Shown: piece after piece, positions 1 through 43,014 of the stretch
How positions within the stretch are numbered: position 1 is the stretch's first letter
Layout: each line of letters begins with the position of its first letter
NCBI GenBank assembly: GCA_004212095.1
Contig: RXIJ01000033.1
Span: forward strand, 1 to 43,014
Length of the DNA stretch: 43,014 nt
Direction of reading: 5' to 3'
Source: Methanosarcinales archaeon
GTDB taxonomy: Archaea; Halobacteriota; Methanosarcinia; Methanosarcinales; EX4572-44
Translations under genes and position numbers: made by a program
The notes under the pieces: model-generated
The model's input: the letters and a program-made list of their open reading frames with translations, nothing else
What the model was told of the DNA's origin: nothing
The model's database searches: none

Positions 1-255
1 CGGCATGAAGTATGTAGAGCAGTGCATGCAGAACAGAATGCAATCATCCAGAGTGCACTGCATGGCATCAGCATAAAGGATGCCACCATTTATTGCACTC
101 ACCAGCCCTGCAGACTCTGTGCCAAGATGCTAATCAACGCACACATCAAGCGGGTGGTGTTCGGGGAATCGTATCCGGACCGGGAAGCAATTAATTTTTT
201 CAATATGGCAACAGTTGAAGTAGTGCAGTTAGAGAGCAAGATAGAAGAAAAGTGA
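1..255 (+). CDS. dCMP deaminase (ComEB-like), 5'-truncated by the window edge
   Basis: Frame 1 is open from base 1 ([14 protein letters not shown]). Zn-deaminase motifs HAE and PCxxC (PCRLC) are present. Confidence 0.9.
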
Positions 256-1673
256 TGAAAATTTATATTAAAACGTATGGCTGTACTGCCAACCATGCGG
301 ATTCTAGATATATTGCCGAGGCAATTACCAGTATCGGTCACACACTCTGTGATGAAGCAGATGCAGATATGATTATTGTTAACACCTGCACGGTTACAGA
401 ATGTACCGAGCAGAGAGTGCTCTCATACATCCGGAGTCACCACCATGACCACCACAGTGACAACCATGGAAAAGATATGATCGTTGCAGGATGCCTTCCC
501 GCGGCACAGCCAGAGTATATGCGCCAGCTTGGAATTGACAAATTCATTACACCAAGAACACTTAACGATATTACAAGGCTTATTCCTGAAAACACTACAA
601 AGCCAACTACTAAAAACACTGCATCAAGTTTGATACCCCCAAATCCCCCTCCAACCAGCACAGCCATTGCCGTTCCAATGGAAACAATGGGGTCTGGGCC
701 TAAAATAGCTCAAAATCCCCCTCCAACCAGCACAGCCATTGCCGTTCCAATGGAAACAATGGGGTCCGGGCCTAAAATAGCCCGCAACAATCTTCCAACC
801 AGCACAGCCATTGCCGCTGTAAATATTGCTACGGGATGTATTGGAGACTGCTCCTATTGCATCGTCAAAAAAGCAAGAGGAGAACTTACAAGCAAATCCA
901 TACCAGAAATAAAACAGGAGGTTACCAAACTTATATCAAATGGAATATGGGAGATTCAACTTGCCGGACAGGACACAGCATGCTATGGTCTGGATACAGG
1001 ATACAGCCTGCCAGAGCTATTGGACGAGCTATCAAACATTCCAGGGGACTTTCGCATCAGAGTGGGAATGATGAACCCTGCTGCTGCAAAGAATATTACA
1101 GATGAACTGATTGAAGCCTACCAAAATGAGAAGATATACAAGTTCCTGCATCTGCCGGTACAAAGCGGCTCTGACACCGTACTTGAAGATATGAAGCGCC
1201 ATTACAAAACAGAAGACTACCGCAAGATCATAAGTGCATTTAGAAGCCACTATCCGGATGGAATCGTCTCCACTGATTTTATTGTGGGGTATCCGACTGA
1301 GAGAGGTGAGGATTTTCAGGACACGCTTGTGTTGTTAAGAGAGGTGCAGGCATTTAAAGTTAACATCACACGTTTTTCACCACGCCCCCACACAAAAGCC
1401 AGCCAGTTAAAAGAGATTTCCAGTGGAATAAAAAAGGAACGCTCAAGAGAGCTTACAAAAGAACATCATCGAATAGCCAGGCAAATTCTTCATCGCTACA
1501 TTGGCAAAACCTGTAATGTAACAGTCACCAAACGTGGAAAAAATAACACCAGCGTCACCAGGGATAATAATTATCGATACATCGTGATAAAAGAAAAACT
1601 ACCACTCACCTCACACCACAGAGTCAAAATAACAGATGCAGCAATTACATATTTAGTAGGAGAGAGGATGTGA
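255..1673 (+). CDS. tRNA methylthiotransferase, archaeal MiaB-like (t6A37 C2-methylthiotransferase type), radical SAM
   Basis: N-terminal UPF0004 cysteines (TYGC, NTC, AGC), CxxxCxxC (CIGDCSYC), HLPVQSGS, DFIVGYP, C-terminal TRAM-like region. An alternative GTG start lies at 252. Confidence 0.9.
   Translation: MKIYIKTYGCTANHADSRYIAEAITSIGHTLCDEADADMIIVNTCTVTECTEQRVLSYIRSHHHDHHSDNHGKDMIVAGCLPAAQPEYMRQLGIDKFITPRTLNDITRLIPENTTKPTTKNTASSLIPPNPPPTSTAIAVPMETMGSGPKIAQNPPPTSTAIAVPMETMGSGPKIARNNLPTSTAIAAVNIATGCIGDCSYCIVKKARGELTSKSIPEIKQEVTKLISNGIWEIQLAGQDTACYGLDTGYSLPELLDELSNIPGDFRIRVGMMNPAAAKNITDELIEAYQNEKIYKFLHLPVQSGSDTVLEDMKRHYKTEDYRKIISAFRSHYPDGIVSTDFIVGYPTERGEDFQDTLVLLREVQAFKVNITRFSPRPHTKASQLKEISSGIKKERSRELTKEHHRIARQILHRYIGKTCNVTVTKRGKNNTSVTRDNNYRYIVIKEKLPLTSHHRVKITDAAITYLVGERM
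641..816 (+). repeat. In-frame 72-bp tandem repeat (about 2.4 copies) inside the methylthiotransferase linker
   Basis: Units start at 641 and 713, with a partial third unit ending near 816. Encodes NPPPTSTAIAVPMETMGSGPKIA twice plus PTSTAIA. Confidence 0.95.
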
Positions 1674-1736
1674 GTTTGCAGCCTAACATTTAATAGACCA
1701 ACATTGTTATATGTGTTTTTACCTAAATGTAATATT

Positions 1737-1901
1737 ATGAACTCTATGAATTTGAAGAACATCGTCTTGCTTGTTGCAGCAGTGATTGTTGCACTCCTGT
1801 TTTTTCGCTTGCTTTTTAACTTTGTCGTATGGATTATATATGCAGTGCTGTTTTTAGTAATTGTATACGTGGCATATAATTTTTTAAAGAGGACTTTATG
1901 A
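1737..1901 (+). CDS. Small two-helix membrane protein
   Basis: Almost entirely hydrophobic 54-aa ORF with a basic C-terminus. ATG at 1737 or 1746 is more plausible than the TTG at 1704. Confidence 0.6.
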   Translation: MNSMNLKNIVLLVAAVIVALLFFRLLFNFVVWIIYAVLFLVIVYVAYNFLKRTL

Positions 1902-2002
1902 ACTATTCCACTCCCTTTATGTCATCATGATTCAGTGTTTAAAGGTTTTTTCATTTTAAAAATAAAAAGAGTGCGTGGACATTCCACGCACACAACACAG
2001 AC

Positions 2003-2398
2003 TTATCGATTAAGTTCTTTACCCTGTCTGCCATTACCGCGACCATTTCTATCTTGCAATGGCTCATAATCGTCGTCCTGTCCGTTTGGAATGCCATCGC
2101 CGTCAGAGTCCCTACCGTTGGTGCCGATATTGTCACAGACACCATCATAATCTTCATCGGTAAAGTTCATGCCGCCGCATCCACATCCGCAGTTGCCAAG
2201 ATTGTCACAGACACCATCATAATCTTCATCGACAAAGTTCATGCAGGTGCCGATATTGTCACATATTCCATCGCCGTTAGTATCCATATATTTGGCGCTG
2301 CAAATGCCGCCACCATGTCCGTACTGGGCAGCAGCAATTCCTGCGAAGAGTGCTACCAGTGCAACGATCAGGATTCCAGTTATTGTTTTTGTCTTCAT
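2003..2398 (-). CDS. Secreted acidic protein with DxDxDGxCD calcium-binding-like repeats
   Basis: Signal peptide MKTKTITGILIVALVALFAGIAAA preceded by a GGAGGTGA RBS. Repeats DTNGDGICD, DEDYDGVCD x2 and DSDGDGIP. Confidence 0.75.
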   Translation of the reverse strand: MKTKTITGILIVALVALFAGIAAAQYGHGGGICSAKYMDTNGDGICDNIGTCMNFVDEDYDGVCDNLGNCGCGCGGMNFTDEDYDGVCDNIGTNGRDSDGDGIPNGQDDDYEPLQDRNGRGNGRQGKELNR

Positions 2399-2514
2399 TT
2401 TTGTCTTCACCTCCTGTTCGAGTTTAGCCCATTTGGGCAATACTCAATTGGTGGGCTTAATAAATATCATTATTCCAGAATTATATCCCAATCTAACCAG
2501 AATCATACCCAAAT

Positions 2515-2823
2515 TCACTCCGAACTGAGGTATAGCAGCACCAGTAGCGCCATAAATTCTAGTGTGTCCGGTATCACGTCAAGCGGCCCGAGTACGCACA
2601 TCCGACGCCCGTATGCAGCAGTATGCATGCATGGAGTCGATGTGACTGCCTGTAAGAGCAGGATAAACACAAATATCATCAAACCCAGTGTGAACTTCGA
2701 TTTGATCTGTGCGTAACTTCGGATATAAATAGCAAGCAATAAAACCAGCAGTACTACATTTGCTGTGGTTATGATCGTCTTTATGTTCATTATGAGTACT
2801 GGATCGTACATAGATAGTTGCAT
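2515..2823 (-). CDS. Three-helix membrane protein, typical partner of archaeal ArsR-like regulators
   Basis: Hydrophobic segments with the YxxxKSKFTLGLxxF pattern; 12 bp downstream of the wHTH gene. Confidence 0.7.
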   Translation of the reverse strand: MQLSMYDPVLIMNIKTIITTANVVLLVLLLAIYIRSYAQIKSKFTLGLMIFVFILLLQAVTSTPCMHTAAYGRRMCVLGPLDVIPDTLEFMALLVLLYLSSE

Positions 2824-2835
2824 ATTATCACCTAT

Positions 2836-3123
2836 TTACTTTAATTTATTCCCAATTTTCTCCCAAATCTCTTCAAATAGCGCATAATTTCCCTCCATGA
2901 CTGATGATAAAAAATACATTGTGCCATAGCCGCCACCCACAGATGTGATCATGCCGTTGTCGGAAAGAACCTTTAGATGGTGTTTTATCGTCTTATAGTC
3001 CAATCCCAACACTTCTGATAACTGATTGGCATTATATGGGCGGTCATGCATCGCCTTGATTACGCGAGCACGGTTCACGCCACCTTTTGTGCCTGCAATC
3101 AGCCACCAGAGTAAGCGTTTCAT
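2836..3123 (-). CDS. ArsR-family winged-helix transcriptional regulator
   Basis: LWWLIAGTKGGVNRARVI...PYNANQLSEVLGLDYKTIKHHLKVL, an archaeal ArsR-like signature. Confidence 0.85.
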   Translation of the reverse strand: MKRLLWWLIAGTKGGVNRARVIKAMHDRPYNANQLSEVLGLDYKTIKHHLKVLSDNGMITSVGGGYGTMYFLSSVMEGNYALFEEIWEKIGNKLK

Positions 3124-3292
3124 AGCATGTAATTAACAGGCATGCTTTATAATCATAATCTCTTGAGAGCCCCAAAAAAAGCAGAGGAATGGGCAAACCA
3201 ACCCTTCACAGAAGCGTACATGGCAATCACCTGCACTTGCCGCCTATACATTGTAGTAACAAGCCCGGTGATCTAAGCATGGCACATCATAT

Positions 3293-4030
3293 TTACAACC
3301 GTTTTGGTAGGCTTCTCCCGTGAAGTTTTATTGCAACCGTCATAAAGATTACAAAGAATATCATAAGGGCCGTGGCATCAACTAAAATCGAATAGTAATT
3401 GGTCCCTTGGAACGAATATCTGCACAGGTCAGTTATGTAGGTCAGGGGAGATACCAATGCCAGCATCTGTCCCCATTGCGGCAGTTCCCCGACTGGGATA
3501 AATATACCGCTTATGAATACCAGTGGAAATTTTACCATTGTAGATATCATCATCACCGTGGATGTCATGCTAGTCGGTGTGGATGAGAATATCAGCCCCA
3601 TAGCTGAGAAGCAGAATGCAGCCAGTACAATGCCAGCGGCAAGGATGAACGGATGTTCGACTGTCACACCGATTGCCATTCCAACCATTATTGGAACGAG
3701 AGATATCCCAACCCCAAAGAGCACGGATGCCAGCATATCACCCAACAGGATCGCTGTGATGGAAACCGGGGCTGCTGCAAGTCGCTCCAGGTTTCTGGTC
3801 TGTGTCTCGGTGGGTGCGATCACAGGAGTGATCGACATTGATGTGAAGAAGATCGTCATGCTCAGCAGTCCTGCGATAAGAAAATCAACAGTTAGGTCCC
3901 TTCCTATCACGAACGCCAGAAAAAGGAATACTGGAAAGAGAATACCAAATATTACTACAGGTCCCTTCATATAATAAATCCTGATATCTTTTTTGGCAAT
4001 TGCACAGGCACGTTTTAGCTGATCGATCAT
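3293..4030 (-). CDS. ABC-2 type exporter permease
   Basis: Six hydrophobic segments; motif FISGIFIPVGELPQW...SPLTY. Confidence 0.9.
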   Translation of the reverse strand: MIDQLKRACAIAKKDIRIYYMKGPVVIFGILFPVFLFLAFVIGRDLTVDFLIAGLLSMTIFFTSMSITPVIAPTETQTRNLERLAAAPVSITAILLGDMLASVLFGVGISLVPIMVGMAIGVTVEHPFILAAGIVLAAFCFSAMGLIFSSTPTSMTSTVMMISTMVKFPLVFISGIFIPVGELPQWGQMLALVSPLTYITDLCRYSFQGTNYYSILVDATALMIFFVIFMTVAIKLHGRSLPKRL

Positions 4031-4953
4031 CCCTTCTCCTCTATGAGTTTGATGAAGACATCTTCAAGCGTTGGTGCCAGCGTGTTTAGCATCACGATTT
4101 CCAGATTATTTGACCGGGAATAATCCACTAGTTGATATATCGTCCTACCGGGTTCGTTTGTATACAACCGTAGTTTATCGCCACTCATCCGGACATCGAT
4201 AACTCCTGATAGGTCTAAAAGATCAGAGGCATCTACAGGCATGTCAAAACTGACCTCCACCCATTTTAACCCAGCAATTCTCATTTTGAGCTTTTCCGGG
4301 GCGTCTATGGCTGCTATCTTTCCATGATTGATGATTGCGACTCTGCTGCACAGCTGGTTTGCCTCCTCCATGTAATGAGTGGTGAGAAAAATGGTTTTCC
4401 CTTCTTTATTCAACTCCAACACCATATCCTTAATCAAACGTGCACTTATAACATCCAGACCCGATGTTGGCTCATCGAGAAAAAGTATTTCCGGGTCGTT
4501 CATGAGAGACATGGCGAAGATGAGTTTTTGCTTCATTCCTTTGGAGAATGTCTTAACCTTGTGATCTTTTCGGTCATATAGGTTAAACTTGTTCAAAAGC
4601 TCTTTAGCTCTATTTTTAGCATGATTTTTTGGTACACCGTACAGGTCTGCCATAAACTGTAAATTATTCCACGCAGAAAGTTCGTTGTATGCATTTGACA
4701 ATTCCGGAACAACTCCAATGATCTGTTTGGCTTTAATCGGTTCACTCCGCAGATTAAAACCCATGATACTAACCCTGCCAGAAGTTGGTTTGATAAGTCC
4801 GGTAAGTATCCGCACAGTTGTAGTCTTACCTGCACCGTTTGGTCCCAAAAAACCAAATATTTTTCCTTCTTCCACTTCAAAACTGATATGGTCAACTGCT
4901 GTAAGTCCATTGTAATCTTTTGTTAGTCTCTCGACATTAATCACGGTTTTCAT
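4027..4953 (-). CDS. ABC exporter ATP-binding subunit (DrrA/NodI-like)
   Basis: Walker A GPNGAGKTT, signature FSKGMKQK, Walker B LFLDEPTSGLD, TTHYMEEA. Confidence 0.92.
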   Translation of the reverse strand: MKTVINVERLTKDYNGLTAVDHISFEVEEGKIFGFLGPNGAGKTTTVRILTGLIKPTSGRVSIMGFNLRSEPIKAKQIIGVVPELSNAYNELSAWNNLQFMADLYGVPKNHAKNRAKELLNKFNLYDRKDHKVKTFSKGMKQKLIFAMSLMNDPEILFLDEPTSGLDVISARLIKDMVLELNKEGKTIFLTTHYMEEANQLCSRVAIINHGKIAAIDAPEKLKMRIAGLKWVEVSFDMPVDASDLLDLSGVIDVRMSGDKLRLYTNEPGRTIYQLVDYSRSNNLEIVMLNTLAPTLEDVFIKLIEEKG

Positions 4954-5266
4954 AGTCTTGAGCCCCATTTCCTAACAAATCGATGACTATTTGCGTTGTT
5001 TTTAGTTTCCAGATTTTCTCAGGCGCGCCTCCCCCCTTTTCTCTGTACTCAGAAACTTCAATGATTCCAGCGTGACTCAACTCTGATAGGTGGTAGTACA
5101 ATCCGGAAGAGGTTAGTCTTGCGTTGTGCTCGGTTAAAAATTCATATATCTCCTTTGTGCTCTTGCTGCCCACTCCAATAAAATCAATGATTGTCCATCT
5201 GGTCGGGCAGTGAAGTGCGCTTATGCATGTTTTAAATCTTAGCATACGTGGATGGCAATTACACAT
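4937..5266 (-). CDS. ArsR-like winged-helix regulator with a Cys/His-rich N-terminus
   Basis: SALHCPTRWTII...SGLYYHLSELSHAGII...GGGAPEKIWKL; first gene of the ABC operon. Confidence 0.75.
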   Translation of the reverse strand: MCNCHPRMLRFKTCISALHCPTRWTIIDFIGVGSKSTKEIYEFLTEHNARLTSSGLYYHLSELSHAGIIEVSEYREKGGGAPEKIWKLKTTQIVIDLLGNGAQDYENRD

Positions 5267-5449
5267 TGTATCACCTGAATATTACAGTGTTTTACAACAA
5301 TATTACAGGCTTAAATATGTTTCGATGTGACAATAAACAAGCAATAACCGAATGGCTTAAGTATCGATTGCTTAGAAAATAAATAACCACTCACCTTTTA
5401 GAAACAAAGGTACCGATAACGATAAATCGTTTATTTCCACTTAATATTC

Positions 5450-5834
5450 ATTGCCGTCCTATATGGTGTAAGGTGGGGAAACAGAACTTGTATTCAAAGA
5501 ATTGAAAAGCAACTACCGGATGGATCAGATACCAGGTAAAAACCCAAATATAGCGAAATGCTTGGTTTGGATCGCTATTCTGACGTTAATGTGCCCAGCG
5601 TCGAATACTTCGGCCGGTTTGTAATGCAAATCCCGAAAATGCAAACACGTACACACATCTGCGATTGGCAAGGGTATTTAGTGAACAATCAGACCGATTA
5701 TTAAACGAGGTGCTTGAATGTATGGGGCTAAAACCGGATATGCTTACTTTATATGACATTTGTATTGGTCAAGGATGTAATCCAAATGTTAAGCGAGAAA
5801 GGTTGATGGAACGATTGTGTTACTTAACCGAACA
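5450..5834 (+). mobile_element. IS4-family transposase 3' remnant with right terminal inverted repeat
   Basis: Frameshifted LYGVRW/ETELVFKELKSNYRMDQIP (IS4 YREK motif). Ends in CTTAACCGAACA (5823-5834), the reverse complement of TGTTCGGTTAAG at 31921. Confidence 0.75.
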
Positions 5835-5905
5835 CGGATGAAAATCTGTCAGATTATTATGCTGAATAACAAAGGCTAAATATTTCTAAGCCTAACACGT
5901 GCTGG

Positions 5906-6832
5906 ATGATTATCGGTACACGTGGAAGCAAGCTTGCTCTTGCACAAGCACTAATTGTTCAGAAAAAACTGCGTTCCTTCGGCACAGAGGCAACACTGAA
6001 AATTATCAAAACAAGAGGCGACAAGATCACCGATCGTCCGTTACATGCTGTTTCTGGTTTTGGCGCTTTTGTATGTGAAATTGATGAGCACATGTTTGCA
6101 GATAATATTGATATTGCTGTACATTCGATGAAAGATGTGCCAACAGAGCGGCCGGAAGAGTTAACCATAGCAGCAGTGTTAAAGCGAGACTCTCCTTATG
6201 ATGCGCTTCTAACGAGAGACAACGTCACACTTGAGGAGTTACCAGAGAGTACTGTTATTGGGACAGCAAGTCTTCGCCGCCGCTCCCAACTGCTGCGATA
6301 CCGCAAGGATATTATTGTGAAGGATATACGCGGCAATATTGACACTCGCCTTCGGAAACTGCATGATGGAGAATATGACGGTATTATTCTCGCTGAAGCC
6401 GGCCTTAATCGTATGAAATGGGATTTACCATGTAAGAGGCTCTACACAGAGCATTTTTGCCCATCTGCAAACCAGGGCAGCATCGCAGCAGTAACCAAGA
6501 AGAATAGTGAAGCAGAGTCTGTAGTAAAGGTGCTTGACCACCAGCAGACCAGAATCGAAACCGAGGCAGAACGCATAATAATCAGTGTGCTTGGTGGTGG
6601 TTGTGTGGTTCCTATTGCAGCTTTTGCAAAGAGCATGAACAGGTACATGCACGTTACAGCAGAAGTTTTATCCATCGATGGAAAACGATACACAAGAGTG
6701 GAAGAAGATATTACCTTAAAAGACTATGAAGTGCATGCACGAGATCTCGGTGAAAAACTTAAAAAATCAGGTGGTTATGAACTGATCAATGAAGCTAAAA
6801 AATATTTTTCACACGTGAGAGGAGAAACATGA
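5906..6832 (+). CDS. hemC: Hydroxymethylbilane synthase (porphobilinogen deaminase)
   Basis: IGTRGSKLALAQ, DIAVHSMKD, RGNIDTRLRKL, LGGGCVVP. Confidence 0.97.
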   Translation: MIIGTRGSKLALAQALIVQKKLRSFGTEATLKIIKTRGDKITDRPLHAVSGFGAFVCEIDEHMFADNIDIAVHSMKDVPTERPEELTIAAVLKRDSPYDALLTRDNVTLEELPESTVIGTASLRRRSQLLRYRKDIIVKDIRGNIDTRLRKLHDGEYDGIILAEAGLNRMKWDLPCKRLYTEHFCPSANQGSIAAVTKKNSEAESVVKVLDHQQTRIETEAERIIISVLGGGCVVPIAAFAKSMNRYMHVTAEVLSIDGKRYTRVEEDITLKDYEVHARDLGEKLKKSGGYELINEAKKYFSHVRGET

Positions 6833-7581
6833 GAGATAAAAAAAATTATGGAGTTGTGTATCTTGTTGGATCAGGTCCGGGGGACCCGGAACTGCTCACA
6901 ATAAAAGCAAAGAGGCTCATCACCGAAGCAGATGTTATACTCTATGATCAGCTACCAGGGAAAGAGATACTTGCTATGATGCCTGATTCTGCTGAGAAAG
7001 TAGATGTCGGAAAAAAAGCAGGGCAGCACACGCTTCCACAGGAGAAGATCAATGAAGTGCTTGTTAAAAAAGCAAAGGAGGGCAGAATGGTTGTGCGTCT
7101 AAAAGGTGGCGACCCATACGTGTTTGGGCGTGGTGGCGAAGAGGCAGCAGAACTGCGTGAAGAGGGCATTCATGTTGAAGTTGTACCAGGCATTACTTCT
7201 GCCATTGCAGCACCAGCATGCGCTGGCATACCAGTAACGCACAGGGAGCACGCCTCGATGTTTACAATAATCACCGGACACGAAGATCCAACAAAGAATG
7301 ACACCTCCCTTGACTGGAATCTCCTTGCACAGTTCAATGGCACACTGGTTATACTCATGGGTGTAAAGATGCTTGAGCGAAACGTCAGCGAATTAATAAA
7401 ATATGGCAGAAACAAGGACACGCCAGTAGCTATTATTGAAAAAGGCACCAGAGCAGACCAGAGAGTTACTACAGGCACTCTTGCTTCCATTGTAGAGATT
7501 GCAAAACAGCAGCAGATAAAAGCACCTGCCGTAATCGTAATTGGAGATGTGGTGAGCCTGTATAAGGAATTGAAGGGGTGA
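6829..7581 (+). CDS. cobA: Uroporphyrinogen-III C-methyltransferase
   Basis: VYLVGSGPGDPELLT, VVRLKGGDPYVFGRGGEE, GIPVTHR; overlaps hemC by 4 bp. Confidence 0.96.
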   Translation: MRDKKNYGVVYLVGSGPGDPELLTIKAKRLITEADVILYDQLPGKEILAMMPDSAEKVDVGKKAGQHTLPQEKINEVLVKKAKEGRMVVRLKGGDPYVFGRGGEEAAELREEGIHVEVVPGITSAIAAPACAGIPVTHREHASMFTIITGHEDPTKNDTSLDWNLLAQFNGTLVILMGVKMLERNVSELIKYGRNKDTPVAIIEKGTRADQRVTTGTLASIVEIAKQQQIKAPAVIVIGDVVSLYKELKG

Positions 7582-7592
7582 GTCCTACTTTT

Positions 7593-7613
7593 TGCACAAC
7601 TTCGCTGTGTAGA
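7593..7613 (-). repeat. REP-like hairpin repeat, copy a
   Basis: TGCACAACTTCGCTGTGTAGA is a degenerate reverse complement of TCTGCACAAC-GAA-GTTGTGCA; starts 12 bp after the cobA stop. Confidence 0.7.
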
Positions 7614-7629
7614 AGCCCCAATATTTCCA

Positions 7630-7649
7630 CACCCGATTAAAATCGGGTG
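7630..7649. other. Perfect palindrome resembling an IS200/IS605 subterminal hairpin
   Basis: CACCCGATT-AA-AATCGGGTG with 9-bp arms. The IS assignment is inference. Confidence 0.45.
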
Positions 7650-7720
7650 CATCCACCGAGAGAGGTCGCGTATTGGCATAGGTATGGACAGAAGTGGAGT
7701 GAGAATATGTAAGCGATTTC

Positions 7721-8863
7721 TTATCCATGATCCTCATTAATCAGTTCTATTCCTTCTGGCTCATCAAGATACCAAGTTCTCCCTCTTTTTTCCAATATCC
7801 CAGTTACTCGAATCCTTTTAGAATTCCTGTGTGCATCAATAGCTAAGCGATATGAACTATCATCAGGTTTGATTGTTACAGGCATGGCTTCCTCTTCTTC
7901 GAGTGTCACTATTCTAACCACATTTTCTTTTTCCGATGGCTTTTTTCTAAGTTGGAACACATAACCAACCAACTCACGTTTTTCCTTATGAGTGTCCCCC
8001 TTCAATATCTCTGCTGCTTCAGTTAGATATCCTTTTGCAGAAGGCTGCAATGAAATATCTGTATGAATGTCGCTCGGGATTGGCCACATGGGTTCCAAAT
8101 TCACAGAAATATTTAAATCATTGCCTATTCCAATATCAATAATATCCAATAACGTATCGCACATATTTGCATTGAGTCCTGTAGAATAATTATCAACTAT
8201 TGGGGCTGAGCTTTCTTCCAGAATGGAATCTTCGACATTCATAGTACCTCGGATAACGCGTAATATTGCCCCCCTTCCAAACGGTGCTGAGGTAACATTC
8301 CCTTGCAAATCAATTTGCAGGATTTTTGGCCTTTCCAGTTGGCAGTGAATATTTGCTACGAAACTTCCATATTGACTTTGTCCGATTCGGTAAGTTTCAA
8401 CAGATTTCATCGCATCTGGGAACATGCGTGAAACACTCTTCTGTAGATCAAGTTCTGCGCATGTGCTATAAACAAGAAGGTCATACACACTTTTGTATAA
8501 AGATATCCCTTGTTTAATTGGTATGCTTCCGATTTTAGTTTTCAGTGTTGGGATTCGAACTTTAAGCATATCTCCAAAAACCAATATTTGAGATAACACG
8601 TCCTCAAAGTCTCTTTCCTCAAAAGCCGAAATACAATCTACAGCAATCTCTACCACTCTATTGTAATCTATCAATTCCCTTTTTGATGGTATTAGCACCT
8701 CAAGATATTTGTTTTCTTGAATAGGATGAGGCGATCTAAATTTTAGTAATTCTACACGTCCAAATGGTTCTTCCTCCCAACCTCTATCTTTAAGATAATT
8801 TTTTAGATTTTGGATGTTCACTTGTTCTATGGGATATTTCCTTGGGGGCAGTCCATAATTCAT
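7721..8863 (-). CDS. Uncharacterised 380-aa protein coupled to the DUF4365 nuclease
   Basis: Long intact ORF with a 4-bp ATGA overlap with the upstream gene. The C-terminus AIDAHRNSKRIRVTGILEKRGRTWYL suggests an OB-like fold (inference). Confidence 0.8.
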   Translation of the reverse strand: MNYGLPPRKYPIEQVNIQNLKNYLKDRGWEEEPFGRVELLKFRSPHPIQENKYLEVLIPSKRELIDYNRVVEIAVDCISAFEERDFEDVLSQILVFGDMLKVRIPTLKTKIGSIPIKQGISLYKSVYDLLVYSTCAELDLQKSVSRMFPDAMKSVETYRIGQSQYGSFVANIHCQLERPKILQIDLQGNVTSAPFGRGAILRVIRGTMNVEDSILEESSAPIVDNYSTGLNANMCDTLLDIIDIGIGNDLNISVNLEPMWPIPSDIHTDISLQPSAKGYLTEAAEILKGDTHKEKRELVGYVFQLRKKPSEKENVVRIVTLEEEEAMPVTIKPDDSSYRLAIDAHRNSKRIRVTGILEKRGRTWYLDEPEGIELINEDHG

Positions 8864-9378
8864 GGGAGTTCACCTCCTTTAATACGATCCATAATAGACT
8901 TTAAAGACGAATCGGTGAACATCTGTTCTTTCGGAATCTTGATTCCTTGAGTTACTCTATTTGTTGAAGCGGGCATCCCTCTCAGTGACATCCAATAACC
9001 ACAATGCCTTAATGTTGTACATTCTTCATAAACCGATAACCAATCATCTTCATCGCTCGGCATACAATATAAAATAAGTATAGCAGGATTGGCACGGTCT
9101 TCTAAAATAAGCGTATTATATGTACCAATTTTAAGATCATAATGAATACAGTTGTCATCATTAGAATTTATAAAATTATGGGAAGCTTTTGCTTGGATAT
9201 GTAGGCGGCGTCCAACATCAACTCTTCTTTTTCCGATTTGCTCTACATCACCAATTTCAAGATCAATTCCATAATCATGTCCTGACGGGCGACCACAATT
9301 ATAACCTGCTTTAGCAGCTACTGATGAGATGTATGCAGAACTTAAATCTTCTTGGCGGTGTTCTCGTGTCAAGCTCAT
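8860..9378 (-). CDS. DUF4365-family PD-(D/E)xK nuclease-like protein
   Basis: QEDLSSAYISSVAAKAG, DYGIDLEI, IQAKAS, GYWMSLRG. Confidence 0.8.
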   Translation of the reverse strand: MSLTREHRQEDLSSAYISSVAAKAGYNCGRPSGHDYGIDLEIGDVEQIGKRRVDVGRRLHIQAKASHNFINSNDDNCIHYDLKIGTYNTLILEDRANPAILILYCMPSDEDDWLSVYEECTTLRHCGYWMSLRGMPASTNRVTQGIKIPKEQMFTDSSLKSIMDRIKGGELP

Positions 9379-9475
9379 TTGGCCACCTTCATTTCACTTT
9401 CCACAGTACATGGTATCGTATTTAACATGATCTCCAATCCATATAAAGATGGCTATGTGGTCTACACTCAATCCA

Positions 9476-9845
9476 GTCACTATACCCTGTGCTTATAGGT
9501 ACAGGGATTGTTAGCGTTTTTGGCATACAAAGGTTTCATTTTTATTTTGTCTTGTGTAGAGATATATTTCTCCACAACTTCCAGATCCATGATAGCATCC
9601 CGGAGCCAATATGTGATTGAGTCACCATTCCTTTAGATGTGGAAAGTGTTGTCTCAATATTCTACTGCTTCTACTTTTTATCTTCTTGGCTTATACAGCT
9701 TACAGAATACTTTGGTGGATATTTTATGAAGAGGTGGACGTGATCAACATTCACAGCCATATCTATGATTTGAATGTCAATTTCACTGCACGTTTTTCTG
9801 ATGATACCTTCTGTAACAAGGGTAAATCCCCAACCAATATTTTTC
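9476..9845 (-). mobile_element. IS200/IS605 TnpA (Y1 HUH transposase) remnant with end hairpin
   Basis: The minus strand reads MAVNVDHVHLFIKYPPKYSVS (HUH motif), then frameshifted SSRILRQHFPHLKEW. End GTCACTATACCCTGTGCTTATAGGTACAGGG at 9476-9506. Confidence 0.85.
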
Positions 9846-10104
9846 CTTGACTTTCAAAGAAGCGTAAATTGACCCACTGATTTTTCTTAAAAACCGTTAG
9901 CCATTGGACACGTTGCGGTCATGCAAGATGTATGACCTAACTTTTGATATTACCATAGTGTTGCCTCGCACAAAAAATAGATGGAAAGCTATGAAAGAAG
10001 AAAGGCAAAGATACTTGAGAAACTTGCTGATCTGCAACGAAGGCTTGAGAGCAACAGAGGCAAGGAGCGGGATGTAAGTTTTTAGGGTATGTTTGAAAGT
10101 CAAG
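9846..10104. mobile_element. 259-bp MITE-like element with 13-bp perfect inverted ends
   Basis: CTTGACTTTCAAA (9846-9858) and TTTGAAAGTCAAG (10092-10104). Internal fragment MESYERRKAKILEKLADLQRRLESNRGKER, tentatively IS1634-like. Confidence 0.6.
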
Positions 10105-10123
10105 TTTGAAAGTTACCAGTATT

Positions 10124-10207
10124 TCTGCACTTGATTTCTCCGCAATCAAGAATTATTTTCTGCACAACGAAGTTGTACGGCAGTTAGGTTAATCTCTGTA
10201 CACGAAG
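10124..10207 (+). repeat. REP/BIME-like repeat, copy b
   Basis: CTTGATTTCTCCGCAATCAAGAATTATTTTCTGCACAACGAAGTTGTACGGCAGTTAGGTTAATCTCTGTACACGAAG; colinear with the reverse complement of 22331-22403. Confidence 0.8.
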
Positions 10208-10751
10208 GGTACGGTTCTGCAGAATCATCAGCGCATCGAGTGACGTCACTTTGTTATCGCCACTTATGGCAGCTCCCACAACAGCGGGAATTGCTCCAAC
10301 CGCCATCTGTAGTGCTATAAATGCATCATTCGCTGTTACTACCCAGTCCAGATTGAGATCGCCTCTTAGGATTGGATCACGAAATGCATACAGGTAGCCA
10401 GGGTCTGAGCCGATGAAGAGGATTCTATCAGAAACTGCTGGCTGTGCTAGTTCCAGTTGCAAGTGTCATAAGTCCAGATTGAGATCGCCGGTCTCTGCAT
10501 TGAAACCGTAAACTGTGCTTTTATCATAGTTTGCTGTGGTGTAAACCATGCCGTTTGCAACAACTGGCGATGAGTCGCACTTTCCGCCTCCCAGAAGATC
10601 GTGTTTGTCACAGGCGCATATCCACTCACATTCCCGGTGCGCTCTGGGTTATGATGGAACTGTGGCCAGTCTGTAGATACTATGGATGTGGTGAGCGCAA
10701 GCAGTAAAATAATCGTTAATATTTTTGTGTTCGTGTGTGCTGTGCCTCCAT
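10184..10751 (-). pseudogene. Decayed secreted PQQ-like beta-propeller plus dockerin-like protein
   Basis: Pieces in different frames: signal peptide plus DWPQFHHNPERTG, SSPVVANGMVY, LFIGSDPGYLYAF, and dockerin-like GDLNLDWVVTANDAFIALQMAVG...VTSLDALMILQ. Confidence 0.75.
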
Positions 10752-10871
10752 TGGTTTAATGTACTATATTATTTGCTGTAACTTAAATATATTTGTTGTA
10801 CCTGACTGAACACTTGTGAGTTAACCTGTGAGAGTTAAGGTTTTAACCTTACGCACCTTTGTTTAGAGATA

Positions 10872-11189
10872 ATGCTTAAACAACGATTTGTTCCGGACAC
10901 AAGTGCGCTTACAGATGTGCGGGCAAGAGAAAAAACAGGTGACCAAACCTTCAATGTTTATATATCCAGTATACTGGATACTATTGCAGAAGCAAGACTC
11001 AGACTTGGCATAAGCTGCTATATCCCCTACCCGTCAGTATACAACGAACCCTTAGAGTTTGCAAAGAATGATGACTGTGGTGAGGGGATTTGCAGATGGT
11101 CAGAACAACTTGGACTCCGCTTTGTTGATGCTAAAACATTTCCTCTGATGCTTGGTAAGTATCTATCTAAAACAAGGGAAATTAAGTAA
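10872..11189 (+). pseudogene. HARP / RNA-free RNase P (MJ0950-like PIN protein), internally deleted
   Basis: N-terminus KQRFVPDTSALTD...AEARLRLGISCYIPYPSVYNE is joined directly to the C-terminal EGICRWSEQLGLRFV...FPLML. At 105 aa it is about half the usual length. Confidence 0.7.
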
Positions 11190-11492
11190 ATGATTACTGC
11201 TTACATATCAACCCTTGCCTTTGTGGTGATATTGTTTCTGACACTGCGGGATATTCGCATATTTCATAGAACCAATATTTATGCCTACAGAAGGGGAGCA
11301 CTTCGCGGATTAATTGCAGGTTTTGTTGCACTGTTTGGTCTTATGCTCTCAATTAATCCGGACATTTCTCCAACGATAGGATTGCTGTTAACATTTATCG
11401 CTGTTATGATAAATAAAAAAGAAGCAAGAAAGGATATATTCACACATAATGAAACCACACTCCAGCGATTTCTTGGTGCAGGTAATAAATAA
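11190..11492 (+). CDS. Hypothetical three-helix membrane protein
   Basis: Hydrophobic ORF with TLRDIRIFHRT...AYRRGALRG; abuts the HARP gene. Confidence 0.7.
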   Translation: MITAYISTLAFVVILFLTLRDIRIFHRTNIYAYRRGALRGLIAGFVALFGLMLSINPDISPTIGLLLTFIAVMINKKEARKDIFTHNETTLQRFLGAGNK

Positions 11493-11610
11493 TGTTTGGT
11501 GACTCACAAAAACTGTATGTGAGCGAAACCCGCAGGCATCACGCGGGCGTGGCGTTTATACTTTCATATACGTTAAAAAATATTAAAAAAATATAGTAAT
11601 ATTTTACAGA

Positions 11611-11829
11611 CTATAACTTATCTTTCAAGGCTTGCTTTATATCCTCTGCAGTTACAGTCACTCGATTAGCATGCTTTGCAAGATCAACAGCGCGTCTTGC
11701 AATCTTGGTGCCGTATTCTTCGAGATGCTCTGCCAAAGCTTCGCGTCCAGTTTCACTAACTCGGGTTGCACCCGCACGTTTGATAATTCGCCCTACCGGA
11801 GCGAATGATAATATATTTGTTTTTGCCAT
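11611..11829 (-). CDS. Archaeal histone (HMf family), 72 aa
   Basis: [19 protein letters not shown]...[14 protein letters not shown]. The true start is the ATG at 11829; the longer 119-aa ORF reads through a non-coding element. Confidence 0.93.
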
Positions 11830-11851
11830 ATAATCACTTCGTTTATCCAAT

Positions 11852-12195
11852 AGCCGAGAAGACCCCTTGCGATAGCTGAGGGATGAATCGGCTCCTTTTT
11901 TTGTGGGCAGTTTAACATAATGGTAGTCGCAACTACATGCCAGACCTGGCCCAGGTCTGTTGGTTCTCATTGGGATTGTTAAGAGGGGGTTTTTAAACCT
12001 GTCACACTGAGAGTTTCCTCTCTATTTAATGACAAATCACAGTTGCTACGGACTTGGGGAGCATCCATAGGTGTGTATGTATTTATCCTTCCTAACTGCT
12101 GCGTGTTTTCCTTTCTTTTGCTTTCGCTCCCTAATCAACCAGTTGCCCTTGCTCCTCACGGTGCAAGCCCCTTCCGAGAGGGAGGGGTGATTGAC
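11852..12195 (-). mobile_element. Non-autonomous IS200/IS605 (IscB/IsrB-type) element: omega-RNA scaffold plus end hairpin, nuclease ORF absent
   Basis: Starts GTCAATCACCCC at 12195 and ends in the hairpin AGCCGATTCATCCCTCAGCTATCGCAAGGGGTCTTCTCGGCT (11893-11852). Only about 50 nt lie between scaffold and end. Confidence 0.75.
11941..12195 (-). ncRNA. HEARO / omega-RNA-like structured RNA (orphan)
   Basis: Stems in HEARO-like order: GTCAATCA/TGGTTGAT, CCCCTCC/GGAAGGGG, CTTGCACC-GTGA-GGAGCAAG, CTATGGA/TCCGTAG after ACACAC, TTTGTCA/TGACAGG enclosing TTAAA and GAGAG-GAAA-CTCTC, GTTAGGAAGG/CCCTCTTAAC, terminal CAGACCTG/CAGGTCTG. The 3' end is approximate. Confidence 0.8.
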
Positions 12196-12263
12196 CTAAG
12201 TTGACTAATAGTGGGGTAATACTCCACATACAGCCAATTAAAGCTCTAATTTAGAATTAACGG

Positions 12264-12277
12264 TATATAAACCTTGT
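12264..12277 (-). promoter_or_regulatory. Putative BRE-TATA promoter for the omega-RNA/histone transcript
   Basis: The minus strand reads ACAAGG-TTTATATA; TATA at 12271-12264, about 70 bp upstream of the scaffold. Confidence 0.6.
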
Positions 12278-12403
12278 GTAATCATTGAGCTCATTCTTTC
12301 CTGTTTCAAGTGCTATTGTGTTATCAATCAATGAAAAGTGTGAATAATCCTGCTTCTCCGAAATCCATCAAGTCTCTGACTACAGGTTGATGTTAAGAGT
12401 TAG

Positions 12404-12453
12404 GCTAATTAGTAAAATGCTAATTAGTAAATAGCTTGCGAAGATTTTATATA
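12404..12453 (+). promoter_or_regulatory. Tandem 13-bp repeats plus BRE-TATA upstream of gar1-tfb
   Basis: GCTAATTAGTAAA at 12404 and 12419; GAAGAT-TTTATATA at 12440-12453. Confidence 0.55.
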
Positions 12454-12496
12454 CTATTAATAACATGTATATTAATGGTGTGAACGAGGTGAATAC

Positions 12497-12736
12497 TTGA
12501 AGCGTTTAGGTGTAATACTTCATGTGATACACAATGGTAACTTGATAGCACGGAGTGTTACTAAACTAACAAACACTGCATTAAATACTACTGTCTGGAA
12601 TGAACAGGTAAAAAAGATTGGAAAAATTGTAGACATATTTGGTCCGGTGTCGAGACCGTATTTTTCAATAAAGCCTTCTAAAAAGTCGGATTTTAAGATA
12701 CATGAACTAAAAGATAAAAATTTATATTTAAAATAA
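12497..12736 (+). CDS. gar1: H/ACA RNP component Gar1/Naf1
   Basis: KRLGVILH...IGKIVDIFGPVSRPY; lies upstream of tfb, a conserved archaeal arrangement. Confidence 0.88.
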   Translation: MKRLGVILHVIHNGNLIARSVTKLTNTALNTTVWNEQVKKIGKIVDIFGPVSRPYFSIKPSKKSDFKIHELKDKNLYLK

Positions 12737-12771
12737 AATTTTTATTAGCAAACCTATGAGGAGAATGTTGA

Positions 12772-13782
12772 ATGTCAGAAACTGAAGTGATACGAGAGAA
12801 CATATTGTCTGAGCGAAAAAAAATAAAAGAAGTCATCAAACAAAAAAAAGAGAGAGAAAAATCTGAACTTGAAAAAACACAAATCGAGTGCCCAGAGTGT
12901 GGTAGCTACAATCTTGTTCATGATTATGAAAGGGCAGAACTCGTGTGCAGTGACTGTGGGCTTGTAATAGATACAAACTTTATTGACCAGGGGCCGGAGT
13001 GGAGAGCCTTTGATAATGATCAACGAATGAAACGTTCAAGAGTTGGTGCACCTATGACATACACCATTCACGACAAAGGTTTGTCCACGATGATTGACTG
13101 GCGAAACAGGGATACGTATGGAAAATCCATTTCTGCCAAAAATCGTGCACAGTTGTACCGACTACGAAAATGGCAGCGCCGCATACGGGTAAGCAATGCG
13201 ACAGAGAGAAACCTCGCCTTTGCATTATCGGAACTGGATCGGATGGCATCAGCCCTTGCACTATCTCGAAACATCAGAGAAACTGCTGCTGTTGTCTATC
13301 GAAAGGCAGTCGGGAAAAACCTCATACGCGGTCGAAGCATCGAAGGTGTGGCAGCATCAGCTTTGTATGCAGCATGCCGACAATGTAACGTGCCGCGAAC
13401 ACTTGATGAGATAGGCGAAATCTCAAGAGTTAGCAGAAAAGAGATCGGAAGAACCTATCGATTCGTTGCCAGGGAATTAAGCCTCAAACTAACCCCAACA
13501 TCTCCAGTGGATTATGTGCCTCGCTTCTGCTCAGGATTGCATCTTAAAGGTGAAGTAGAAAGCAAAACCGTGGAAATACTGCGACAGGCAGCTGAAAAAG
13601 AACTCACGAGTGGGCGAGGCCCAACCGGGGTTGCAGCTGCAGCCATATATATTGCATCCATCCTCAACGGGGACAGAAGAACCCAGCGCGAAGTTGCGGA
13701 TGTTGCAGGGGTAACAGAGGTAACCATACGCAATCGATACAAGGAACTCGCAGAAGAACTTGACATAGAAATCATACTCTAA
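12772..13782 (+). CDS. tfb: Transcription initiation factor IIB
   Basis: Zn ribbon CPECG...CSDCG, GPEWRAF, two cyclin repeats, [13 protein letters not shown]. Confidence 0.98.
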
Positions 13783-13792
13783 GACCATTTTT

Positions 13793-15874
13793 TTGTCAAA
13801 TATCTTCTACCTGTGCTTCTGGTGGCTTGCCATTTTTATACTTGGGGCAGCCACTTATCCAATTTCTTATCGATTATTCCCTGCACTGAAAGATCGATAC
13901 GGGTTTTCAAAAATCCTTGGTTTATCGTTATTCACGTATCTCTCCTATCTTTTTTCTGTTGATAAAACAATCATCATATTTATTGTTATAATTGTCTTTG
14001 GAATTGTTGTTTTTCAGAAACTGAGGCTGAAACTGACTCTTCCCCCATTTTGTAGTTTCTATGAAGTGCTGTTTGCTGCCTCTTTTTTCTTGTTTGCGTT
14101 AATCCGCTCTTTTTATCCTGAGATCAACGGAGCAGAGAAATTCATGGATTTTGCTATTTTAAATGCAGTCTTCAGAGCAGAAAGTTTTCCTCCGCTCGAT
14201 CCATGGCTTTCCGGAGAGAATCTTGATTTTTATTATTATTTTGGACATTTGATGGTATCAAGCATCGCAAAGCTCACAGGCACACCTGTGGGGGTGGCCT
14301 ACAATCTTGGTCTTTCGATGTTTTTTGCTCTTGCAGTTACTACCGCTGCATCACTTGGATACAATCTTACCAACAAACGAAAGTATGCGATGTTGACAGC
14401 GTTCTTTGTGGTAATCTCAGGCAATCTCAAGTCAGTGCTTCTTGCATTTAGCATTGCATACTCCGGAATTTTATCGAACATTCCTTACTATTGGGAAAGT
14501 TCGCGAGTGATACCAAATACTGCAAATGAGTTTCCATGCTTCACTTTTCTGCACGGAGACCTGCATGCACATCTTGCAGCAATACCCTTGCAGTTATTAC
14601 TCCTCGTATTGTTATTGAACCTGTATCGTGAGAAAAACGTGGCATTTTTCACCTGCGTGTGTACTGGTTTTGTGCTTGGATTTTTGTTTCCAACCAATTC
14701 ATGGGATTACCCGACTTACCTCTCTATCACTGCTTTTTTAGTGTTCTACGCTGCTGGAGTGAACAAGAAGGCGTTTTCAACACTCTTGGCGATCGTTATC
14801 TCAAGCCTGCTTTTATTTGCACCTTTTTATGAAGCTTTCAATCACAGCGGAGTTGCTGGCATCAGTATGGTCAGCACGTATACGGTTATTCAGCACTACG
14901 TACTGGTATTTGGTTTATGCCTTCTACCATTAGTGTTTTTTGTGCTCTATCGTAGTGTGCCAACACTGAAGCACGAGCGCCCGGTCAGGATTGCATGTGT
15001 GCTTGTGTGTTTTACAATCATCTTGTTTGTCTCATCCAAAACAGGTTTTCAACTGCTTGCACCACTCCTATTTCTCATATCCCTGTGTGCATACAACCTT
15101 CAAAAAACACGTAAAAAAGATCAAGCGGATGACGAGTCATTTATTATGCTACTTGCTCTCACCGGACTACTTATTTCATTATTTTGTGAAATATTCTACA
15201 TTAACGATGCGTTTACCGTACCCTTTGAGAGGTTCAACACAGTGTTCAAGTTATACATGCAGACCTGGATTTTATTTACTGTGGCAGGAGTTTATGCAGT
15301 GTATCACTTTGAATACAAACTTAATGGTGTAAAGCAAAAGGTGTGGCTTGGATTCGTTGTGCTCTTAGTTATCAGTGGGCTGATTTTCCCAGCTGCTACA
15401 GTACTATTTAAAACTAATATGTTTTCAGGTGAAGCCAATCTCGATGGCATGGCATACTTAGAAAAAATATATCCCGGGGATTATCATGCAATCAGGTGGA
15501 TGCGATTGAACCTTGCAGACGATGTTATAGTGCTTGAACGTTTTGGAGAAAGCTACACATTATCCAGTCGTATTTCTACTAACACAGGAATTCCCACTGT
15601 TCTTGGCTGGGCTGGACATGAAATCATGTGGCGGCTTGACAGAGCAAAGGTAAATCAAAAAATCAACGATGTGAACACGATCTATACTACCCGGAACAGA
15701 TCTGATGTGTTATCATTAATAAATAAATATAATATAACTCATATATACGTTGGAACCATGGAACAGCAATACTATGGAAAGGCAGTGTTAAAATTCAAGA
15801 ATGACTCATCGTTTAAGCCCATCTATAAAGATGTGCACAATTCAACCACCATCTACGAAATTATGATTGGTTAG
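13793..15874 (+). CDS. DUF2298 / YYY-motif polytopic membrane protein
   Basis: EKFMDFA, PPLDPWLSG, YYYFGH, NEFP, GDLHAH, NSWDYP, RFNTVFKLY, GWAGHE. Confidence 0.88.
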   Translation: MSNIFYLCFWWLAIFILGAATYPISYRLFPALKDRYGFSKILGLSLFTYLSYLFSVDKTIIIFIVIIVFGIVVFQKLRLKLTLPPFCSFYEVLFAASFFLFALIRSFYPEINGAEKFMDFAILNAVFRAESFPPLDPWLSGENLDFYYYFGHLMVSSIAKLTGTPVGVAYNLGLSMFFALAVTTAASLGYNLTNKRKYAMLTAFFVVISGNLKSVLLAFSIAYSGILSNIPYYWESSRVIPNTANEFPCFTFLHGDLHAHLAAIPLQLLLLVLLLNLYREKNVAFFTCVCTGFVLGFLFPTNSWDYPTYLSITAFLVFYAAGVNKKAFSTLLAIVISSLLLFAPFYEAFNHSGVAGISMVSTYTVIQHYVLVFGLCLLPLVFFVLYRSVPTLKHERPVRIACVLVCFTIILFVSSKTGFQLLAPLLFLISLCAYNLQKTRKKDQADDESFIMLLALTGLLISLFCEIFYINDAFTVPFERFNTVFKLYMQTWILFTVAGVYAVYHFEYKLNGVKQKVWLGFVVLLVISGLIFPAATVLFKTNMFSGEANLDGMAYLEKIYPGDYHAIRWMRLNLADDVIVLERFGESYTLSSRISTNTGIPTVLGWAGHEIMWRLDRAKVNQKINDVNTIYTTRNRSDVLSLINKYNITHIYVGTMEQQYYGKAVLKFKNDSSFKPIYKDVHNSTTIYEIMIG

Positions 15875-16065
15875 TGCTCTCTTTATGTTTGCAATTGAGG
15901 GCCATCATGAGATAATCGACCGATAAGTTATTCCAAAGCTTAGGTAACACGAGATGATATATATGATAATGCCAATCATTGGGATTATCAGTTTTTTTGA
16001 TGACAGAGTACTTCTCAAGTATATGGGAAGTAAGATCACAAGAAAATGGAGAGTATTTGAGTTAT

Positions 16066-17226
16066 ATGTATTCAGATAGAATTAATTCGCTTCCCCCCTA
16101 CCTATTTGCAGCAATTGATGAAGGAAAGAAGGAAGCAGTAAGAAAAGGGGTTGATGTTATTGATATCGGTGTTGGCGATCCTGACCAGCCAACTCCATCG
16201 CATATCGTAGAATCTCTTTGCGTTGCAGCAAGGGACGCAAGCACCCACACCTATCCATCGTATAAAGGATTAATTACGTTTCGAGAGACTGCTTCTACAT
16301 GGTACAGCGAGCATTTCGGTGTGAACGTTGATCCACTGACTGAAGTACTCACACTCATTGGTTCAAAGGAAGGGATTGCACACGCACCCCTTGCATTTTT
16401 GAATTCTGGCGATATCGCGCTTGTGCCAGACCCTGCGTATCCTGTGTACAAAGTTGGAACGATATTTGCTGGAGGTATGCCATACATGATGCCCCTTAGT
16501 AAGGAAAACGGATTCCTGCCAGACCTTGAGGCAATACCAAAAAATATAGCAAAGAAAGCCAGGATCATGTTCCTTAACTATCCAAACAACCCGACATCAG
16601 CAACAGCAGACAAATCATTCTACAAGGAAGTTGTAGAGTTTGCAGCAGAGAATCATATCGTTGTGCTCTCTGATAATGCCTATTCAGAGATCACATTCGA
16701 TGGATACCATGCTCCGAGCTTTCTTAATGTAGATGGTGCAATAGACGTGGGAATCGAGTTTCATAGTCTTTCCAAGACATATAATATGACAGGGTGGCGT
16801 ATTGGCTTTGCTGTTGGTAACAAGGATGTCCTTGATGGTATTGGCAGGATAAAGACAAACATTGATTCAGGAGCCTTTGAAGCGGTGCAGCGTGCAGGCA
16901 TAACTGCGATGAGCGGTTCGCAGGATTGTATAGAGAACATGAGGAAAATATATATGAATCGGCGGGATGCACTGGTTAAAGGGCTGCACAATATAGGAAT
17001 TGCAGTTGAACCCCCGAAAGCAACCTTTTATATATGGGCGACTGTACCGGAAGGATATTCTTCAATAGACTTTTCAACACTCCTGTTAAATGAAGCTGGC
17101 ATCGTTGCAACACCAGGTGTCGGGTTCGGAGAATGCGGTGAGGGATACATACGTTTTGCACTCACGCAACCCGTAGAGCGTATAGAGGAAGCTTCAAAGC
17201 GCATGAAACAACTCGAACTCGATTGA
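16066..17226 (+). CDS. dapL: LL-diaminopimelate aminotransferase
   Basis: [45 protein letters not shown] (PLP lysine). Start reassigned to the ATG at 16066. Confidence 0.88.
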
Positions 17227-17280
17227 TTGTATTTATACAGAGCTATGTAATCCTGTGGTCATAAAAGAAACTCGAAGAAT

Positions 17281-17931
17281 ATGATTGACTTTGATTTGCA
17301 TGTTCACTCAATTTATTCAAAGGACAGCCTTTCAACTATTGACAGGATTATACAAAGAGCGGAATTGGTCGGGCTTTCTGGTATAGCCATCTGTGACCAT
17401 GACACTACACAAGGTGCTATCGTAGCTATGACACGTGCAAAGGAACTCAAGTCAGCGATTCAGATCATACCTGGTATTGAAGTATCAACCACACGGGGAC
17501 ATATGCTGGTACTTGGTGTAACAGAAGATTTACCACCAAAACAAACACCACAGAAAACAATAAAAGCAGCACAAAAGCTGGATGCTGTGACTATTGCAGC
17601 TCATCCCTTCAAACGCATCACAAAAAATCTTGGATATGTTGGGGGCATGGATATTGATGCAATTGAGACGCTTAATTCCAGATGTCGATTCTGGTGCTCA
17701 AACAAAAAGGCAAAAAAAATGGCAGAAGAGCTTGGAAAACCGCAGGTTGGAGGAAGCGATTCTCATGTACCGGAAATGGTAGGAAGAGCCTACACCAGAG
17801 TTACATCAGTAAAGCACAGTGGAATTCTTGAAGCAATACGAGAAGGGGATACAATACCAAAAGGCAGATCCACACCAACGAGAGCAATACTTAAACAAGC
17901 ATATCGAGGAATACGTCAAAAATTTCGTTAA
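17281..17931 (+). CDS. PHP-domain metal-dependent phosphoesterase
   Basis: DLHVHS, AICDHD, PGIEVS, AHPF, GGSDSH. Confidence 0.9.
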   Translation: MIDFDLHVHSIYSKDSLSTIDRIIQRAELVGLSGIAICDHDTTQGAIVAMTRAKELKSAIQIIPGIEVSTTRGHMLVLGVTEDLPPKQTPQKTIKAAQKLDAVTIAAHPFKRITKNLGYVGGMDIDAIETLNSRCRFWCSNKKAKKMAEELGKPQVGGSDSHVPEMVGRAYTRVTSVKHSGILEAIREGDTIPKGRSTPTRAILKQAYRGIRQKFR

Positions 17932-18064
17932 AAGAGGATTAACACCAGCGATGTTAGAAGATATTGAAGAGAAAACGTGGACTGGGGTGCCCCCCACTGC
18001 ACAAAGCACAAAGCATTTATGGCGATAACACGTTAAAAAATCAAACAAGGATTGAAACTTTTTA

Positions 18065-18616
18065 ATGAGAAAACTGACAGTAATTCCTGAGCGCTGCTCT
18101 GGATGTCGATTGTGTGAACTTGCTTGTGCCATCAATGCGTTTGGTGTAAATAACCCCAAGAAAGCAAAACTCAGGGTTTTCTCGCTGTACCCGCACCCGG
18201 TGATTAAAAAACCTATTGTGTGTAACCAGTGCAGGATTCCAAAGTGTAGTGAGAATTGCCCCACTGGCGCTATTTACATAGAGGACGGTATCGTTAAGAT
18301 TGATGAAAAAACGTGTGTAGCTTGCCAGATGTGCGTAACTTCGTGTCCTTTTGGAGCCATTTTCGTGCATCAGGAGATAGCTGTTCCATTCAAATGCGAG
18401 TTGTGCGGAGGAAATCCAAAATGTGTGGAAGTATGCCCAAAAAAAGCAATCCTATACACTCCGGAACACATACTTGGGCAGTCCATGCGTCTTGCAGGCG
18501 TACTTAAGTATGCACACATGAAAGAAGTGGAATACTTTGAACACGGCATCGTTAAAAAACTGCGGTATGCTGATACGGAAAAGAGTAAAAATTCAGGAGA
18601 TAACAATGACAATTAA
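18065..18616 (+). CDS. 4Fe-4S dicluster electron-transfer subunit associated with AOR
   Basis: CSGCRLCELAC, CNQC..PKCSENCP, CVACQMCVTSCP, CELC...CVEVCP. Confidence 0.92.
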   Translation: MRKLTVIPERCSGCRLCELACAINAFGVNNPKKAKLRVFSLYPHPVIKKPIVCNQCRIPKCSENCPTGAIYIEDGIVKIDEKTCVACQMCVTSCPFGAIFVHQEIAVPFKCELCGGNPKCVEVCPKKAILYTPEHILGQSMRLAGVLKYAHMKEVEYFEHGIVKKLRYADTEKSKNSGDNNDN

Positions 18617-20441
18617 AGGCGGATATTGTCAAAAAATACTCGAAATGGATTTATCTAAAAACAAAAAGCATGTTATAGAAGTATCTGATAATTTCGCTGT
18701 AAAATATGTTGGTGGGCGTGGCTGGGGTGCTCGCATCATCTGGGAAAACCTCGAACAGATCAAAGATCCGCTTTCTCCTTCAAACATTGTTGTAATAGCA
18801 CCAGGCCCCCTTAGCGGCTTGTACCTGCCAGCTTCCGGGAAAACCTCCTTTTCATCTATCTCGCCTGCTACAGGATTGTATGCTGACAGCAACATGGGCG
18901 GCATGTTCGCAGTTGAGATTAAACAGGCCGGGTACGATGCAATAATCATTCGTGGTCGGGCAGAGAAACTTTCTTATCTATTCATTGATGATGATTGTGT
19001 TGAATTAAAAAGTGCAAAAAAGTACAAAGGTCTTGGATGCACTGAGACTGAACGTCACTTAAAAGAGGATCTTGGCGATGAAACACTTCGAATAGCAACA
19101 ATTGGTCCTGCTGGTGAAAATCTGGTCAAGTTCTCATGCATCAACAGCGAGTGGAGCAGGAATGCCGGACGCACTGGCATGGGGGCAATCTTTGGTTCAA
19201 AAAACCTGAAAGCAATAGTAATTCGCGGCACAAAAGATCTCCCTGTTTTTGATTTAACACGACTTGTGGAACTTGGCGAACATGCCTACAAAACTCTAAA
19301 AAGTCACCGGTTATTTGAATTCTGGCAGCGCCAGGGTCTGATGACTGTTGTTGATTATGCAAATGCTGCTGGCATCATGCCAACCCATAACTTTAAAGAT
19401 ACTTGCTTTGACGATGCTGATAAAATAAATGGCGAGGTAATGGAAACCTTCTATAAAATTGGGGATACCGCATGTTACGCCTGTCCAATGACCTGTGGAA
19501 ATGTTAACCTTGTGAAAGAGGGCAAGTATGCAGGCACTGTAACCGAGGGACCGGAATATGAAACAGCTTGCATGTTCGGTTCAAACGTGGGAATTAATGA
19601 TTTCGCAGCCGTACTTAGAGCTAACTATCTCTGTGATGAATATGGAGTTGATACGATCTCGACAGGAAACTTGATTGCAGCAGTAATCGAAGCTTATGAA
19701 AAAGGGATTCTAACACTTGACGAGCTTGGTGGCATGGCACTCCACTGGGGAGACTCTGATTCAATCATGGAACTGATCAGAAAAATCGGTAAGCGTGAAG
19801 GCATAGGAAATGTCATTGCAGAAGGATCGTACGGGCTGATAAAAAAATGGCCAGCTATCAAACAACTCATATCGCAGGTGAAAGGACTTGAACAGTCGTC
19901 CTACGATGTGCGCTCTGCTATCACGATGGCACTTTCCTATGGCACATCAGATATTGGGGGACACCATGCACGAGCATGGACCATAGCAAAGGAACTGGAA
20001 GTTGGTTCCGACTGGACACTCGATGAAAAAGCGGAAATTGTGATATATCAGCAGACAGTACGCCCACTTTTCGATATGCTTGGCGTATGCAGACTCCCAT
20101 GGGTAGAACTTGGATTTAGTGAAAGCGCTTATGCAGAGTTCTACAGTGCAGCAACAGGCATAGAGACAGGTTTGGAAGAACTTCTTAAAAGGTCAGAAGC
20201 TGTGTATAACATCACCCGTGCAATTAATATCAAGCTCGGTGCAACGATAAAAGATGATTTTCCATCATGGCGATGCTTCAACGAGCCAATAAAAACAGGA
20301 CCACTGGCAGGAAAAAAATTAGAGATGGAAGAGTATACAAAAATCCTCCAGTTGTACTACAACAAAAGAGGCTGGAATGAAAACGGGGTTCCTCTGCCAA
20401 AAACTCTTGACAGGTTGGAACTAACCGATATTGAAATATGA
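18606..20441 (+). CDS. aor: Tungsten-dependent aldehyde:ferredoxin oxidoreductase family protein
   Basis: GGRGWG, IGPAGENLV, AGRTGMGAIFGSKNLKA, CYACPMTC, GPEYET, DEYGVDTIS, YYNKRGW. Start at the ATG at 18606. Confidence 0.93.
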   Translation: MTIKGGYCQKILEMDLSKNKKHVIEVSDNFAVKYVGGRGWGARIIWENLEQIKDPLSPSNIVVIAPGPLSGLYLPASGKTSFSSISPATGLYADSNMGGMFAVEIKQAGYDAIIIRGRAEKLSYLFIDDDCVELKSAKKYKGLGCTETERHLKEDLGDETLRIATIGPAGENLVKFSCINSEWSRNAGRTGMGAIFGSKNLKAIVIRGTKDLPVFDLTRLVELGEHAYKTLKSHRLFEFWQRQGLMTVVDYANAAGIMPTHNFKDTCFDDADKINGEVMETFYKIGDTACYACPMTCGNVNLVKEGKYAGTVTEGPEYETACMFGSNVGINDFAAVLRANYLCDEYGVDTISTGNLIAAVIEAYEKGILTLDELGGMALHWGDSDSIMELIRKIGKREGIGNVIAEGSYGLIKKWPAIKQLISQVKGLEQSSYDVRSAITMALSYGTSDIGGHHARAWTIAKELEVGSDWTLDEKAEIVIYQQTVRPLFDMLGVCRLPWVELGFSESAYAEFYSAATGIETGLEELLKRSEAVYNITRAINIKLGATIKDDFPSWRCFNEPIKTGPLAGKKLEMEEYTKILQLYYNKRGWNENGVPLPKTLDRLELTDIEI

Positions 20442-21268
20442 GTGTGGGCTTTGTGAGAGTTGCATTCAAGCTTGCTTATATTGGCACTAAATATTTAGGT
20501 TTCCAGTTGCAGCCAGCGCAGCTTACGACAATTGAGTCTGCAATTTTTAAAGCACTAACAGATACTGGCATCATCGAAAGCCTCAGGATAGCAGGATATC
20601 AAAGTTCCGGTCGCACCGATCAGGGAGTGCATGCTACAGGACAGGTCATAGCATTTAACACCAGAAAAAGAGAACTTGCCGTACCAAGAATTTTTAATAG
20701 CAAACTTCCAAAAGATATATGGGCATGGGCATACGCAGGGGTTGCTGATGATTTTGACCCGCGAAGGGCTGCTATCTTTCGCGTGTATCGTTATATGATC
20801 TGGGGCATGTATGATATGCCAATGATGAGACGCGCTACAAAAATTTTGAGCGGCACACACGATTTCTCGAATTTTTTGACACAGGACAACGATGAACGCA
20901 GTACCGTAAGGACCATACATCGTATAGACATTCGAGTAAGTGGCGGCTTTACCATACTGGATGTTACAGCTAATAGTTTCGCATGGCACATGGTTAGAAA
21001 AATAGCCACAGCCCTTGCAATGATTGGAAGTGGAATACGTGACAATGAGTGGTTGATCCAGATGCTTGAGCCTGCTAAGTTTGAAGAGGGACTAAAACCA
21101 GCACCAGCACACGGACTTATACTGAGAAACGTTGAATATGAAAACATTAAGTGGGTTCTAGACAACTATTCAATGAAAAGATCTGCAGAAAAACTTAAAG
21201 AACGCCTCTCATGGCACAGCACCATGTCAGAGATATTAAAAGAGATGCAGACTACCATGCTCAAATAA
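20438..21268 (+). CDS. truA: tRNA pseudouridine(38-40) synthase
   Basis: GFQLQP, SGRTDQGVHATGQV, GTHDFSNF, FAWHMVRKI, PAPAHGLIL. Confidence 0.95.
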   Translation: MSVGFVRVAFKLAYIGTKYLGFQLQPAQLTTIESAIFKALTDTGIIESLRIAGYQSSGRTDQGVHATGQVIAFNTRKRELAVPRIFNSKLPKDIWAWAYAGVADDFDPRRAAIFRVYRYMIWGMYDMPMMRRATKILSGTHDFSNFLTQDNDERSTVRTIHRIDIRVSGGFTILDVTANSFAWHMVRKIATALAMIGSGIRDNEWLIQMLEPAKFEEGLKPAPAHGLILRNVEYENIKWVLDNYSMKRSAEKLKERLSWHSTMSEILKEMQTTMLK

Positions 21269-21269
21269 T

Positions 21270-22304
21270 ATGCACATTTGTTTCGAGCTTTCTGGTGAGA
21301 ACAGGACACTGCCAGCAGCAGAGGTATACGCATCTCTCTCTGCAGAAGAAATAGGATATCGTGTGGTAAAACAGGATCAAAGAGTGATTATCCTAAACAT
21401 AGACAAAAACAATGTAACAAAACTGCAATTACTTAGAGAGCGACTATCAATGACCCATCGCCTCTACCAGGTGATAACCACATCTGCACCAGAAAAACAA
21501 GCAGTACTTGATGCAATCAACCGAACAGATTTATCCGGTTTTATCAAACAGGGTCAAACATATTGTGTGCGGGTGCGTAGATTGCAGTGTTGTCCACTGA
21601 TCAAAACGCCACAGGTGCTTGAACCGGAGATAGGCGAAATCATATACAGATATGGCAACAGGGCAGACCTTCAAACTCCGGATGTGTGCTTTAAACTGTT
21701 GCTTATTTCAAAGATTGCTATTTTTGGAATATTATTGCAGCAAATCAATCGCTCGTCATTTGGAGAGCGAAAGCCGATGAACAAACCGTTTTTTTATCCC
21801 GGCGTCCTCATGCCGCGCATATCACGGACGCTCATCAACCTGTGTGAGATTAAAAAAAACGAGCTCTTGCTTGACCCTTTCTGTGGAACGGCTGGAATAC
21901 TTGTAGAGGCAGGACTCCTAAATGTTGATGTGATAGGTTCGGACATCCAACGGAAAATCGTTTCCGGAGCAAAAATGAACCTTGAATATTACCTGAAAAA
22001 ATACACTCTTATGTACCAGGATGCAGCACATCTTGCACTGAAAGATGAAAGCATTGATGTTGTTGTCACTGATCCGCCCTATGGGCGTTCAACTCGCATA
22101 AAAGGCGTGGAGACAAAAAAATTAATTGAAGATGCAGTAAAAGAGATATGGCGTGTGTTGAAAAAAGGAAAAAAAGCAGGAATAATATACAAGGAGGAAA
22201 TAGATGGCCTGATAACAGGAGCAGGTTTTTCCATAGTAGAATACCATCAGGAACGGGTACATAAAAGTCTGACCAGGCACATGTACATTATAAAAAAGGA
22301 GTGA
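21270..22304 (+). CDS. trm11: tRNA (guanine-10-N2)-methyltransferase (THUMP plus MTase, Trm11/TrmG10)
   Basis: KPFFYPGVLMPRISR, LDPFCGTAGIL, TDPPYGRS, RVHKSLTR. Confidence 0.88.
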   Translation: MHICFELSGENRTLPAAEVYASLSAEEIGYRVVKQDQRVIILNIDKNNVTKLQLLRERLSMTHRLYQVITTSAPEKQAVLDAINRTDLSGFIKQGQTYCVRVRRLQCCPLIKTPQVLEPEIGEIIYRYGNRADLQTPDVCFKLLLISKIAIFGILLQQINRSSFGERKPMNKPFFYPGVLMPRISRTLINLCEIKKNELLLDPFCGTAGILVEAGLLNVDVIGSDIQRKIVSGAKMNLEYYLKKYTLMYQDAAHLALKDESIDVVVTDPPYGRSTRIKGVETKKLIEDAVKEIWRVLKKGKKAGIIYKEEIDGLITGAGFSIVEYHQERVHKSLTRHMYIIKKE

Positions 22305-22330
22305 GTGGAGACTGGTTTTTTTTATATCCA

Positions 22331-22403
22331 CTGCACAACTTCGTTGTGCAGAGATTAACCTAACAACTACACAACTTCGTTGTGTAAAAAACAACTCTTG
22401 ATT
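22331..22403 (-). repeat. REP/BIME-like repeat, copy c (two hairpins)
   Basis: CTGCACAAC-TTC-GTTGTGCAG, linker AGATTAACCTAAC, TACACAAC-TTC-GTTGTGTA, then AACTCTTGATT; starts 27 bp after the trm11 stop. Confidence 0.85.
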
Positions 22404-22432
22404 ATGTGAGCGTTTCAGCAACTTAATTTTTA

Positions 22433-23290
22433 GGGGAGGGTTGTAAACTCTCCGGGTGTTGGTGCTCATTATAGAAATATCCATGTTGGAACACCCGTAT
22501 CTTCTTTTTAAATCTGATTTTGTCCTACAATTCACGTTTTTATCCAAAAATGAATCGAAAAATCTATGTATAAGGAAAACAAAGTATGTACAATGAGTGT
22601 TACAATGTTATCTATTTTGAAAACAAACATCTCGTAGATTCAGCTTCTCTTGTCTGATTTTCCCAACGGTACCCCGGAACCAGAGAAAATCATATCAGAG
22701 CGATTTTCGATGGATAATAAACCGTATCATGTGAATAAGGAAGTGATTCTCTTAACAGATAATCATTTTGAACTTGTTAATCCGATTTGTCCATATTGTG
22801 GCTCTTATCATGTGATTCGGCAGGAGTTACGGGAGCAAAGTCCGATACTGGGTGAGTTTGGATATTGTGAGATCTATATGAGGCGTTATTTGTGTAAAAA
22901 ATGCAACAAAAAGTTTGTAACCCAGTTAAACTTAATCATAGAGTCGAATCATCGATATGCATCGATATTCAAAGGGAAAATAGATTACACAACAGTTTAC
23001 AACTTTTTAAAATTAGTATTTGCAGATAAACCGCTTATCACAATAATAACGGATCACAAGAGGCTGTATAATAGCATAATCGAGAAAATGGGAGCTTTAC
23101 ATCAATTATGCGTATTCTATCTATTCAAAATGATAAAAAAGGATGTGTATGATCGTTTGAAGTCTAAAGCTGTCTCATATTGGAATAAAATCAAATTATG
23201 CATCTATTTCACAAAAATTAAGGAAATATTCAGGACATGCAATTTTGATATTGCAATAGAAAGATTAAATAAATTATTATATATAATCAA
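22433..23290 (+). mobile_element. Internally deleted transposase remnant (Zn-ribbon plus DDE fragment; ISM1/IS256-like)
   Basis: CPYCGS...YLCKKCNKKF joined to IITDHKRLY...HQLCVFYLFK. AT-rich and truncated. Boundaries and family are approximate. Confidence 0.6.
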
Positions 23291-23450
23291 GCATAATTCA
23301 CCACACAAAGGTATGTCCAGGTGTCTTACCTTCATTCCAAACTCAACCGTTGGCCAGTACTGGTTGAGTTTTGGGTCATCAGTTCTGGCAGGGAAAGTTA
23401 CATATCTCATGTGAGGAATGGTTGATACTATATCAATCGAGGAGTATTGT

Positions 23451-24350
23451 ATGAAATTAAATGAGTTTTTAACAAGTAAAAATGTTGACAGTGGACTTGC
23501 AGAGCTTGTTGAGTTACTTGCTGAGCAGTCACAGACTATCAAAAGAGGTTTTCTTGGGCACACAGAAGATGTTGCAGGCACCATCAATATTTATGGTGAG
23601 GAGCAGCTTGTACTGGATAAATGGGCAGATGAAGTAATAGTAAGCTCACTGCAAAAATCAAAACTTGCACACTGGATAACTTCTGAAGAACAGCCGGAAG
23701 TAATTGAAATTGAAGATGCGAAACATAATTTTGGAATAACCCTTGATCCACTTGATGGATCATCGTTGATACCAGTAAATCTTACAGTAGGAACAATCAT
23801 AGGCATCTATCCCGGGGAAGTGCTTCACCCAGGTAAAAACATGATCTCTGCTATGTATTTCCTTTATGGGCCCCTAACCACACTTACTATATCGATCGCT
23901 GGAGGAGTGCATGATTTTGTGCTTGACCGTAACAATGAATACATCCTGCAAAAGGAGAATCTCACCATTCCGGATGGTAAAATATATGCATCCGGAGCAC
24001 TCAGAAAAGATTGGCTCCCCTCCCACACCACCTATGTCAACCAGCTCGAAGAAGAAGGATATAAACTGCGATACAGCGGCTCGTTCGTAGCAGACGTACA
24101 CCAGATACTTCACAAAGGTGGAATATTTTCTTATCCAGCGTATAAAGGCAAAGAGTCAGGCAAACTACGTTTACTGGTTGAAGCAAACCCACTTGGGAAA
24201 ATCGTCACAGATGCTGGCGGCGCTATTAGCAATGGAAAAGAAAACATTCTTGATGTTATGCCAACGGCGATATCAAATAGAACACCTATATATATCGGAG
24301 GCAAAAAAGAGATTGAACAAATTGAAGACATTGTTAAAAAAGCTGCTTGA
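23451..24350 (+). CDS. fbp: Class I fructose-1,6-bisphosphatase
   Basis: NIYGEEQLVLD, SEE, DPLDGSS, LRYSGSFVADVHQIL, GKLRLLVEANP. A GAGGAG RBS precedes the ATG at 23451. Confidence 0.93.
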   Translation: MKLNEFLTSKNVDSGLAELVELLAEQSQTIKRGFLGHTEDVAGTINIYGEEQLVLDKWADEVIVSSLQKSKLAHWITSEEQPEVIEIEDAKHNFGITLDPLDGSSLIPVNLTVGTIIGIYPGEVLHPGKNMISAMYFLYGPLTTLTISIAGGVHDFVLDRNNEYILQKENLTIPDGKIYASGALRKDWLPSHTTYVNQLEEEGYKLRYSGSFVADVHQILHKGGIFSYPAYKGKESGKLRLLVEANPLGKIVTDAGGAISNGKENILDVMPTAISNRTPIYIGGKKEIEQIEDIVKKAA

Positions 24351-24373
24351 CTGCACAGGTCGATTTTTAAGTA

Positions 24374-24544
24374 CTTGATTACTTCGTAATCAAGAGTTAT
24401 TTTCTGTACAGCGAAGTTGTGCAGTGCTTTCGTAATCAAGAGTTATTTTCTGTACAGCGAAGTTGTGCAGTGCTTTCGTAATCAAGAGTTATTTTCTGTA
24501 CAGCGAAGTTGTGCAGTGCTTTCGTAATCAAGAGTTATTTTCTG
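24374..24544 (+). repeat. REP-like repeat, copy d: hairpin plus perfect 46-bp tandem array (3.5 units)
   Basis: CTTGATTAC-TTC-GTAATCAAG, then the unit TTCGTAATCAAGAGTTATTTTCTGTACAGCGAAGTTGTGCAGTGCT at 24383, 24429 and 24475, with a partial copy at 24521. Confidence 0.95.
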
Positions 24545-24644
24545 CACTCGATTGCTAGTGCACTCGAGAGATATCATCTATGCAAAAGCTGTGCTTTGCA
24601 GGTGTGCAGGTATGCAAGGAATGTTTTATTAAGAAGGTTTTATT

Positions 24645-26387
24645 ATGGAAATTATTAAGGTCAAAGACTTAACAAAAAAATACAAAATAAAAAACACCGG
24701 TGATGTTGTTGTTGGACTAAACAATGTATCCTTTACAATGAACGAAGGAGAGACACTTGGAGTAATTGGAAAAAGTGGCGCAGGAAAGTCAACACTGCTC
24801 CATATACTAAGAGGTATTGAAGAGTTTGACGAAGGAGAAGCTACTATTGATGGGGTAAGGCTAACACCAGATTCTCCCAGCAGCGATTTTTCAAAGGTGC
24901 ATAAAAAAACTGCCATGCATTCCCAGCGATCTTTTGCATTATGGGGGCAGTCGATTTTACACAATGTGATGCGAAAAATCTGTGCAGCGCAAAAGGGATC
25001 TGAAGAGCTTCCGGAGCAGGACAGTACAGATTATGAATCCATCAAAGATGAGGCAATGGAAATCATAGAACTCGTTGGATTAAAAAATAAATATAAATAT
25101 TATTACAATATTTTAAGTGGTGGCGAAAAACAGCAGGTACTGCTTGCCCGTCAACTCGCATTTAAACCAAGAGTGCTTCTTCTTGACGAACCAGCCACTA
25201 TGGCAGATCCAATTACACGAAAAAACATTATCGATACCATAAAAAAAATACACGAAAAACTTGGACTCAGTACTGTATTGGTGTCTCATATGCCAGAAGT
25301 ACACGAATACCTTTCAGACCGGCTAATAATGCTTGAAAATGGATGTATTGTGAACGAAGGCTCAACATCCAAAGTGCTTGAAGAATTCACCAGGCAAATC
25401 ACAGAACCAGTACCACTTGAACCAATAACCTCCAAAACTGAAAAGATTATGCGGCTTAAAAACGTATATAAAAAATATCGTTTAGTCACAAGCAGTGAAC
25501 TGGTACAAACCATCGAAATGAAAAGCATCAACTTTTCCATACCAAAAGGCATAATAATGGCAATGATCGGACCTTCGGCAAAGGGAAAAACAGTGCTCAT
25601 TCGACTGCTTGGTGGGATTGAAAAACCAGACGATGGTGAAGTACTTGTTAATGTTGGTGGCGAATGGATTGATATTTCCAAGTACGGACGAAAGTCTATC
25701 ATCGCACGCCAGAAGGTAGAGGTCATGCACCAGGAATTTGGATTAATGTACAATGAAACAATATCAGAACAATTTGCCTATCGTCTGGGCTTAAAAAGCA
25801 TCGAAACAATCGATAGAGCTATGGCACAGGCAGAAGAGCTTGGTATCACAGACCTGAAACTTGATGTATTGTACAGACTTGCTGACCTTCCGGAAGACGA
25901 GGCAAAAGCAGCACTTAAAAAAATGGGGCTCGAAGCCGACATATTCTCTGAGCTGTTTCCAAGCTTTCCCGAAACAGAAGCAAGAAACGTAGCAAAACCA
26001 GTGCTTGAAGCATTGAATCTTTCGGAAGATATACTTGATCGTCACACTCATGAATTAAGCTGCGGTGAAGAGGTTAGAGTAGCAATTGCACTGCACATGG
26101 TGAGCAAACCGGAAATATTGCTTCTTGATGAACCTTTCGGAGATTTGGATCCATTATCTCTCAGGGATGTGCTGAATGCCATTAAAAAACTCAATAAAGA
26201 ACTCAAAACAACAATCATTGTAGTCAGTCATCAACTCGATGCAGTAAAAGAGATAGCACATGAAGCTGTGTTCATTGAAGCAGGCATCACCAGATGGGGT
26301 GAACCGGAAGAAGTCTGTGAAGTATTTTTGGAGCGAATGAGAGAGATAGAGGCTAATCCAGAGGAAAAAGAGATAGTAACTAATTAA
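24645..26387 (+). CDS. Methyl-coenzyme M reductase component A2 (AtwA)-like tandem ABC ATPase
   Basis: Two NBDs (GKSGAGKSTLLHILRG; GPSAKGKT), QRSFALW, LSGGEKQ, VMHQEFGL, LDEPFGDLDP; no TM segments. Confidence 0.75.
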   Translation: MEIIKVKDLTKKYKIKNTGDVVVGLNNVSFTMNEGETLGVIGKSGAGKSTLLHILRGIEEFDEGEATIDGVRLTPDSPSSDFSKVHKKTAMHSQRSFALWGQSILHNVMRKICAAQKGSEELPEQDSTDYESIKDEAMEIIELVGLKNKYKYYYNILSGGEKQQVLLARQLAFKPRVLLLDEPATMADPITRKNIIDTIKKIHEKLGLSTVLVSHMPEVHEYLSDRLIMLENGCIVNEGSTSKVLEEFTRQITEPVPLEPITSKTEKIMRLKNVYKKYRLVTSSELVQTIEMKSINFSIPKGIIMAMIGPSAKGKTVLIRLLGGIEKPDDGEVLVNVGGEWIDISKYGRKSIIARQKVEVMHQEFGLMYNETISEQFAYRLGLKSIETIDRAMAQAEELGITDLKLDVLYRLADLPEDEAKAALKKMGLEADIFSELFPSFPETEARNVAKPVLEALNLSEDILDRHTHELSCGEEVRVAIALHMVSKPEILLLDEPFGDLDPLSLRDVLNAIKKLNKELKTTIIVVSHQLDAVKEIAHEAVFIEAGITRWGEPEEVCEVFLERMREIEANPEEKEIVTN

Positions 26388-26389
26388 GT

Positions 26390-27418
26390 ATGGTGCTGCG
26401 CACAATCGACTGGGACAGCGAAAAGAATACCATTCGCCTGTTGGATCAGACACTTCTACCAACAGAATACAAAACGATTGAGTGCAGCACGGTCAACTCC
26501 CTCTGTGAGGCAATTAAAACACTACGAGTCAGGGGCGCTCCCGCGATTGGGGCAGCAGGAGCGTACGGCATAGCACTTGCAGCACATAAAAGCAAAGCTT
26601 CTACAGCACTGGAATTATTAGATGAATTGGAATCCAAAGCAGCACAGATAAAGAGCACACGTCCAACAGCGTCAAACCTCTCTTTTTCAGTAGAACGAGT
26701 GATAAACACAATTAAATCGATTGCTGCTACAAAAGTAGATATAATCGATGTCGCCACCGAAGAAGCACAGCTAATTGCAGACGAAGACATTATCATCAAC
26801 AAAAAACTGAGTAAACATGGTGCAAAATTACTTGAAGATGGTGATACAGTGATGACACATTGCAATGCCGGACGATTTGCCTGTGTTGGTTGGGGAACTG
26901 CTCTTGGAGTGGTACGATCGGCAGTAGAAGATGGAAAAGAAATAAGAGTCGTTGCCTGCGAAACAAGACCTTTACACCAGGGAAGCCGTATCACCACGTA
27001 TGAACTGATGGAAGACAAAATACCAGTAACTCTGATCACTGACAGTACGGCAGGATACGTGATGCGTCGCGGGCTTGTTGACAAAGTAATCGTTGGAGCA
27101 GATAGAATTACAGAGGATGCTGTATTCAACAAAATTGGAACCTACACTCACAGCGTGCTTGCAAAGGAACATGACATCCCGTTCTGTGTTGCAGCACCAG
27201 CGTCCACTGTAGACTGCAAACACAGCGAGGACGAGATAACAATCGAAGAGCGAGACCCTGATGAGCTTCGATACTTCAAAGGAAGCCAGGTTGCTCCATA
27301 CAATGTGCCAGTATACAATCCCGCCTTTGATGCCACACCAATGGAAAACATAACTGCCGTAATCACAGAAAAAGGGGTATTCCAGCCGCCATTTCTAATA
27401 GAAGAGCTGATAATATAA
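26390..27418 (+). CDS. mtnA: S-methyl-5-thioribose-1-phosphate isomerase (eIF-2B alpha-like family)
   Basis: LDQTLLP, VRGAPAIG, TRPTA, THCNAG, ETRPLHQGSR, NKIGTY, NPAFDATP. Confidence 0.92.
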   Translation: MVLRTIDWDSEKNTIRLLDQTLLPTEYKTIECSTVNSLCEAIKTLRVRGAPAIGAAGAYGIALAAHKSKASTALELLDELESKAAQIKSTRPTASNLSFSVERVINTIKSIAATKVDIIDVATEEAQLIADEDIIINKKLSKHGAKLLEDGDTVMTHCNAGRFACVGWGTALGVVRSAVEDGKEIRVVACETRPLHQGSRITTYELMEDKIPVTLITDSTAGYVMRRGLVDKVIVGADRITEDAVFNKIGTYTHSVLAKEHDIPFCVAAPASTVDCKHSEDEITIEERDPDELRYFKGSQVAPYNVPVYNPAFDATPMENITAVITEKGVFQPPFLIEELII

Positions 27419-27484
27419 TTCTTGCAAGGGTGGTTCGATTTCTTGCTTGACGTATAAGAGGGTATAAACGCAACCACGTTCTCT

Positions 27485-27593
27485 TGCACTTGATTGCTTG
27501 CGAGAGTCAAGAGTTATTTCTGCACAACGAAGTTGCTTGTTTCCGTCGCGCAAGGATGCACCGTTTTTGCTGCACAATCAAGAGTTATTTCTG
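27485..27593 (+). repeat. REP-like repeat, copy e (one near-full and one partial unit)
   Basis: TCAAGAGTTATTTCTGCACAACGAAGTTG (27507-27535) and AATCAAGAGTTATTTCTG (27576-27593). Confidence 0.8.
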
Positions 27594-27780
27594 AATAGCG
27601 GTCTGTTATAAGAATTATTGCTGTACCGCAGAACAGTAACGCAATAGTATACAGAGCACTAATCATACTAAGCTCATTAGGACCAAATACCAGCACAATA
27701 CCAAATGCCACAATCGTGGTAATGATATATAAAATAATAAAGTTCTTCAAATCCCCTGATTCATATTTGGTTTCTTTCAT
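27514..27780 (-). CDS. Small two-helix membrane protein whose C-terminus is repeat-derived
   Basis: Two hydrophobic segments. The tail EITLD...NFVVQK and the stop codon are encoded by repeat copy e. Confidence 0.5.
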   Translation of the reverse strand: MKETKYESGDLKNFIILYIITTIVAFGIVLVFGPNELSMISALYTIALLFCGTAIILITDRYSEITLDCAAKTVHPCATETSNFVVQK

Positions 27781-27789
27781 TTTATTTCC

Positions 27790-28461
27790 TCAGTAATTTT
27801 TTTCTATCAATCCATCCTTCAGATAGATAACTCTGTCAACGTATTCTTTGTGCCACTCTTCGTGTGTGACCATTACGATCGTCTGGTTTAATTCCTCGTT
27901 TAACTCCTTAAATAGCTCCAGAATTTGTCGTGAGGATTTTGTATCCAGGTTTGCGCAGGGTTCATCTGCAAAGAGTATTTTTGGCTTATTGATAAGTGCT
28001 CTTGCGATTGCAACTCGCTGTTGCTCTCCTCCGGAAAGCTCCTGTGGAAGGTGATGCAGTCTGTCACCAAGACCAACGGTTTTTAAGAGGTCACTACTTG
28101 ATTTTAAGTATAATTCTTTTTTTTCTCCTCGCATCATGGCTGGAAGGCAAACATTCTCTGTAGCGGTAAGTTCGGGTAGTATTGCGTATTCCTGGAAGAC
28201 ATAACCCAGTCGTGTCAGTCTGTATACGGTTTTTTCGTGGTCTGAAAGGCTTAAAACGTCGACCCCATCAATCATAATCTTACCTTCTGTTGGAGTGTCA
28301 AGCAGACCAAGCTGATGGAGTAGTGTGCTTTTTCCTGAACCACTTGGCCCCATCATAGCAACGAACTCGCCCTCGTCAATCTTGCATGTTACTCCTTTGA
28401 GTGCGTGAACCTCAACTTTGCCCATGACATAAATTCTCTTTAGGTCTTGAACTCGTATCAT
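27790..28461 (-). CDS. ABC ATP-binding protein, LolD/MacB type
   Basis: GPSGSGKSTLL, LSGGEQQRVAIARAL, ADEPCANLD, VTHE. Confidence 0.93.
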   Translation of the reverse strand: MIRVQDLKRIYVMGKVEVHALKGVTCKIDEGEFVAMMGPSGSGKSTLLHQLGLLDTPTEGKIMIDGVDVLSLSDHEKTVYRLTRLGYVFQEYAILPELTATENVCLPAMMRGEKKELYLKSSSDLLKTVGLGDRLHHLPQELSGGEQQRVAIARALINKPKILFADEPCANLDTKSSRQILELFKELNEELNQTIVMVTHEEWHKEYVDRVIYLKDGLIEKNY

Positions 28462-28462
28462 T

Positions 28463-29662
28463 CTAACCCCAGATTGATTTTAATATGTTCTCATTTGCAG
28501 TCTTCCATGAAGGGACAAACCCAGCAATTAGCGAAACAGCGATTAGGCCAGTTATGCTCTGGATTATAAGTTGTTGTTCTACCAGTGGTTTGACATTACC
28601 CATAGGAAAATCTATGGGATTTGCTATCATGTAAGATATTAAAAAGTACAGCAGAAGTGATCCTATTGTAATTCCTGAGAAGCAGTAGAATAATGACTGT
28701 ATTACATAAGAACGGATTATAATGCTTTTTTCTATTCCAACAGCTTTTAAGATGCCTATCTGTTTTCTTTTGTTGACCGTGTTAATGTAGATGATGATGA
28801 ATATCACGATAACTGCCATTATCAGACTGATAACAGTTGAGATAACAGTGATAAGCGAAAAACTGCTGATTATATCTCCTGTAATTCCACCAGCCTTATC
28901 TTCCCATGTTTTTATGTCCTCACTTATTCCAAGTTCCATAAATTTCTTCTTAAACACTTCTTCAGTCCCTCTCTGGTTAAGTTTAACAAGAATTTCTGAG
29001 GCTTTGTTCTCCATTCCAAGAACCGACTCCATCTCTTTTTCTGTGATGAATGCAGAGCCGTCAGCCACAAAAGATTTTGTTTTAAAAATTCCTTTAACTC
29101 GATACTCTCTTATAATTCCGTTTCTGAAGGTTACCGTGATTTTATCGCCAACTCTCACGCCGCCAAGGTCTCGCTCTTCAGCTTCTTTCCCCTCTTTGCC
29201 AGCCAGATCGATGCCCAGTAAAATTTCATCGGTATCAGCTTCACTCAGATAGTCTCCCTCTATTATCCCTGTGTGGGTTTTTGTAACCGTTACTTCATCA
29301 ATGGGGTTTATTGAATAAATCGCCCCACTCACAAATTTATCTTCGCAAGCGAACGTTGCGCCAGAAATATAGTGTGCCGATGCTCCGGCAACGCCAGGCA
29401 AACTGTTCACTTTCTTCCGGATGCTGTCAACATTATTTATGTAGAGATTATCCTTCTTTGGCTCAATAAAAATATTAGAATACGTGTAGTCTATCAGCAT
29501 CACATTCATACCTTCCCCAATGCCTGAAACGATTGAAGGGAGGAATACAAGATTTACAAATATCATAGACATTATCGCAACTGTTAAAATGGTTGTACCT
29601 ATGTTGCCCCTTCTCAGAGATTTATACGCTAAGAAAAAGGAAATTTTAAAGTTATTGAGCAT
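28463..29662 (-). CDS. MacB/FtsX-like ABC permease
   Basis: N-terminal TM segment, large extracytoplasmic loop, KRKQIGILKAVG, three C-terminal TM segments. Confidence 0.9.
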   Translation of the reverse strand: MLNNFKISFFLAYKSLRRGNIGTTILTVAIMSMIFVNLVFLPSIVSGIGEGMNVMLIDYTYSNIFIEPKKDNLYINNVDSIRKKVNSLPGVAGASAHYISGATFACEDKFVSGAIYSINPIDEVTVTKTHTGIIEGDYLSEADTDEILLGIDLAGKEGKEAEERDLGGVRVGDKITVTFRNGIIREYRVKGIFKTKSFVADGSAFITEKEMESVLGMENKASEILVKLNQRGTEEVFKKKFMELGISEDIKTWEDKAGGITGDIISSFSLITVISTVISLIMAVIVIFIIIYINTVNKRKQIGILKAVGIEKSIIIRSYVIQSLFYCFSGITIGSLLLYFLISYMIANPIDFPMGNVKPLVEQQLIIQSITGLIAVSLIAGFVPSWKTANENILKSIWG

Positions 29663-29670
29663 GGTTATTC

Positions 29671-30936
29671 CTATGTCTTTCGCTTTTCACCTGCAATCTT
29701 AAAATAGTAGAAACCAACAATAACCAGAACAAGGAGGATAATCATAACAGCGCCAACTGCTGCACTCACCTTTTTATCACCTTTAACAACAAGGTTCAGT
29801 TCTTCTATAATAGTGTGTTCTCCAAAATCATCTTCATAGTCTATTGAAAGAGTGTAATTGAACTCGCCGCCTCTGTCTGGTATTATGGTGAATACCGCAG
29901 GGCTGTCATCATCGGCTTCTATTTCTCCAAGAAAAGCTTCTTTCACTCCTGAAAATGGCAGATCTTTTATGGATGCTTTAATAGACTTTGCATCTCCCTT
30001 CCCCACGTTTTCAAGCCTGATCATTAGTGTCATCTCTTCATTAACTTTCCCAAGCAAAGGGTCGGTTTTGATGCTTGCAATGCTCAGTTTGGCTTTGCCC
30101 TGCACATCAAAACCAATGACTTCAGTTAGAGTTATATTTAATTTATTAGCTTCATCAACTCCTGTAAATTTGATTGGAATGCTATATGATGTTATCTTGG
30201 CATCTTTGCTGATCTTTAAATGGAACAATACTGTTTCTGATTCTCCAGCATTCAGTTTTTGAATGAATTTACTACTGTCATCCAGTGCAATTATTTCTGG
30301 AAGATTGTCCAGCACCAAACTTACCCTTATATTCTTAACGTTGCCTGTTCCTACACTCTTAAGATCTGTTTTAAGGATAATTTCATCTCCCGGAGTTATA
30401 ATCTGTGGAGAAATAGAAGAGTTTAGCAGCGCAAGATCTGGCTTTCCTTCAACATTGATTTTAATATTTTCCCTTGTACCAACGTTTCCCCCATCTGTTT
30501 TTGGTATCTTAAAAATTAACTCATATTCTCCAGACCTTGCAAGTGGGTCAACAGTGAAATAATAGTACGCATCGTAACTACTATATGGAGAGATCTTTGG
30601 TATTATCATCTCTGTACTTGTATGATGTTTAGCCTCCCAATGTGCCGCGTATTCGGTACTGATATATTTGAAATGAAATGGAAAAATTTCTTCTAAGTTC
30701 AGAACAACATCCTTGGCAGGATCGTTTCCATAATTTTGAATGCTAATTTTTACGAGTATATCTTCTCCGGGTCTTGCTGGCTGAGGACTGATTTCTGTTG
30801 CCAATATCCCAATGTTAACACTCGACGGTGTTTCATAAACACCCGCAGAAATTAATGGGCACAGTACAACCACGATTAACAGAACTGTTGCCAATCCGAA
30901 CATTATATCCATTTTCTTGATTTGTATCATTCTCAT
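29671..30936 (-). CDS. COG1361 S-layer-domain (Ig-like repeat) membrane-anchored protein
   Basis: Signal peptide, repeated NxGxxxAKxV motifs, C-terminal TM segment and basic tail; upstream of the permease and ATPase. Confidence 0.82.
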   Translation of the reverse strand: MRMIQIKKMDIMFGLATVLLIVVVLCPLISAGVYETPSSVNIGILATEISPQPARPGEDILVKISIQNYGNDPAKDVVLNLEEIFPFHFKYISTEYAAHWEAKHHTSTEMIIPKISPYSSYDAYYYFTVDPLARSGEYELIFKIPKTDGGNVGTRENIKINVEGKPDLALLNSSISPQIITPGDEIILKTDLKSVGTGNVKNIRVSLVLDNLPEIIALDDSSKFIQKLNAGESETVLFHLKISKDAKITSYSIPIKFTGVDEANKLNITLTEVIGFDVQGKAKLSIASIKTDPLLGKVNEEMTLMIRLENVGKGDAKSIKASIKDLPFSGVKEAFLGEIEADDDSPAVFTIIPDRGGEFNYTLSIDYEDDFGEHTIIEELNLVVKGDKKVSAAVGAVMIILLVLVIVGFYYFKIAGEKRKT

Positions 30937-30972
30937 TGCCTCGATATCTTTTCAAAAGTTTTATCTCACATA

Positions 30973-31060
30973 GTTGTTAAAACAACCATTGAGTTGTATC
31001 GTAATATGTGTAGAAGGTATAAACAGTTTACACTCTTAATACAACGTGCAAGGAGTTGTA
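30973..31060. promoter_or_regulatory. Palindromic candidate operators in the divergent S-layer/TrmB intergenic region
   Basis: GTTGTT-AA-AACAAC (30973-30986), ACAAC-N6-GTTGT (30982-30997), GTATAAAC-A-GTTTACAC (31017-31033), TACAAC-N9-GTTGTA (31040-31060). Confidence 0.45.
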
Positions 31061-31061
31061 A

Positions 31062-31910
31062 ATGGATAAAAGAAGGCTGCTTCGAGAACTTGGGTTGACA
31101 AAGTACGAAACTGACGCATATTTAAACATCTTAGAGCGAGGAATGGTAGAAGCAAGCACAATAAACAAAGAAGCAAAAATCCCATTTGGAAAAATCTATG
31201 AAACATTGAACATGTTAGCCAGCAAAGGATTAATTGATGTCCAAAATACACGACCAAAGAAATATAAGGCAAAAAAACCAGAATTAGCATTCGACAATCT
31301 TTTTAAAGATAAAAAAGAAGATATGGAAAATGATTTACAAAAAACAAGAGAGACAATAACACAGATCCGAGAAGAAATAACCAAAATACATACAAAGCAA
31401 CCAAAAGAAAAAATATTCTGGACAACTGCTGTCGGCGATGAAGTGGGAGAACTGATTCGATCTAACTTTGAAGAAGCTGAAAAAGAAATTTGTATTCTTA
31501 TCTACTACAAACACCAGCAAACCCCTAAACATCAATTTGAAGGAGAAAAATTGTCTATAATGAATGAGGTCATTAAAGCCATAATGCGCGGCGTCAAAGT
31601 AAAAGCACTGCTCTCTAGGGATTTCAAACTTCAGCACATGAACGTTCTTAAAAAATTCAACACGATAGAAAAAACATTGAAAACTATTGAAATAAGGATT
31701 GTAGATGATCCTCCGCCAGCCCATTTCATGATCATCGACTCCGAAAAAGTTGTTCTACGAGTAGACGATCCTACAGACTTAAATAAAATATTAGCCATAA
31801 TAAAAATATGGGACGTAAAATTAGCAAAAAAACTAAAAGACAAATTTGACGAAATATGGAATGAATCAGAACCGTTTGAACTAACACAACATACTAACTC
31901 GACTGAGTGA
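31062..31910 (+). CDS. TrmB-family transcriptional regulator
   Basis: LRELGLTKYETDAY...IPFGKIYETLNMLASKGLI...RPKKYKA; C-terminal PLD-like effector domain (FMIIDSEKV). Confidence 0.9.
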   Translation: MDKRRLLRELGLTKYETDAYLNILERGMVEASTINKEAKIPFGKIYETLNMLASKGLIDVQNTRPKKYKAKKPELAFDNLFKDKKEDMENDLQKTRETITQIREEITKIHTKQPKEKIFWTTAVGDEVGELIRSNFEEAEKEICILIYYKHQQTPKHQFEGEKLSIMNEVIKAIMRGVKVKALLSRDFKLQHMNVLKKFNTIEKTLKTIEIRIVDDPPPAHFMIIDSEKVVLRVDDPTDLNKILAIIKIWDVKLAKKLKDKFDEIWNESEPFELTQHTNSTE

Positions 31911-31920
31911 AATTCATGTA

Positions 31921-32310
31921 TGTTCGGTTAAGAGATTAATCATTCCAAACTATTAATATATTTATATATCAAATCGATTATCATATTTTGTGATGTTGAT
32001 ATGGATATAAATAATGAAAAGAAGGTCGATCCTACGGTAGAGACGATCGTTGAGATATTTTCGGAATAGTTTCTGAGAAACACTGCACGATAGACGGGGG
32101 TTGTTAAAAGGGAGCGTAAAATTGACCCAGTCATTCTTTTTTGAGTGCTAACGCCTGGGTTTGGGGTGCGTTTTTTGAGTGCTATCAGAGGGCTTAAGCG
32201 GGAATACGAGGAAAAAACAGATATAAAACTCAGGTATAAGCAGTTTCTACGACCGGTTTACACCTGAAATGGTGAATTTTCTTAGGAGATGCGTGCTTCA
32301 TGCTTTTGAG
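31921..32310 (+). mobile_element. IS4-family 5' remnant with left terminal inverted repeat
   Basis: TGTTCGGTTAAG at 31921. Stop-interrupted TAR*TGVVKRERKIDPVILF*VLTPGFG resembles an ISH8-group N-terminus. Confidence 0.7.
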
Positions 32311-32609
32311 CGACAAATTAAAGTATTTTGAAGATTTGTGTCATTCTTTTCACCCACCCCAAACAAGAAAATCTTCCCCTCAGTTGGATTTACCCGGGAT
32401 TTTAGCCGTTTAATATTTTCACATCCGCATTTGATTTTTTCCTCGGTTGCAAGTAATTAAAGGAACTGAAAACCACGGACCAAGTCAAATCGGATGGCAG
32501 GAGCCTATGGGGAAGTTGGGAGTGCACTTTAGTTATATCAGTCAGAAAGCCAAAAGTAACTGCATGAATCGCTGCAGCTTCCATTGGACAGGTACGCGGT
32601 CATCAGAGT

Positions 32610-32659
32610 GTGTTTGACGCTATAGCATCAAAGGAGCGTGAAAGCACAACCTTAAAGTA
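32610..32659 (+). pseudogene. uvrA: uvrA N-terminal relic
   Basis: GTG-FDAI, a one-base frameshift, then IKGA*KHNLK, matching the UvrA start motif IxIKGAREHNLK; directly upstream of uvrC. Confidence 0.6.
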
Positions 32660-32712
32660 TGACAGCGAAACTTCCATACGAGAACCATAAAATTTTTCAC
32701 AGCAAAATAGCC

Positions 32713-34263
32713 ATGATCGACCCGTCCAAACTACCAGAACACCCAGGATGTTACCTTTTCAAAGATGCTACCGGTGAGATTATCTATGTCGGAAAAGCTA
32801 AGAATCTGAGAAAAAGGGTTAAGAGCTACTTTCAGAAGAACGATCTCGACCCAAAGACCATGGCGATGGTTAAGAGGATTGATTTTGTTGATTTTATCGT
32901 GACTGACAATGAGGTTGAGGCATTGATCCTTGAGAACAACCTCATAAAGAAAAACAAACCAAAATATAACATCGACTTGAAGGATTCAAAGCGGTATGCG
33001 TACATCGAACTAACAGACGAGAAGTTTCCACGGCTTCTCGTTGCAAGAAGAAGAGTTGGCACTGGCAAGTTCTTCGGACCATTCGTCTCAGCTGCCGCAC
33101 GCGATTATATCTTATCTTCCCTGAAGAAGACATTTCAGGTTAGAACATGCAAAAGGATGCCGAAGAAGCCGTGTTTGAGGCACCAGATTGACTTGTGTCA
33201 AGCGCCATGTATAGGAAAGATTGATAGCACCGAGTATTCTGACAGGATGAAAGTAATCGAGTCAATCCTCAAAGGCAAAACAGATGAACTCATTAAATCC
33301 AAAAAAAACGAGATTCTGGAAGCATCGGCAGAGTTAGACTTTGAGCGTGCTCTCAAATTGCGTAACCAGATCGAAGCGATCGAATGGCTGAAAGAAAAAC
33401 AGAACGTGCAGCTCAATAAAAAATACGATGAAGATATAATCAATTACATCGTAAGAAATAGTAGGGTTTATCTTATCCTGTTTAACATCTACAAGGGCAT
33501 CCTTGAAAATAAACAGGAGTTTGAATTCGATTGCAGCGATAAGTTCCTTGAAGAGTTCCTGGTCCAGTATTATTCAGGAAATACAATACCTGCCGAGATA
33601 ATACTCCCTCGCGAGATTAATGGTTCGCTGATTTCATTTCTCAGAGTCAAAAGAGGGGATAAAGTAGCTGTAAAGGTTCCAAAGATCGGAGACAAGAAGC
33701 AACTACTGTATCTCGTCCGGAAGAACATCGAAGCATCATTTTTTTCTGATATCGAGAAACTTGATGACCTTAAAGATAAACTTCACCTGACGAAGCCTCC
33801 GATTGTAATCGAGTGCTTTGACATATCGCACATCTCAGGAACGTCTACCGTGGGGTCCATGGTGCAATTTAGGAATGCATTGCCTGATAAAAGCAATTAC
33901 AGGCGGTTTAAGATCAGGACAGTTGAAGGCATAGACGACACGAGAGCGATTGGTGAAATTGTCAGGAGGCGATACGCAAGGCTTCTCAACGACGGCTTGG
34001 ATCTTCCTGACCTGATTGTAATCGATGGCGGCATAGGACAGTTGAATTCCGGAGCAAGAGAGCTTAAAAAACTTGGTCTTGAAATTCCCATCATATCCAT
34101 TGCAAAGAGGCTTGAAGAAGTGTACCTGCTGGAACTCGCGTTTCCGCTGAAACTTCCCAAGAAAAGCAAAGCACTGAAACTGATACAGCAGATAAGGGAT
34201 GAAGCACACAGGTTTGCAATCAGTTATAGCAGGTTGCTACACAAAAAGGAATTATTAAAATGA
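32713..34263 (+). CDS. uvrC: Excinuclease ABC subunit C
   Basis: GIY-YIG (PGCYLFKD..IIYVGKAKNLRKRV), ECFDISH, PDLIVIDGGIGQ, IRDEAHRFA; no C-terminal HhH domain. Confidence 0.96.
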   Translation: MIDPSKLPEHPGCYLFKDATGEIIYVGKAKNLRKRVKSYFQKNDLDPKTMAMVKRIDFVDFIVTDNEVEALILENNLIKKNKPKYNIDLKDSKRYAYIELTDEKFPRLLVARRRVGTGKFFGPFVSAAARDYILSSLKKTFQVRTCKRMPKKPCLRHQIDLCQAPCIGKIDSTEYSDRMKVIESILKGKTDELIKSKKNEILEASAELDFERALKLRNQIEAIEWLKEKQNVQLNKKYDEDIINYIVRNSRVYLILFNIYKGILENKQEFEFDCSDKFLEEFLVQYYSGNTIPAEIILPREINGSLISFLRVKRGDKVAVKVPKIGDKKQLLYLVRKNIEASFFSDIEKLDDLKDKLHLTKPPIVIECFDISHISGTSTVGSMVQFRNALPDKSNYRRFKIRTVEGIDDTRAIGEIVRRRYARLLNDGLDLPDLIVIDGGIGQLNSGARELKKLGLEIPIISIAKRLEEVYLLELAFPLKLPKKSKALKLIQQIRDEAHRFAISYSRLLHKKELLK

Positions 34264-36191
34264 AATTTAAACTTAAATCGGATTTCAAGCCAGAGGGTTC
34301 GCAGCCAGAAGCAATACGAAAGTTGGTTGCAGGCATAAGAAAGAATTATAACTACCAGACTCTTCTCGGTGTCACAGGCTCAGGAAAGACGTTTACCATA
34401 GCAAACGTCATAAATGAGATCCGGAAACCTACACTGGTTCTCGCCCACAACAAAACCCTTGCAGCCCAGTTGTACAATGAGTTCAAAGAGTTCTTTCCAT
34501 GGAACCGGGTTGAGTACTTCGTGTCCTACTATGACTTCTACCAGCCGGAATCATACATACCACAGAAAGACCAGTACATCGAAAAAGATGCCCAGATAAA
34601 CTCCAAGATCGAGCAGATGAGGCTTGCCGCAACCGCATCATTGTCTTCAAGAAAGGATGTAATAATCGTTGCATCAGTTTCATGTATTTACGGTATCGGA
34701 AACCCCGAAAACTTCAAAAAAATGGGGTTTGAACTAACGATCGGACAAAAAATACCAAGAAACGAATTCTTGAAGAAACTTGTAGCGATACAGTTCGAAA
34801 GAAACGATACCGAACTTATGCCAGGGCGTTTCAGGGTAAGGGGCGATACAATCGATTTTATCCCGGGATACTTCAACAATATCATACGTGTGGAGATGTT
34901 CGGGGATGAAATCGAGACAATTGCCGAGATTAACAAAAATACGGGTAATGTCATAGAAAAAATCAAATATTTCTTTATTTATCCTGCAAGACACTTTGTA
35001 ATCCCTGAAAACCGGATCAAAGAAGCGATCGAATCGATGAAATCGGAACTTGAGAGAGATCTGCCGAAATTGGGAATGATTGAAGCCCACCGACTGAGAG
35101 AGAGAACCCTGTATGACATCGAAATGATCGAAGAAACAGGTTTTTGCAAGGGGATTGAGAATTACTCACTCCATTTCGACGGGAGAAAAAGAGGAGAAAA
35201 ACCCTATTCTCTCCTTGACTACTTCGGGGACGATTTTCTGATCATAATAGATGAAAGCCACCAGACAATCCCACAACTACACGGGATGTACAATGGAGAC
35301 TATTCCAGAAAGAAGAATCTGGTTGACTACGGTTTCAGGCTCCAGACAGCACTTGACAACCGTCCCCTGAAATTTAATGAGTTTGAAAAGTACATGAAAC
35401 AAAACAGGGTGATTTTCACATCAGCAACGCCGGGAAAGTACGAACGACACGAGTCAAGGCAGGTGGTTGAGCAGATTATAAGACCCACAGGTCTCGTTGA
35501 TCCGGTGGTCTTTGTACGACCAATAAAAGGTCAGATCGATGACCTGAAAAAAGAGATTGGTGTTACGATAAAACGCGGCGACCGGGTGCTTGTTACAACG
35601 ATTACAAAGAGGCTTGCCGAAGAATTAACAGAATACCTGGCAGAACAGGGGATAAAAACAAGATACCTTCATTCCGACATCAACACACTCGAACGAACCG
35701 AAATAATAAGAGAACTCCGGCTGGGAAAGTTTGACGTTCTTGTCGGGATAAATCTCCTGAGAGAAGGGCTCGACATACCGGAAGTCGGGTTCATCGGGAT
35801 ACTTGATGCTGACAAGGAAGGGTTCCTGCGGGACACCAAAAGCCTGATACAAACCATAGGAAGGGCTGCACGAAACGTGAACTCAAAAGTAGTGCTGTAC
35901 GCAGATAAAGAGACCGATTCCATAAAACAAGCTGTAAAAGAAACAGAACGGCGGAGAAAGCTTCAGACAACATATAACAAGGAGCATGGCATCACTCCTG
36001 AAACGATCGTAAAGGCAATCAAGGAAAAGGAGATCGAAGTAAAGGACACAAAACACATACCAAAAAAGGATATTCCAAACCTAATTATAGAAATTGATGC
36101 AGAGATGAGGCAAGCTGCTGACAAACTCGACTTTGAAAAGGCAATTGTACTTAGAGAGAAGATTACCGAACTCAAGAAAAGAATCGGGTGA
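34260..36191 (+). CDS. uvrB: Excinuclease ABC subunit B
   Basis: LLGVTGSGKTFT, YFVSYYDFYQPESY, DESH, GINLLREGLDIPEV, C-terminal UVR domain. Confidence 0.98.
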   Translation: MKFKLKSDFKPEGSQPEAIRKLVAGIRKNYNYQTLLGVTGSGKTFTIANVINEIRKPTLVLAHNKTLAAQLYNEFKEFFPWNRVEYFVSYYDFYQPESYIPQKDQYIEKDAQINSKIEQMRLAATASLSSRKDVIIVASVSCIYGIGNPENFKKMGFELTIGQKIPRNEFLKKLVAIQFERNDTELMPGRFRVRGDTIDFIPGYFNNIIRVEMFGDEIETIAEINKNTGNVIEKIKYFFIYPARHFVIPENRIKEAIESMKSELERDLPKLGMIEAHRLRERTLYDIEMIEETGFCKGIENYSLHFDGRKRGEKPYSLLDYFGDDFLIIIDESHQTIPQLHGMYNGDYSRKKNLVDYGFRLQTALDNRPLKFNEFEKYMKQNRVIFTSATPGKYERHESRQVVEQIIRPTGLVDPVVFVRPIKGQIDDLKKEIGVTIKRGDRVLVTTITKRLAEELTEYLAEQGIKTRYLHSDINTLERTEIIRELRLGKFDVLVGINLLREGLDIPEVGFIGILDADKEGFLRDTKSLIQTIGRAARNVNSKVVLYADKETDSIKQAVKETERRRKLQTTYNKEHGITPETIVKAIKEKEIEVKDTKHIPKKDIPNLIIEIDAEMRQAADKLDFEKAIVLREKITELKKRIG

Positions 36192-36216
36192 GATATTAGG
36201 GGCTTGACCTGATACT

Positions 36217-36654
36217 TCAAGCAGCCTCTGCAAACGTCAATAAATAACCATTGCAATCCTCGATGTAAAACTCCTGCATCCCATAAAAAGTGGTATGTAA
36301 CTCCTTTATGATCGTAACGCTATCTTTCACTCTTGCATACAACTCTGAAACACCATCAAGTTCCATATACAATGTAAAAGTGCCACCAATCTCTTTGTCT
36401 TTCAGCGCAGGGATCGCATCAGTCAAACTTCTCTTCGCCTGAAACATTATTTCCACATCCCCAAACTTCACCATCGCATAATCCAGCAGCCGATCCTTCC
36501 GATAAGAAGTTAAAACCTCTTGAATTTCTTCTATAACTCCCATAACAAATTCAAATCCCAAAACTTCTTGGTAAAACTCTACGGTACTGTTCACGTCCTC
36601 GACCATCAAATTCGGAGCGAGTTTATTAATTGCCATGGTCTTATGTCCAGCCAT
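36217..36654 (-). CDS. VOC / glyoxalase-bleomycin resistance family protein
   Basis: PNLMVEDVNSTVEFYQEVLGF...TFYGMQEFYIEDCNGY. Confidence 0.88.
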   Translation of the reverse strand: MAGHKTMAINKLAPNLMVEDVNSTVEFYQEVLGFEFVMGVIEEIQEVLTSYRKDRLLDYAMVKFGDVEIMFQAKRSLTDAIPALKDKEIGGTFTLYMELDGVSELYARVKDSVTIIKELHTTFYGMQEFYIEDCNGYLLTFAEAA

Positions 36655-36696
36655 TCATCGCTTATAAGAGTTACCTTTTCTATGAACTGTCAACTT

Positions 36697-36936
36697 GGGG
36701 CTGTCAAATTACCACGTGAATTTCGTGTTTTTGATTTGACGAGTCTTTCATTATCTGTTGATGTTTCTTTGGTTTTATCCTAAGAAAATGTCTTGTTAAG
36801 GAGTTTGTGTTAAAAAAAGAGGATTTTAGACCTGGTTTTATCCTGAGAACGTGTCTTGTCAAGAAAAAAGAATCCCAACCAGTGTCAAGCAAGAAGTCTG
36901 ATCCGGCACCCCAACACCACGTAACGTGACAGCCCC
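36697..36936. mobile_element. 240-bp MITE-like element with 10-bp inverted ends
   Basis: GGGGCTGTCA (36697-36706) and TGACAGCCCC (36927-36936); no convincing ORF. Confidence 0.55.
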
Positions 36937-37170
36937 TTGATTGCAGCTTTGCACCTAAAGTGTTAATTCAATCCGACTTTAGGGTCAAGTATCATTATGT
37001 TGTCTTATCGGGTTCTGTTGTATTTACCTGCTCCTATCGCCACCCCCTCTCTGTCCATACTTACACCAACAAGCAATCCCACCAGTCATAGATGCCTCTG
37101 ACTGTGTGACAAGCTATTTGATGGAGGGTTGGTAACTGCAAATGATGGATGTTTTGTGCATCTTTTGATG

Positions 37171-37620
37171 TCAACTTTCGTTACTTTTAATATATTCAAT
37201 AATTTCTGCAATATCAGATTTACTAAGAAAAAATTTCTGTAGATGCGTACTTATTAATATAAATACAATACAAATAACCATCAAACTAAGTGAAATAAAC
37301 GAAAACACACACCCAACACTTAAAAATATATTGTTATGTGATATGATAAAAAGTAAACTAAGAATAGCAGAAGTGATTAAAAGCAAAGCACAAAAAGTAA
37401 AAATACCTATAGTTAGTTTGTTTGTGATTTTTGCAATTACTATGTATTTGAAATCTAATAATAACTTGAGTGCGGGAACTATCTCTTTTTTTAGTATAAT
37501 AAGAGATTTGGCTTGGGGAAGTCCAATCATTGCTATTAGAATAACAAAACCCAACGTAGCCAAATCTATCAAAGTTTGTGCTACAATGAGAGTATGACTT
37601 GGGTCATCTGTGATATTCAT
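37171..37620 (-). CDS. Hypothetical three-helix membrane protein (AT-rich cassette)
   Basis: Intact 149-aa ORF with three long hydrophobic segments; 4-bp ATGA overlap with the upstream gene. Confidence 0.7.
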   Translation of the reverse strand: MNITDDPSHTLIVAQTLIDLATLGFVILIAMIGLPQAKSLIILKKEIVPALKLLLDFKYIVIAKITNKLTIGIFTFCALLLITSAILSLLFIISHNNIFLSVGCVFSFISLSLMVICIVFILISTHLQKFFLSKSDIAEIIEYIKSNES

Positions 37621-38069
37621 AAGTCAATGCTTTTTTCAGAATCCCACCAACTATAGAATTTCTTTTTTAATATTTCCGTCACAATTTGAGGAACATCGAA
37701 TTGGAATAAATTTTCTTTACCAATTATCCCAATTTTATGTGATTTTTCAAGTCGAATATGTTTATCATCGATTATAAGCCAATGCATAGCTTTTTCACAA
37801 GGTTTAATTTGAATTTTATTATCGTGACGTGCGATATCAAAAAGCCATTTCACATCCTTTTTTCTTGATTCTATATCATTTGTTATGATAATTTTGGCAC
37901 TTTTAACTTTTTTTAATGCGTCTTCCATTACATTTTTAACATCATCATCGTTATAAAATTCTGAATTTAATTCCGTTGACATTAAAATGCTTTTTTTAGC
38001 TTTGCCAAATAACTCTATTATTTTCTTTTTTGTATCATCTGATTTGATCGTTTCTTCCATATTATTCAC
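37617..38069 (-). CDS. Hypothetical protein with a PLD-like fold (degenerate HKD)
   Basis: AKKSILMST...ALKKVKSAKIII...HWLIIDDKHIRLE...FYSWW follows a PLD-like secondary-structure pattern. The fold is an inference. Confidence 0.6.
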   Translation of the reverse strand: MNNMEETIKSDDTKKKIIELFGKAKKSILMSTELNSEFYNDDDVKNVMEDALKKVKSAKIIITNDIESRKKDVKWLFDIARHDNKIQIKPCEKAMHWLIIDDKHIRLEKSHKIGIIGKENLFQFDVPQIVTEILKKKFYSWWDSEKSIDL

Positions 38070-38140
38070 TTACCAATCAATTCAACAATCGAACTATCTA
38101 TATGCGTATTAATTCATACTTAACATTATCTCTATATTAC

Positions 38141-38273
38141 GGGTCTGTCAACTTGTTAGGGGTTATGCCAAAACTTTGATTTTTACAGACATTCATACCC
38201 GAAGCCGTAGAAGCGAGACTCGAATTAACAACGGTGTCAAAACAACGCCAGCATCCAATAACTTTACAGCCCC
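38141..38273. mobile_element. 133-bp mini-element with imperfect inverted ends related to 36697-36936
   Basis: GGGTCTGTCA (38141-38150) and TTACAGCCCC (38264-38273), 8/10 complementary. Confidence 0.35.
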
Positions 38274-38659
38274 TATAATAGTAGTAATGTTTTGAACCAA
38301 AACGGTGGTTTAATCCATTTGCACTTAACAATCATTGCCAACTACTACATAGATTTTATAAAACTTATATTTATCCCCGATAATCATATTTTAAAAACAC
38401 ACCTTCAAAAACGTGCCCAGTTTGTTTAAATGTGATAAAATAGCATTGAATACTATTAAAATCCTCATGCACCCTCATCCGATGCTCCATTTTTCTAAAA
38501 CGGAGTCGGTGACTTTAGACATAAAATCAGTTGGAGACTTTAGGGTCAACTTCACTACTTTAAGGTTAAACTTGACTTTATGCACAAAGCTCTCGATTAC
38601 ACAAAGTTTAAATCTGTTGATAAATGACTCCAACAAAGAGGAGAGGTAACTTTGATACA

Positions 38660-39562
38660 ATGGATATAACAACTGCAATCATTGTATTTTTGATCACCGG
38701 AATTGGTGTTGGGTTTACAAGTGGTATGCTTGGGGTTGGTGGATGCTTTATTATGACTCCTGCCCAGTACTGGATTTATACGACAATGGGCATTTCCAGT
38801 GATCTTGCAATAAAGGTTGCGTTTGGAACGAGTTTATTTGTGGTGCTTCCAACTGCATTGAGCGGTGCCATAGGGCATACAAAAAGGGGTGTTGTGTGCT
38901 GGAAAGCCGGGTTTGTTCTTGGTATAACAGGAGCTGTCGGAGCAGTTATTGGATCAACTATTGCAGCACACCTTCCGGGAGAGGTGCTGGTTGTAGCTTT
39001 TGGTTGTGTAGTTACTGCTACAGTGGTCAGAATGCTGACAGCAAAACCGCCAGAAGTCAAAGATGCGCCAAAAGACCGCCCACTGACCCTGGCAGTATGG
39101 GGTTTTCCTCTTGGCATTCTTTCCGGCATTGTTGGGATAGGTGGCGGTGTGATAGTGATCCCTGTGATGATTCTTGCATTAAATTTCAAGATGCACCATG
39201 CTGTTGGAACATCAACTGCTTTTATGATATTTGCAAGCCTTGGCGGGCTTCTTGGCTACATCTACAATGGTCTGGCTGCTGGTGTCGGGGGTGCATACCA
39301 GATTGGACACCTTGTTGGATACGTAAATCTTGAATCGTGGCTTGCTCTCACTGTGACATCTGTTCCAATGGCCCGGGTTGGTGTCATGACTGCACACAGG
39401 CTGCCGGAAACGCAGCTCAGGTATATCTTCATCGTTGCCATGCTTTATGTGGGTCTTAAAATGATGGGAGTATTCTCATCTTGGACTTCCTATCTAACTC
39501 GATATTGTTGTGTTTCTCCATCCTTAAGATACAACCATACTGAAATTTGGTTACATCTTTGA
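38660..39562 (+). CDS. TSUP (TauE/SafE) family sulfite/sulfur-compound exporter
   Basis: SGMLGVGG..IMTP, AFGTSL, GIVGIGGGVIVIP, AVGTS. The tail after GVFS looks like read-through. Confidence 0.88.
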   Translation: MDITTAIIVFLITGIGVGFTSGMLGVGGCFIMTPAQYWIYTTMGISSDLAIKVAFGTSLFVVLPTALSGAIGHTKRGVVCWKAGFVLGITGAVGAVIGSTIAAHLPGEVLVVAFGCVVTATVVRMLTAKPPEVKDAPKDRPLTLAVWGFPLGILSGIVGIGGGVIVIPVMILALNFKMHHAVGTSTAFMIFASLGGLLGYIYNGLAAGVGGAYQIGHLVGYVNLESWLALTVTSVPMARVGVMTAHRLPETQLRYIFIVAMLYVGLKMMGVFSSWTSYLTRYCCVSPSLRYNHTEIWLHL

Positions 39563-39905
39563 TGGGGAGTCTCGCTTGACCGGAAGTCGTTTCATGATGT
39601 CTTCGTCCAGAATCTCCGTGATGACACTGTGCTGTACTACATTGCCGAGAGCGATTGGTATGTTGTAGGCTTTGCAAATCTTCATATCCTGCCTCAGCTC
39701 CACCATGCTGGGCTGGTAGGAGAAATCCTGGAGTTGCTTGTGCATGAATCTCTTCGCGGCAGAGGTATCGGCGCTCAACTCGTATCGAGAATTGAACAGG
39801 AGGCAAAGAAGCGAAGGTGTGTCTCTATTGAATTGACGACGAAAAAAAATCTCGTGTCAAGGCACAGCGATTTTACGAGCACATGGGCTTTGCCCGAACA
39901 CAACC
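39560..39905 (+). pseudogene. GNAT acetyltransferase, frameshifted
   Basis: Motif A ELLVHESLRGRGIG. The continuation SRVKAQRFYEHMGF is in another frame after the A8 run at 39842-39849, and the 5' part is also disrupted. Confidence 0.75.
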
Positions 39906-39991
39906 ACTTATAAACACACTACTTGTAACCAATACTATCATAAGTCAAAAAGCTAAACATTTTTTTCTTTCCATTTTTATAACCTCATAAA

Positions 39992-40033
39992 GTCAACGAC
40001 CCTGGATTCCGCTTCGCTCAAATTCAGGGCATC
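39992..40033 (+). other. IS200/IS605-like end hairpin
   Basis: GTCAACGA-CCCTGGATT...AATTCAGGG-CATC, the same GTCA plus CCC-stem layout as 9476, 42562 and 12195(-). Confidence 0.5.
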
Positions 40034-40087
40034 TTATGGGTGCATGAGGTTTTTTATTCAGTATCTGTTGACGTAAATTTCTGCATC

Positions 40088-41008
40088 TCAGAAAAAACCA
40101 ATTGTTAATACATCATCTTCTATAAGAGTTTCTTGATTTAATAACTTTTGAATATGGGTAATTAACCTTTGTATCATATCAAATTGAATTGGATTGTTTT
40201 CAAGAAATTCAGTATATTCGGTTAGGTTATCCATCCTTCCTTTATAAGTACTATATTTACTTCTTACATTTGAACTAAGTCTTTTAGCTTTACGTAGGAT
40301 AATAACTTCATCAATATCAGTTGGTGCTGTACTTACAGGCGTCATGTCAAGCCATTCACATAACAGGAAATATTTAGCACCTGGCACTGAAGTTTTAACA
40401 TCATGAGCCGTGGCAGAAGCTTCTTGAAACATTGTTTTGTCTAAATTAGTCTTACATTCAGCTGCGATATATGCTAGATAAGAAGTTTGAATATTGTTAT
40501 CTGAAAAATCTTCATAAAAAGAAGTCTTAAAATATACTTTTTTCGTAATTGCAAAATCCTGGTCTTTTGTCCTTAAGTTGAGTAATGGGCCCCCTTCAAG
40601 ATTATCTAATGTTGAATTGAAATATATAGATGAGAATGTGTTTGTAGATCCAACCTCTATATTTAAATCTTGAATCTCAGGAATAATTGCTAGGTGTATC
40701 AGTTCTGGTAGGAACTCTTCAATTATACTATTATCAAGTTTTAGTTGACCTTTTTGCCTATAAAGAAAATCATTCTCACTTTTAAAAATTAATTCCACTT
40801 CAATATATTTTTTGTATTGATTAAACAATTCAACGAGATTTTTTAATACAACTGATGGTTCATTACCACTTTCTTTTACTTCATGAATATCACTTTTCCA
40901 CTTTTTATATTTTTCAAGTGCACTTTCAATTCTTCTTTTATCTTCAGAAGGCAATTTATTATTCTTGAGAGTTGCCTTTAATTTTTCATAATGAGGTGTC
41001 TTACTCAT
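40088..41008 (-). CDS. Type II restriction endonuclease, Bpu10I family
   Basis: FLYRQKGQLKLDNSIIEEFL, KDQDFAI, AAECKTNLDKTMFQEA, LLCEWLDM. Confidence 0.88.
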   Translation of the reverse strand: MSKTPHYEKLKATLKNNKLPSEDKRRIESALEKYKKWKSDIHEVKESGNEPSVVLKNLVELFNQYKKYIEVELIFKSENDFLYRQKGQLKLDNSIIEEFLPELIHLAIIPEIQDLNIEVGSTNTFSSIYFNSTLDNLEGGPLLNLRTKDQDFAITKKVYFKTSFYEDFSDNNIQTSYLAYIAAECKTNLDKTMFQEASATAHDVKTSVPGAKYFLLCEWLDMTPVSTAPTDIDEVIILRKAKRLSSNVRSKYSTYKGRMDNLTEYTEFLENNPIQFDMIQRLITHIQKLLNQETLIEDDVLTIGFF

Positions 41009-41010
41009 TT

Positions 41011-42270
41011 TTATTCCTTCGTAAAAATTGGGGATTCATGAACTTTCGTAATTGAAGAAATCGCTTCATTAATATCTTGTTTTGATTCTTCTGGTGCTCT
41101 ACCTAAAGAATTCAACAAAACTTCTAGAGCAAGGTCTTCAAGTATTCTTCTATTGTTACCAACATCTTCTTTTTTATTAGTAAAATGAAGAAGGTCTTCA
41201 TATATACTTTTACCAAATCTATTAGTAAAAACTCTTTCTTGACGACAAATGATATCCAAACCCGATATTTTTGCTACAGAGGCAATGATCTTACTATTAT
41301 AATAATTGGTTTTTCTAACATTTGATTCACGACCAACGATAAATATTATTCTTGCATTCTTTTTACATAGCTGCTTTAAATGTAAAAACGTTGAATACAT
41401 ATCATATATATATTGAATTACAGTAAGGAATCTATTACTTCTATGTTTACGGTTAGATCCAATTTCTGATCTTGCCGCGACTAGAACCTTTTCACCTAAT
41501 AGCTCCGCAGAGGCTCTATACTGTTGATGATAATTAAATACATTAATGTAAGGAGGTGAAGTAATTACTAAATCAATTAAGTCTTTTTCAATAACGACAG
41601 ATCGAGCATCATCGTTAAAGATATTAATGTTTTTTTTTGTGTAAGGTAGATTTCTGATTAAATTTTTTAAATTATCCCAATATTTTCTTATTAGTTCATT
41701 ATTGGTTCCATTTTTATATGAGTCTATTAGGATGACTAATCCTCTTATAAGTATTAGATGTTCAAATTTGATTTCCGATTTAGATTTTTCAATTAAATAC
41801 CCTATCAAATCTTCTTCATTTAACTGATTTGGTTGTAAAAAAGCATCATCATAATCTGTGCTAGTTAAAACTGATTTCTCAAAATATTCTATTATTTGCT
41901 TTCTCTCTGAATAACTATATTTACAAAAATTATAAATGTTTGATAAATGATATGCAGCAGGATTTATTTCAGTTCCATATGCTTCAATATTTTTTCTCGC
42001 GGCTTCTATAATAAGAGTCCCACTGCCTAAGAAAGGATCGAATACGATAGAATTTTCATAAGCATAGTTTTCCAACAAAAGTTCTATTAATTGTGGTGAA
42101 AATTGTCCATTCCAAGATAGAAGATTACTTCTTACTTTATTTTCAATATTCAGCATCCTTTTATCTATTGAATAATCATATGGAATTTCATGCAAAGATA
42201 TAAAATTCCTATTCATAGAGATATTTTTTGATTCATCTAAATTTGAAATTATACTTTGAGTTTTAGCCAT
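41011..42270 (-). CDS. DNA amino-methyltransferase (SPPY motif, probably N4-cytosine)
   Basis: Motif I DPFLGSGT near the N-terminus and motif IV ITSPPYIN; 2 bp upstream of the REase. Confidence 0.88.
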   Translation of the reverse strand: MAKTQSIISNLDESKNISMNRNFISLHEIPYDYSIDKRMLNIENKVRSNLLSWNGQFSPQLIELLLENYAYENSIVFDPFLGSGTLIIEAARKNIEAYGTEINPAAYHLSNIYNFCKYSYSERKQIIEYFEKSVLTSTDYDDAFLQPNQLNEEDLIGYLIEKSKSEIKFEHLILIRGLVILIDSYKNGTNNELIRKYWDNLKNLIRNLPYTKKNINIFNDDARSVVIEKDLIDLVITSPPYINVFNYHQQYRASAELLGEKVLVAARSEIGSNRKHRSNRFLTVIQYIYDMYSTFLHLKQLCKKNARIIFIVGRESNVRKTNYYNSKIIASVAKISGLDIICRQERVFTNRFGKSIYEDLLHFTNKKEDVGNNRRILEDLALEVLLNSLGRAPEESKQDINEAISSITKVHESPIFTKE

Positions 42271-42561
42271 ATATTACATTACCTTTTTTGATTACGTCAA
42301 ACAATTATAAACATATTTGGTGTATTTAGAGTCGCGATGCCTCGGCAACTCATACGAATAACAATTTGAGCCTAACATACACATAACTTCTTCGTTTTTT
42401 GTGAAGTTTTGCATAATCAAAATTTTGGTGATTGTAGCTGGTCATAAACATCTTGTTATCTGCTGTTGCTATGATGTAATTCCTCCGTGCCCATTTTTAA
42501 CGACACGATTGTTATGTTGATTATAGATATCACAAAGGATGCACAAAATAGTCGCCTTGCA

Positions 42562-42800
42562 GTCACTATACCCCGTACTTATAGGTACAGATCTTGTTAG
42601 TGATTTTTTTATAAACATTTTGATTTCTCCCTGTAATTCCCACGTCCCAATATATTTCTCAACAACTTCAAGATCCATGACCAACAGATCCATGATAGCG
42701 CCTCGGAGCCTATAAATGATCAGTGCACCAGTCTCTTAACTGAGGAAAGTGCTGCCTTAAGTATCCTGCTCGTTCTTCCCTTGATTTTTTGTATGTGTTT
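42562..42800 (-). mobile_element. Second IS200/IS605 tnpA 3' remnant with end hairpin
   Basis: GTCACTATACCCCGTACTTATAGGTACAG is near-identical to 9476. The minus strand gives broken KKIKGRTSRIL/QHFPQLRDWCTDHL/YHGSVG/EVVEKYIG. Confidence 0.8.
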
Positions 42801-42885
42801 CGAGCTCGAAACAAATACGATTTTTTTTACATCAGCCTGAACCACATACCTACCAACAAACATCCAAACACACCACAAAAGACTT

Positions 42886-43014
42886 TCAAGCCTTGCCGGC
42901 AGCCGAAAATGCACTTTCAACAAACATTGGATGCACAAGTTCGATGATCGTTTCAAGATTCACTATATCTTCTTGGTTATATTTTAGAAGCAGTGAAAGC
43001 GCCTCATCACTGCC
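42886..43014 (-). CDS. C-terminus of a probable YprB-like RNase H-fold exonuclease, truncated by the window edge
   Basis: The frame from 43014 reads GSDEALSLLLKYNQEDIVNLETIIE...AGKA*; YNxED is typical of this family. Not in the ORF track. Confidence 0.6.
   Translation of the reverse strand, partial: GSDEALSLLLKYNQEDIVNLETIIELVHPMFVESAFSAAGKA

Follow-up and report, generated by a model that had tools for sequence, protein, structure and literature searches.

A genus-specific family of small archaeal hairpin repeats that probably spreads as non-autonomous DNA in head-to-tail mosaics

The 43-kb stretch of DNA analysed here (43,014 nucleotides; hereafter the window) carries members of a family of short hairpin repeats, of which there are hundreds in its host, an uncultivated ethane-oxidiser-like archaeon, and in the three closest relatives of that host. 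We consider it fairly probable that these are genus-specific, small, non-coding repeats that behave as non-autonomous, self-spreading DNA organised in head-to-tail mosaics. A preceding sequence-only reading had described five loci with shared modules as an archaeal counterpart of bacterial REP/BIME elements. Its observation is confirmed and its interpretation as a whole is partly supported; in keeping with what it had assumed, we found no named family for these repeats in Rfam or in the literature.

Modules, copy number and genomic distribution

At least five hairpin types (A, B, C, D and E) and a set of fixed linkers are combined as cassettes into mosaics, all cassettes beginning with the word TYTCTGCA(C) and the consensus hairpin foot being (T)CTGCA...TGCAG(T). 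The mosaic of hairpins and linkers proposed from five loci is in this way borne out genome-wide, with co-oriented and opposed adjacent modules standing at 145:3 in the host genome (G000) and at 73:3 in its relative G003. Hairpin B, CTGCACAAC-GAA-GTTGTGCAG, occupies 135 sites in the 1.46-Mb host genome after removal of double counts, as the expectation of many copies had it, and its 21-mer is found there in 50 exact copies and in 120 with up to two mismatches, while the reversed control gives 0; approximately 97 hairpin A sites are also present. Across the four genomes of the genus (G000, G001, G002 and G003), which are draft bins, 56-82% complete, whose assemblies break at repeats, so that all repeat counts are lower bounds, we count 101, 94, 195 and 152 copies of B, and 70, 44, 52 and 67 copies of the A arm. 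Among 37 other genomes, drawn from the same family or order, B is present in none and the A arm in at most 3 copies. The family is, in other words, restricted to one genus (4/4 genus genomes against 0/37 others of the family or order). Searching the species collection with the exact B 21-mer yielded records of Ca. Argoarchaeum / GoM-Arc1 and a single contig labelled otherwise, which is identical to G003 DNA.

By the crude purpose-made gene caller on which all gene location statistics given here are based, 131 of the 135 B sites lie outside called genes and 4 inside, though 77% of the genome is coding. The density of B sites per kb of spacer in G000 is 0.45 in convergent, 0.52 in tandem and 0.19 in divergent spacers, and of the 78 sites in tandem spacers, 54 are closer to the end of the upstream gene. 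Many new copies are located at gene starts, and the genome-wide bias toward gene 3' ends is only moderate.

What is kept in these repeats is the hairpin itself: the stems of A covary and the copies of B are near-identical. Namely, hairpin A reads genome-wide as CTYGAYTR, 5-6 nt and YARTCRAG, with highly diverse loops and seven stem types with perfect pairing; perfectly paired copies make up 77/97 in G000 and 100/120 in G003, and the third stem position is C-G in 56 copies, T-A in 32 and mismatched in 9. This covariation could stem from hairpin-templated repair, for which selection is not required. The form of A first described, CTTGATTAC-TTC-GTAATCAAG, is a real A module, but this exact version occurs once in the window and there are many different loops elsewhere, so that the opposite-strand placement of the C-GAA-G loop reported for A and B is a peculiarity of a single copy. 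Folded as single-stranded DNA, the consensus B at 22331 reaches -8.4 kcal/mol (z = -4.9), whereas the B copies at 7592, 10160, 24404 and 27520 fold at -1.5 to -2.6 kcal/mol, no better than shuffles. B is also found within 26 tandem arrays whose period is 20 nt or more, many of which have 95-100% identity. We rejected a CRISPR array as an identification, the would-be spacers copying one another and the local flank in 2-5 units with periods of 35-139 nt. A further module, P, is promoter-like, with a TATA-like box approximately 25 nt upstream of hairpin A.

Mosaics in the window and their orthologous sites

The B core ACAACGAAGTTGT has nine matches with at most one mismatch in the window, as against 0.09 expected, and 0 of 100 shuffles reached nine; the match at 16622, within an aminotransferase gene, is due to chance. 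All five loci with shared modules are present where they had been reported, together with the linkers AGTTATTT(T) and GTTAGGTTAATCT. Overlooked at that time were the E-type hairpin, the A variant, the half-A with its linker, the P module, the tnpA pseudogene and the IS6/IS240-like element, all of which are placed below. The claim that every locus lies at a gene 3' end holds, by Pfam, for TP_methylase/cobA (ending at 7581), a trm11-like gene (22304), fbp (24350) and IF-2B/mtnA (27418), but the "dockerin" ORF at 10184-10462 on the minus strand is sub-threshold (20.4 bits against a cut-off of 22.9).

Next to cobA, 11 nt past its stop codon, stands a solitary decayed hairpin B (7592..7613, minus strand, -2.1 kcal/mol). 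The orthologous site has the same lone B in G003, A and B in G001, and in G002 a mosaic of approximately seven modules with B reversed; synteny with all three genomes stops just beyond this B. The mosaic at 10124..10222 (plus strand), delineated by sequence matches and folding, opens with hairpin A (10128-10150), followed after a linker by a hairpin B whose 3' arm has decayed (10160-10180); the linker GTTAGGTTAATCT (10183-10195) then leads to an E-type hairpin (10196-10214). Its neighbour on the minus strand is the remnant of an IS200-type element (9474..9900), made up of a tnpA pseudogene (9638-9862; Y1_Tnp match of 39.1 bits, three stops) and a right-end hairpin region (9474-9560), and aligned to an intact copy (L024); this remnant is not built from the hairpins of the mosaic. 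A second such remnant lies at 42560-42791.

The minus-strand mosaic at 22329..22404 comprises the consensus B (22331-22351), the linker L2, a second B (22367-22387, -5.9 kcal/mol), a linker and the left half of an A that is cut at 22404. The compensatory change ascribed to this locus proved to be a real paired change, the second B carrying the A-T compensated pair TACACAAC/GTTGTGTA. Hairpin A of this mosaic harbours an internally deleted IS6/IS240-like DDE insertion sequence (22438..23287, plus strand). The element is multi-copy, with many copies in G003 and G000, and a full copy encodes 414 aa (PF13610, 27.3 bits). The insertion is found only in G000; the orthologous sites are without it and read B-A-P in G003, B-L2-B-A-P in G001 and E-E-B-A in G002.

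The plus-strand mosaic at 24374..24570, delineated by sequence matches and tandem-repeat analysis, begins with a perfect hairpin A (24374-24394), continues with 3.5 tandem units of 46 nt (a linker, the B variant CTGTACAGCGAAGTTGTGCAG and half an A; period 46, 100% match) and closes with an A variant (24542-24570); its G003 orthologue has one unit and is without the final A variant. The last mosaic (27440..27593, plus strand; sequence matches and folding) starts with a promoter-like P module (27440-27486), next to which stand a decayed hairpin A (27487-27511) and, beyond a linker, a hairpin B truncated after 16 nt (27520-27535); another half-A with a linker (27570-27593) closes it. Here, G003 has P-A and a full B, at which synteny stops, and G002 is without modules. 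A second P module, TTTTTAACGTATAnGAAAGTATAAACGC..., lies on the minus strand at approximately 11520..11575 (13-mer match from 11549), with no A or B behind it. Between 22200 and 27700 no Rfam 15 family matches at E <= 1, and a known RNA family was rejected on this ground, there being no match to a curated covariance model; the only match in the whole window at Rfam gathering thresholds is HEARO at 11959-12195.

Turnover, insertion anatomy and competing explanations

At orthologous sites, whole cassettes come and go very rapidly. While the genomes of G000 and G003 are approximately 95% identical, length is unchanged in just 6 of the 55 G000 mosaics mapped to G003; 29 exceed their counterpart by 20 nt or more, 12 fall short of it by 20 nt or more, and 12 of the 55 face a module-free site. 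In the reverse direction, 8 of 49 mosaics are equal in length, 15 are longer and 17 shorter by the same margin, and 11 have a module-free partner. Virgin sites are colonised, as a comparison of strains for presence and absence, suggested at the outset, bears out, and in about one third of the pairs of filled and empty sites (8/23) one genome has X-E-X where the other has a single X. Here X is a 28-50-nt duplicate of local sequence flanking E on either side, and E consists of a hairpin together with a stretch, variable in length, of the linker normally found upstream of it; the end of E lies exactly at the hairpin foot (...GTGCAG), and its upstream extent varies from 0 to approximately 64 nt. 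The eight cases are G000:C12:7698 (X 34 nt, E 38 nt; empty in both G001 and G003), G000:C108:13517 (two 72-nt units; insert common to G000 and G001), G000:C117:4565 (X 50 nt, E 21 nt), G000:C8:26273 (X 28 nt), G000:C70:13973 (X at least 44 nt), G003:C40:73980 (X 39 nt), G003:C8:43386 (X 32 nt, with an A cassette as E) and G003:C30:9765 (X 29 nt). An automatic screen found a locally unique flanking direct repeat at 18 of 126 B sites. In the SepRS gene, a 66-nt X-E-X lies in frame and adds approximately 22 residues where the alignment with PDB 2du3 breaks. An alternative reading of X-E-X versus X is that recombination between the X copies removed the insert precisely; even so, X-E-X must first have arisen by an insertion, whose timing is uncertain. 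The remaining 15 of the 23 pairs are without a clear flank duplication, and for this reason more than one process may be at work: they include plain inserts of 110-170 nt (C31:2060, C45:3144, C8:17224), the rest being cassette swaps, complex cases or artefacts of module thresholds. The covariation of A, the length turnover, the X-E-X anatomy with its fixed hairpin-foot end and the in-frame SepRS insert are new.

Could the single-stranded hairpins be recognised by a Y1 HUH enzyme, be it a RAYT that escaped detection or an IS200-type TnpA acting in trans, which would nick their foot and spread the repeats? IS200-type tnpA genes and many pseudogenes are present in all four genomes of the genus, one pseudogene adjoins the mosaic at 10124, a mosaic lies within approximately 200 nt upstream of three of the seven intact tnpA genes, and the intact copy L024 begins directly after a hairpin A; in addition, cassette and insert boundaries fall exactly at the CTGCAC/GTGCAG feet, as a structure-guided nick would have it. 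We nevertheless regard this archaeal REP/RAYT counterpart as unlikely. The link to RAYT HUH transposases is not supported in G000-G003, which are 56-82% complete: the best match to the RAYT model NF047646 is 41 bits for a cut-off of 80, and the tnpA genes present are of IS200 type, scoring 122.7 bits with NF033573 and 24.7 with the RAYT model. The IS200-type right end bears a different hairpin, CCCTGTAC-TTGA-GTACGGGG, and no A- or B-like hairpin is present at the left end, in a comparison that covered one many-copy IS type and left out four other TnpA types of G002. Mosaics flank tnpA on one side only; of 41 genomes of the order, 32 encode TnpA of the same type (65-76% identity), whereas 4 contain the repeats; no common target word is found among 11 X junctions; and the orientation of sites along contigs is unclustered (53 runs, with 50 expected). 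To our knowledge, neither IS200/IS605 nor REP insertion makes a flank duplication. As far as the available part of PMC6006769 goes, IS200 subclass 1.1 is the only Y1 TnpA observed in Archaea.

That the repeats are host RNA elements kept by selection, be it as 3'-UTR stabilisers, terminators or P-driven small-RNA genes, with their spread a by-product, we hold to be quite improbable. The moderate 3'-end bias and the depletion in divergent spacers would suit it, as would the P module ahead of hairpin A, the covariation of A stems, the mismatches of B stems, where G-T is slightly more frequent than A-C (53 vs 35), and the linker TTATTTTCT past hairpin A, which we take to resemble an archaeal oligo-U terminator. 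Against it, the mismatch spectrum of A is near symmetric (G-T:A-C of 14:13 in G000 and 15:7 in G003), sites are oriented almost at random with respect to the upstream gene (45 opposite, 33 same), copy number is unconserved at orthologous sites, many copies in the window no longer fold, there is no Rfam match, and the inserts at gene starts and within SepRS may point either way. Even less probable, in our view, is retro-type spread, with RNA ending at the hairpin foot being reverse-transcribed into nicked targets in a target-primed manner. Such a process would leave the 3' end fixed, truncate the 5' end variably and produce target duplications of variable length, and the constant ...GTGCAG end, variable upstream extent, 28-50-nt duplications and missing target word of X-E-X do fit. 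However, RVT_1 is found in G003 alone of the four genus genomes, which are all incomplete, with none in G000, G001 or G002; inserts lie in both orientations with respect to local transcription; and A-type cassettes end ahead of the next CTGCAC and not at the hairpin foot. We know of no retro-type system of this kind in prokaryotes.

In the explanation that we prefer, that of non-autonomous, self-spreading repeats, a mosaic segment would be copied with its end fixed at a hairpin foot and would be joined into a widely staggered break, or else copied in via a template switch, the flank being duplicated by fill-in. Slipped-strand or unequal recombination between hairpins would then alter the unit numbers. 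That the X-E unit amplifies in tandem is shown by the C117 site, which carries no unit in G003, a single one in G000 and two in G001. It is a guess that the foot is nicked specifically at CTGCAC/GTGCAG, perhaps by an IS200-type Y1 nuclease. It speaks against the preferred explanation that no protein is linked to the family among the four draft bins, 56-82% complete. Any effects on the host, for instance through hairpins at mRNA 3' ends or the duplication of ribosome-binding sites, would be secondary and are putative.

Likeness to known repeat systems

With bacterial REP/BIME elements the family shares short (approximately 20-40 nt) imperfect palindromes in more than 100 extragenic copies, fixed-linker mosaics, lineage specificity and a role as hot spots for IS insertion. 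It differs from them in its archaeal host, in the 28-50-nt flank duplications common at new copies, and in that no RAYT was found in G000-G003. REP palindromes have a conserved GTAG or CGTC head in the part of PMC3733652 available to us; here there is no such head, and the foot is CTGCA...TGCAG. The BIME layout originally proposed implies alternating orientation, whereas 145/148 adjacent pairs in G000 and 73/76 in G003 have the same orientation. Like REPINs, the repeats are small non-autonomous hairpin DNA persisting in one lineage, but REPINs are inverted doublets, while the arrays here are head-to-tail, and no single-copy RAYT partner was found in G000-G003.

Archaeal MITEs and IS200/IS605-derived PATEs, examples of which appear in the accessible part of PMC10969869, are likewise non-autonomous, intergenic and high-copy. 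In contrast to these, our units are of 21-60 nt, far under MITE size, their duplications are long and variable instead of short and fixed, and no examined parent IS shares their ends: the ends of the IS240-like element (GGGTTGTAAACTCTCC...), the sole DDE IS compared, are unrelated, and neither end identity with IS200/IS605 nor a fixed 4-5-nt target word without duplication, as in PATEs, was found. Organelle hairpin repeats, namely sponge mitochondrial RHE and Volvox palindromes, which we compare by the available descriptions only, have unrelated hosts and sequences, and they too are short hairpins that invade spacers with no known enzyme. Finally, Rickettsia palindromic elements (RPEs) are single units of 100-150 bp in bacteria, for which we know of no cassette mosaics and no long flank duplications. 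They are palindromic, have no known transposase and lie in frame within protein-coding genes, and the 66-nt unit within SepRS is RPE-like in just this respect.

Copy number, placement and grammar of the hairpin family

The five repeat loci that a sequence-only reading had reported in the window (near 7593, 10124, 22331, 24374 and 27485) are all present as described, and Pfam bears out their neighbour genes, namely hemC and cobA, a trm11-like methyltransferase, fbp, an ABC ATPase and an IF-2B/mtnA-like gene. The core of hairpin B, ACAACGAAGTTGT, has nine matches at up to one mismatch in these 43 kb against 0.09 expected, and the one at 16622, inside an aminotransferase gene, was set aside as chance. 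The description of hairpin A stood only in part: its exact sequence is present, once in the window, but the TTC loop does not hold as a family trait. Folding as single-stranded DNA goes clearly beyond that of shuffled sequences in only four window copies, namely B at 22331 (-8.4 kcal/mol) and 22367 (-5.9 kcal/mol) and A at 24374 (-5.6 kcal/mol) and 10128 (-4.0 kcal/mol); by the same measure, the copies at 7592, 10160, 24404 (three copies) and 27520 are decayed or cut. The window also carries 72-nt tandem repeats inside ORFs (633-816 and 2115-2298), which are coding and unrelated to the hairpin family.

The prediction of many copies genome-wide is borne out by a k-mer census of G000, the draft genome that holds the window as its contig C35 (1.46 Mb, 119 contigs, 41% G+C, 79% complete). 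The B 21-mer CTGCACAACGAAGTTGTGCAG occurs there in 50 exact copies, in 94 at up to one mismatch and in 120 at up to two, with no copy of its reversed control, and allowing three mismatches while removing near-palindrome double counts gives 135 B sites. The commonest 12-mers of the entire genome are B words, followed by words of hairpins A and C. Likewise, the 372 perfect hairpins with an 8-bp stem are led by B, C (CTGCAAAGC..GCTTTGCAG) and five A stem variants, while hairpins D (CCGCACAC-GGA-GTGTGCGG) and E (CTGTACAC-GAA-GTGTACAG) are rarer.

Placement was assessed with our own crude gene caller (1296 genes, 77% coding). Four of the 135 B sites are inside called genes (in three cases no more than 25 nt from the stop), 78 lie in tandem, 20 in convergent and 13 in divergent spacers (0.52, 0.45 and 0.19 sites per kb of spacer, respectively), and the other 20 are at contig edges. 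Of the 78 tandem-spacer sites, 54 are nearer the end of the upstream gene; relative to that gene, 45 of the 78 are opposite and 33 the same in orientation. By these counts the family is strongly extragenic, with a mild 3' bias and an orientation that does not follow transcription, so that the proposed location at gene 3' ends survives as a mild genome-wide bias and not as a general rule. On 13 long contigs of G003, one of the three closest relatives, B orientation (49 plus, 35 minus) shows no clustering (53 runs versus 50 expected), and no replication-strand bias is apparent on these contigs.

Modules are joined head to tail into mosaics. Pairs no more than 60 nt apart are co-oriented in 145 of 148 cases in G000 and in 73 of 76 in 1.5 Mb of G003, the favoured order is A-left, A-right, B, and the word (T)TYTCTGCA(C) precedes every hairpin type. 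Tandem periods are about 51 nt (A plus linker), 59-61 nt (B plus half-A plus linker), 35-36 nt (B plus the linker GTTAGGTTAATCT) and, in the window array 24383-24544, 46 nt. A CRISPR reading of the short tandem arrays was rejected in a tandem-array survey. P often lies at a mosaic edge; it is a conserved module of about 60 nt with TATA-like boxes (TTTTTAACGTATAgGAAAsTATAAACGCAAC...), of which 15 copies were listed, including those at window 27440-27486 and about 11549 (minus strand); CTCTTGCTAyTGAAATTCGATA or hairpin A often follows on its 3' side. Judged by its sequence, P looks like a putative TATA-box promoter, and it could be a small-RNA promoter or the end of another element.

Three positions in the stem of hairpin A vary, and they do so in concert. 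In G000, position 3 is C-G in 56 copies, T-A in 32 and mismatched in 9, position 6 is T-A in 74, C-G in 16 and mismatched in 7, and position 8 is G-C in 47, A-T in 39 and mismatched in 11. Perfect pairing is kept by 77 of 97 A copies in G000 (seven stem types) and by 100 of 120 in G003 (six types). Hairpin B varies little: its stem pairs comprise 1105 Watson-Crick cells, 53 G-T, 35 A-C and 22 other mismatches, only 6 pairs are doubly changed, and 119 of 135 copies have a GAA loop. What is conserved is the hairpin itself.

The family is confined to a narrow group. Namely, at up to one mismatch a B 19-mer has 101, 94, 195 and 152 copies in the four genus genomes and none in a further 37 genomes from the family and order (27 of high quality), and the A arm has 70, 44, 52 and 67 copies within the genus and at most 3 elsewhere. 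A species-level genome collection contains the exact B 21-mer in at least 106 stretches, and the 80 that were listed come from records whose titles name Ca. Argoarchaeum ethanivorans or a GoM-Arc1 bin. A further contig carries the label of a Desulfobacteraceae bin (L195), but a 321-nt piece of it with a B hairpin is 100% identical to G003:C40:63431-63751; this copy is thus no evidence of transfer to a sulfate reducer, and the piece is probably a binning duplicate, one contig filed in two bins of one culture.

Turnover and anatomy of new copies

The relatives' orthologous DNA is 90-96% identical to the window. Behind cobA there is one B in G000 and G003, A plus B in a second relative, G001, and about seven modules, with B in the opposite orientation, in the third, G002. 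Directly past this B hairpin, synteny with all three relatives ends, and the stretch 7621-9400, with a 380-aa ORF without Pfam match, a DUF4365 protein and then IS200 remnants, looks like an inserted island. The trm11 3' site reads B-A-P in G003, has an extra 36-nt unit of B plus linker L2 in G001, is the same in G000 except that A is cut by an insertion sequence (IS), and holds a different set in G002. At the fbp 3' site, one A-B unit in G003 stands against three B units and an extra A variant in G000. Finally, the mtnA 3' site reads P-A-B in G003, has its B cut in G000, where synteny stops, and has no module in G002.

For the genome-wide comparison of G000 with 1.50 Mb of G003, mosaics were mapped between collinear flanks. 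Of 55 true G000 mosaics, 6 match the G003 site in length to within 5 nt, 29 exceed it by 20 nt or more and 12 fall short of it by 20 nt or more, with 12 facing a module-free partner site; in the reverse direction, the 49 G003 mosaics include 8 that are equal, 15 at least 20 nt longer, 17 at least 20 nt shorter and 11 facing a module-free site. Logan contigs of four DNA runs are short, show 90-99% likeness and stop at the repeats, in which word depth reaches 5-18 times the flanking level, and none of them usably bridges a repeat for unit-number polymorphism.

The anatomy of new copies can be read from the 23 pairs whose partner site had no module. In 8 of them a hairpin segment lies between two copies of local flank DNA, X, which is single in the partner. 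One end of the segment is exactly the hairpin foot (...GTGCAG), joined directly to X, and the other side carries 0 to about 64 nt of that hairpin's usual upstream mosaic sequence, be it linker, part of hairpin D or a whole A; in the A-type case, the segment is exactly one cassette, from (C/A)TGCAC to just short of the next CTGCAC position. The flank X spans 28-50 nt or more and consists of local DNA that is otherwise unique. It often includes a start codon with a ribosome-binding site, or else a stop codon, because of which both neighbouring genes stay intact. Examples at gene starts are precorrin methyltransferase-like and ScpB-like genes (named from first residues only). No common target word was seen by eye at the junctions of 11 events, and junction microhomology is 1-3 nt at C75, C108 and C3 and nil at C12, C117 and C28. 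The other 15 pairs comprise plain inserts of 110-170 nt (C31:2060, C45:3144 and C8:17224), a bare B insert of 24-25 nt beside an existing A (G003:C40:35194), an A cassette of 48-51 nt with the word TCTGCAC on either side (G003:C10:57764), swaps, and artefacts of our own thresholds.

Several sites can be followed through more than one relative. G001 and G003 both lack an insert at the C12 site, the double unit at C108:13517 is common to G000 and G001 and absent in G003, and at the C117 site G003 has a single X, where G000 has X-B-X and G001 X-B-X-B-X. Of 126 B sites screened automatically, 18 are flanked by a direct repeat that is unique locally; a few of these cases are ordinary mosaic periodicity. 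The periods of units made of hairpin plus unique DNA cluster at 65-77 nt, most often at 71-74 nt (12 of about 30 arrays or inserts; examples are G000:C2:4201, C26:6328, C42:7711, C94:12992 and C108:13465), independently of the split between hairpin and flank (e.g. 21+50, 38+34, 34+39 or 42+32). Neither histone wrapping nor Okazaki-flap size seems to fit as the source of the 71-74-nt period.

One unit lies within a protein. A 66-nt hairpin unit with its duplicated flank sits in frame in the gene for O-phosphoseryl-tRNA synthetase (SepRS; G000:C10:17741-17828, locus L251), is common to G000 and G003, and encodes VNDGNILGVS-PAQLRCAEPHTP-VNDGNIPIVS. The alignment to the Archaeoglobus enzyme 2du3 (620 bits) breaks exactly there, with 31 query residues facing 10. 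The unit adds about 22 residues between the catalytic body and the C-terminal domain.

Resident transposases and possible modes of movement

Small palindromic repeats shape bacterial genomes, and RAYT transposases explain their spread. The RAYT link suggested for the present family did not materialise: no match to the RAYT model reaches its cut-off in any of the four genus genomes, all of them incomplete, which limits each negative result. Movement might alternatively begin with a Y1 nuclease nicking at CTGCAC, and enzymes of this class are indeed resident. Namely, Pfam Y1_Tnp detects an intact tnpA on contig C116 of G000 (152 aa) and, in the same genome, three fragments, one of which (window 9638-9862, minus strand) adjoins locus 10124; five intact genes of differing types are found in G002 and one in G003, on C40, and a mosaic lies within about 200 nt upstream of 3 of the 7 intact genes and downstream of none. 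The intact G000 TnpA is of IS200 type: it scores 122.7 bits with NF033573 and 24.7 bits with the RAYT model, for which the cut-off is 80. Since this TnpA type, at 65-76% identity, recurs in 32 of 41 genomes from the order, its distribution does not follow that of the repeats. An alignment of copies places the start of the abundant IS200-type element immediately behind a hairpin A and shows a separate, unrelated hairpin at its end; this looks like an IS inserting beside repeats, as IS elements are described to do at bacterial REPs (PMC8450116). As far as the account in PMC6006769 goes, the IS200 subclass is the only Y1 TnpA seen in 172 archaeal genomes, and the RAYT class is not reported in archaea.

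Another multi-copy IS encodes a 414-aa zinc-finger DDE transposase (PF13610 DDE_Tnp_IS240, 27.3 bits, just at the cut-off), with full copies at G003:C4:183576-184694 (plus strand) and G003:C4:19803-20920; its window copy (22438-23287) is internally deleted, has a 254-aa ORF without Pfam match and sits within hairpin A. HEARO RNA is the usual companion of IscB/HNH genes in IS200/IS605-type elements. A full-length HEARO match (Rfam RF02033, 108.8 bits versus a gathering score of 83) lies at window 11959-12195 (minus strand), directly upstream of a histone-fold ORF (11611-11970, PF00808), with no HNH/IscB ORF seen here.

What is observed is gain and loss of cassettes, colonisation of empty sites, a fixed boundary at the hairpin foot, long flank duplication and later tandem amplification. 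A copied mosaic segment that has one of its ends set at the hairpin foot may enter a widely staggered break or, alternatively, be copied in through a template switch; fill-in would then duplicate the flank, and slippage or unequal recombination between hairpins would subsequently alter unit numbers. We offer, as a tentative and still rather doubtful proposal, that archaea possess an undescribed movement of very small hairpin DNA, in which a hairpin-foot-anchored segment uses widely staggered breaks or template switching, duplicates 28-50 nt of target and thereby leaves intact the genes it hits, whether at the start, at the end or, as in SepRS, within, with no dedicated transposase. A target-primed reverse transcriptase is another alternative, but RVT_1 was found only in G003 among the four incomplete genus genomes. 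Selection for an RNA function is a further alternative, and a strand test bears on it: G-T and A-C mismatches stand at 14:13 and 15:7 in A stems and at 53:35 in B, too slight an asymmetry to point to one strand. Such near-symmetric mismatches, along with random orientation, argue against selection on a single RNA strand and fit a DNA-level requirement or a copying process that renews both arms.

Comparison with known small-repeat systems

A literature search found no named family for these repeats, and nothing relevant on the genus in connection with repeats or transposase, or on palindromic repeats in Methanosarcinales. The only published precedent found, as presented in PMC12306157, is a count of generic intergenic palindromes in six archaeal genomes, none Methanosarcinales-like. 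Archaeal MITEs are described in Sulfolobus, Halobacterium, Haloquadratum and others (review, PMC10969869).

The repeats have practical effects, namely broken assemblies, pseudo gene starts, extended ORFs and peptide segments in essential proteins. With four close genomes, filled and empty sites can be read directly, and since record titles suggest that the genus includes a cultured ethane oxidiser, Ca. Argoarchaeum ethanivorans, the system should be directly testable. The sequence-only reading had proposed an archaeal REP/BIME-like family, and the likeness to bacterial REP/BIME is that of selfish or structural hairpin DNA in spacers; by the tests for membership, however, the family falls outside REP/BIME, REPIN, MITE and IS200-derived elements alike. 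Its insertion anatomy, in which a fixed hairpin-foot end is combined with a variable upstream extent, a long flank duplication and then tandem amplification, is predicted by no known small-repeat system.

What the first reader, a model, noticed from the sequence alone, without database searches (positions are those of the whole stretch)
11830..12277. Orphan HEARO/omega-RNA mini-transposon between the histone gene and its putative promoter
Seen (minus strand, in order): a TATA box (12271-12264); a roughly 255-nt multi-stem RNA starting GTCAATCACCCC with the stem order of HEARO/omega-RNA; about 50 nt of spacer with no iscB/isrB ORF; an IS200/IS605-type end hairpin (11893-11852); then 22 nt to the histone ATG. 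Established: HEARO RNAs are the scaffolds of IscB/IsrB OMEGA RNA-guided nucleases, the guide lies 5' of the scaffold, and standalone omega-RNAs acting in trans are known. Inference: the histone promoter would drive a chimeric guide-omegaRNA-histone transcript. The guide would be the native leader (about CCCACTATTAGTCAACTTAG, 12215-12196), which matches element-free histone alleles. It could be a trans-acting guide protecting its own insertion, or a domesticated structured leader controlling a chromatin gene. Caveat: the expected partner of the TCCCCA loop reads TGAGAA, which may indicate decay.
Basis: partly seen in the sequence, partly recalled or inferred. Interest (0 to 1): 0.88.

Follow-up and report, generated by a model that had tools for sequence, protein, structure and literature searches.

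The report
Orphan omega-RNA mini-transposon in histone leader
A 349-base leftover of an IscB-type transposon, keeping its guide-RNA scaffold and one transposase hairpin but not the nuclease gene, sits between an archaeal histone gene and its likely promoter; this is a known kind of selfish element and probably no longer a working guide RNA.

Summary
Window 12195..11959 (-) is a full-length Rfam HEARO/IscB omega-RNA match (108.8 bits, cut-off 83). A same-genus genome and contigs from four metagenome runs join 11846 directly to 12196. The insert is therefore exactly 349 bp (11847-12195), with no target duplication. It holds the omega-RNA, two further 3' hairpins, and a 49-nt IS200/IS605-type end hairpin. 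The iscB ORF is missing.

It lies 17 nt upstream of the only histone ATG found in the genome. It lies downstream of the only exact TTTATATA box in the intergenic region.

The genome also holds two intact IscB elements, one broken one and one intact TnpA. One intact element (contig C106) uses the same target-adjacent motif, ATAAA.

Two results argue against present guide activity. The covarying loop-tail ("nexus") pseudoknot is broken here: 4 of 6 pairs, the worst of 59 copies compared. The scaffold is also only 64% identical to C106's.

In a 151-genome order sample, 12 of 58 informative HEARO copies lack iscB, and omega-RNA-bearing PATEs are in print. Verdict: new member of a known kind, recent and lineage-specific, not a domesticated leader.

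The parts
12264..12271 (-). Putative histone promoter TATA box (TTTATATA)
   Evidence: It is the only exact TTTAWATA match on this strand between gar1 and the histone ATG. It is conserved in G003. Its promoter function is inferred, not shown.
12196..12215 (-). Guide-equivalent flank (CCCACTATTAGTCAACTTAG), immediately 5' of the scaffold and outside the element
   Evidence: It abuts the first scaffold base. Its 12- to 20-nt suffixes occur only once in the 1.46-Mb assembly, at this site. In the G003 empty site, 19 of 20 nt are identical and the sequence is followed by ATAAAC.
11847..12195 (-). The whole 349-bp non-autonomous element (1-nt G ambiguity at the joint, no target-site duplication)
   Evidence: Empty site in G003:C9. 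A joint 11846->12196 that skips 349 bases appears in one contig of each of the runs X1, X3, X9 and X10.
11959..12195 (-). HEARO / IscB omega-RNA scaffold (Rfam RF02033)
   Evidence: 108.8 bits against a cut-off of 83, E 1.1e-21, model 1-211 of 211.
12055..12060 (-). Pseudoknot loop hexamer UCCCCA
   Evidence: In IscB-linked copies this loop covaries with the tail hexamer.
11964..11969 (-). Pseudoknot tail hexamer UGAGAA, which forms only 4 of 6 pairs with the loop (two internal C.A mismatches)
   Evidence: The longest contiguous loop-tail helix is 3 here, against 4-7 in the other 58 copies.
11910..11959 (-). 3' extension of the omega-RNA beyond the Rfam model: hairpin 11959-11941, hairpin 11939-11916, and the conserved TTAAAC (11915-11910). 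In full copies the IscB ORF (MRVFVLNMRG...) begins in this region.
   Evidence: Side-by-side sequences and alignment with the C106, C62 and C117 copies. In the window ATG is followed directly by TAG and no IscB reading frame follows.
11847..11895 (+). TnpA-type subterminal imperfect hairpin (the transposon 'left end' on the window + strand)
   Evidence: DNA fold -8.2 kcal/mol, z -1.98. It is 83-84% identical to stretches in G084:C44 and G086:C13. In G084 the stretch lies beside the start of a TnpB-like ORF in the opposite orientation. Analogous hairpins lie at the same end of the C106, C62, G100:C23 and G002:C80 elements.
11841..11846 (-). Target-adjacent motif ATAAAC (TTTAT on the + strand, directly 5' of the left end)
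   Evidence: Junction sequences. The intact C106 IscB element has the same motif, ATAAAA.
11611..11829 (-). Histone gene (72 aa), with a Shine-Dalgarno-like GTGAT at 11837-11833
   Evidence: PF00808 matches at 9.6e-15. It is the only PF00808 match in the 78.8%-complete assembly.

Best explanation
Window 11847-12195 is a 349-bp non-autonomous IS200/IS605-family element of the IscB (ISC) type, that is, a palindrome-associated mini-element (PATE). It keeps the complete omega-RNA scaffold, which in TnpA terms is the transposon right end. It also keeps a 49-nt TnpA-recognised left-end hairpin. Almost the whole iscB ORF has been lost.

A Y1 transposase supplied in trans pasted it, without target duplication, at TTAG^ATAAAC. 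That site lies in the 5' leader of the genome's only detected histone gene. The insertion happened after this lineage split from its same-genus relatives.

The element is in the sense orientation. It has no oligo-T tract and leaves the Shine-Dalgarno sequence and ATG untouched. The most likely state is therefore that the upstream TTTATATA promoter transcribes leader (guide), scaffold and histone as one RNA, and that the histone is still made (inferred).

The element is a selfish passenger, not a host-selected feature. Its scaffold has a disrupted nexus-type pseudoknot and no closely matching IscB in the assembly. It is therefore more likely a decaying relic than a competent trans guide (inferred, about 60:40).
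For: Shown:
- Full-length HEARO match, 108.8 bits.
- Exact 349-bp insert with a 1-nt ambiguity and no duplication. G003 has the empty site, and so does one contig in each of 4 of 4 laid runs from 4 studies.
- No RRXRR domain follows this copy, while the other three genome copies have one.
- Alignment with full copies shows the omega-RNA retained up to the point where IscB starts, then a jump to the end hairpin.
- The end hairpin is shared with a TnpB-flanking end in G084.
- The same ATAAA motif flanks the intact C106 element, whose own empty site is in G003.
- One intact TnpA (159-aa open frame) and three fragments are in the genome.
- There is no other copy in G000, and nothing above 79% identity in 284 genomes of the order.

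Read-through:
- The only exact TATA box is upstream of the insert.
- The longest T run on the sense strand is 3.
- Predicted SD/ATG accessibility is the same with and without the insert, 0.20 against 0.19.
- The intact C62 element lies inside a folD/pterin-binding-gene ATGA stop-start overlap, so its downstream gene must be read through a 1.5-kb element.

Decay:
- The loop-tail pairing covaries across 20 distinct loop/tail combinations in 46 IscB-linked copies. The longest helix is 4-7 in those 46, in the 11 other orphans and in the broken-iscB copy C117. It is 3 in the window copy, with 4 of 6 in-register pairs.
- Disrupting omega-RNA pseudoknots abolished IsrB nicking (PMC9581776, passages).
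- Scaffold identity to the genome's IscB-linked copies is 64%, 63% and 49%.

Known kind:
- PATEs 'often encode omega-RNAs' that are acted on in trans, and IscB omega-RNAs need transcription from outside the element (PMC10055086, passages).
Against: - No RNA data of any kind exist, so co-transcription and continued histone expression are inference.
- The filled junctions are seen only in the window's own assembly. None of the four laid runs holds them.
- The HEARO score (108.8 bits) is as high as those of the two intact IscB-linked copies (114.9 and 101.9), so apart from the pseudoknot the scaffold is not visibly degraded.
- A large IscB-linked subfamily works with only a 4-bp pseudoknot in a shifted register (16 of 46 linked copies). 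How much pairing is needed is therefore not known.
- The pseudoknot comparison rests on a MAFFT alignment and on my mapping of this pairing to the published 'nexus pseudoknot'.
- The assembly is 78.8% complete, so a cognate IscB could be unassembled.
- No close full-length relative was found, so the deletion end-points are approximate.
Confidence: 0.75

Rival explanations
1. Active trans guide. The histone promoter makes a leader-scaffold RNA that is functional. An IscB encoded elsewhere, most likely the C106 copy, loads it. That complex cuts any chromosome copy from which the element has been excised (guide match plus ATAAAC). Recombination with a filled copy then restores the element. The mini-element is thus kept in place without its own nuclease.
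For: - Two intact IscB genes (396 and 419 aa, RRXRR plus HNH) are in the genome.
- The C106 element has the same target-adjacent motif, ATAAA(A), as the mini-element, ATAAA(C).
- The first 66 scaffold nt are 88% identical to C106.
- The guide is unique in the assembly, and the filled site lacks the motif, so there is no self-targeting.
- Standalone omega-RNAs working with IscB, and omega-RNA-bearing PATEs, are in print (PMC9581776 passage citing its ref. 4; PMC10055086).
- The HEARO score is undiminished.
Against: - The pseudoknot has two internal mismatches, the worst of 59 copies.
- Disrupting a pseudoknot abolished activity in IsrB.
- Overall scaffold identity to C106 is only 64%, and cross-use between such scaffolds is untested.
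- There is no expression evidence.
- In the minimum-free-energy fold, the guide's GUCAACU pairs with the 3' strand of the first helix, which could misfold the 5' end.
Confidence: 0.2
2. Element-borne promoter. Histone transcription now starts inside the element, for example about 25 nt downstream of the TATA-like TTTAAAAA at 11997-11990. The histone mRNA would then carry only the element's 3' hairpins. The guide plus scaffold RNA would be made separately or not at all.
For: Two one-mismatch TATA-like boxes lie inside the scaffold, at 12030-12023 and 11997-11990. Full-length elements must express IscB from somewhere. The histone is the only one detected, so its expression has to be maintained somehow.
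Against: These A/U-rich stretches are conserved single-stranded parts of the HEARO consensus, so their presence is explained by the RNA. The C106 copy lacks the TTTAAAAA box at that place. The exact consensus TATA box lies upstream of the insert. The literature states that IscB omega-RNAs rely on transcription from outside.
Confidence: 0.12
3. Domesticated structured leader. The host has co-opted the folded omega-RNA as a cis-regulatory 5' UTR that tunes histone synthesis.
For: The position is between promoter and ORF of the sole detected histone gene. The RNA is strongly folded: minimum free energy -109.4 kcal/mol, z -2.55.
Against: - The insert is absent from the same-genus genome G003 and from all four related metagenome alleles, so nothing shows conservation.
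- It carries a complete transposon end and exact transposon borders.
- Predicted SD/ATG accessibility is unchanged by the insert.
- Other mini-elements of the same kind lie before unrelated genes, namely aEF-2 and a P-loop ATPase-like gene.
Confidence: 0.03
4. Assembly artefact. The metagenome assembler joined a HEARO-containing fragment into the histone locus.
For: The genome is a 119-contig, 78.8%-complete assembly. The filled junctions were not seen in any laid run.
Against: The insert has exact transposon borders. It starts at scaffold base 1, ends 9 nt after the conserved GTCTTC of the end hairpin, is flanked by the expected ATAAA motif, and neither loses nor gains any host base. A chimeric join would not produce this. 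Only one copy of the sequence exists in the assembly, so there is no repeat to cause a collapse.
Confidence: 0.03

Closest known systems
IscB omega-RNA / HEARO RNA (Rfam RF02033)
   Same: Full-length covariance-model match above the curated cut-off. The 5' end coincides with the transposon boundary, and the guide position lies outside the element. The extra 3' hairpins are as in the IscB-linked copies of the same genome.
   Different: No iscB ORF follows it. The covarying loop-tail pseudoknot is mismatched at two of six positions.
ISC / IS200-IS605 non-autonomous transposons and PATEs (Kapitonov et al. 2016, PMC4810608; Meers et al. 2023 preprint, PMC10055086; passages read for both)
   Same: No target-site duplication. 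A subterminal imperfect hairpin shared with a TnpB-type element in antisense orientation. An AT-rich target-adjacent motif (TTTAT on the top strand, the same string that Meers et al. give as the wild-type TAM of GstTnpB2). TnpA is encoded elsewhere. The published statement that PATEs often encode omega-RNAs applies.
   Different: It is a single copy. No second copy exists in this genome, and none above 79% identity in 284 genomes of the order. Mobility as a family is therefore not shown. The host is an archaeon related to ANME-2/Methanosarcinales. That placement is judged only from record titles of IscB relatives.
Standalone (trans-acting) omega-RNAs reported for IscB (Altae-Tran et al. 2021; not read here, known only through the citing passage in PMC9581776, and from recall)
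   Same: An omega-RNA locus without an adjacent nuclease, in a genome that encodes IscB elsewhere, with its own distinct guide.
   Different: Here the locus still has a transposon end and exact transposon borders. The scaffold is only 64% identical to that of the best candidate partner, and the pseudoknot is disrupted. Activity is untested.
The intact IscB elements of the same genome (C106:7673-9152, about 1.48 kb; C62, about 1.51 kb)
   Same: The same architecture at both ends. Sense orientation directly upstream of a host ORF: argJ for C106, and a pterin-binding-enzyme gene for C62. Both are absent from the sister genome G003. C106 shares the ATAAA motif.
   Different: They encode IscB of 396 and 419 aa and have perfect 6- to 7-bp pseudoknots. 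C62 uses ATGA as its motif.

Membership tests
HEARO / IscB omega-RNA (RF02033) | Covariance-model score at or above the curated gathering score over the whole model | tested here: met
   108.8 bits against 83, model 1-211 of 211, E 1.1e-21.
HEARO / IscB omega-RNA (RF02033) | Loop-tail (nexus-type) pseudoknot formed | tested here: not met
   UCCCCA against UGAGAA gives 4 of 6 pairs, with two internal C.A mismatches. The longest contiguous helix is 3, against 4-7 in the 58 other copies (46 IscB-linked, 11 orphans, 1 with broken iscB).
HEARO / IscB omega-RNA (RF02033) | Immediately followed by an IscB/IsrB ORF (the 'associated ORF') | tested here: not met
   No PF14239 match follows it. Only 130 nt separate the end of the model from the histone ATG.
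HEARO / IscB omega-RNA (RF02033) | The first scaffold base is the transposon boundary, and the guide is encoded by flanking DNA | tested here: met
   The empty-site joint falls exactly before GTCAAT.
IS200/IS605-family non-autonomous element (ISC-type PATE) | Insertion without target-site duplication, next to a short conserved motif | tested here: met
   TTAG^ATAAAC with a 1-nt ambiguity and no duplication. The C106 element has the same ATAAA motif.
IS200/IS605-family non-autonomous element (ISC-type PATE) | Subterminal imperfect hairpin of the kind bound by Y1 TnpA | tested here: met
   The hairpin lies within 11895-11847. It is 83-84% identical to stretches in G084 and G086, and in G084 the stretch is beside the start of a TnpB-like ORF. 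Binding by TnpA was not tested.
IS200/IS605-family non-autonomous element (ISC-type PATE) | A Y1 transposase available in trans | tested here: inconclusive
   One intact PF01797 ORF (159-aa open frame) lies at a contig end, and there are three fragments. Its own ends are off the contig, so matching of ends could not be checked.
IS200/IS605-family non-autonomous element (ISC-type PATE) | Several copies at different sites (evidence of mobility as a family) | tested here: not met
   It is a single copy in G000. The best match elsewhere is 79% identity over the scaffold only, in 284 genomes. Two exact-pattern scans of metagenome contigs gave 0 matches.
Trans-acting standalone omega-RNA | A compatible IscB in the same genome (same TAM, matching scaffold) | tested here: inconclusive
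   The TAM matches C106. Scaffold identity is 64%. Compatibility cannot be judged from sequence.
Trans-acting standalone omega-RNA | Expressed with its guide | not testable with these tools
   No RNA holder was listed.
Host-domesticated regulatory leader | Conserved at the same site in related lineages | tested here: not met
   Absent in G003 and in the related contigs of the 4 laid runs.

The most novel reading that the evidence does not exclude
In this ANME-2/Methanosarcinales-like lineage, IscB-type elements and their nuclease-less mini-derivatives may systematically settle, in the sense orientation, in the 5' leaders or start-codon junctions of strongly or constitutively expressed host genes. 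The cases seen here are the sole histone, aEF-2, argJ, and a folD/pterin-enzyme operon junction. The host promoter would then supply the externally encoded guide. The mini-element in the histone leader would be guarded in trans by the C106 IscB, which recognises the same ATAAA motif. Losing the element from the chromatin gene's leader would then be punished by a double-strand break.
Probability: 0.15. Interest if true: 0.6.

Novelty: new member of a known kind. Interest (0 to 1): 0.35.

Why it matters
It gives a cleanly delimited natural example, with filled and empty alleles, of an IscB-type omega-RNA that has lost its nuclease. It lies in an archaeon, inside the leader of what appears to be its only histone gene.

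This supports two published ideas:
- IscB elements depend on host transcription for their guide.
- Omega-RNA and nuclease are modular.

It also offers a simple test pair: the C106 IscB with the orphan RNA, with its pseudoknot as found or restored. That pair would show how much scaffold divergence trans-use tolerates.

For annotation, it shows that a high-scoring HEARO hit need not mean a working OMEGA system. It does not reveal a new mechanism.

Tried and rejected
- RNA evidence: the look-up of sequencing runs listed no RNA holder. Nothing can be said on expression.
- Laid contigs: they showed only empty alleles plus other HEARO copies with different flanks. Parts without cover are not interpreted.
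- Source of the element: blastn against the three other genome copies gave only short 82-89% pieces. Searching the 349 bp in 284 genomes of the order gave at best 79% over the scaffold. Two exact-pattern scans of metagenome contigs for the unusual loop gave 0 matches. No ancestor or sister copy was found. I therefore cannot say whether the loop or the tail changed, or whether the element is a recombinant. Its tail CCAATGAGAACC is identical to C106's, while its middle is closest to C117, which hints at a mosaic.
- TnpB: PF07282 found none in G000.
- First pseudoknot parser: a rigid regular expression parsed only 10 of 59 copies and was dropped. It was replaced by a MAFFT-column method.
- Oligo-T argument: the absence of T runs of 4 or more in 349 nt is close to expectation for this composition (my estimate). 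It is permissive evidence, not positive evidence.
- aEF-2 empty site: the G002:C80 mini-element has no clean empty site in G000. The orthologous leader in G000:C45 holds 132 nt of hairpin repeats instead, and part of the G002 stretch is masked. This is reported only as 'element not present there in G000'.
- In-frame 119-aa ORF (11970..11611) that would extend the histone: judged to be chance. About 1 in 10 such 47-codon stretches are open, and there is no SD.
- Literature: listings showed no paper linking IscB/HEARO with histone genes or ANME. These were keyword listings only, and paper supplements are closed, so tables of orphan omega-RNAs in those papers could not be seen.
- Structure prediction, complex prediction, fold search and the large protein searches were not used, because nothing depended on them.
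Full report
WHAT IS THERE. On the minus strand the window reads, 5' to 3', as follows.
- A Gar1 gene (12497-12736, +) and a TFB gene (12772-13782, +) point away from the region.
- An intergenic region follows, with one exact archaeal TATA consensus, TTTATATA, at 12271-12264.
- Then comes a 20-nt stretch, CCCACTATTAGTCAACTTAG (12215-12196).
- A full-length match to Rfam HEARO (RF02033) begins at 12195 with GTCAATCACCCC and ends at 11959. It scores 108.8 bits against a gathering score of 83, E 1.1e-21, model positions 1-211 of 211.
- Two further hairpins follow (11959-11941 and 11939-11916), then a conserved TTAAAC.
- After about 15 nt comes an imperfect hairpin within 11895-11847.
- Then ATAAAC, a Shine-Dalgarno-like GTGAT, and the ATG (11829) of a 72-aa histone (PF00808, 9.6e-15).

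THE INSERT IS EXACTLY DELIMITED. A same-genus genome, G003, is 93-95% identical on both sides. There the sequence reads ...CCACTATTAGTCAACTTAG|ATAAACGAAGTGATT...ATG. The window differs by 349 extra bases between TTAG and ATAAAC, with a single ambiguous G and no target-site duplication.

I laid contigs from four metagenome runs, from four different studies, on 11400-12700. One contig in each of the 4 runs joins 11846 to 12196, skipping exactly 349 bases (table 5). None of the four shows the filled junctions. Their other matches to the scaffold end at 12195/12196 with unrelated flanks, so they are other HEARO copies. The insertion is therefore specific to this lineage. It is younger than the split from relatives that are about 4-7% diverged.

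WHAT KIND OF ELEMENT. The assembly is 1.46 Mb in 119 contigs and 78.8% complete. It holds four HEARO matches. Three are followed within about 30 nt by the IscB N-terminal RRXRR domain.
- Two of these IscB genes are intact: C106 at 396 aa and C62 at 419 aa, both with RRXRR plus HNH.
- One (C117) is broken.
- The window copy is the only one without iscB.

Comparison with the full copies shows that the mini-element keeps everything up to the TTAAAC. That is where IscB (MRVFVLNMRG...) starts inside the second extra hairpin. It then continues directly with the terminal approximately 49 nt.

That terminal hairpin recurs, at 83-84% identity, in G084 and G086. In G084 it lies beside the start of a TnpB-like ORF on the opposite strand. 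This matches what Kapitonov et al. described for ISC transposons that share termini with antisense TnpB elements (PMC4810608, passages). It also matches the statement of Meers et al. that the IscB omega-RNA scaffold derives from the transposon right end, with the guide outside the boundary (PMC10055086, passages). On the window + strand the element therefore has the canonical layout: TTTAT | left-end hairpin ... right end (scaffold).

One intact Y1 transposase (159-aa open frame, at a contig end) and three fragments are present. One fragment lies in the window at 9638-9862. No TnpB was found.

THE OTHER ELEMENTS GIVE CONTEXT. Empty sites for both intact IscB elements also exist in same-genus genomes.
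- The C106 element is inserted at GATT^ATAAAA, 26 nt upstream of an argJ ATG.
- The C62 element is inserted at TTACG^ATGA, exactly in the ATGA stop/start overlap between folD and a pterin-binding-enzyme gene. The IscB stop codon now overlaps the host ATG.

C106 thus shares its target-adjacent motif (ATAAA) with the mini-element, whereas C62 uses ATGA.

Two more nuclease-less HEARO elements with the same end architecture were seen. One is in same-genus G002, directly upstream of, and co-oriented with, aEF-2. The other is in G100, upstream of a weakly P-loop-ATPase-like gene.

I also took an even sample of 151 genomes of the order.
- 64 HEARO matches at or above the cut-off lie outside G224. That genome was dropped because its candidates were only partly scored.
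- 18 of the 64 have no RRXRR match within 700 nt downstream.
- 6 of those 18 sit at contig ends and are uninformative.
- That leaves 12 of 58 informative copies as interior orphans.

Orphan omega-RNAs are therefore common here. Meers et al. already state that PATEs often encode omega-RNAs that must be used in trans.

HOW IT MOST LIKELY WORKS. Arrival (inferred from anatomy): a TnpA supplied in trans pasted the single-stranded circle 3' of TTTAT, as in IS200/IS605 peel-and-paste transposition.

Transcription (inferred) rests on these points:
- The 17 nt left between the element and the ATG cannot hold a promoter.
- The only exact TATA box is 69 nt upstream of the insert.
- The element is in the sense orientation, and its longest sense-strand T run is 3.
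- The C62 case shows that a host gene can depend on read-through of a whole 1.5-kb element.

The predicted accessibility of the SD/ATG region is unchanged by the insert, 0.20 against 0.19. The histone is the only PF00808 match in the assembly, so expression has probably been kept. The alternative of an element-borne start near 11965, downstream of a TTTAAAAA at 11997-11990, cannot be excluded.

IS THE RNA STILL A GUIDE? For:
- Two intact IscBs are present, and one has the same motif.
- The guide is unique in the assembly and matches the empty site.
- The filled site lacks the motif.

Against:
- The hairpin loop at model positions about 111-119 pairs with the single strand between the outer helix and the next hairpin. 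By topology this is the 'nexus pseudoknot' of published IsrB/IscB omega-RNAs. Disrupting pseudoknot pairs abolished IsrB nicking (PMC9581776, passages).
- In the copies compared, this pairing covaries: TTCTCA/TGAGAA, TGCTCA/TGAGCA, TGCTCC/GGAGCA, TCCACT/AGTGGA, TTCCCT/AGGGAG, TTCACT/AGTGAA and TCCGCA/TGCGG. There are 20 distinct combinations among the 46 linked copies.
- The longest contiguous loop-tail helix is 4-7 in all 46 linked copies, 4-7 in the 11 other orphans, and 4 in the broken C117 copy. In the window copy it is 3.
- In register, the window copy forms 4 of 6 pairs, with two internal C.A mismatches (UCCCCA/UGAGAA).
- Scaffold identity to the IscB-linked copies of the genome is only 64% (C106), 63% (C117) and 49% (C62).

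Caveats:
- The count uses MAFFT columns, not a covariance-model alignment.
- 'Linked' means any RRXRR match within 700 nt, whether intact or not.
- One linked subfamily (16 copies) manages with a 4-bp helix in a shifted register.
- The rest of the scaffold scores as well as the intact copies.
- 21% of the genome is unassembled.

I put roughly 60:40 on 'relic' against 'still usable'.

COMPARISON AND NOVELTY. By membership tests, this is a HEARO/IscB omega-RNA (score and boundary met; ORF adjacency and pseudoknot not met). It lies inside an IS200/IS605-family, ISC-type non-autonomous element (no duplication, end hairpin and motif met; multi-copy mobility not met). Elements of this kind are in print.

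What is particular here is the host. It is an archaeon whose IscB relatives carry titles such as ANME-2 cluster, Methanosarcinales and Ethanoperedens. IscB is mobile, so this is a weak indication of taxonomy. Also particular are the place (the leader of the apparently sole histone gene) and the availability of filled and empty alleles. Keyword listings showed no paper on IscB/HEARO in histone leaders or in ANME. Paper supplements were closed.

I rate it a new member of a known kind, with moderate-to-low interest. The idea of a domesticated regulatory leader is not supported, because nothing shows conservation.

LIMITS.
- No RNA data were available.
- The filled allele is not independently confirmed.
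- No close relative of the element was found.
- The ends of the TnpA element are off its contig.

Noticed in passing
window 9638-9862 (-): A degenerate fragment of a Y1 (IS200/IS605) transposase: PF01797 positions 11-86, with three in-frame stops. It lies about 2 kb from the mini-element.
   Followed up: no
window ~11500-11590 (-), just downstream of the histone stop: After the histone's oligo-T tracts comes a promoter-like box, TTTTTAACGTATATGAAAGTATAAAC, followed by two hairpins and a T5 run. Boxes of 26-40 nt at about 90-97% identity recur in many genomes of the order. In G000:C79 they recur three times in tandem 86-nt units, each ending in a hairpin plus T5. This looks like a family of small-RNA genes or a conserved strong promoter. 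G003 carries a 339-bp insertion at this point.
   Followed up: partly
window 12301-12337: In two of the four laid runs (X3, X10) the depth in this stretch rises to about 50-80. Contigs there end with loose ends at 12301/12303 and 12337. A short repeated sequence therefore lies inside the histone/gar1 intergenic region. Its nature is unknown.
   Followed up: no
window 11611-11970 (-): An ATG inside the omega-RNA tail (AAUGAGAAC) opens a 119-aa frame that runs in phase into the histone, adding 47 residues at its N-terminus. This is probably chance and there is no SD, but a fusion product is formally possible.
   Followed up: no
L006 (G000:C62) 1246-2753: The intact 1.5-kb IscB element sits exactly in the ATGA stop/start overlap of folD and a pterin-binding-enzyme gene. 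FolD gains 5 codons before a new stop (...LR* becomes ...LRSRTPF*). The IscB stop codon overlaps the downstream host ATG (TGATG), as if translationally coupled.
   Followed up: partly
L042 (G002:C80), minus strand, about 1428-1780 of the reverse complement: In a same-genus genome, a second nuclease-less HEARO element (134 bits, perfect 6-bp pseudoknot) with an end hairpin lies directly upstream of, and co-oriented with, the aEF-2 gene. Part of its end is masked (N). G000 has no element at the orthologous site but has 132 nt of hairpin repeats there.
   Followed up: partly
G000:C79:2000-2400, G000:C45:3134-3265, L005 1148-1249: Short hairpin repeats of the type CTGCACAAC-GAAG-TTGTGCAG (and ACACAAC...GTTGTGT) recur in gene leaders and next to the C106 IscB element. 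They differ in number between G000 and G003. They may be REP- or MITE-like.
   Followed up: no
window 12196-12215 with 12195-12130 (-): The guide flank contains GTCAAC, close to the element's own first bases, GTCAAT. In the minimum-free-energy fold the guide pairs with the 3' strand of the first scaffold helix. This could compete with correct folding of the 5' end.
   Followed up: no
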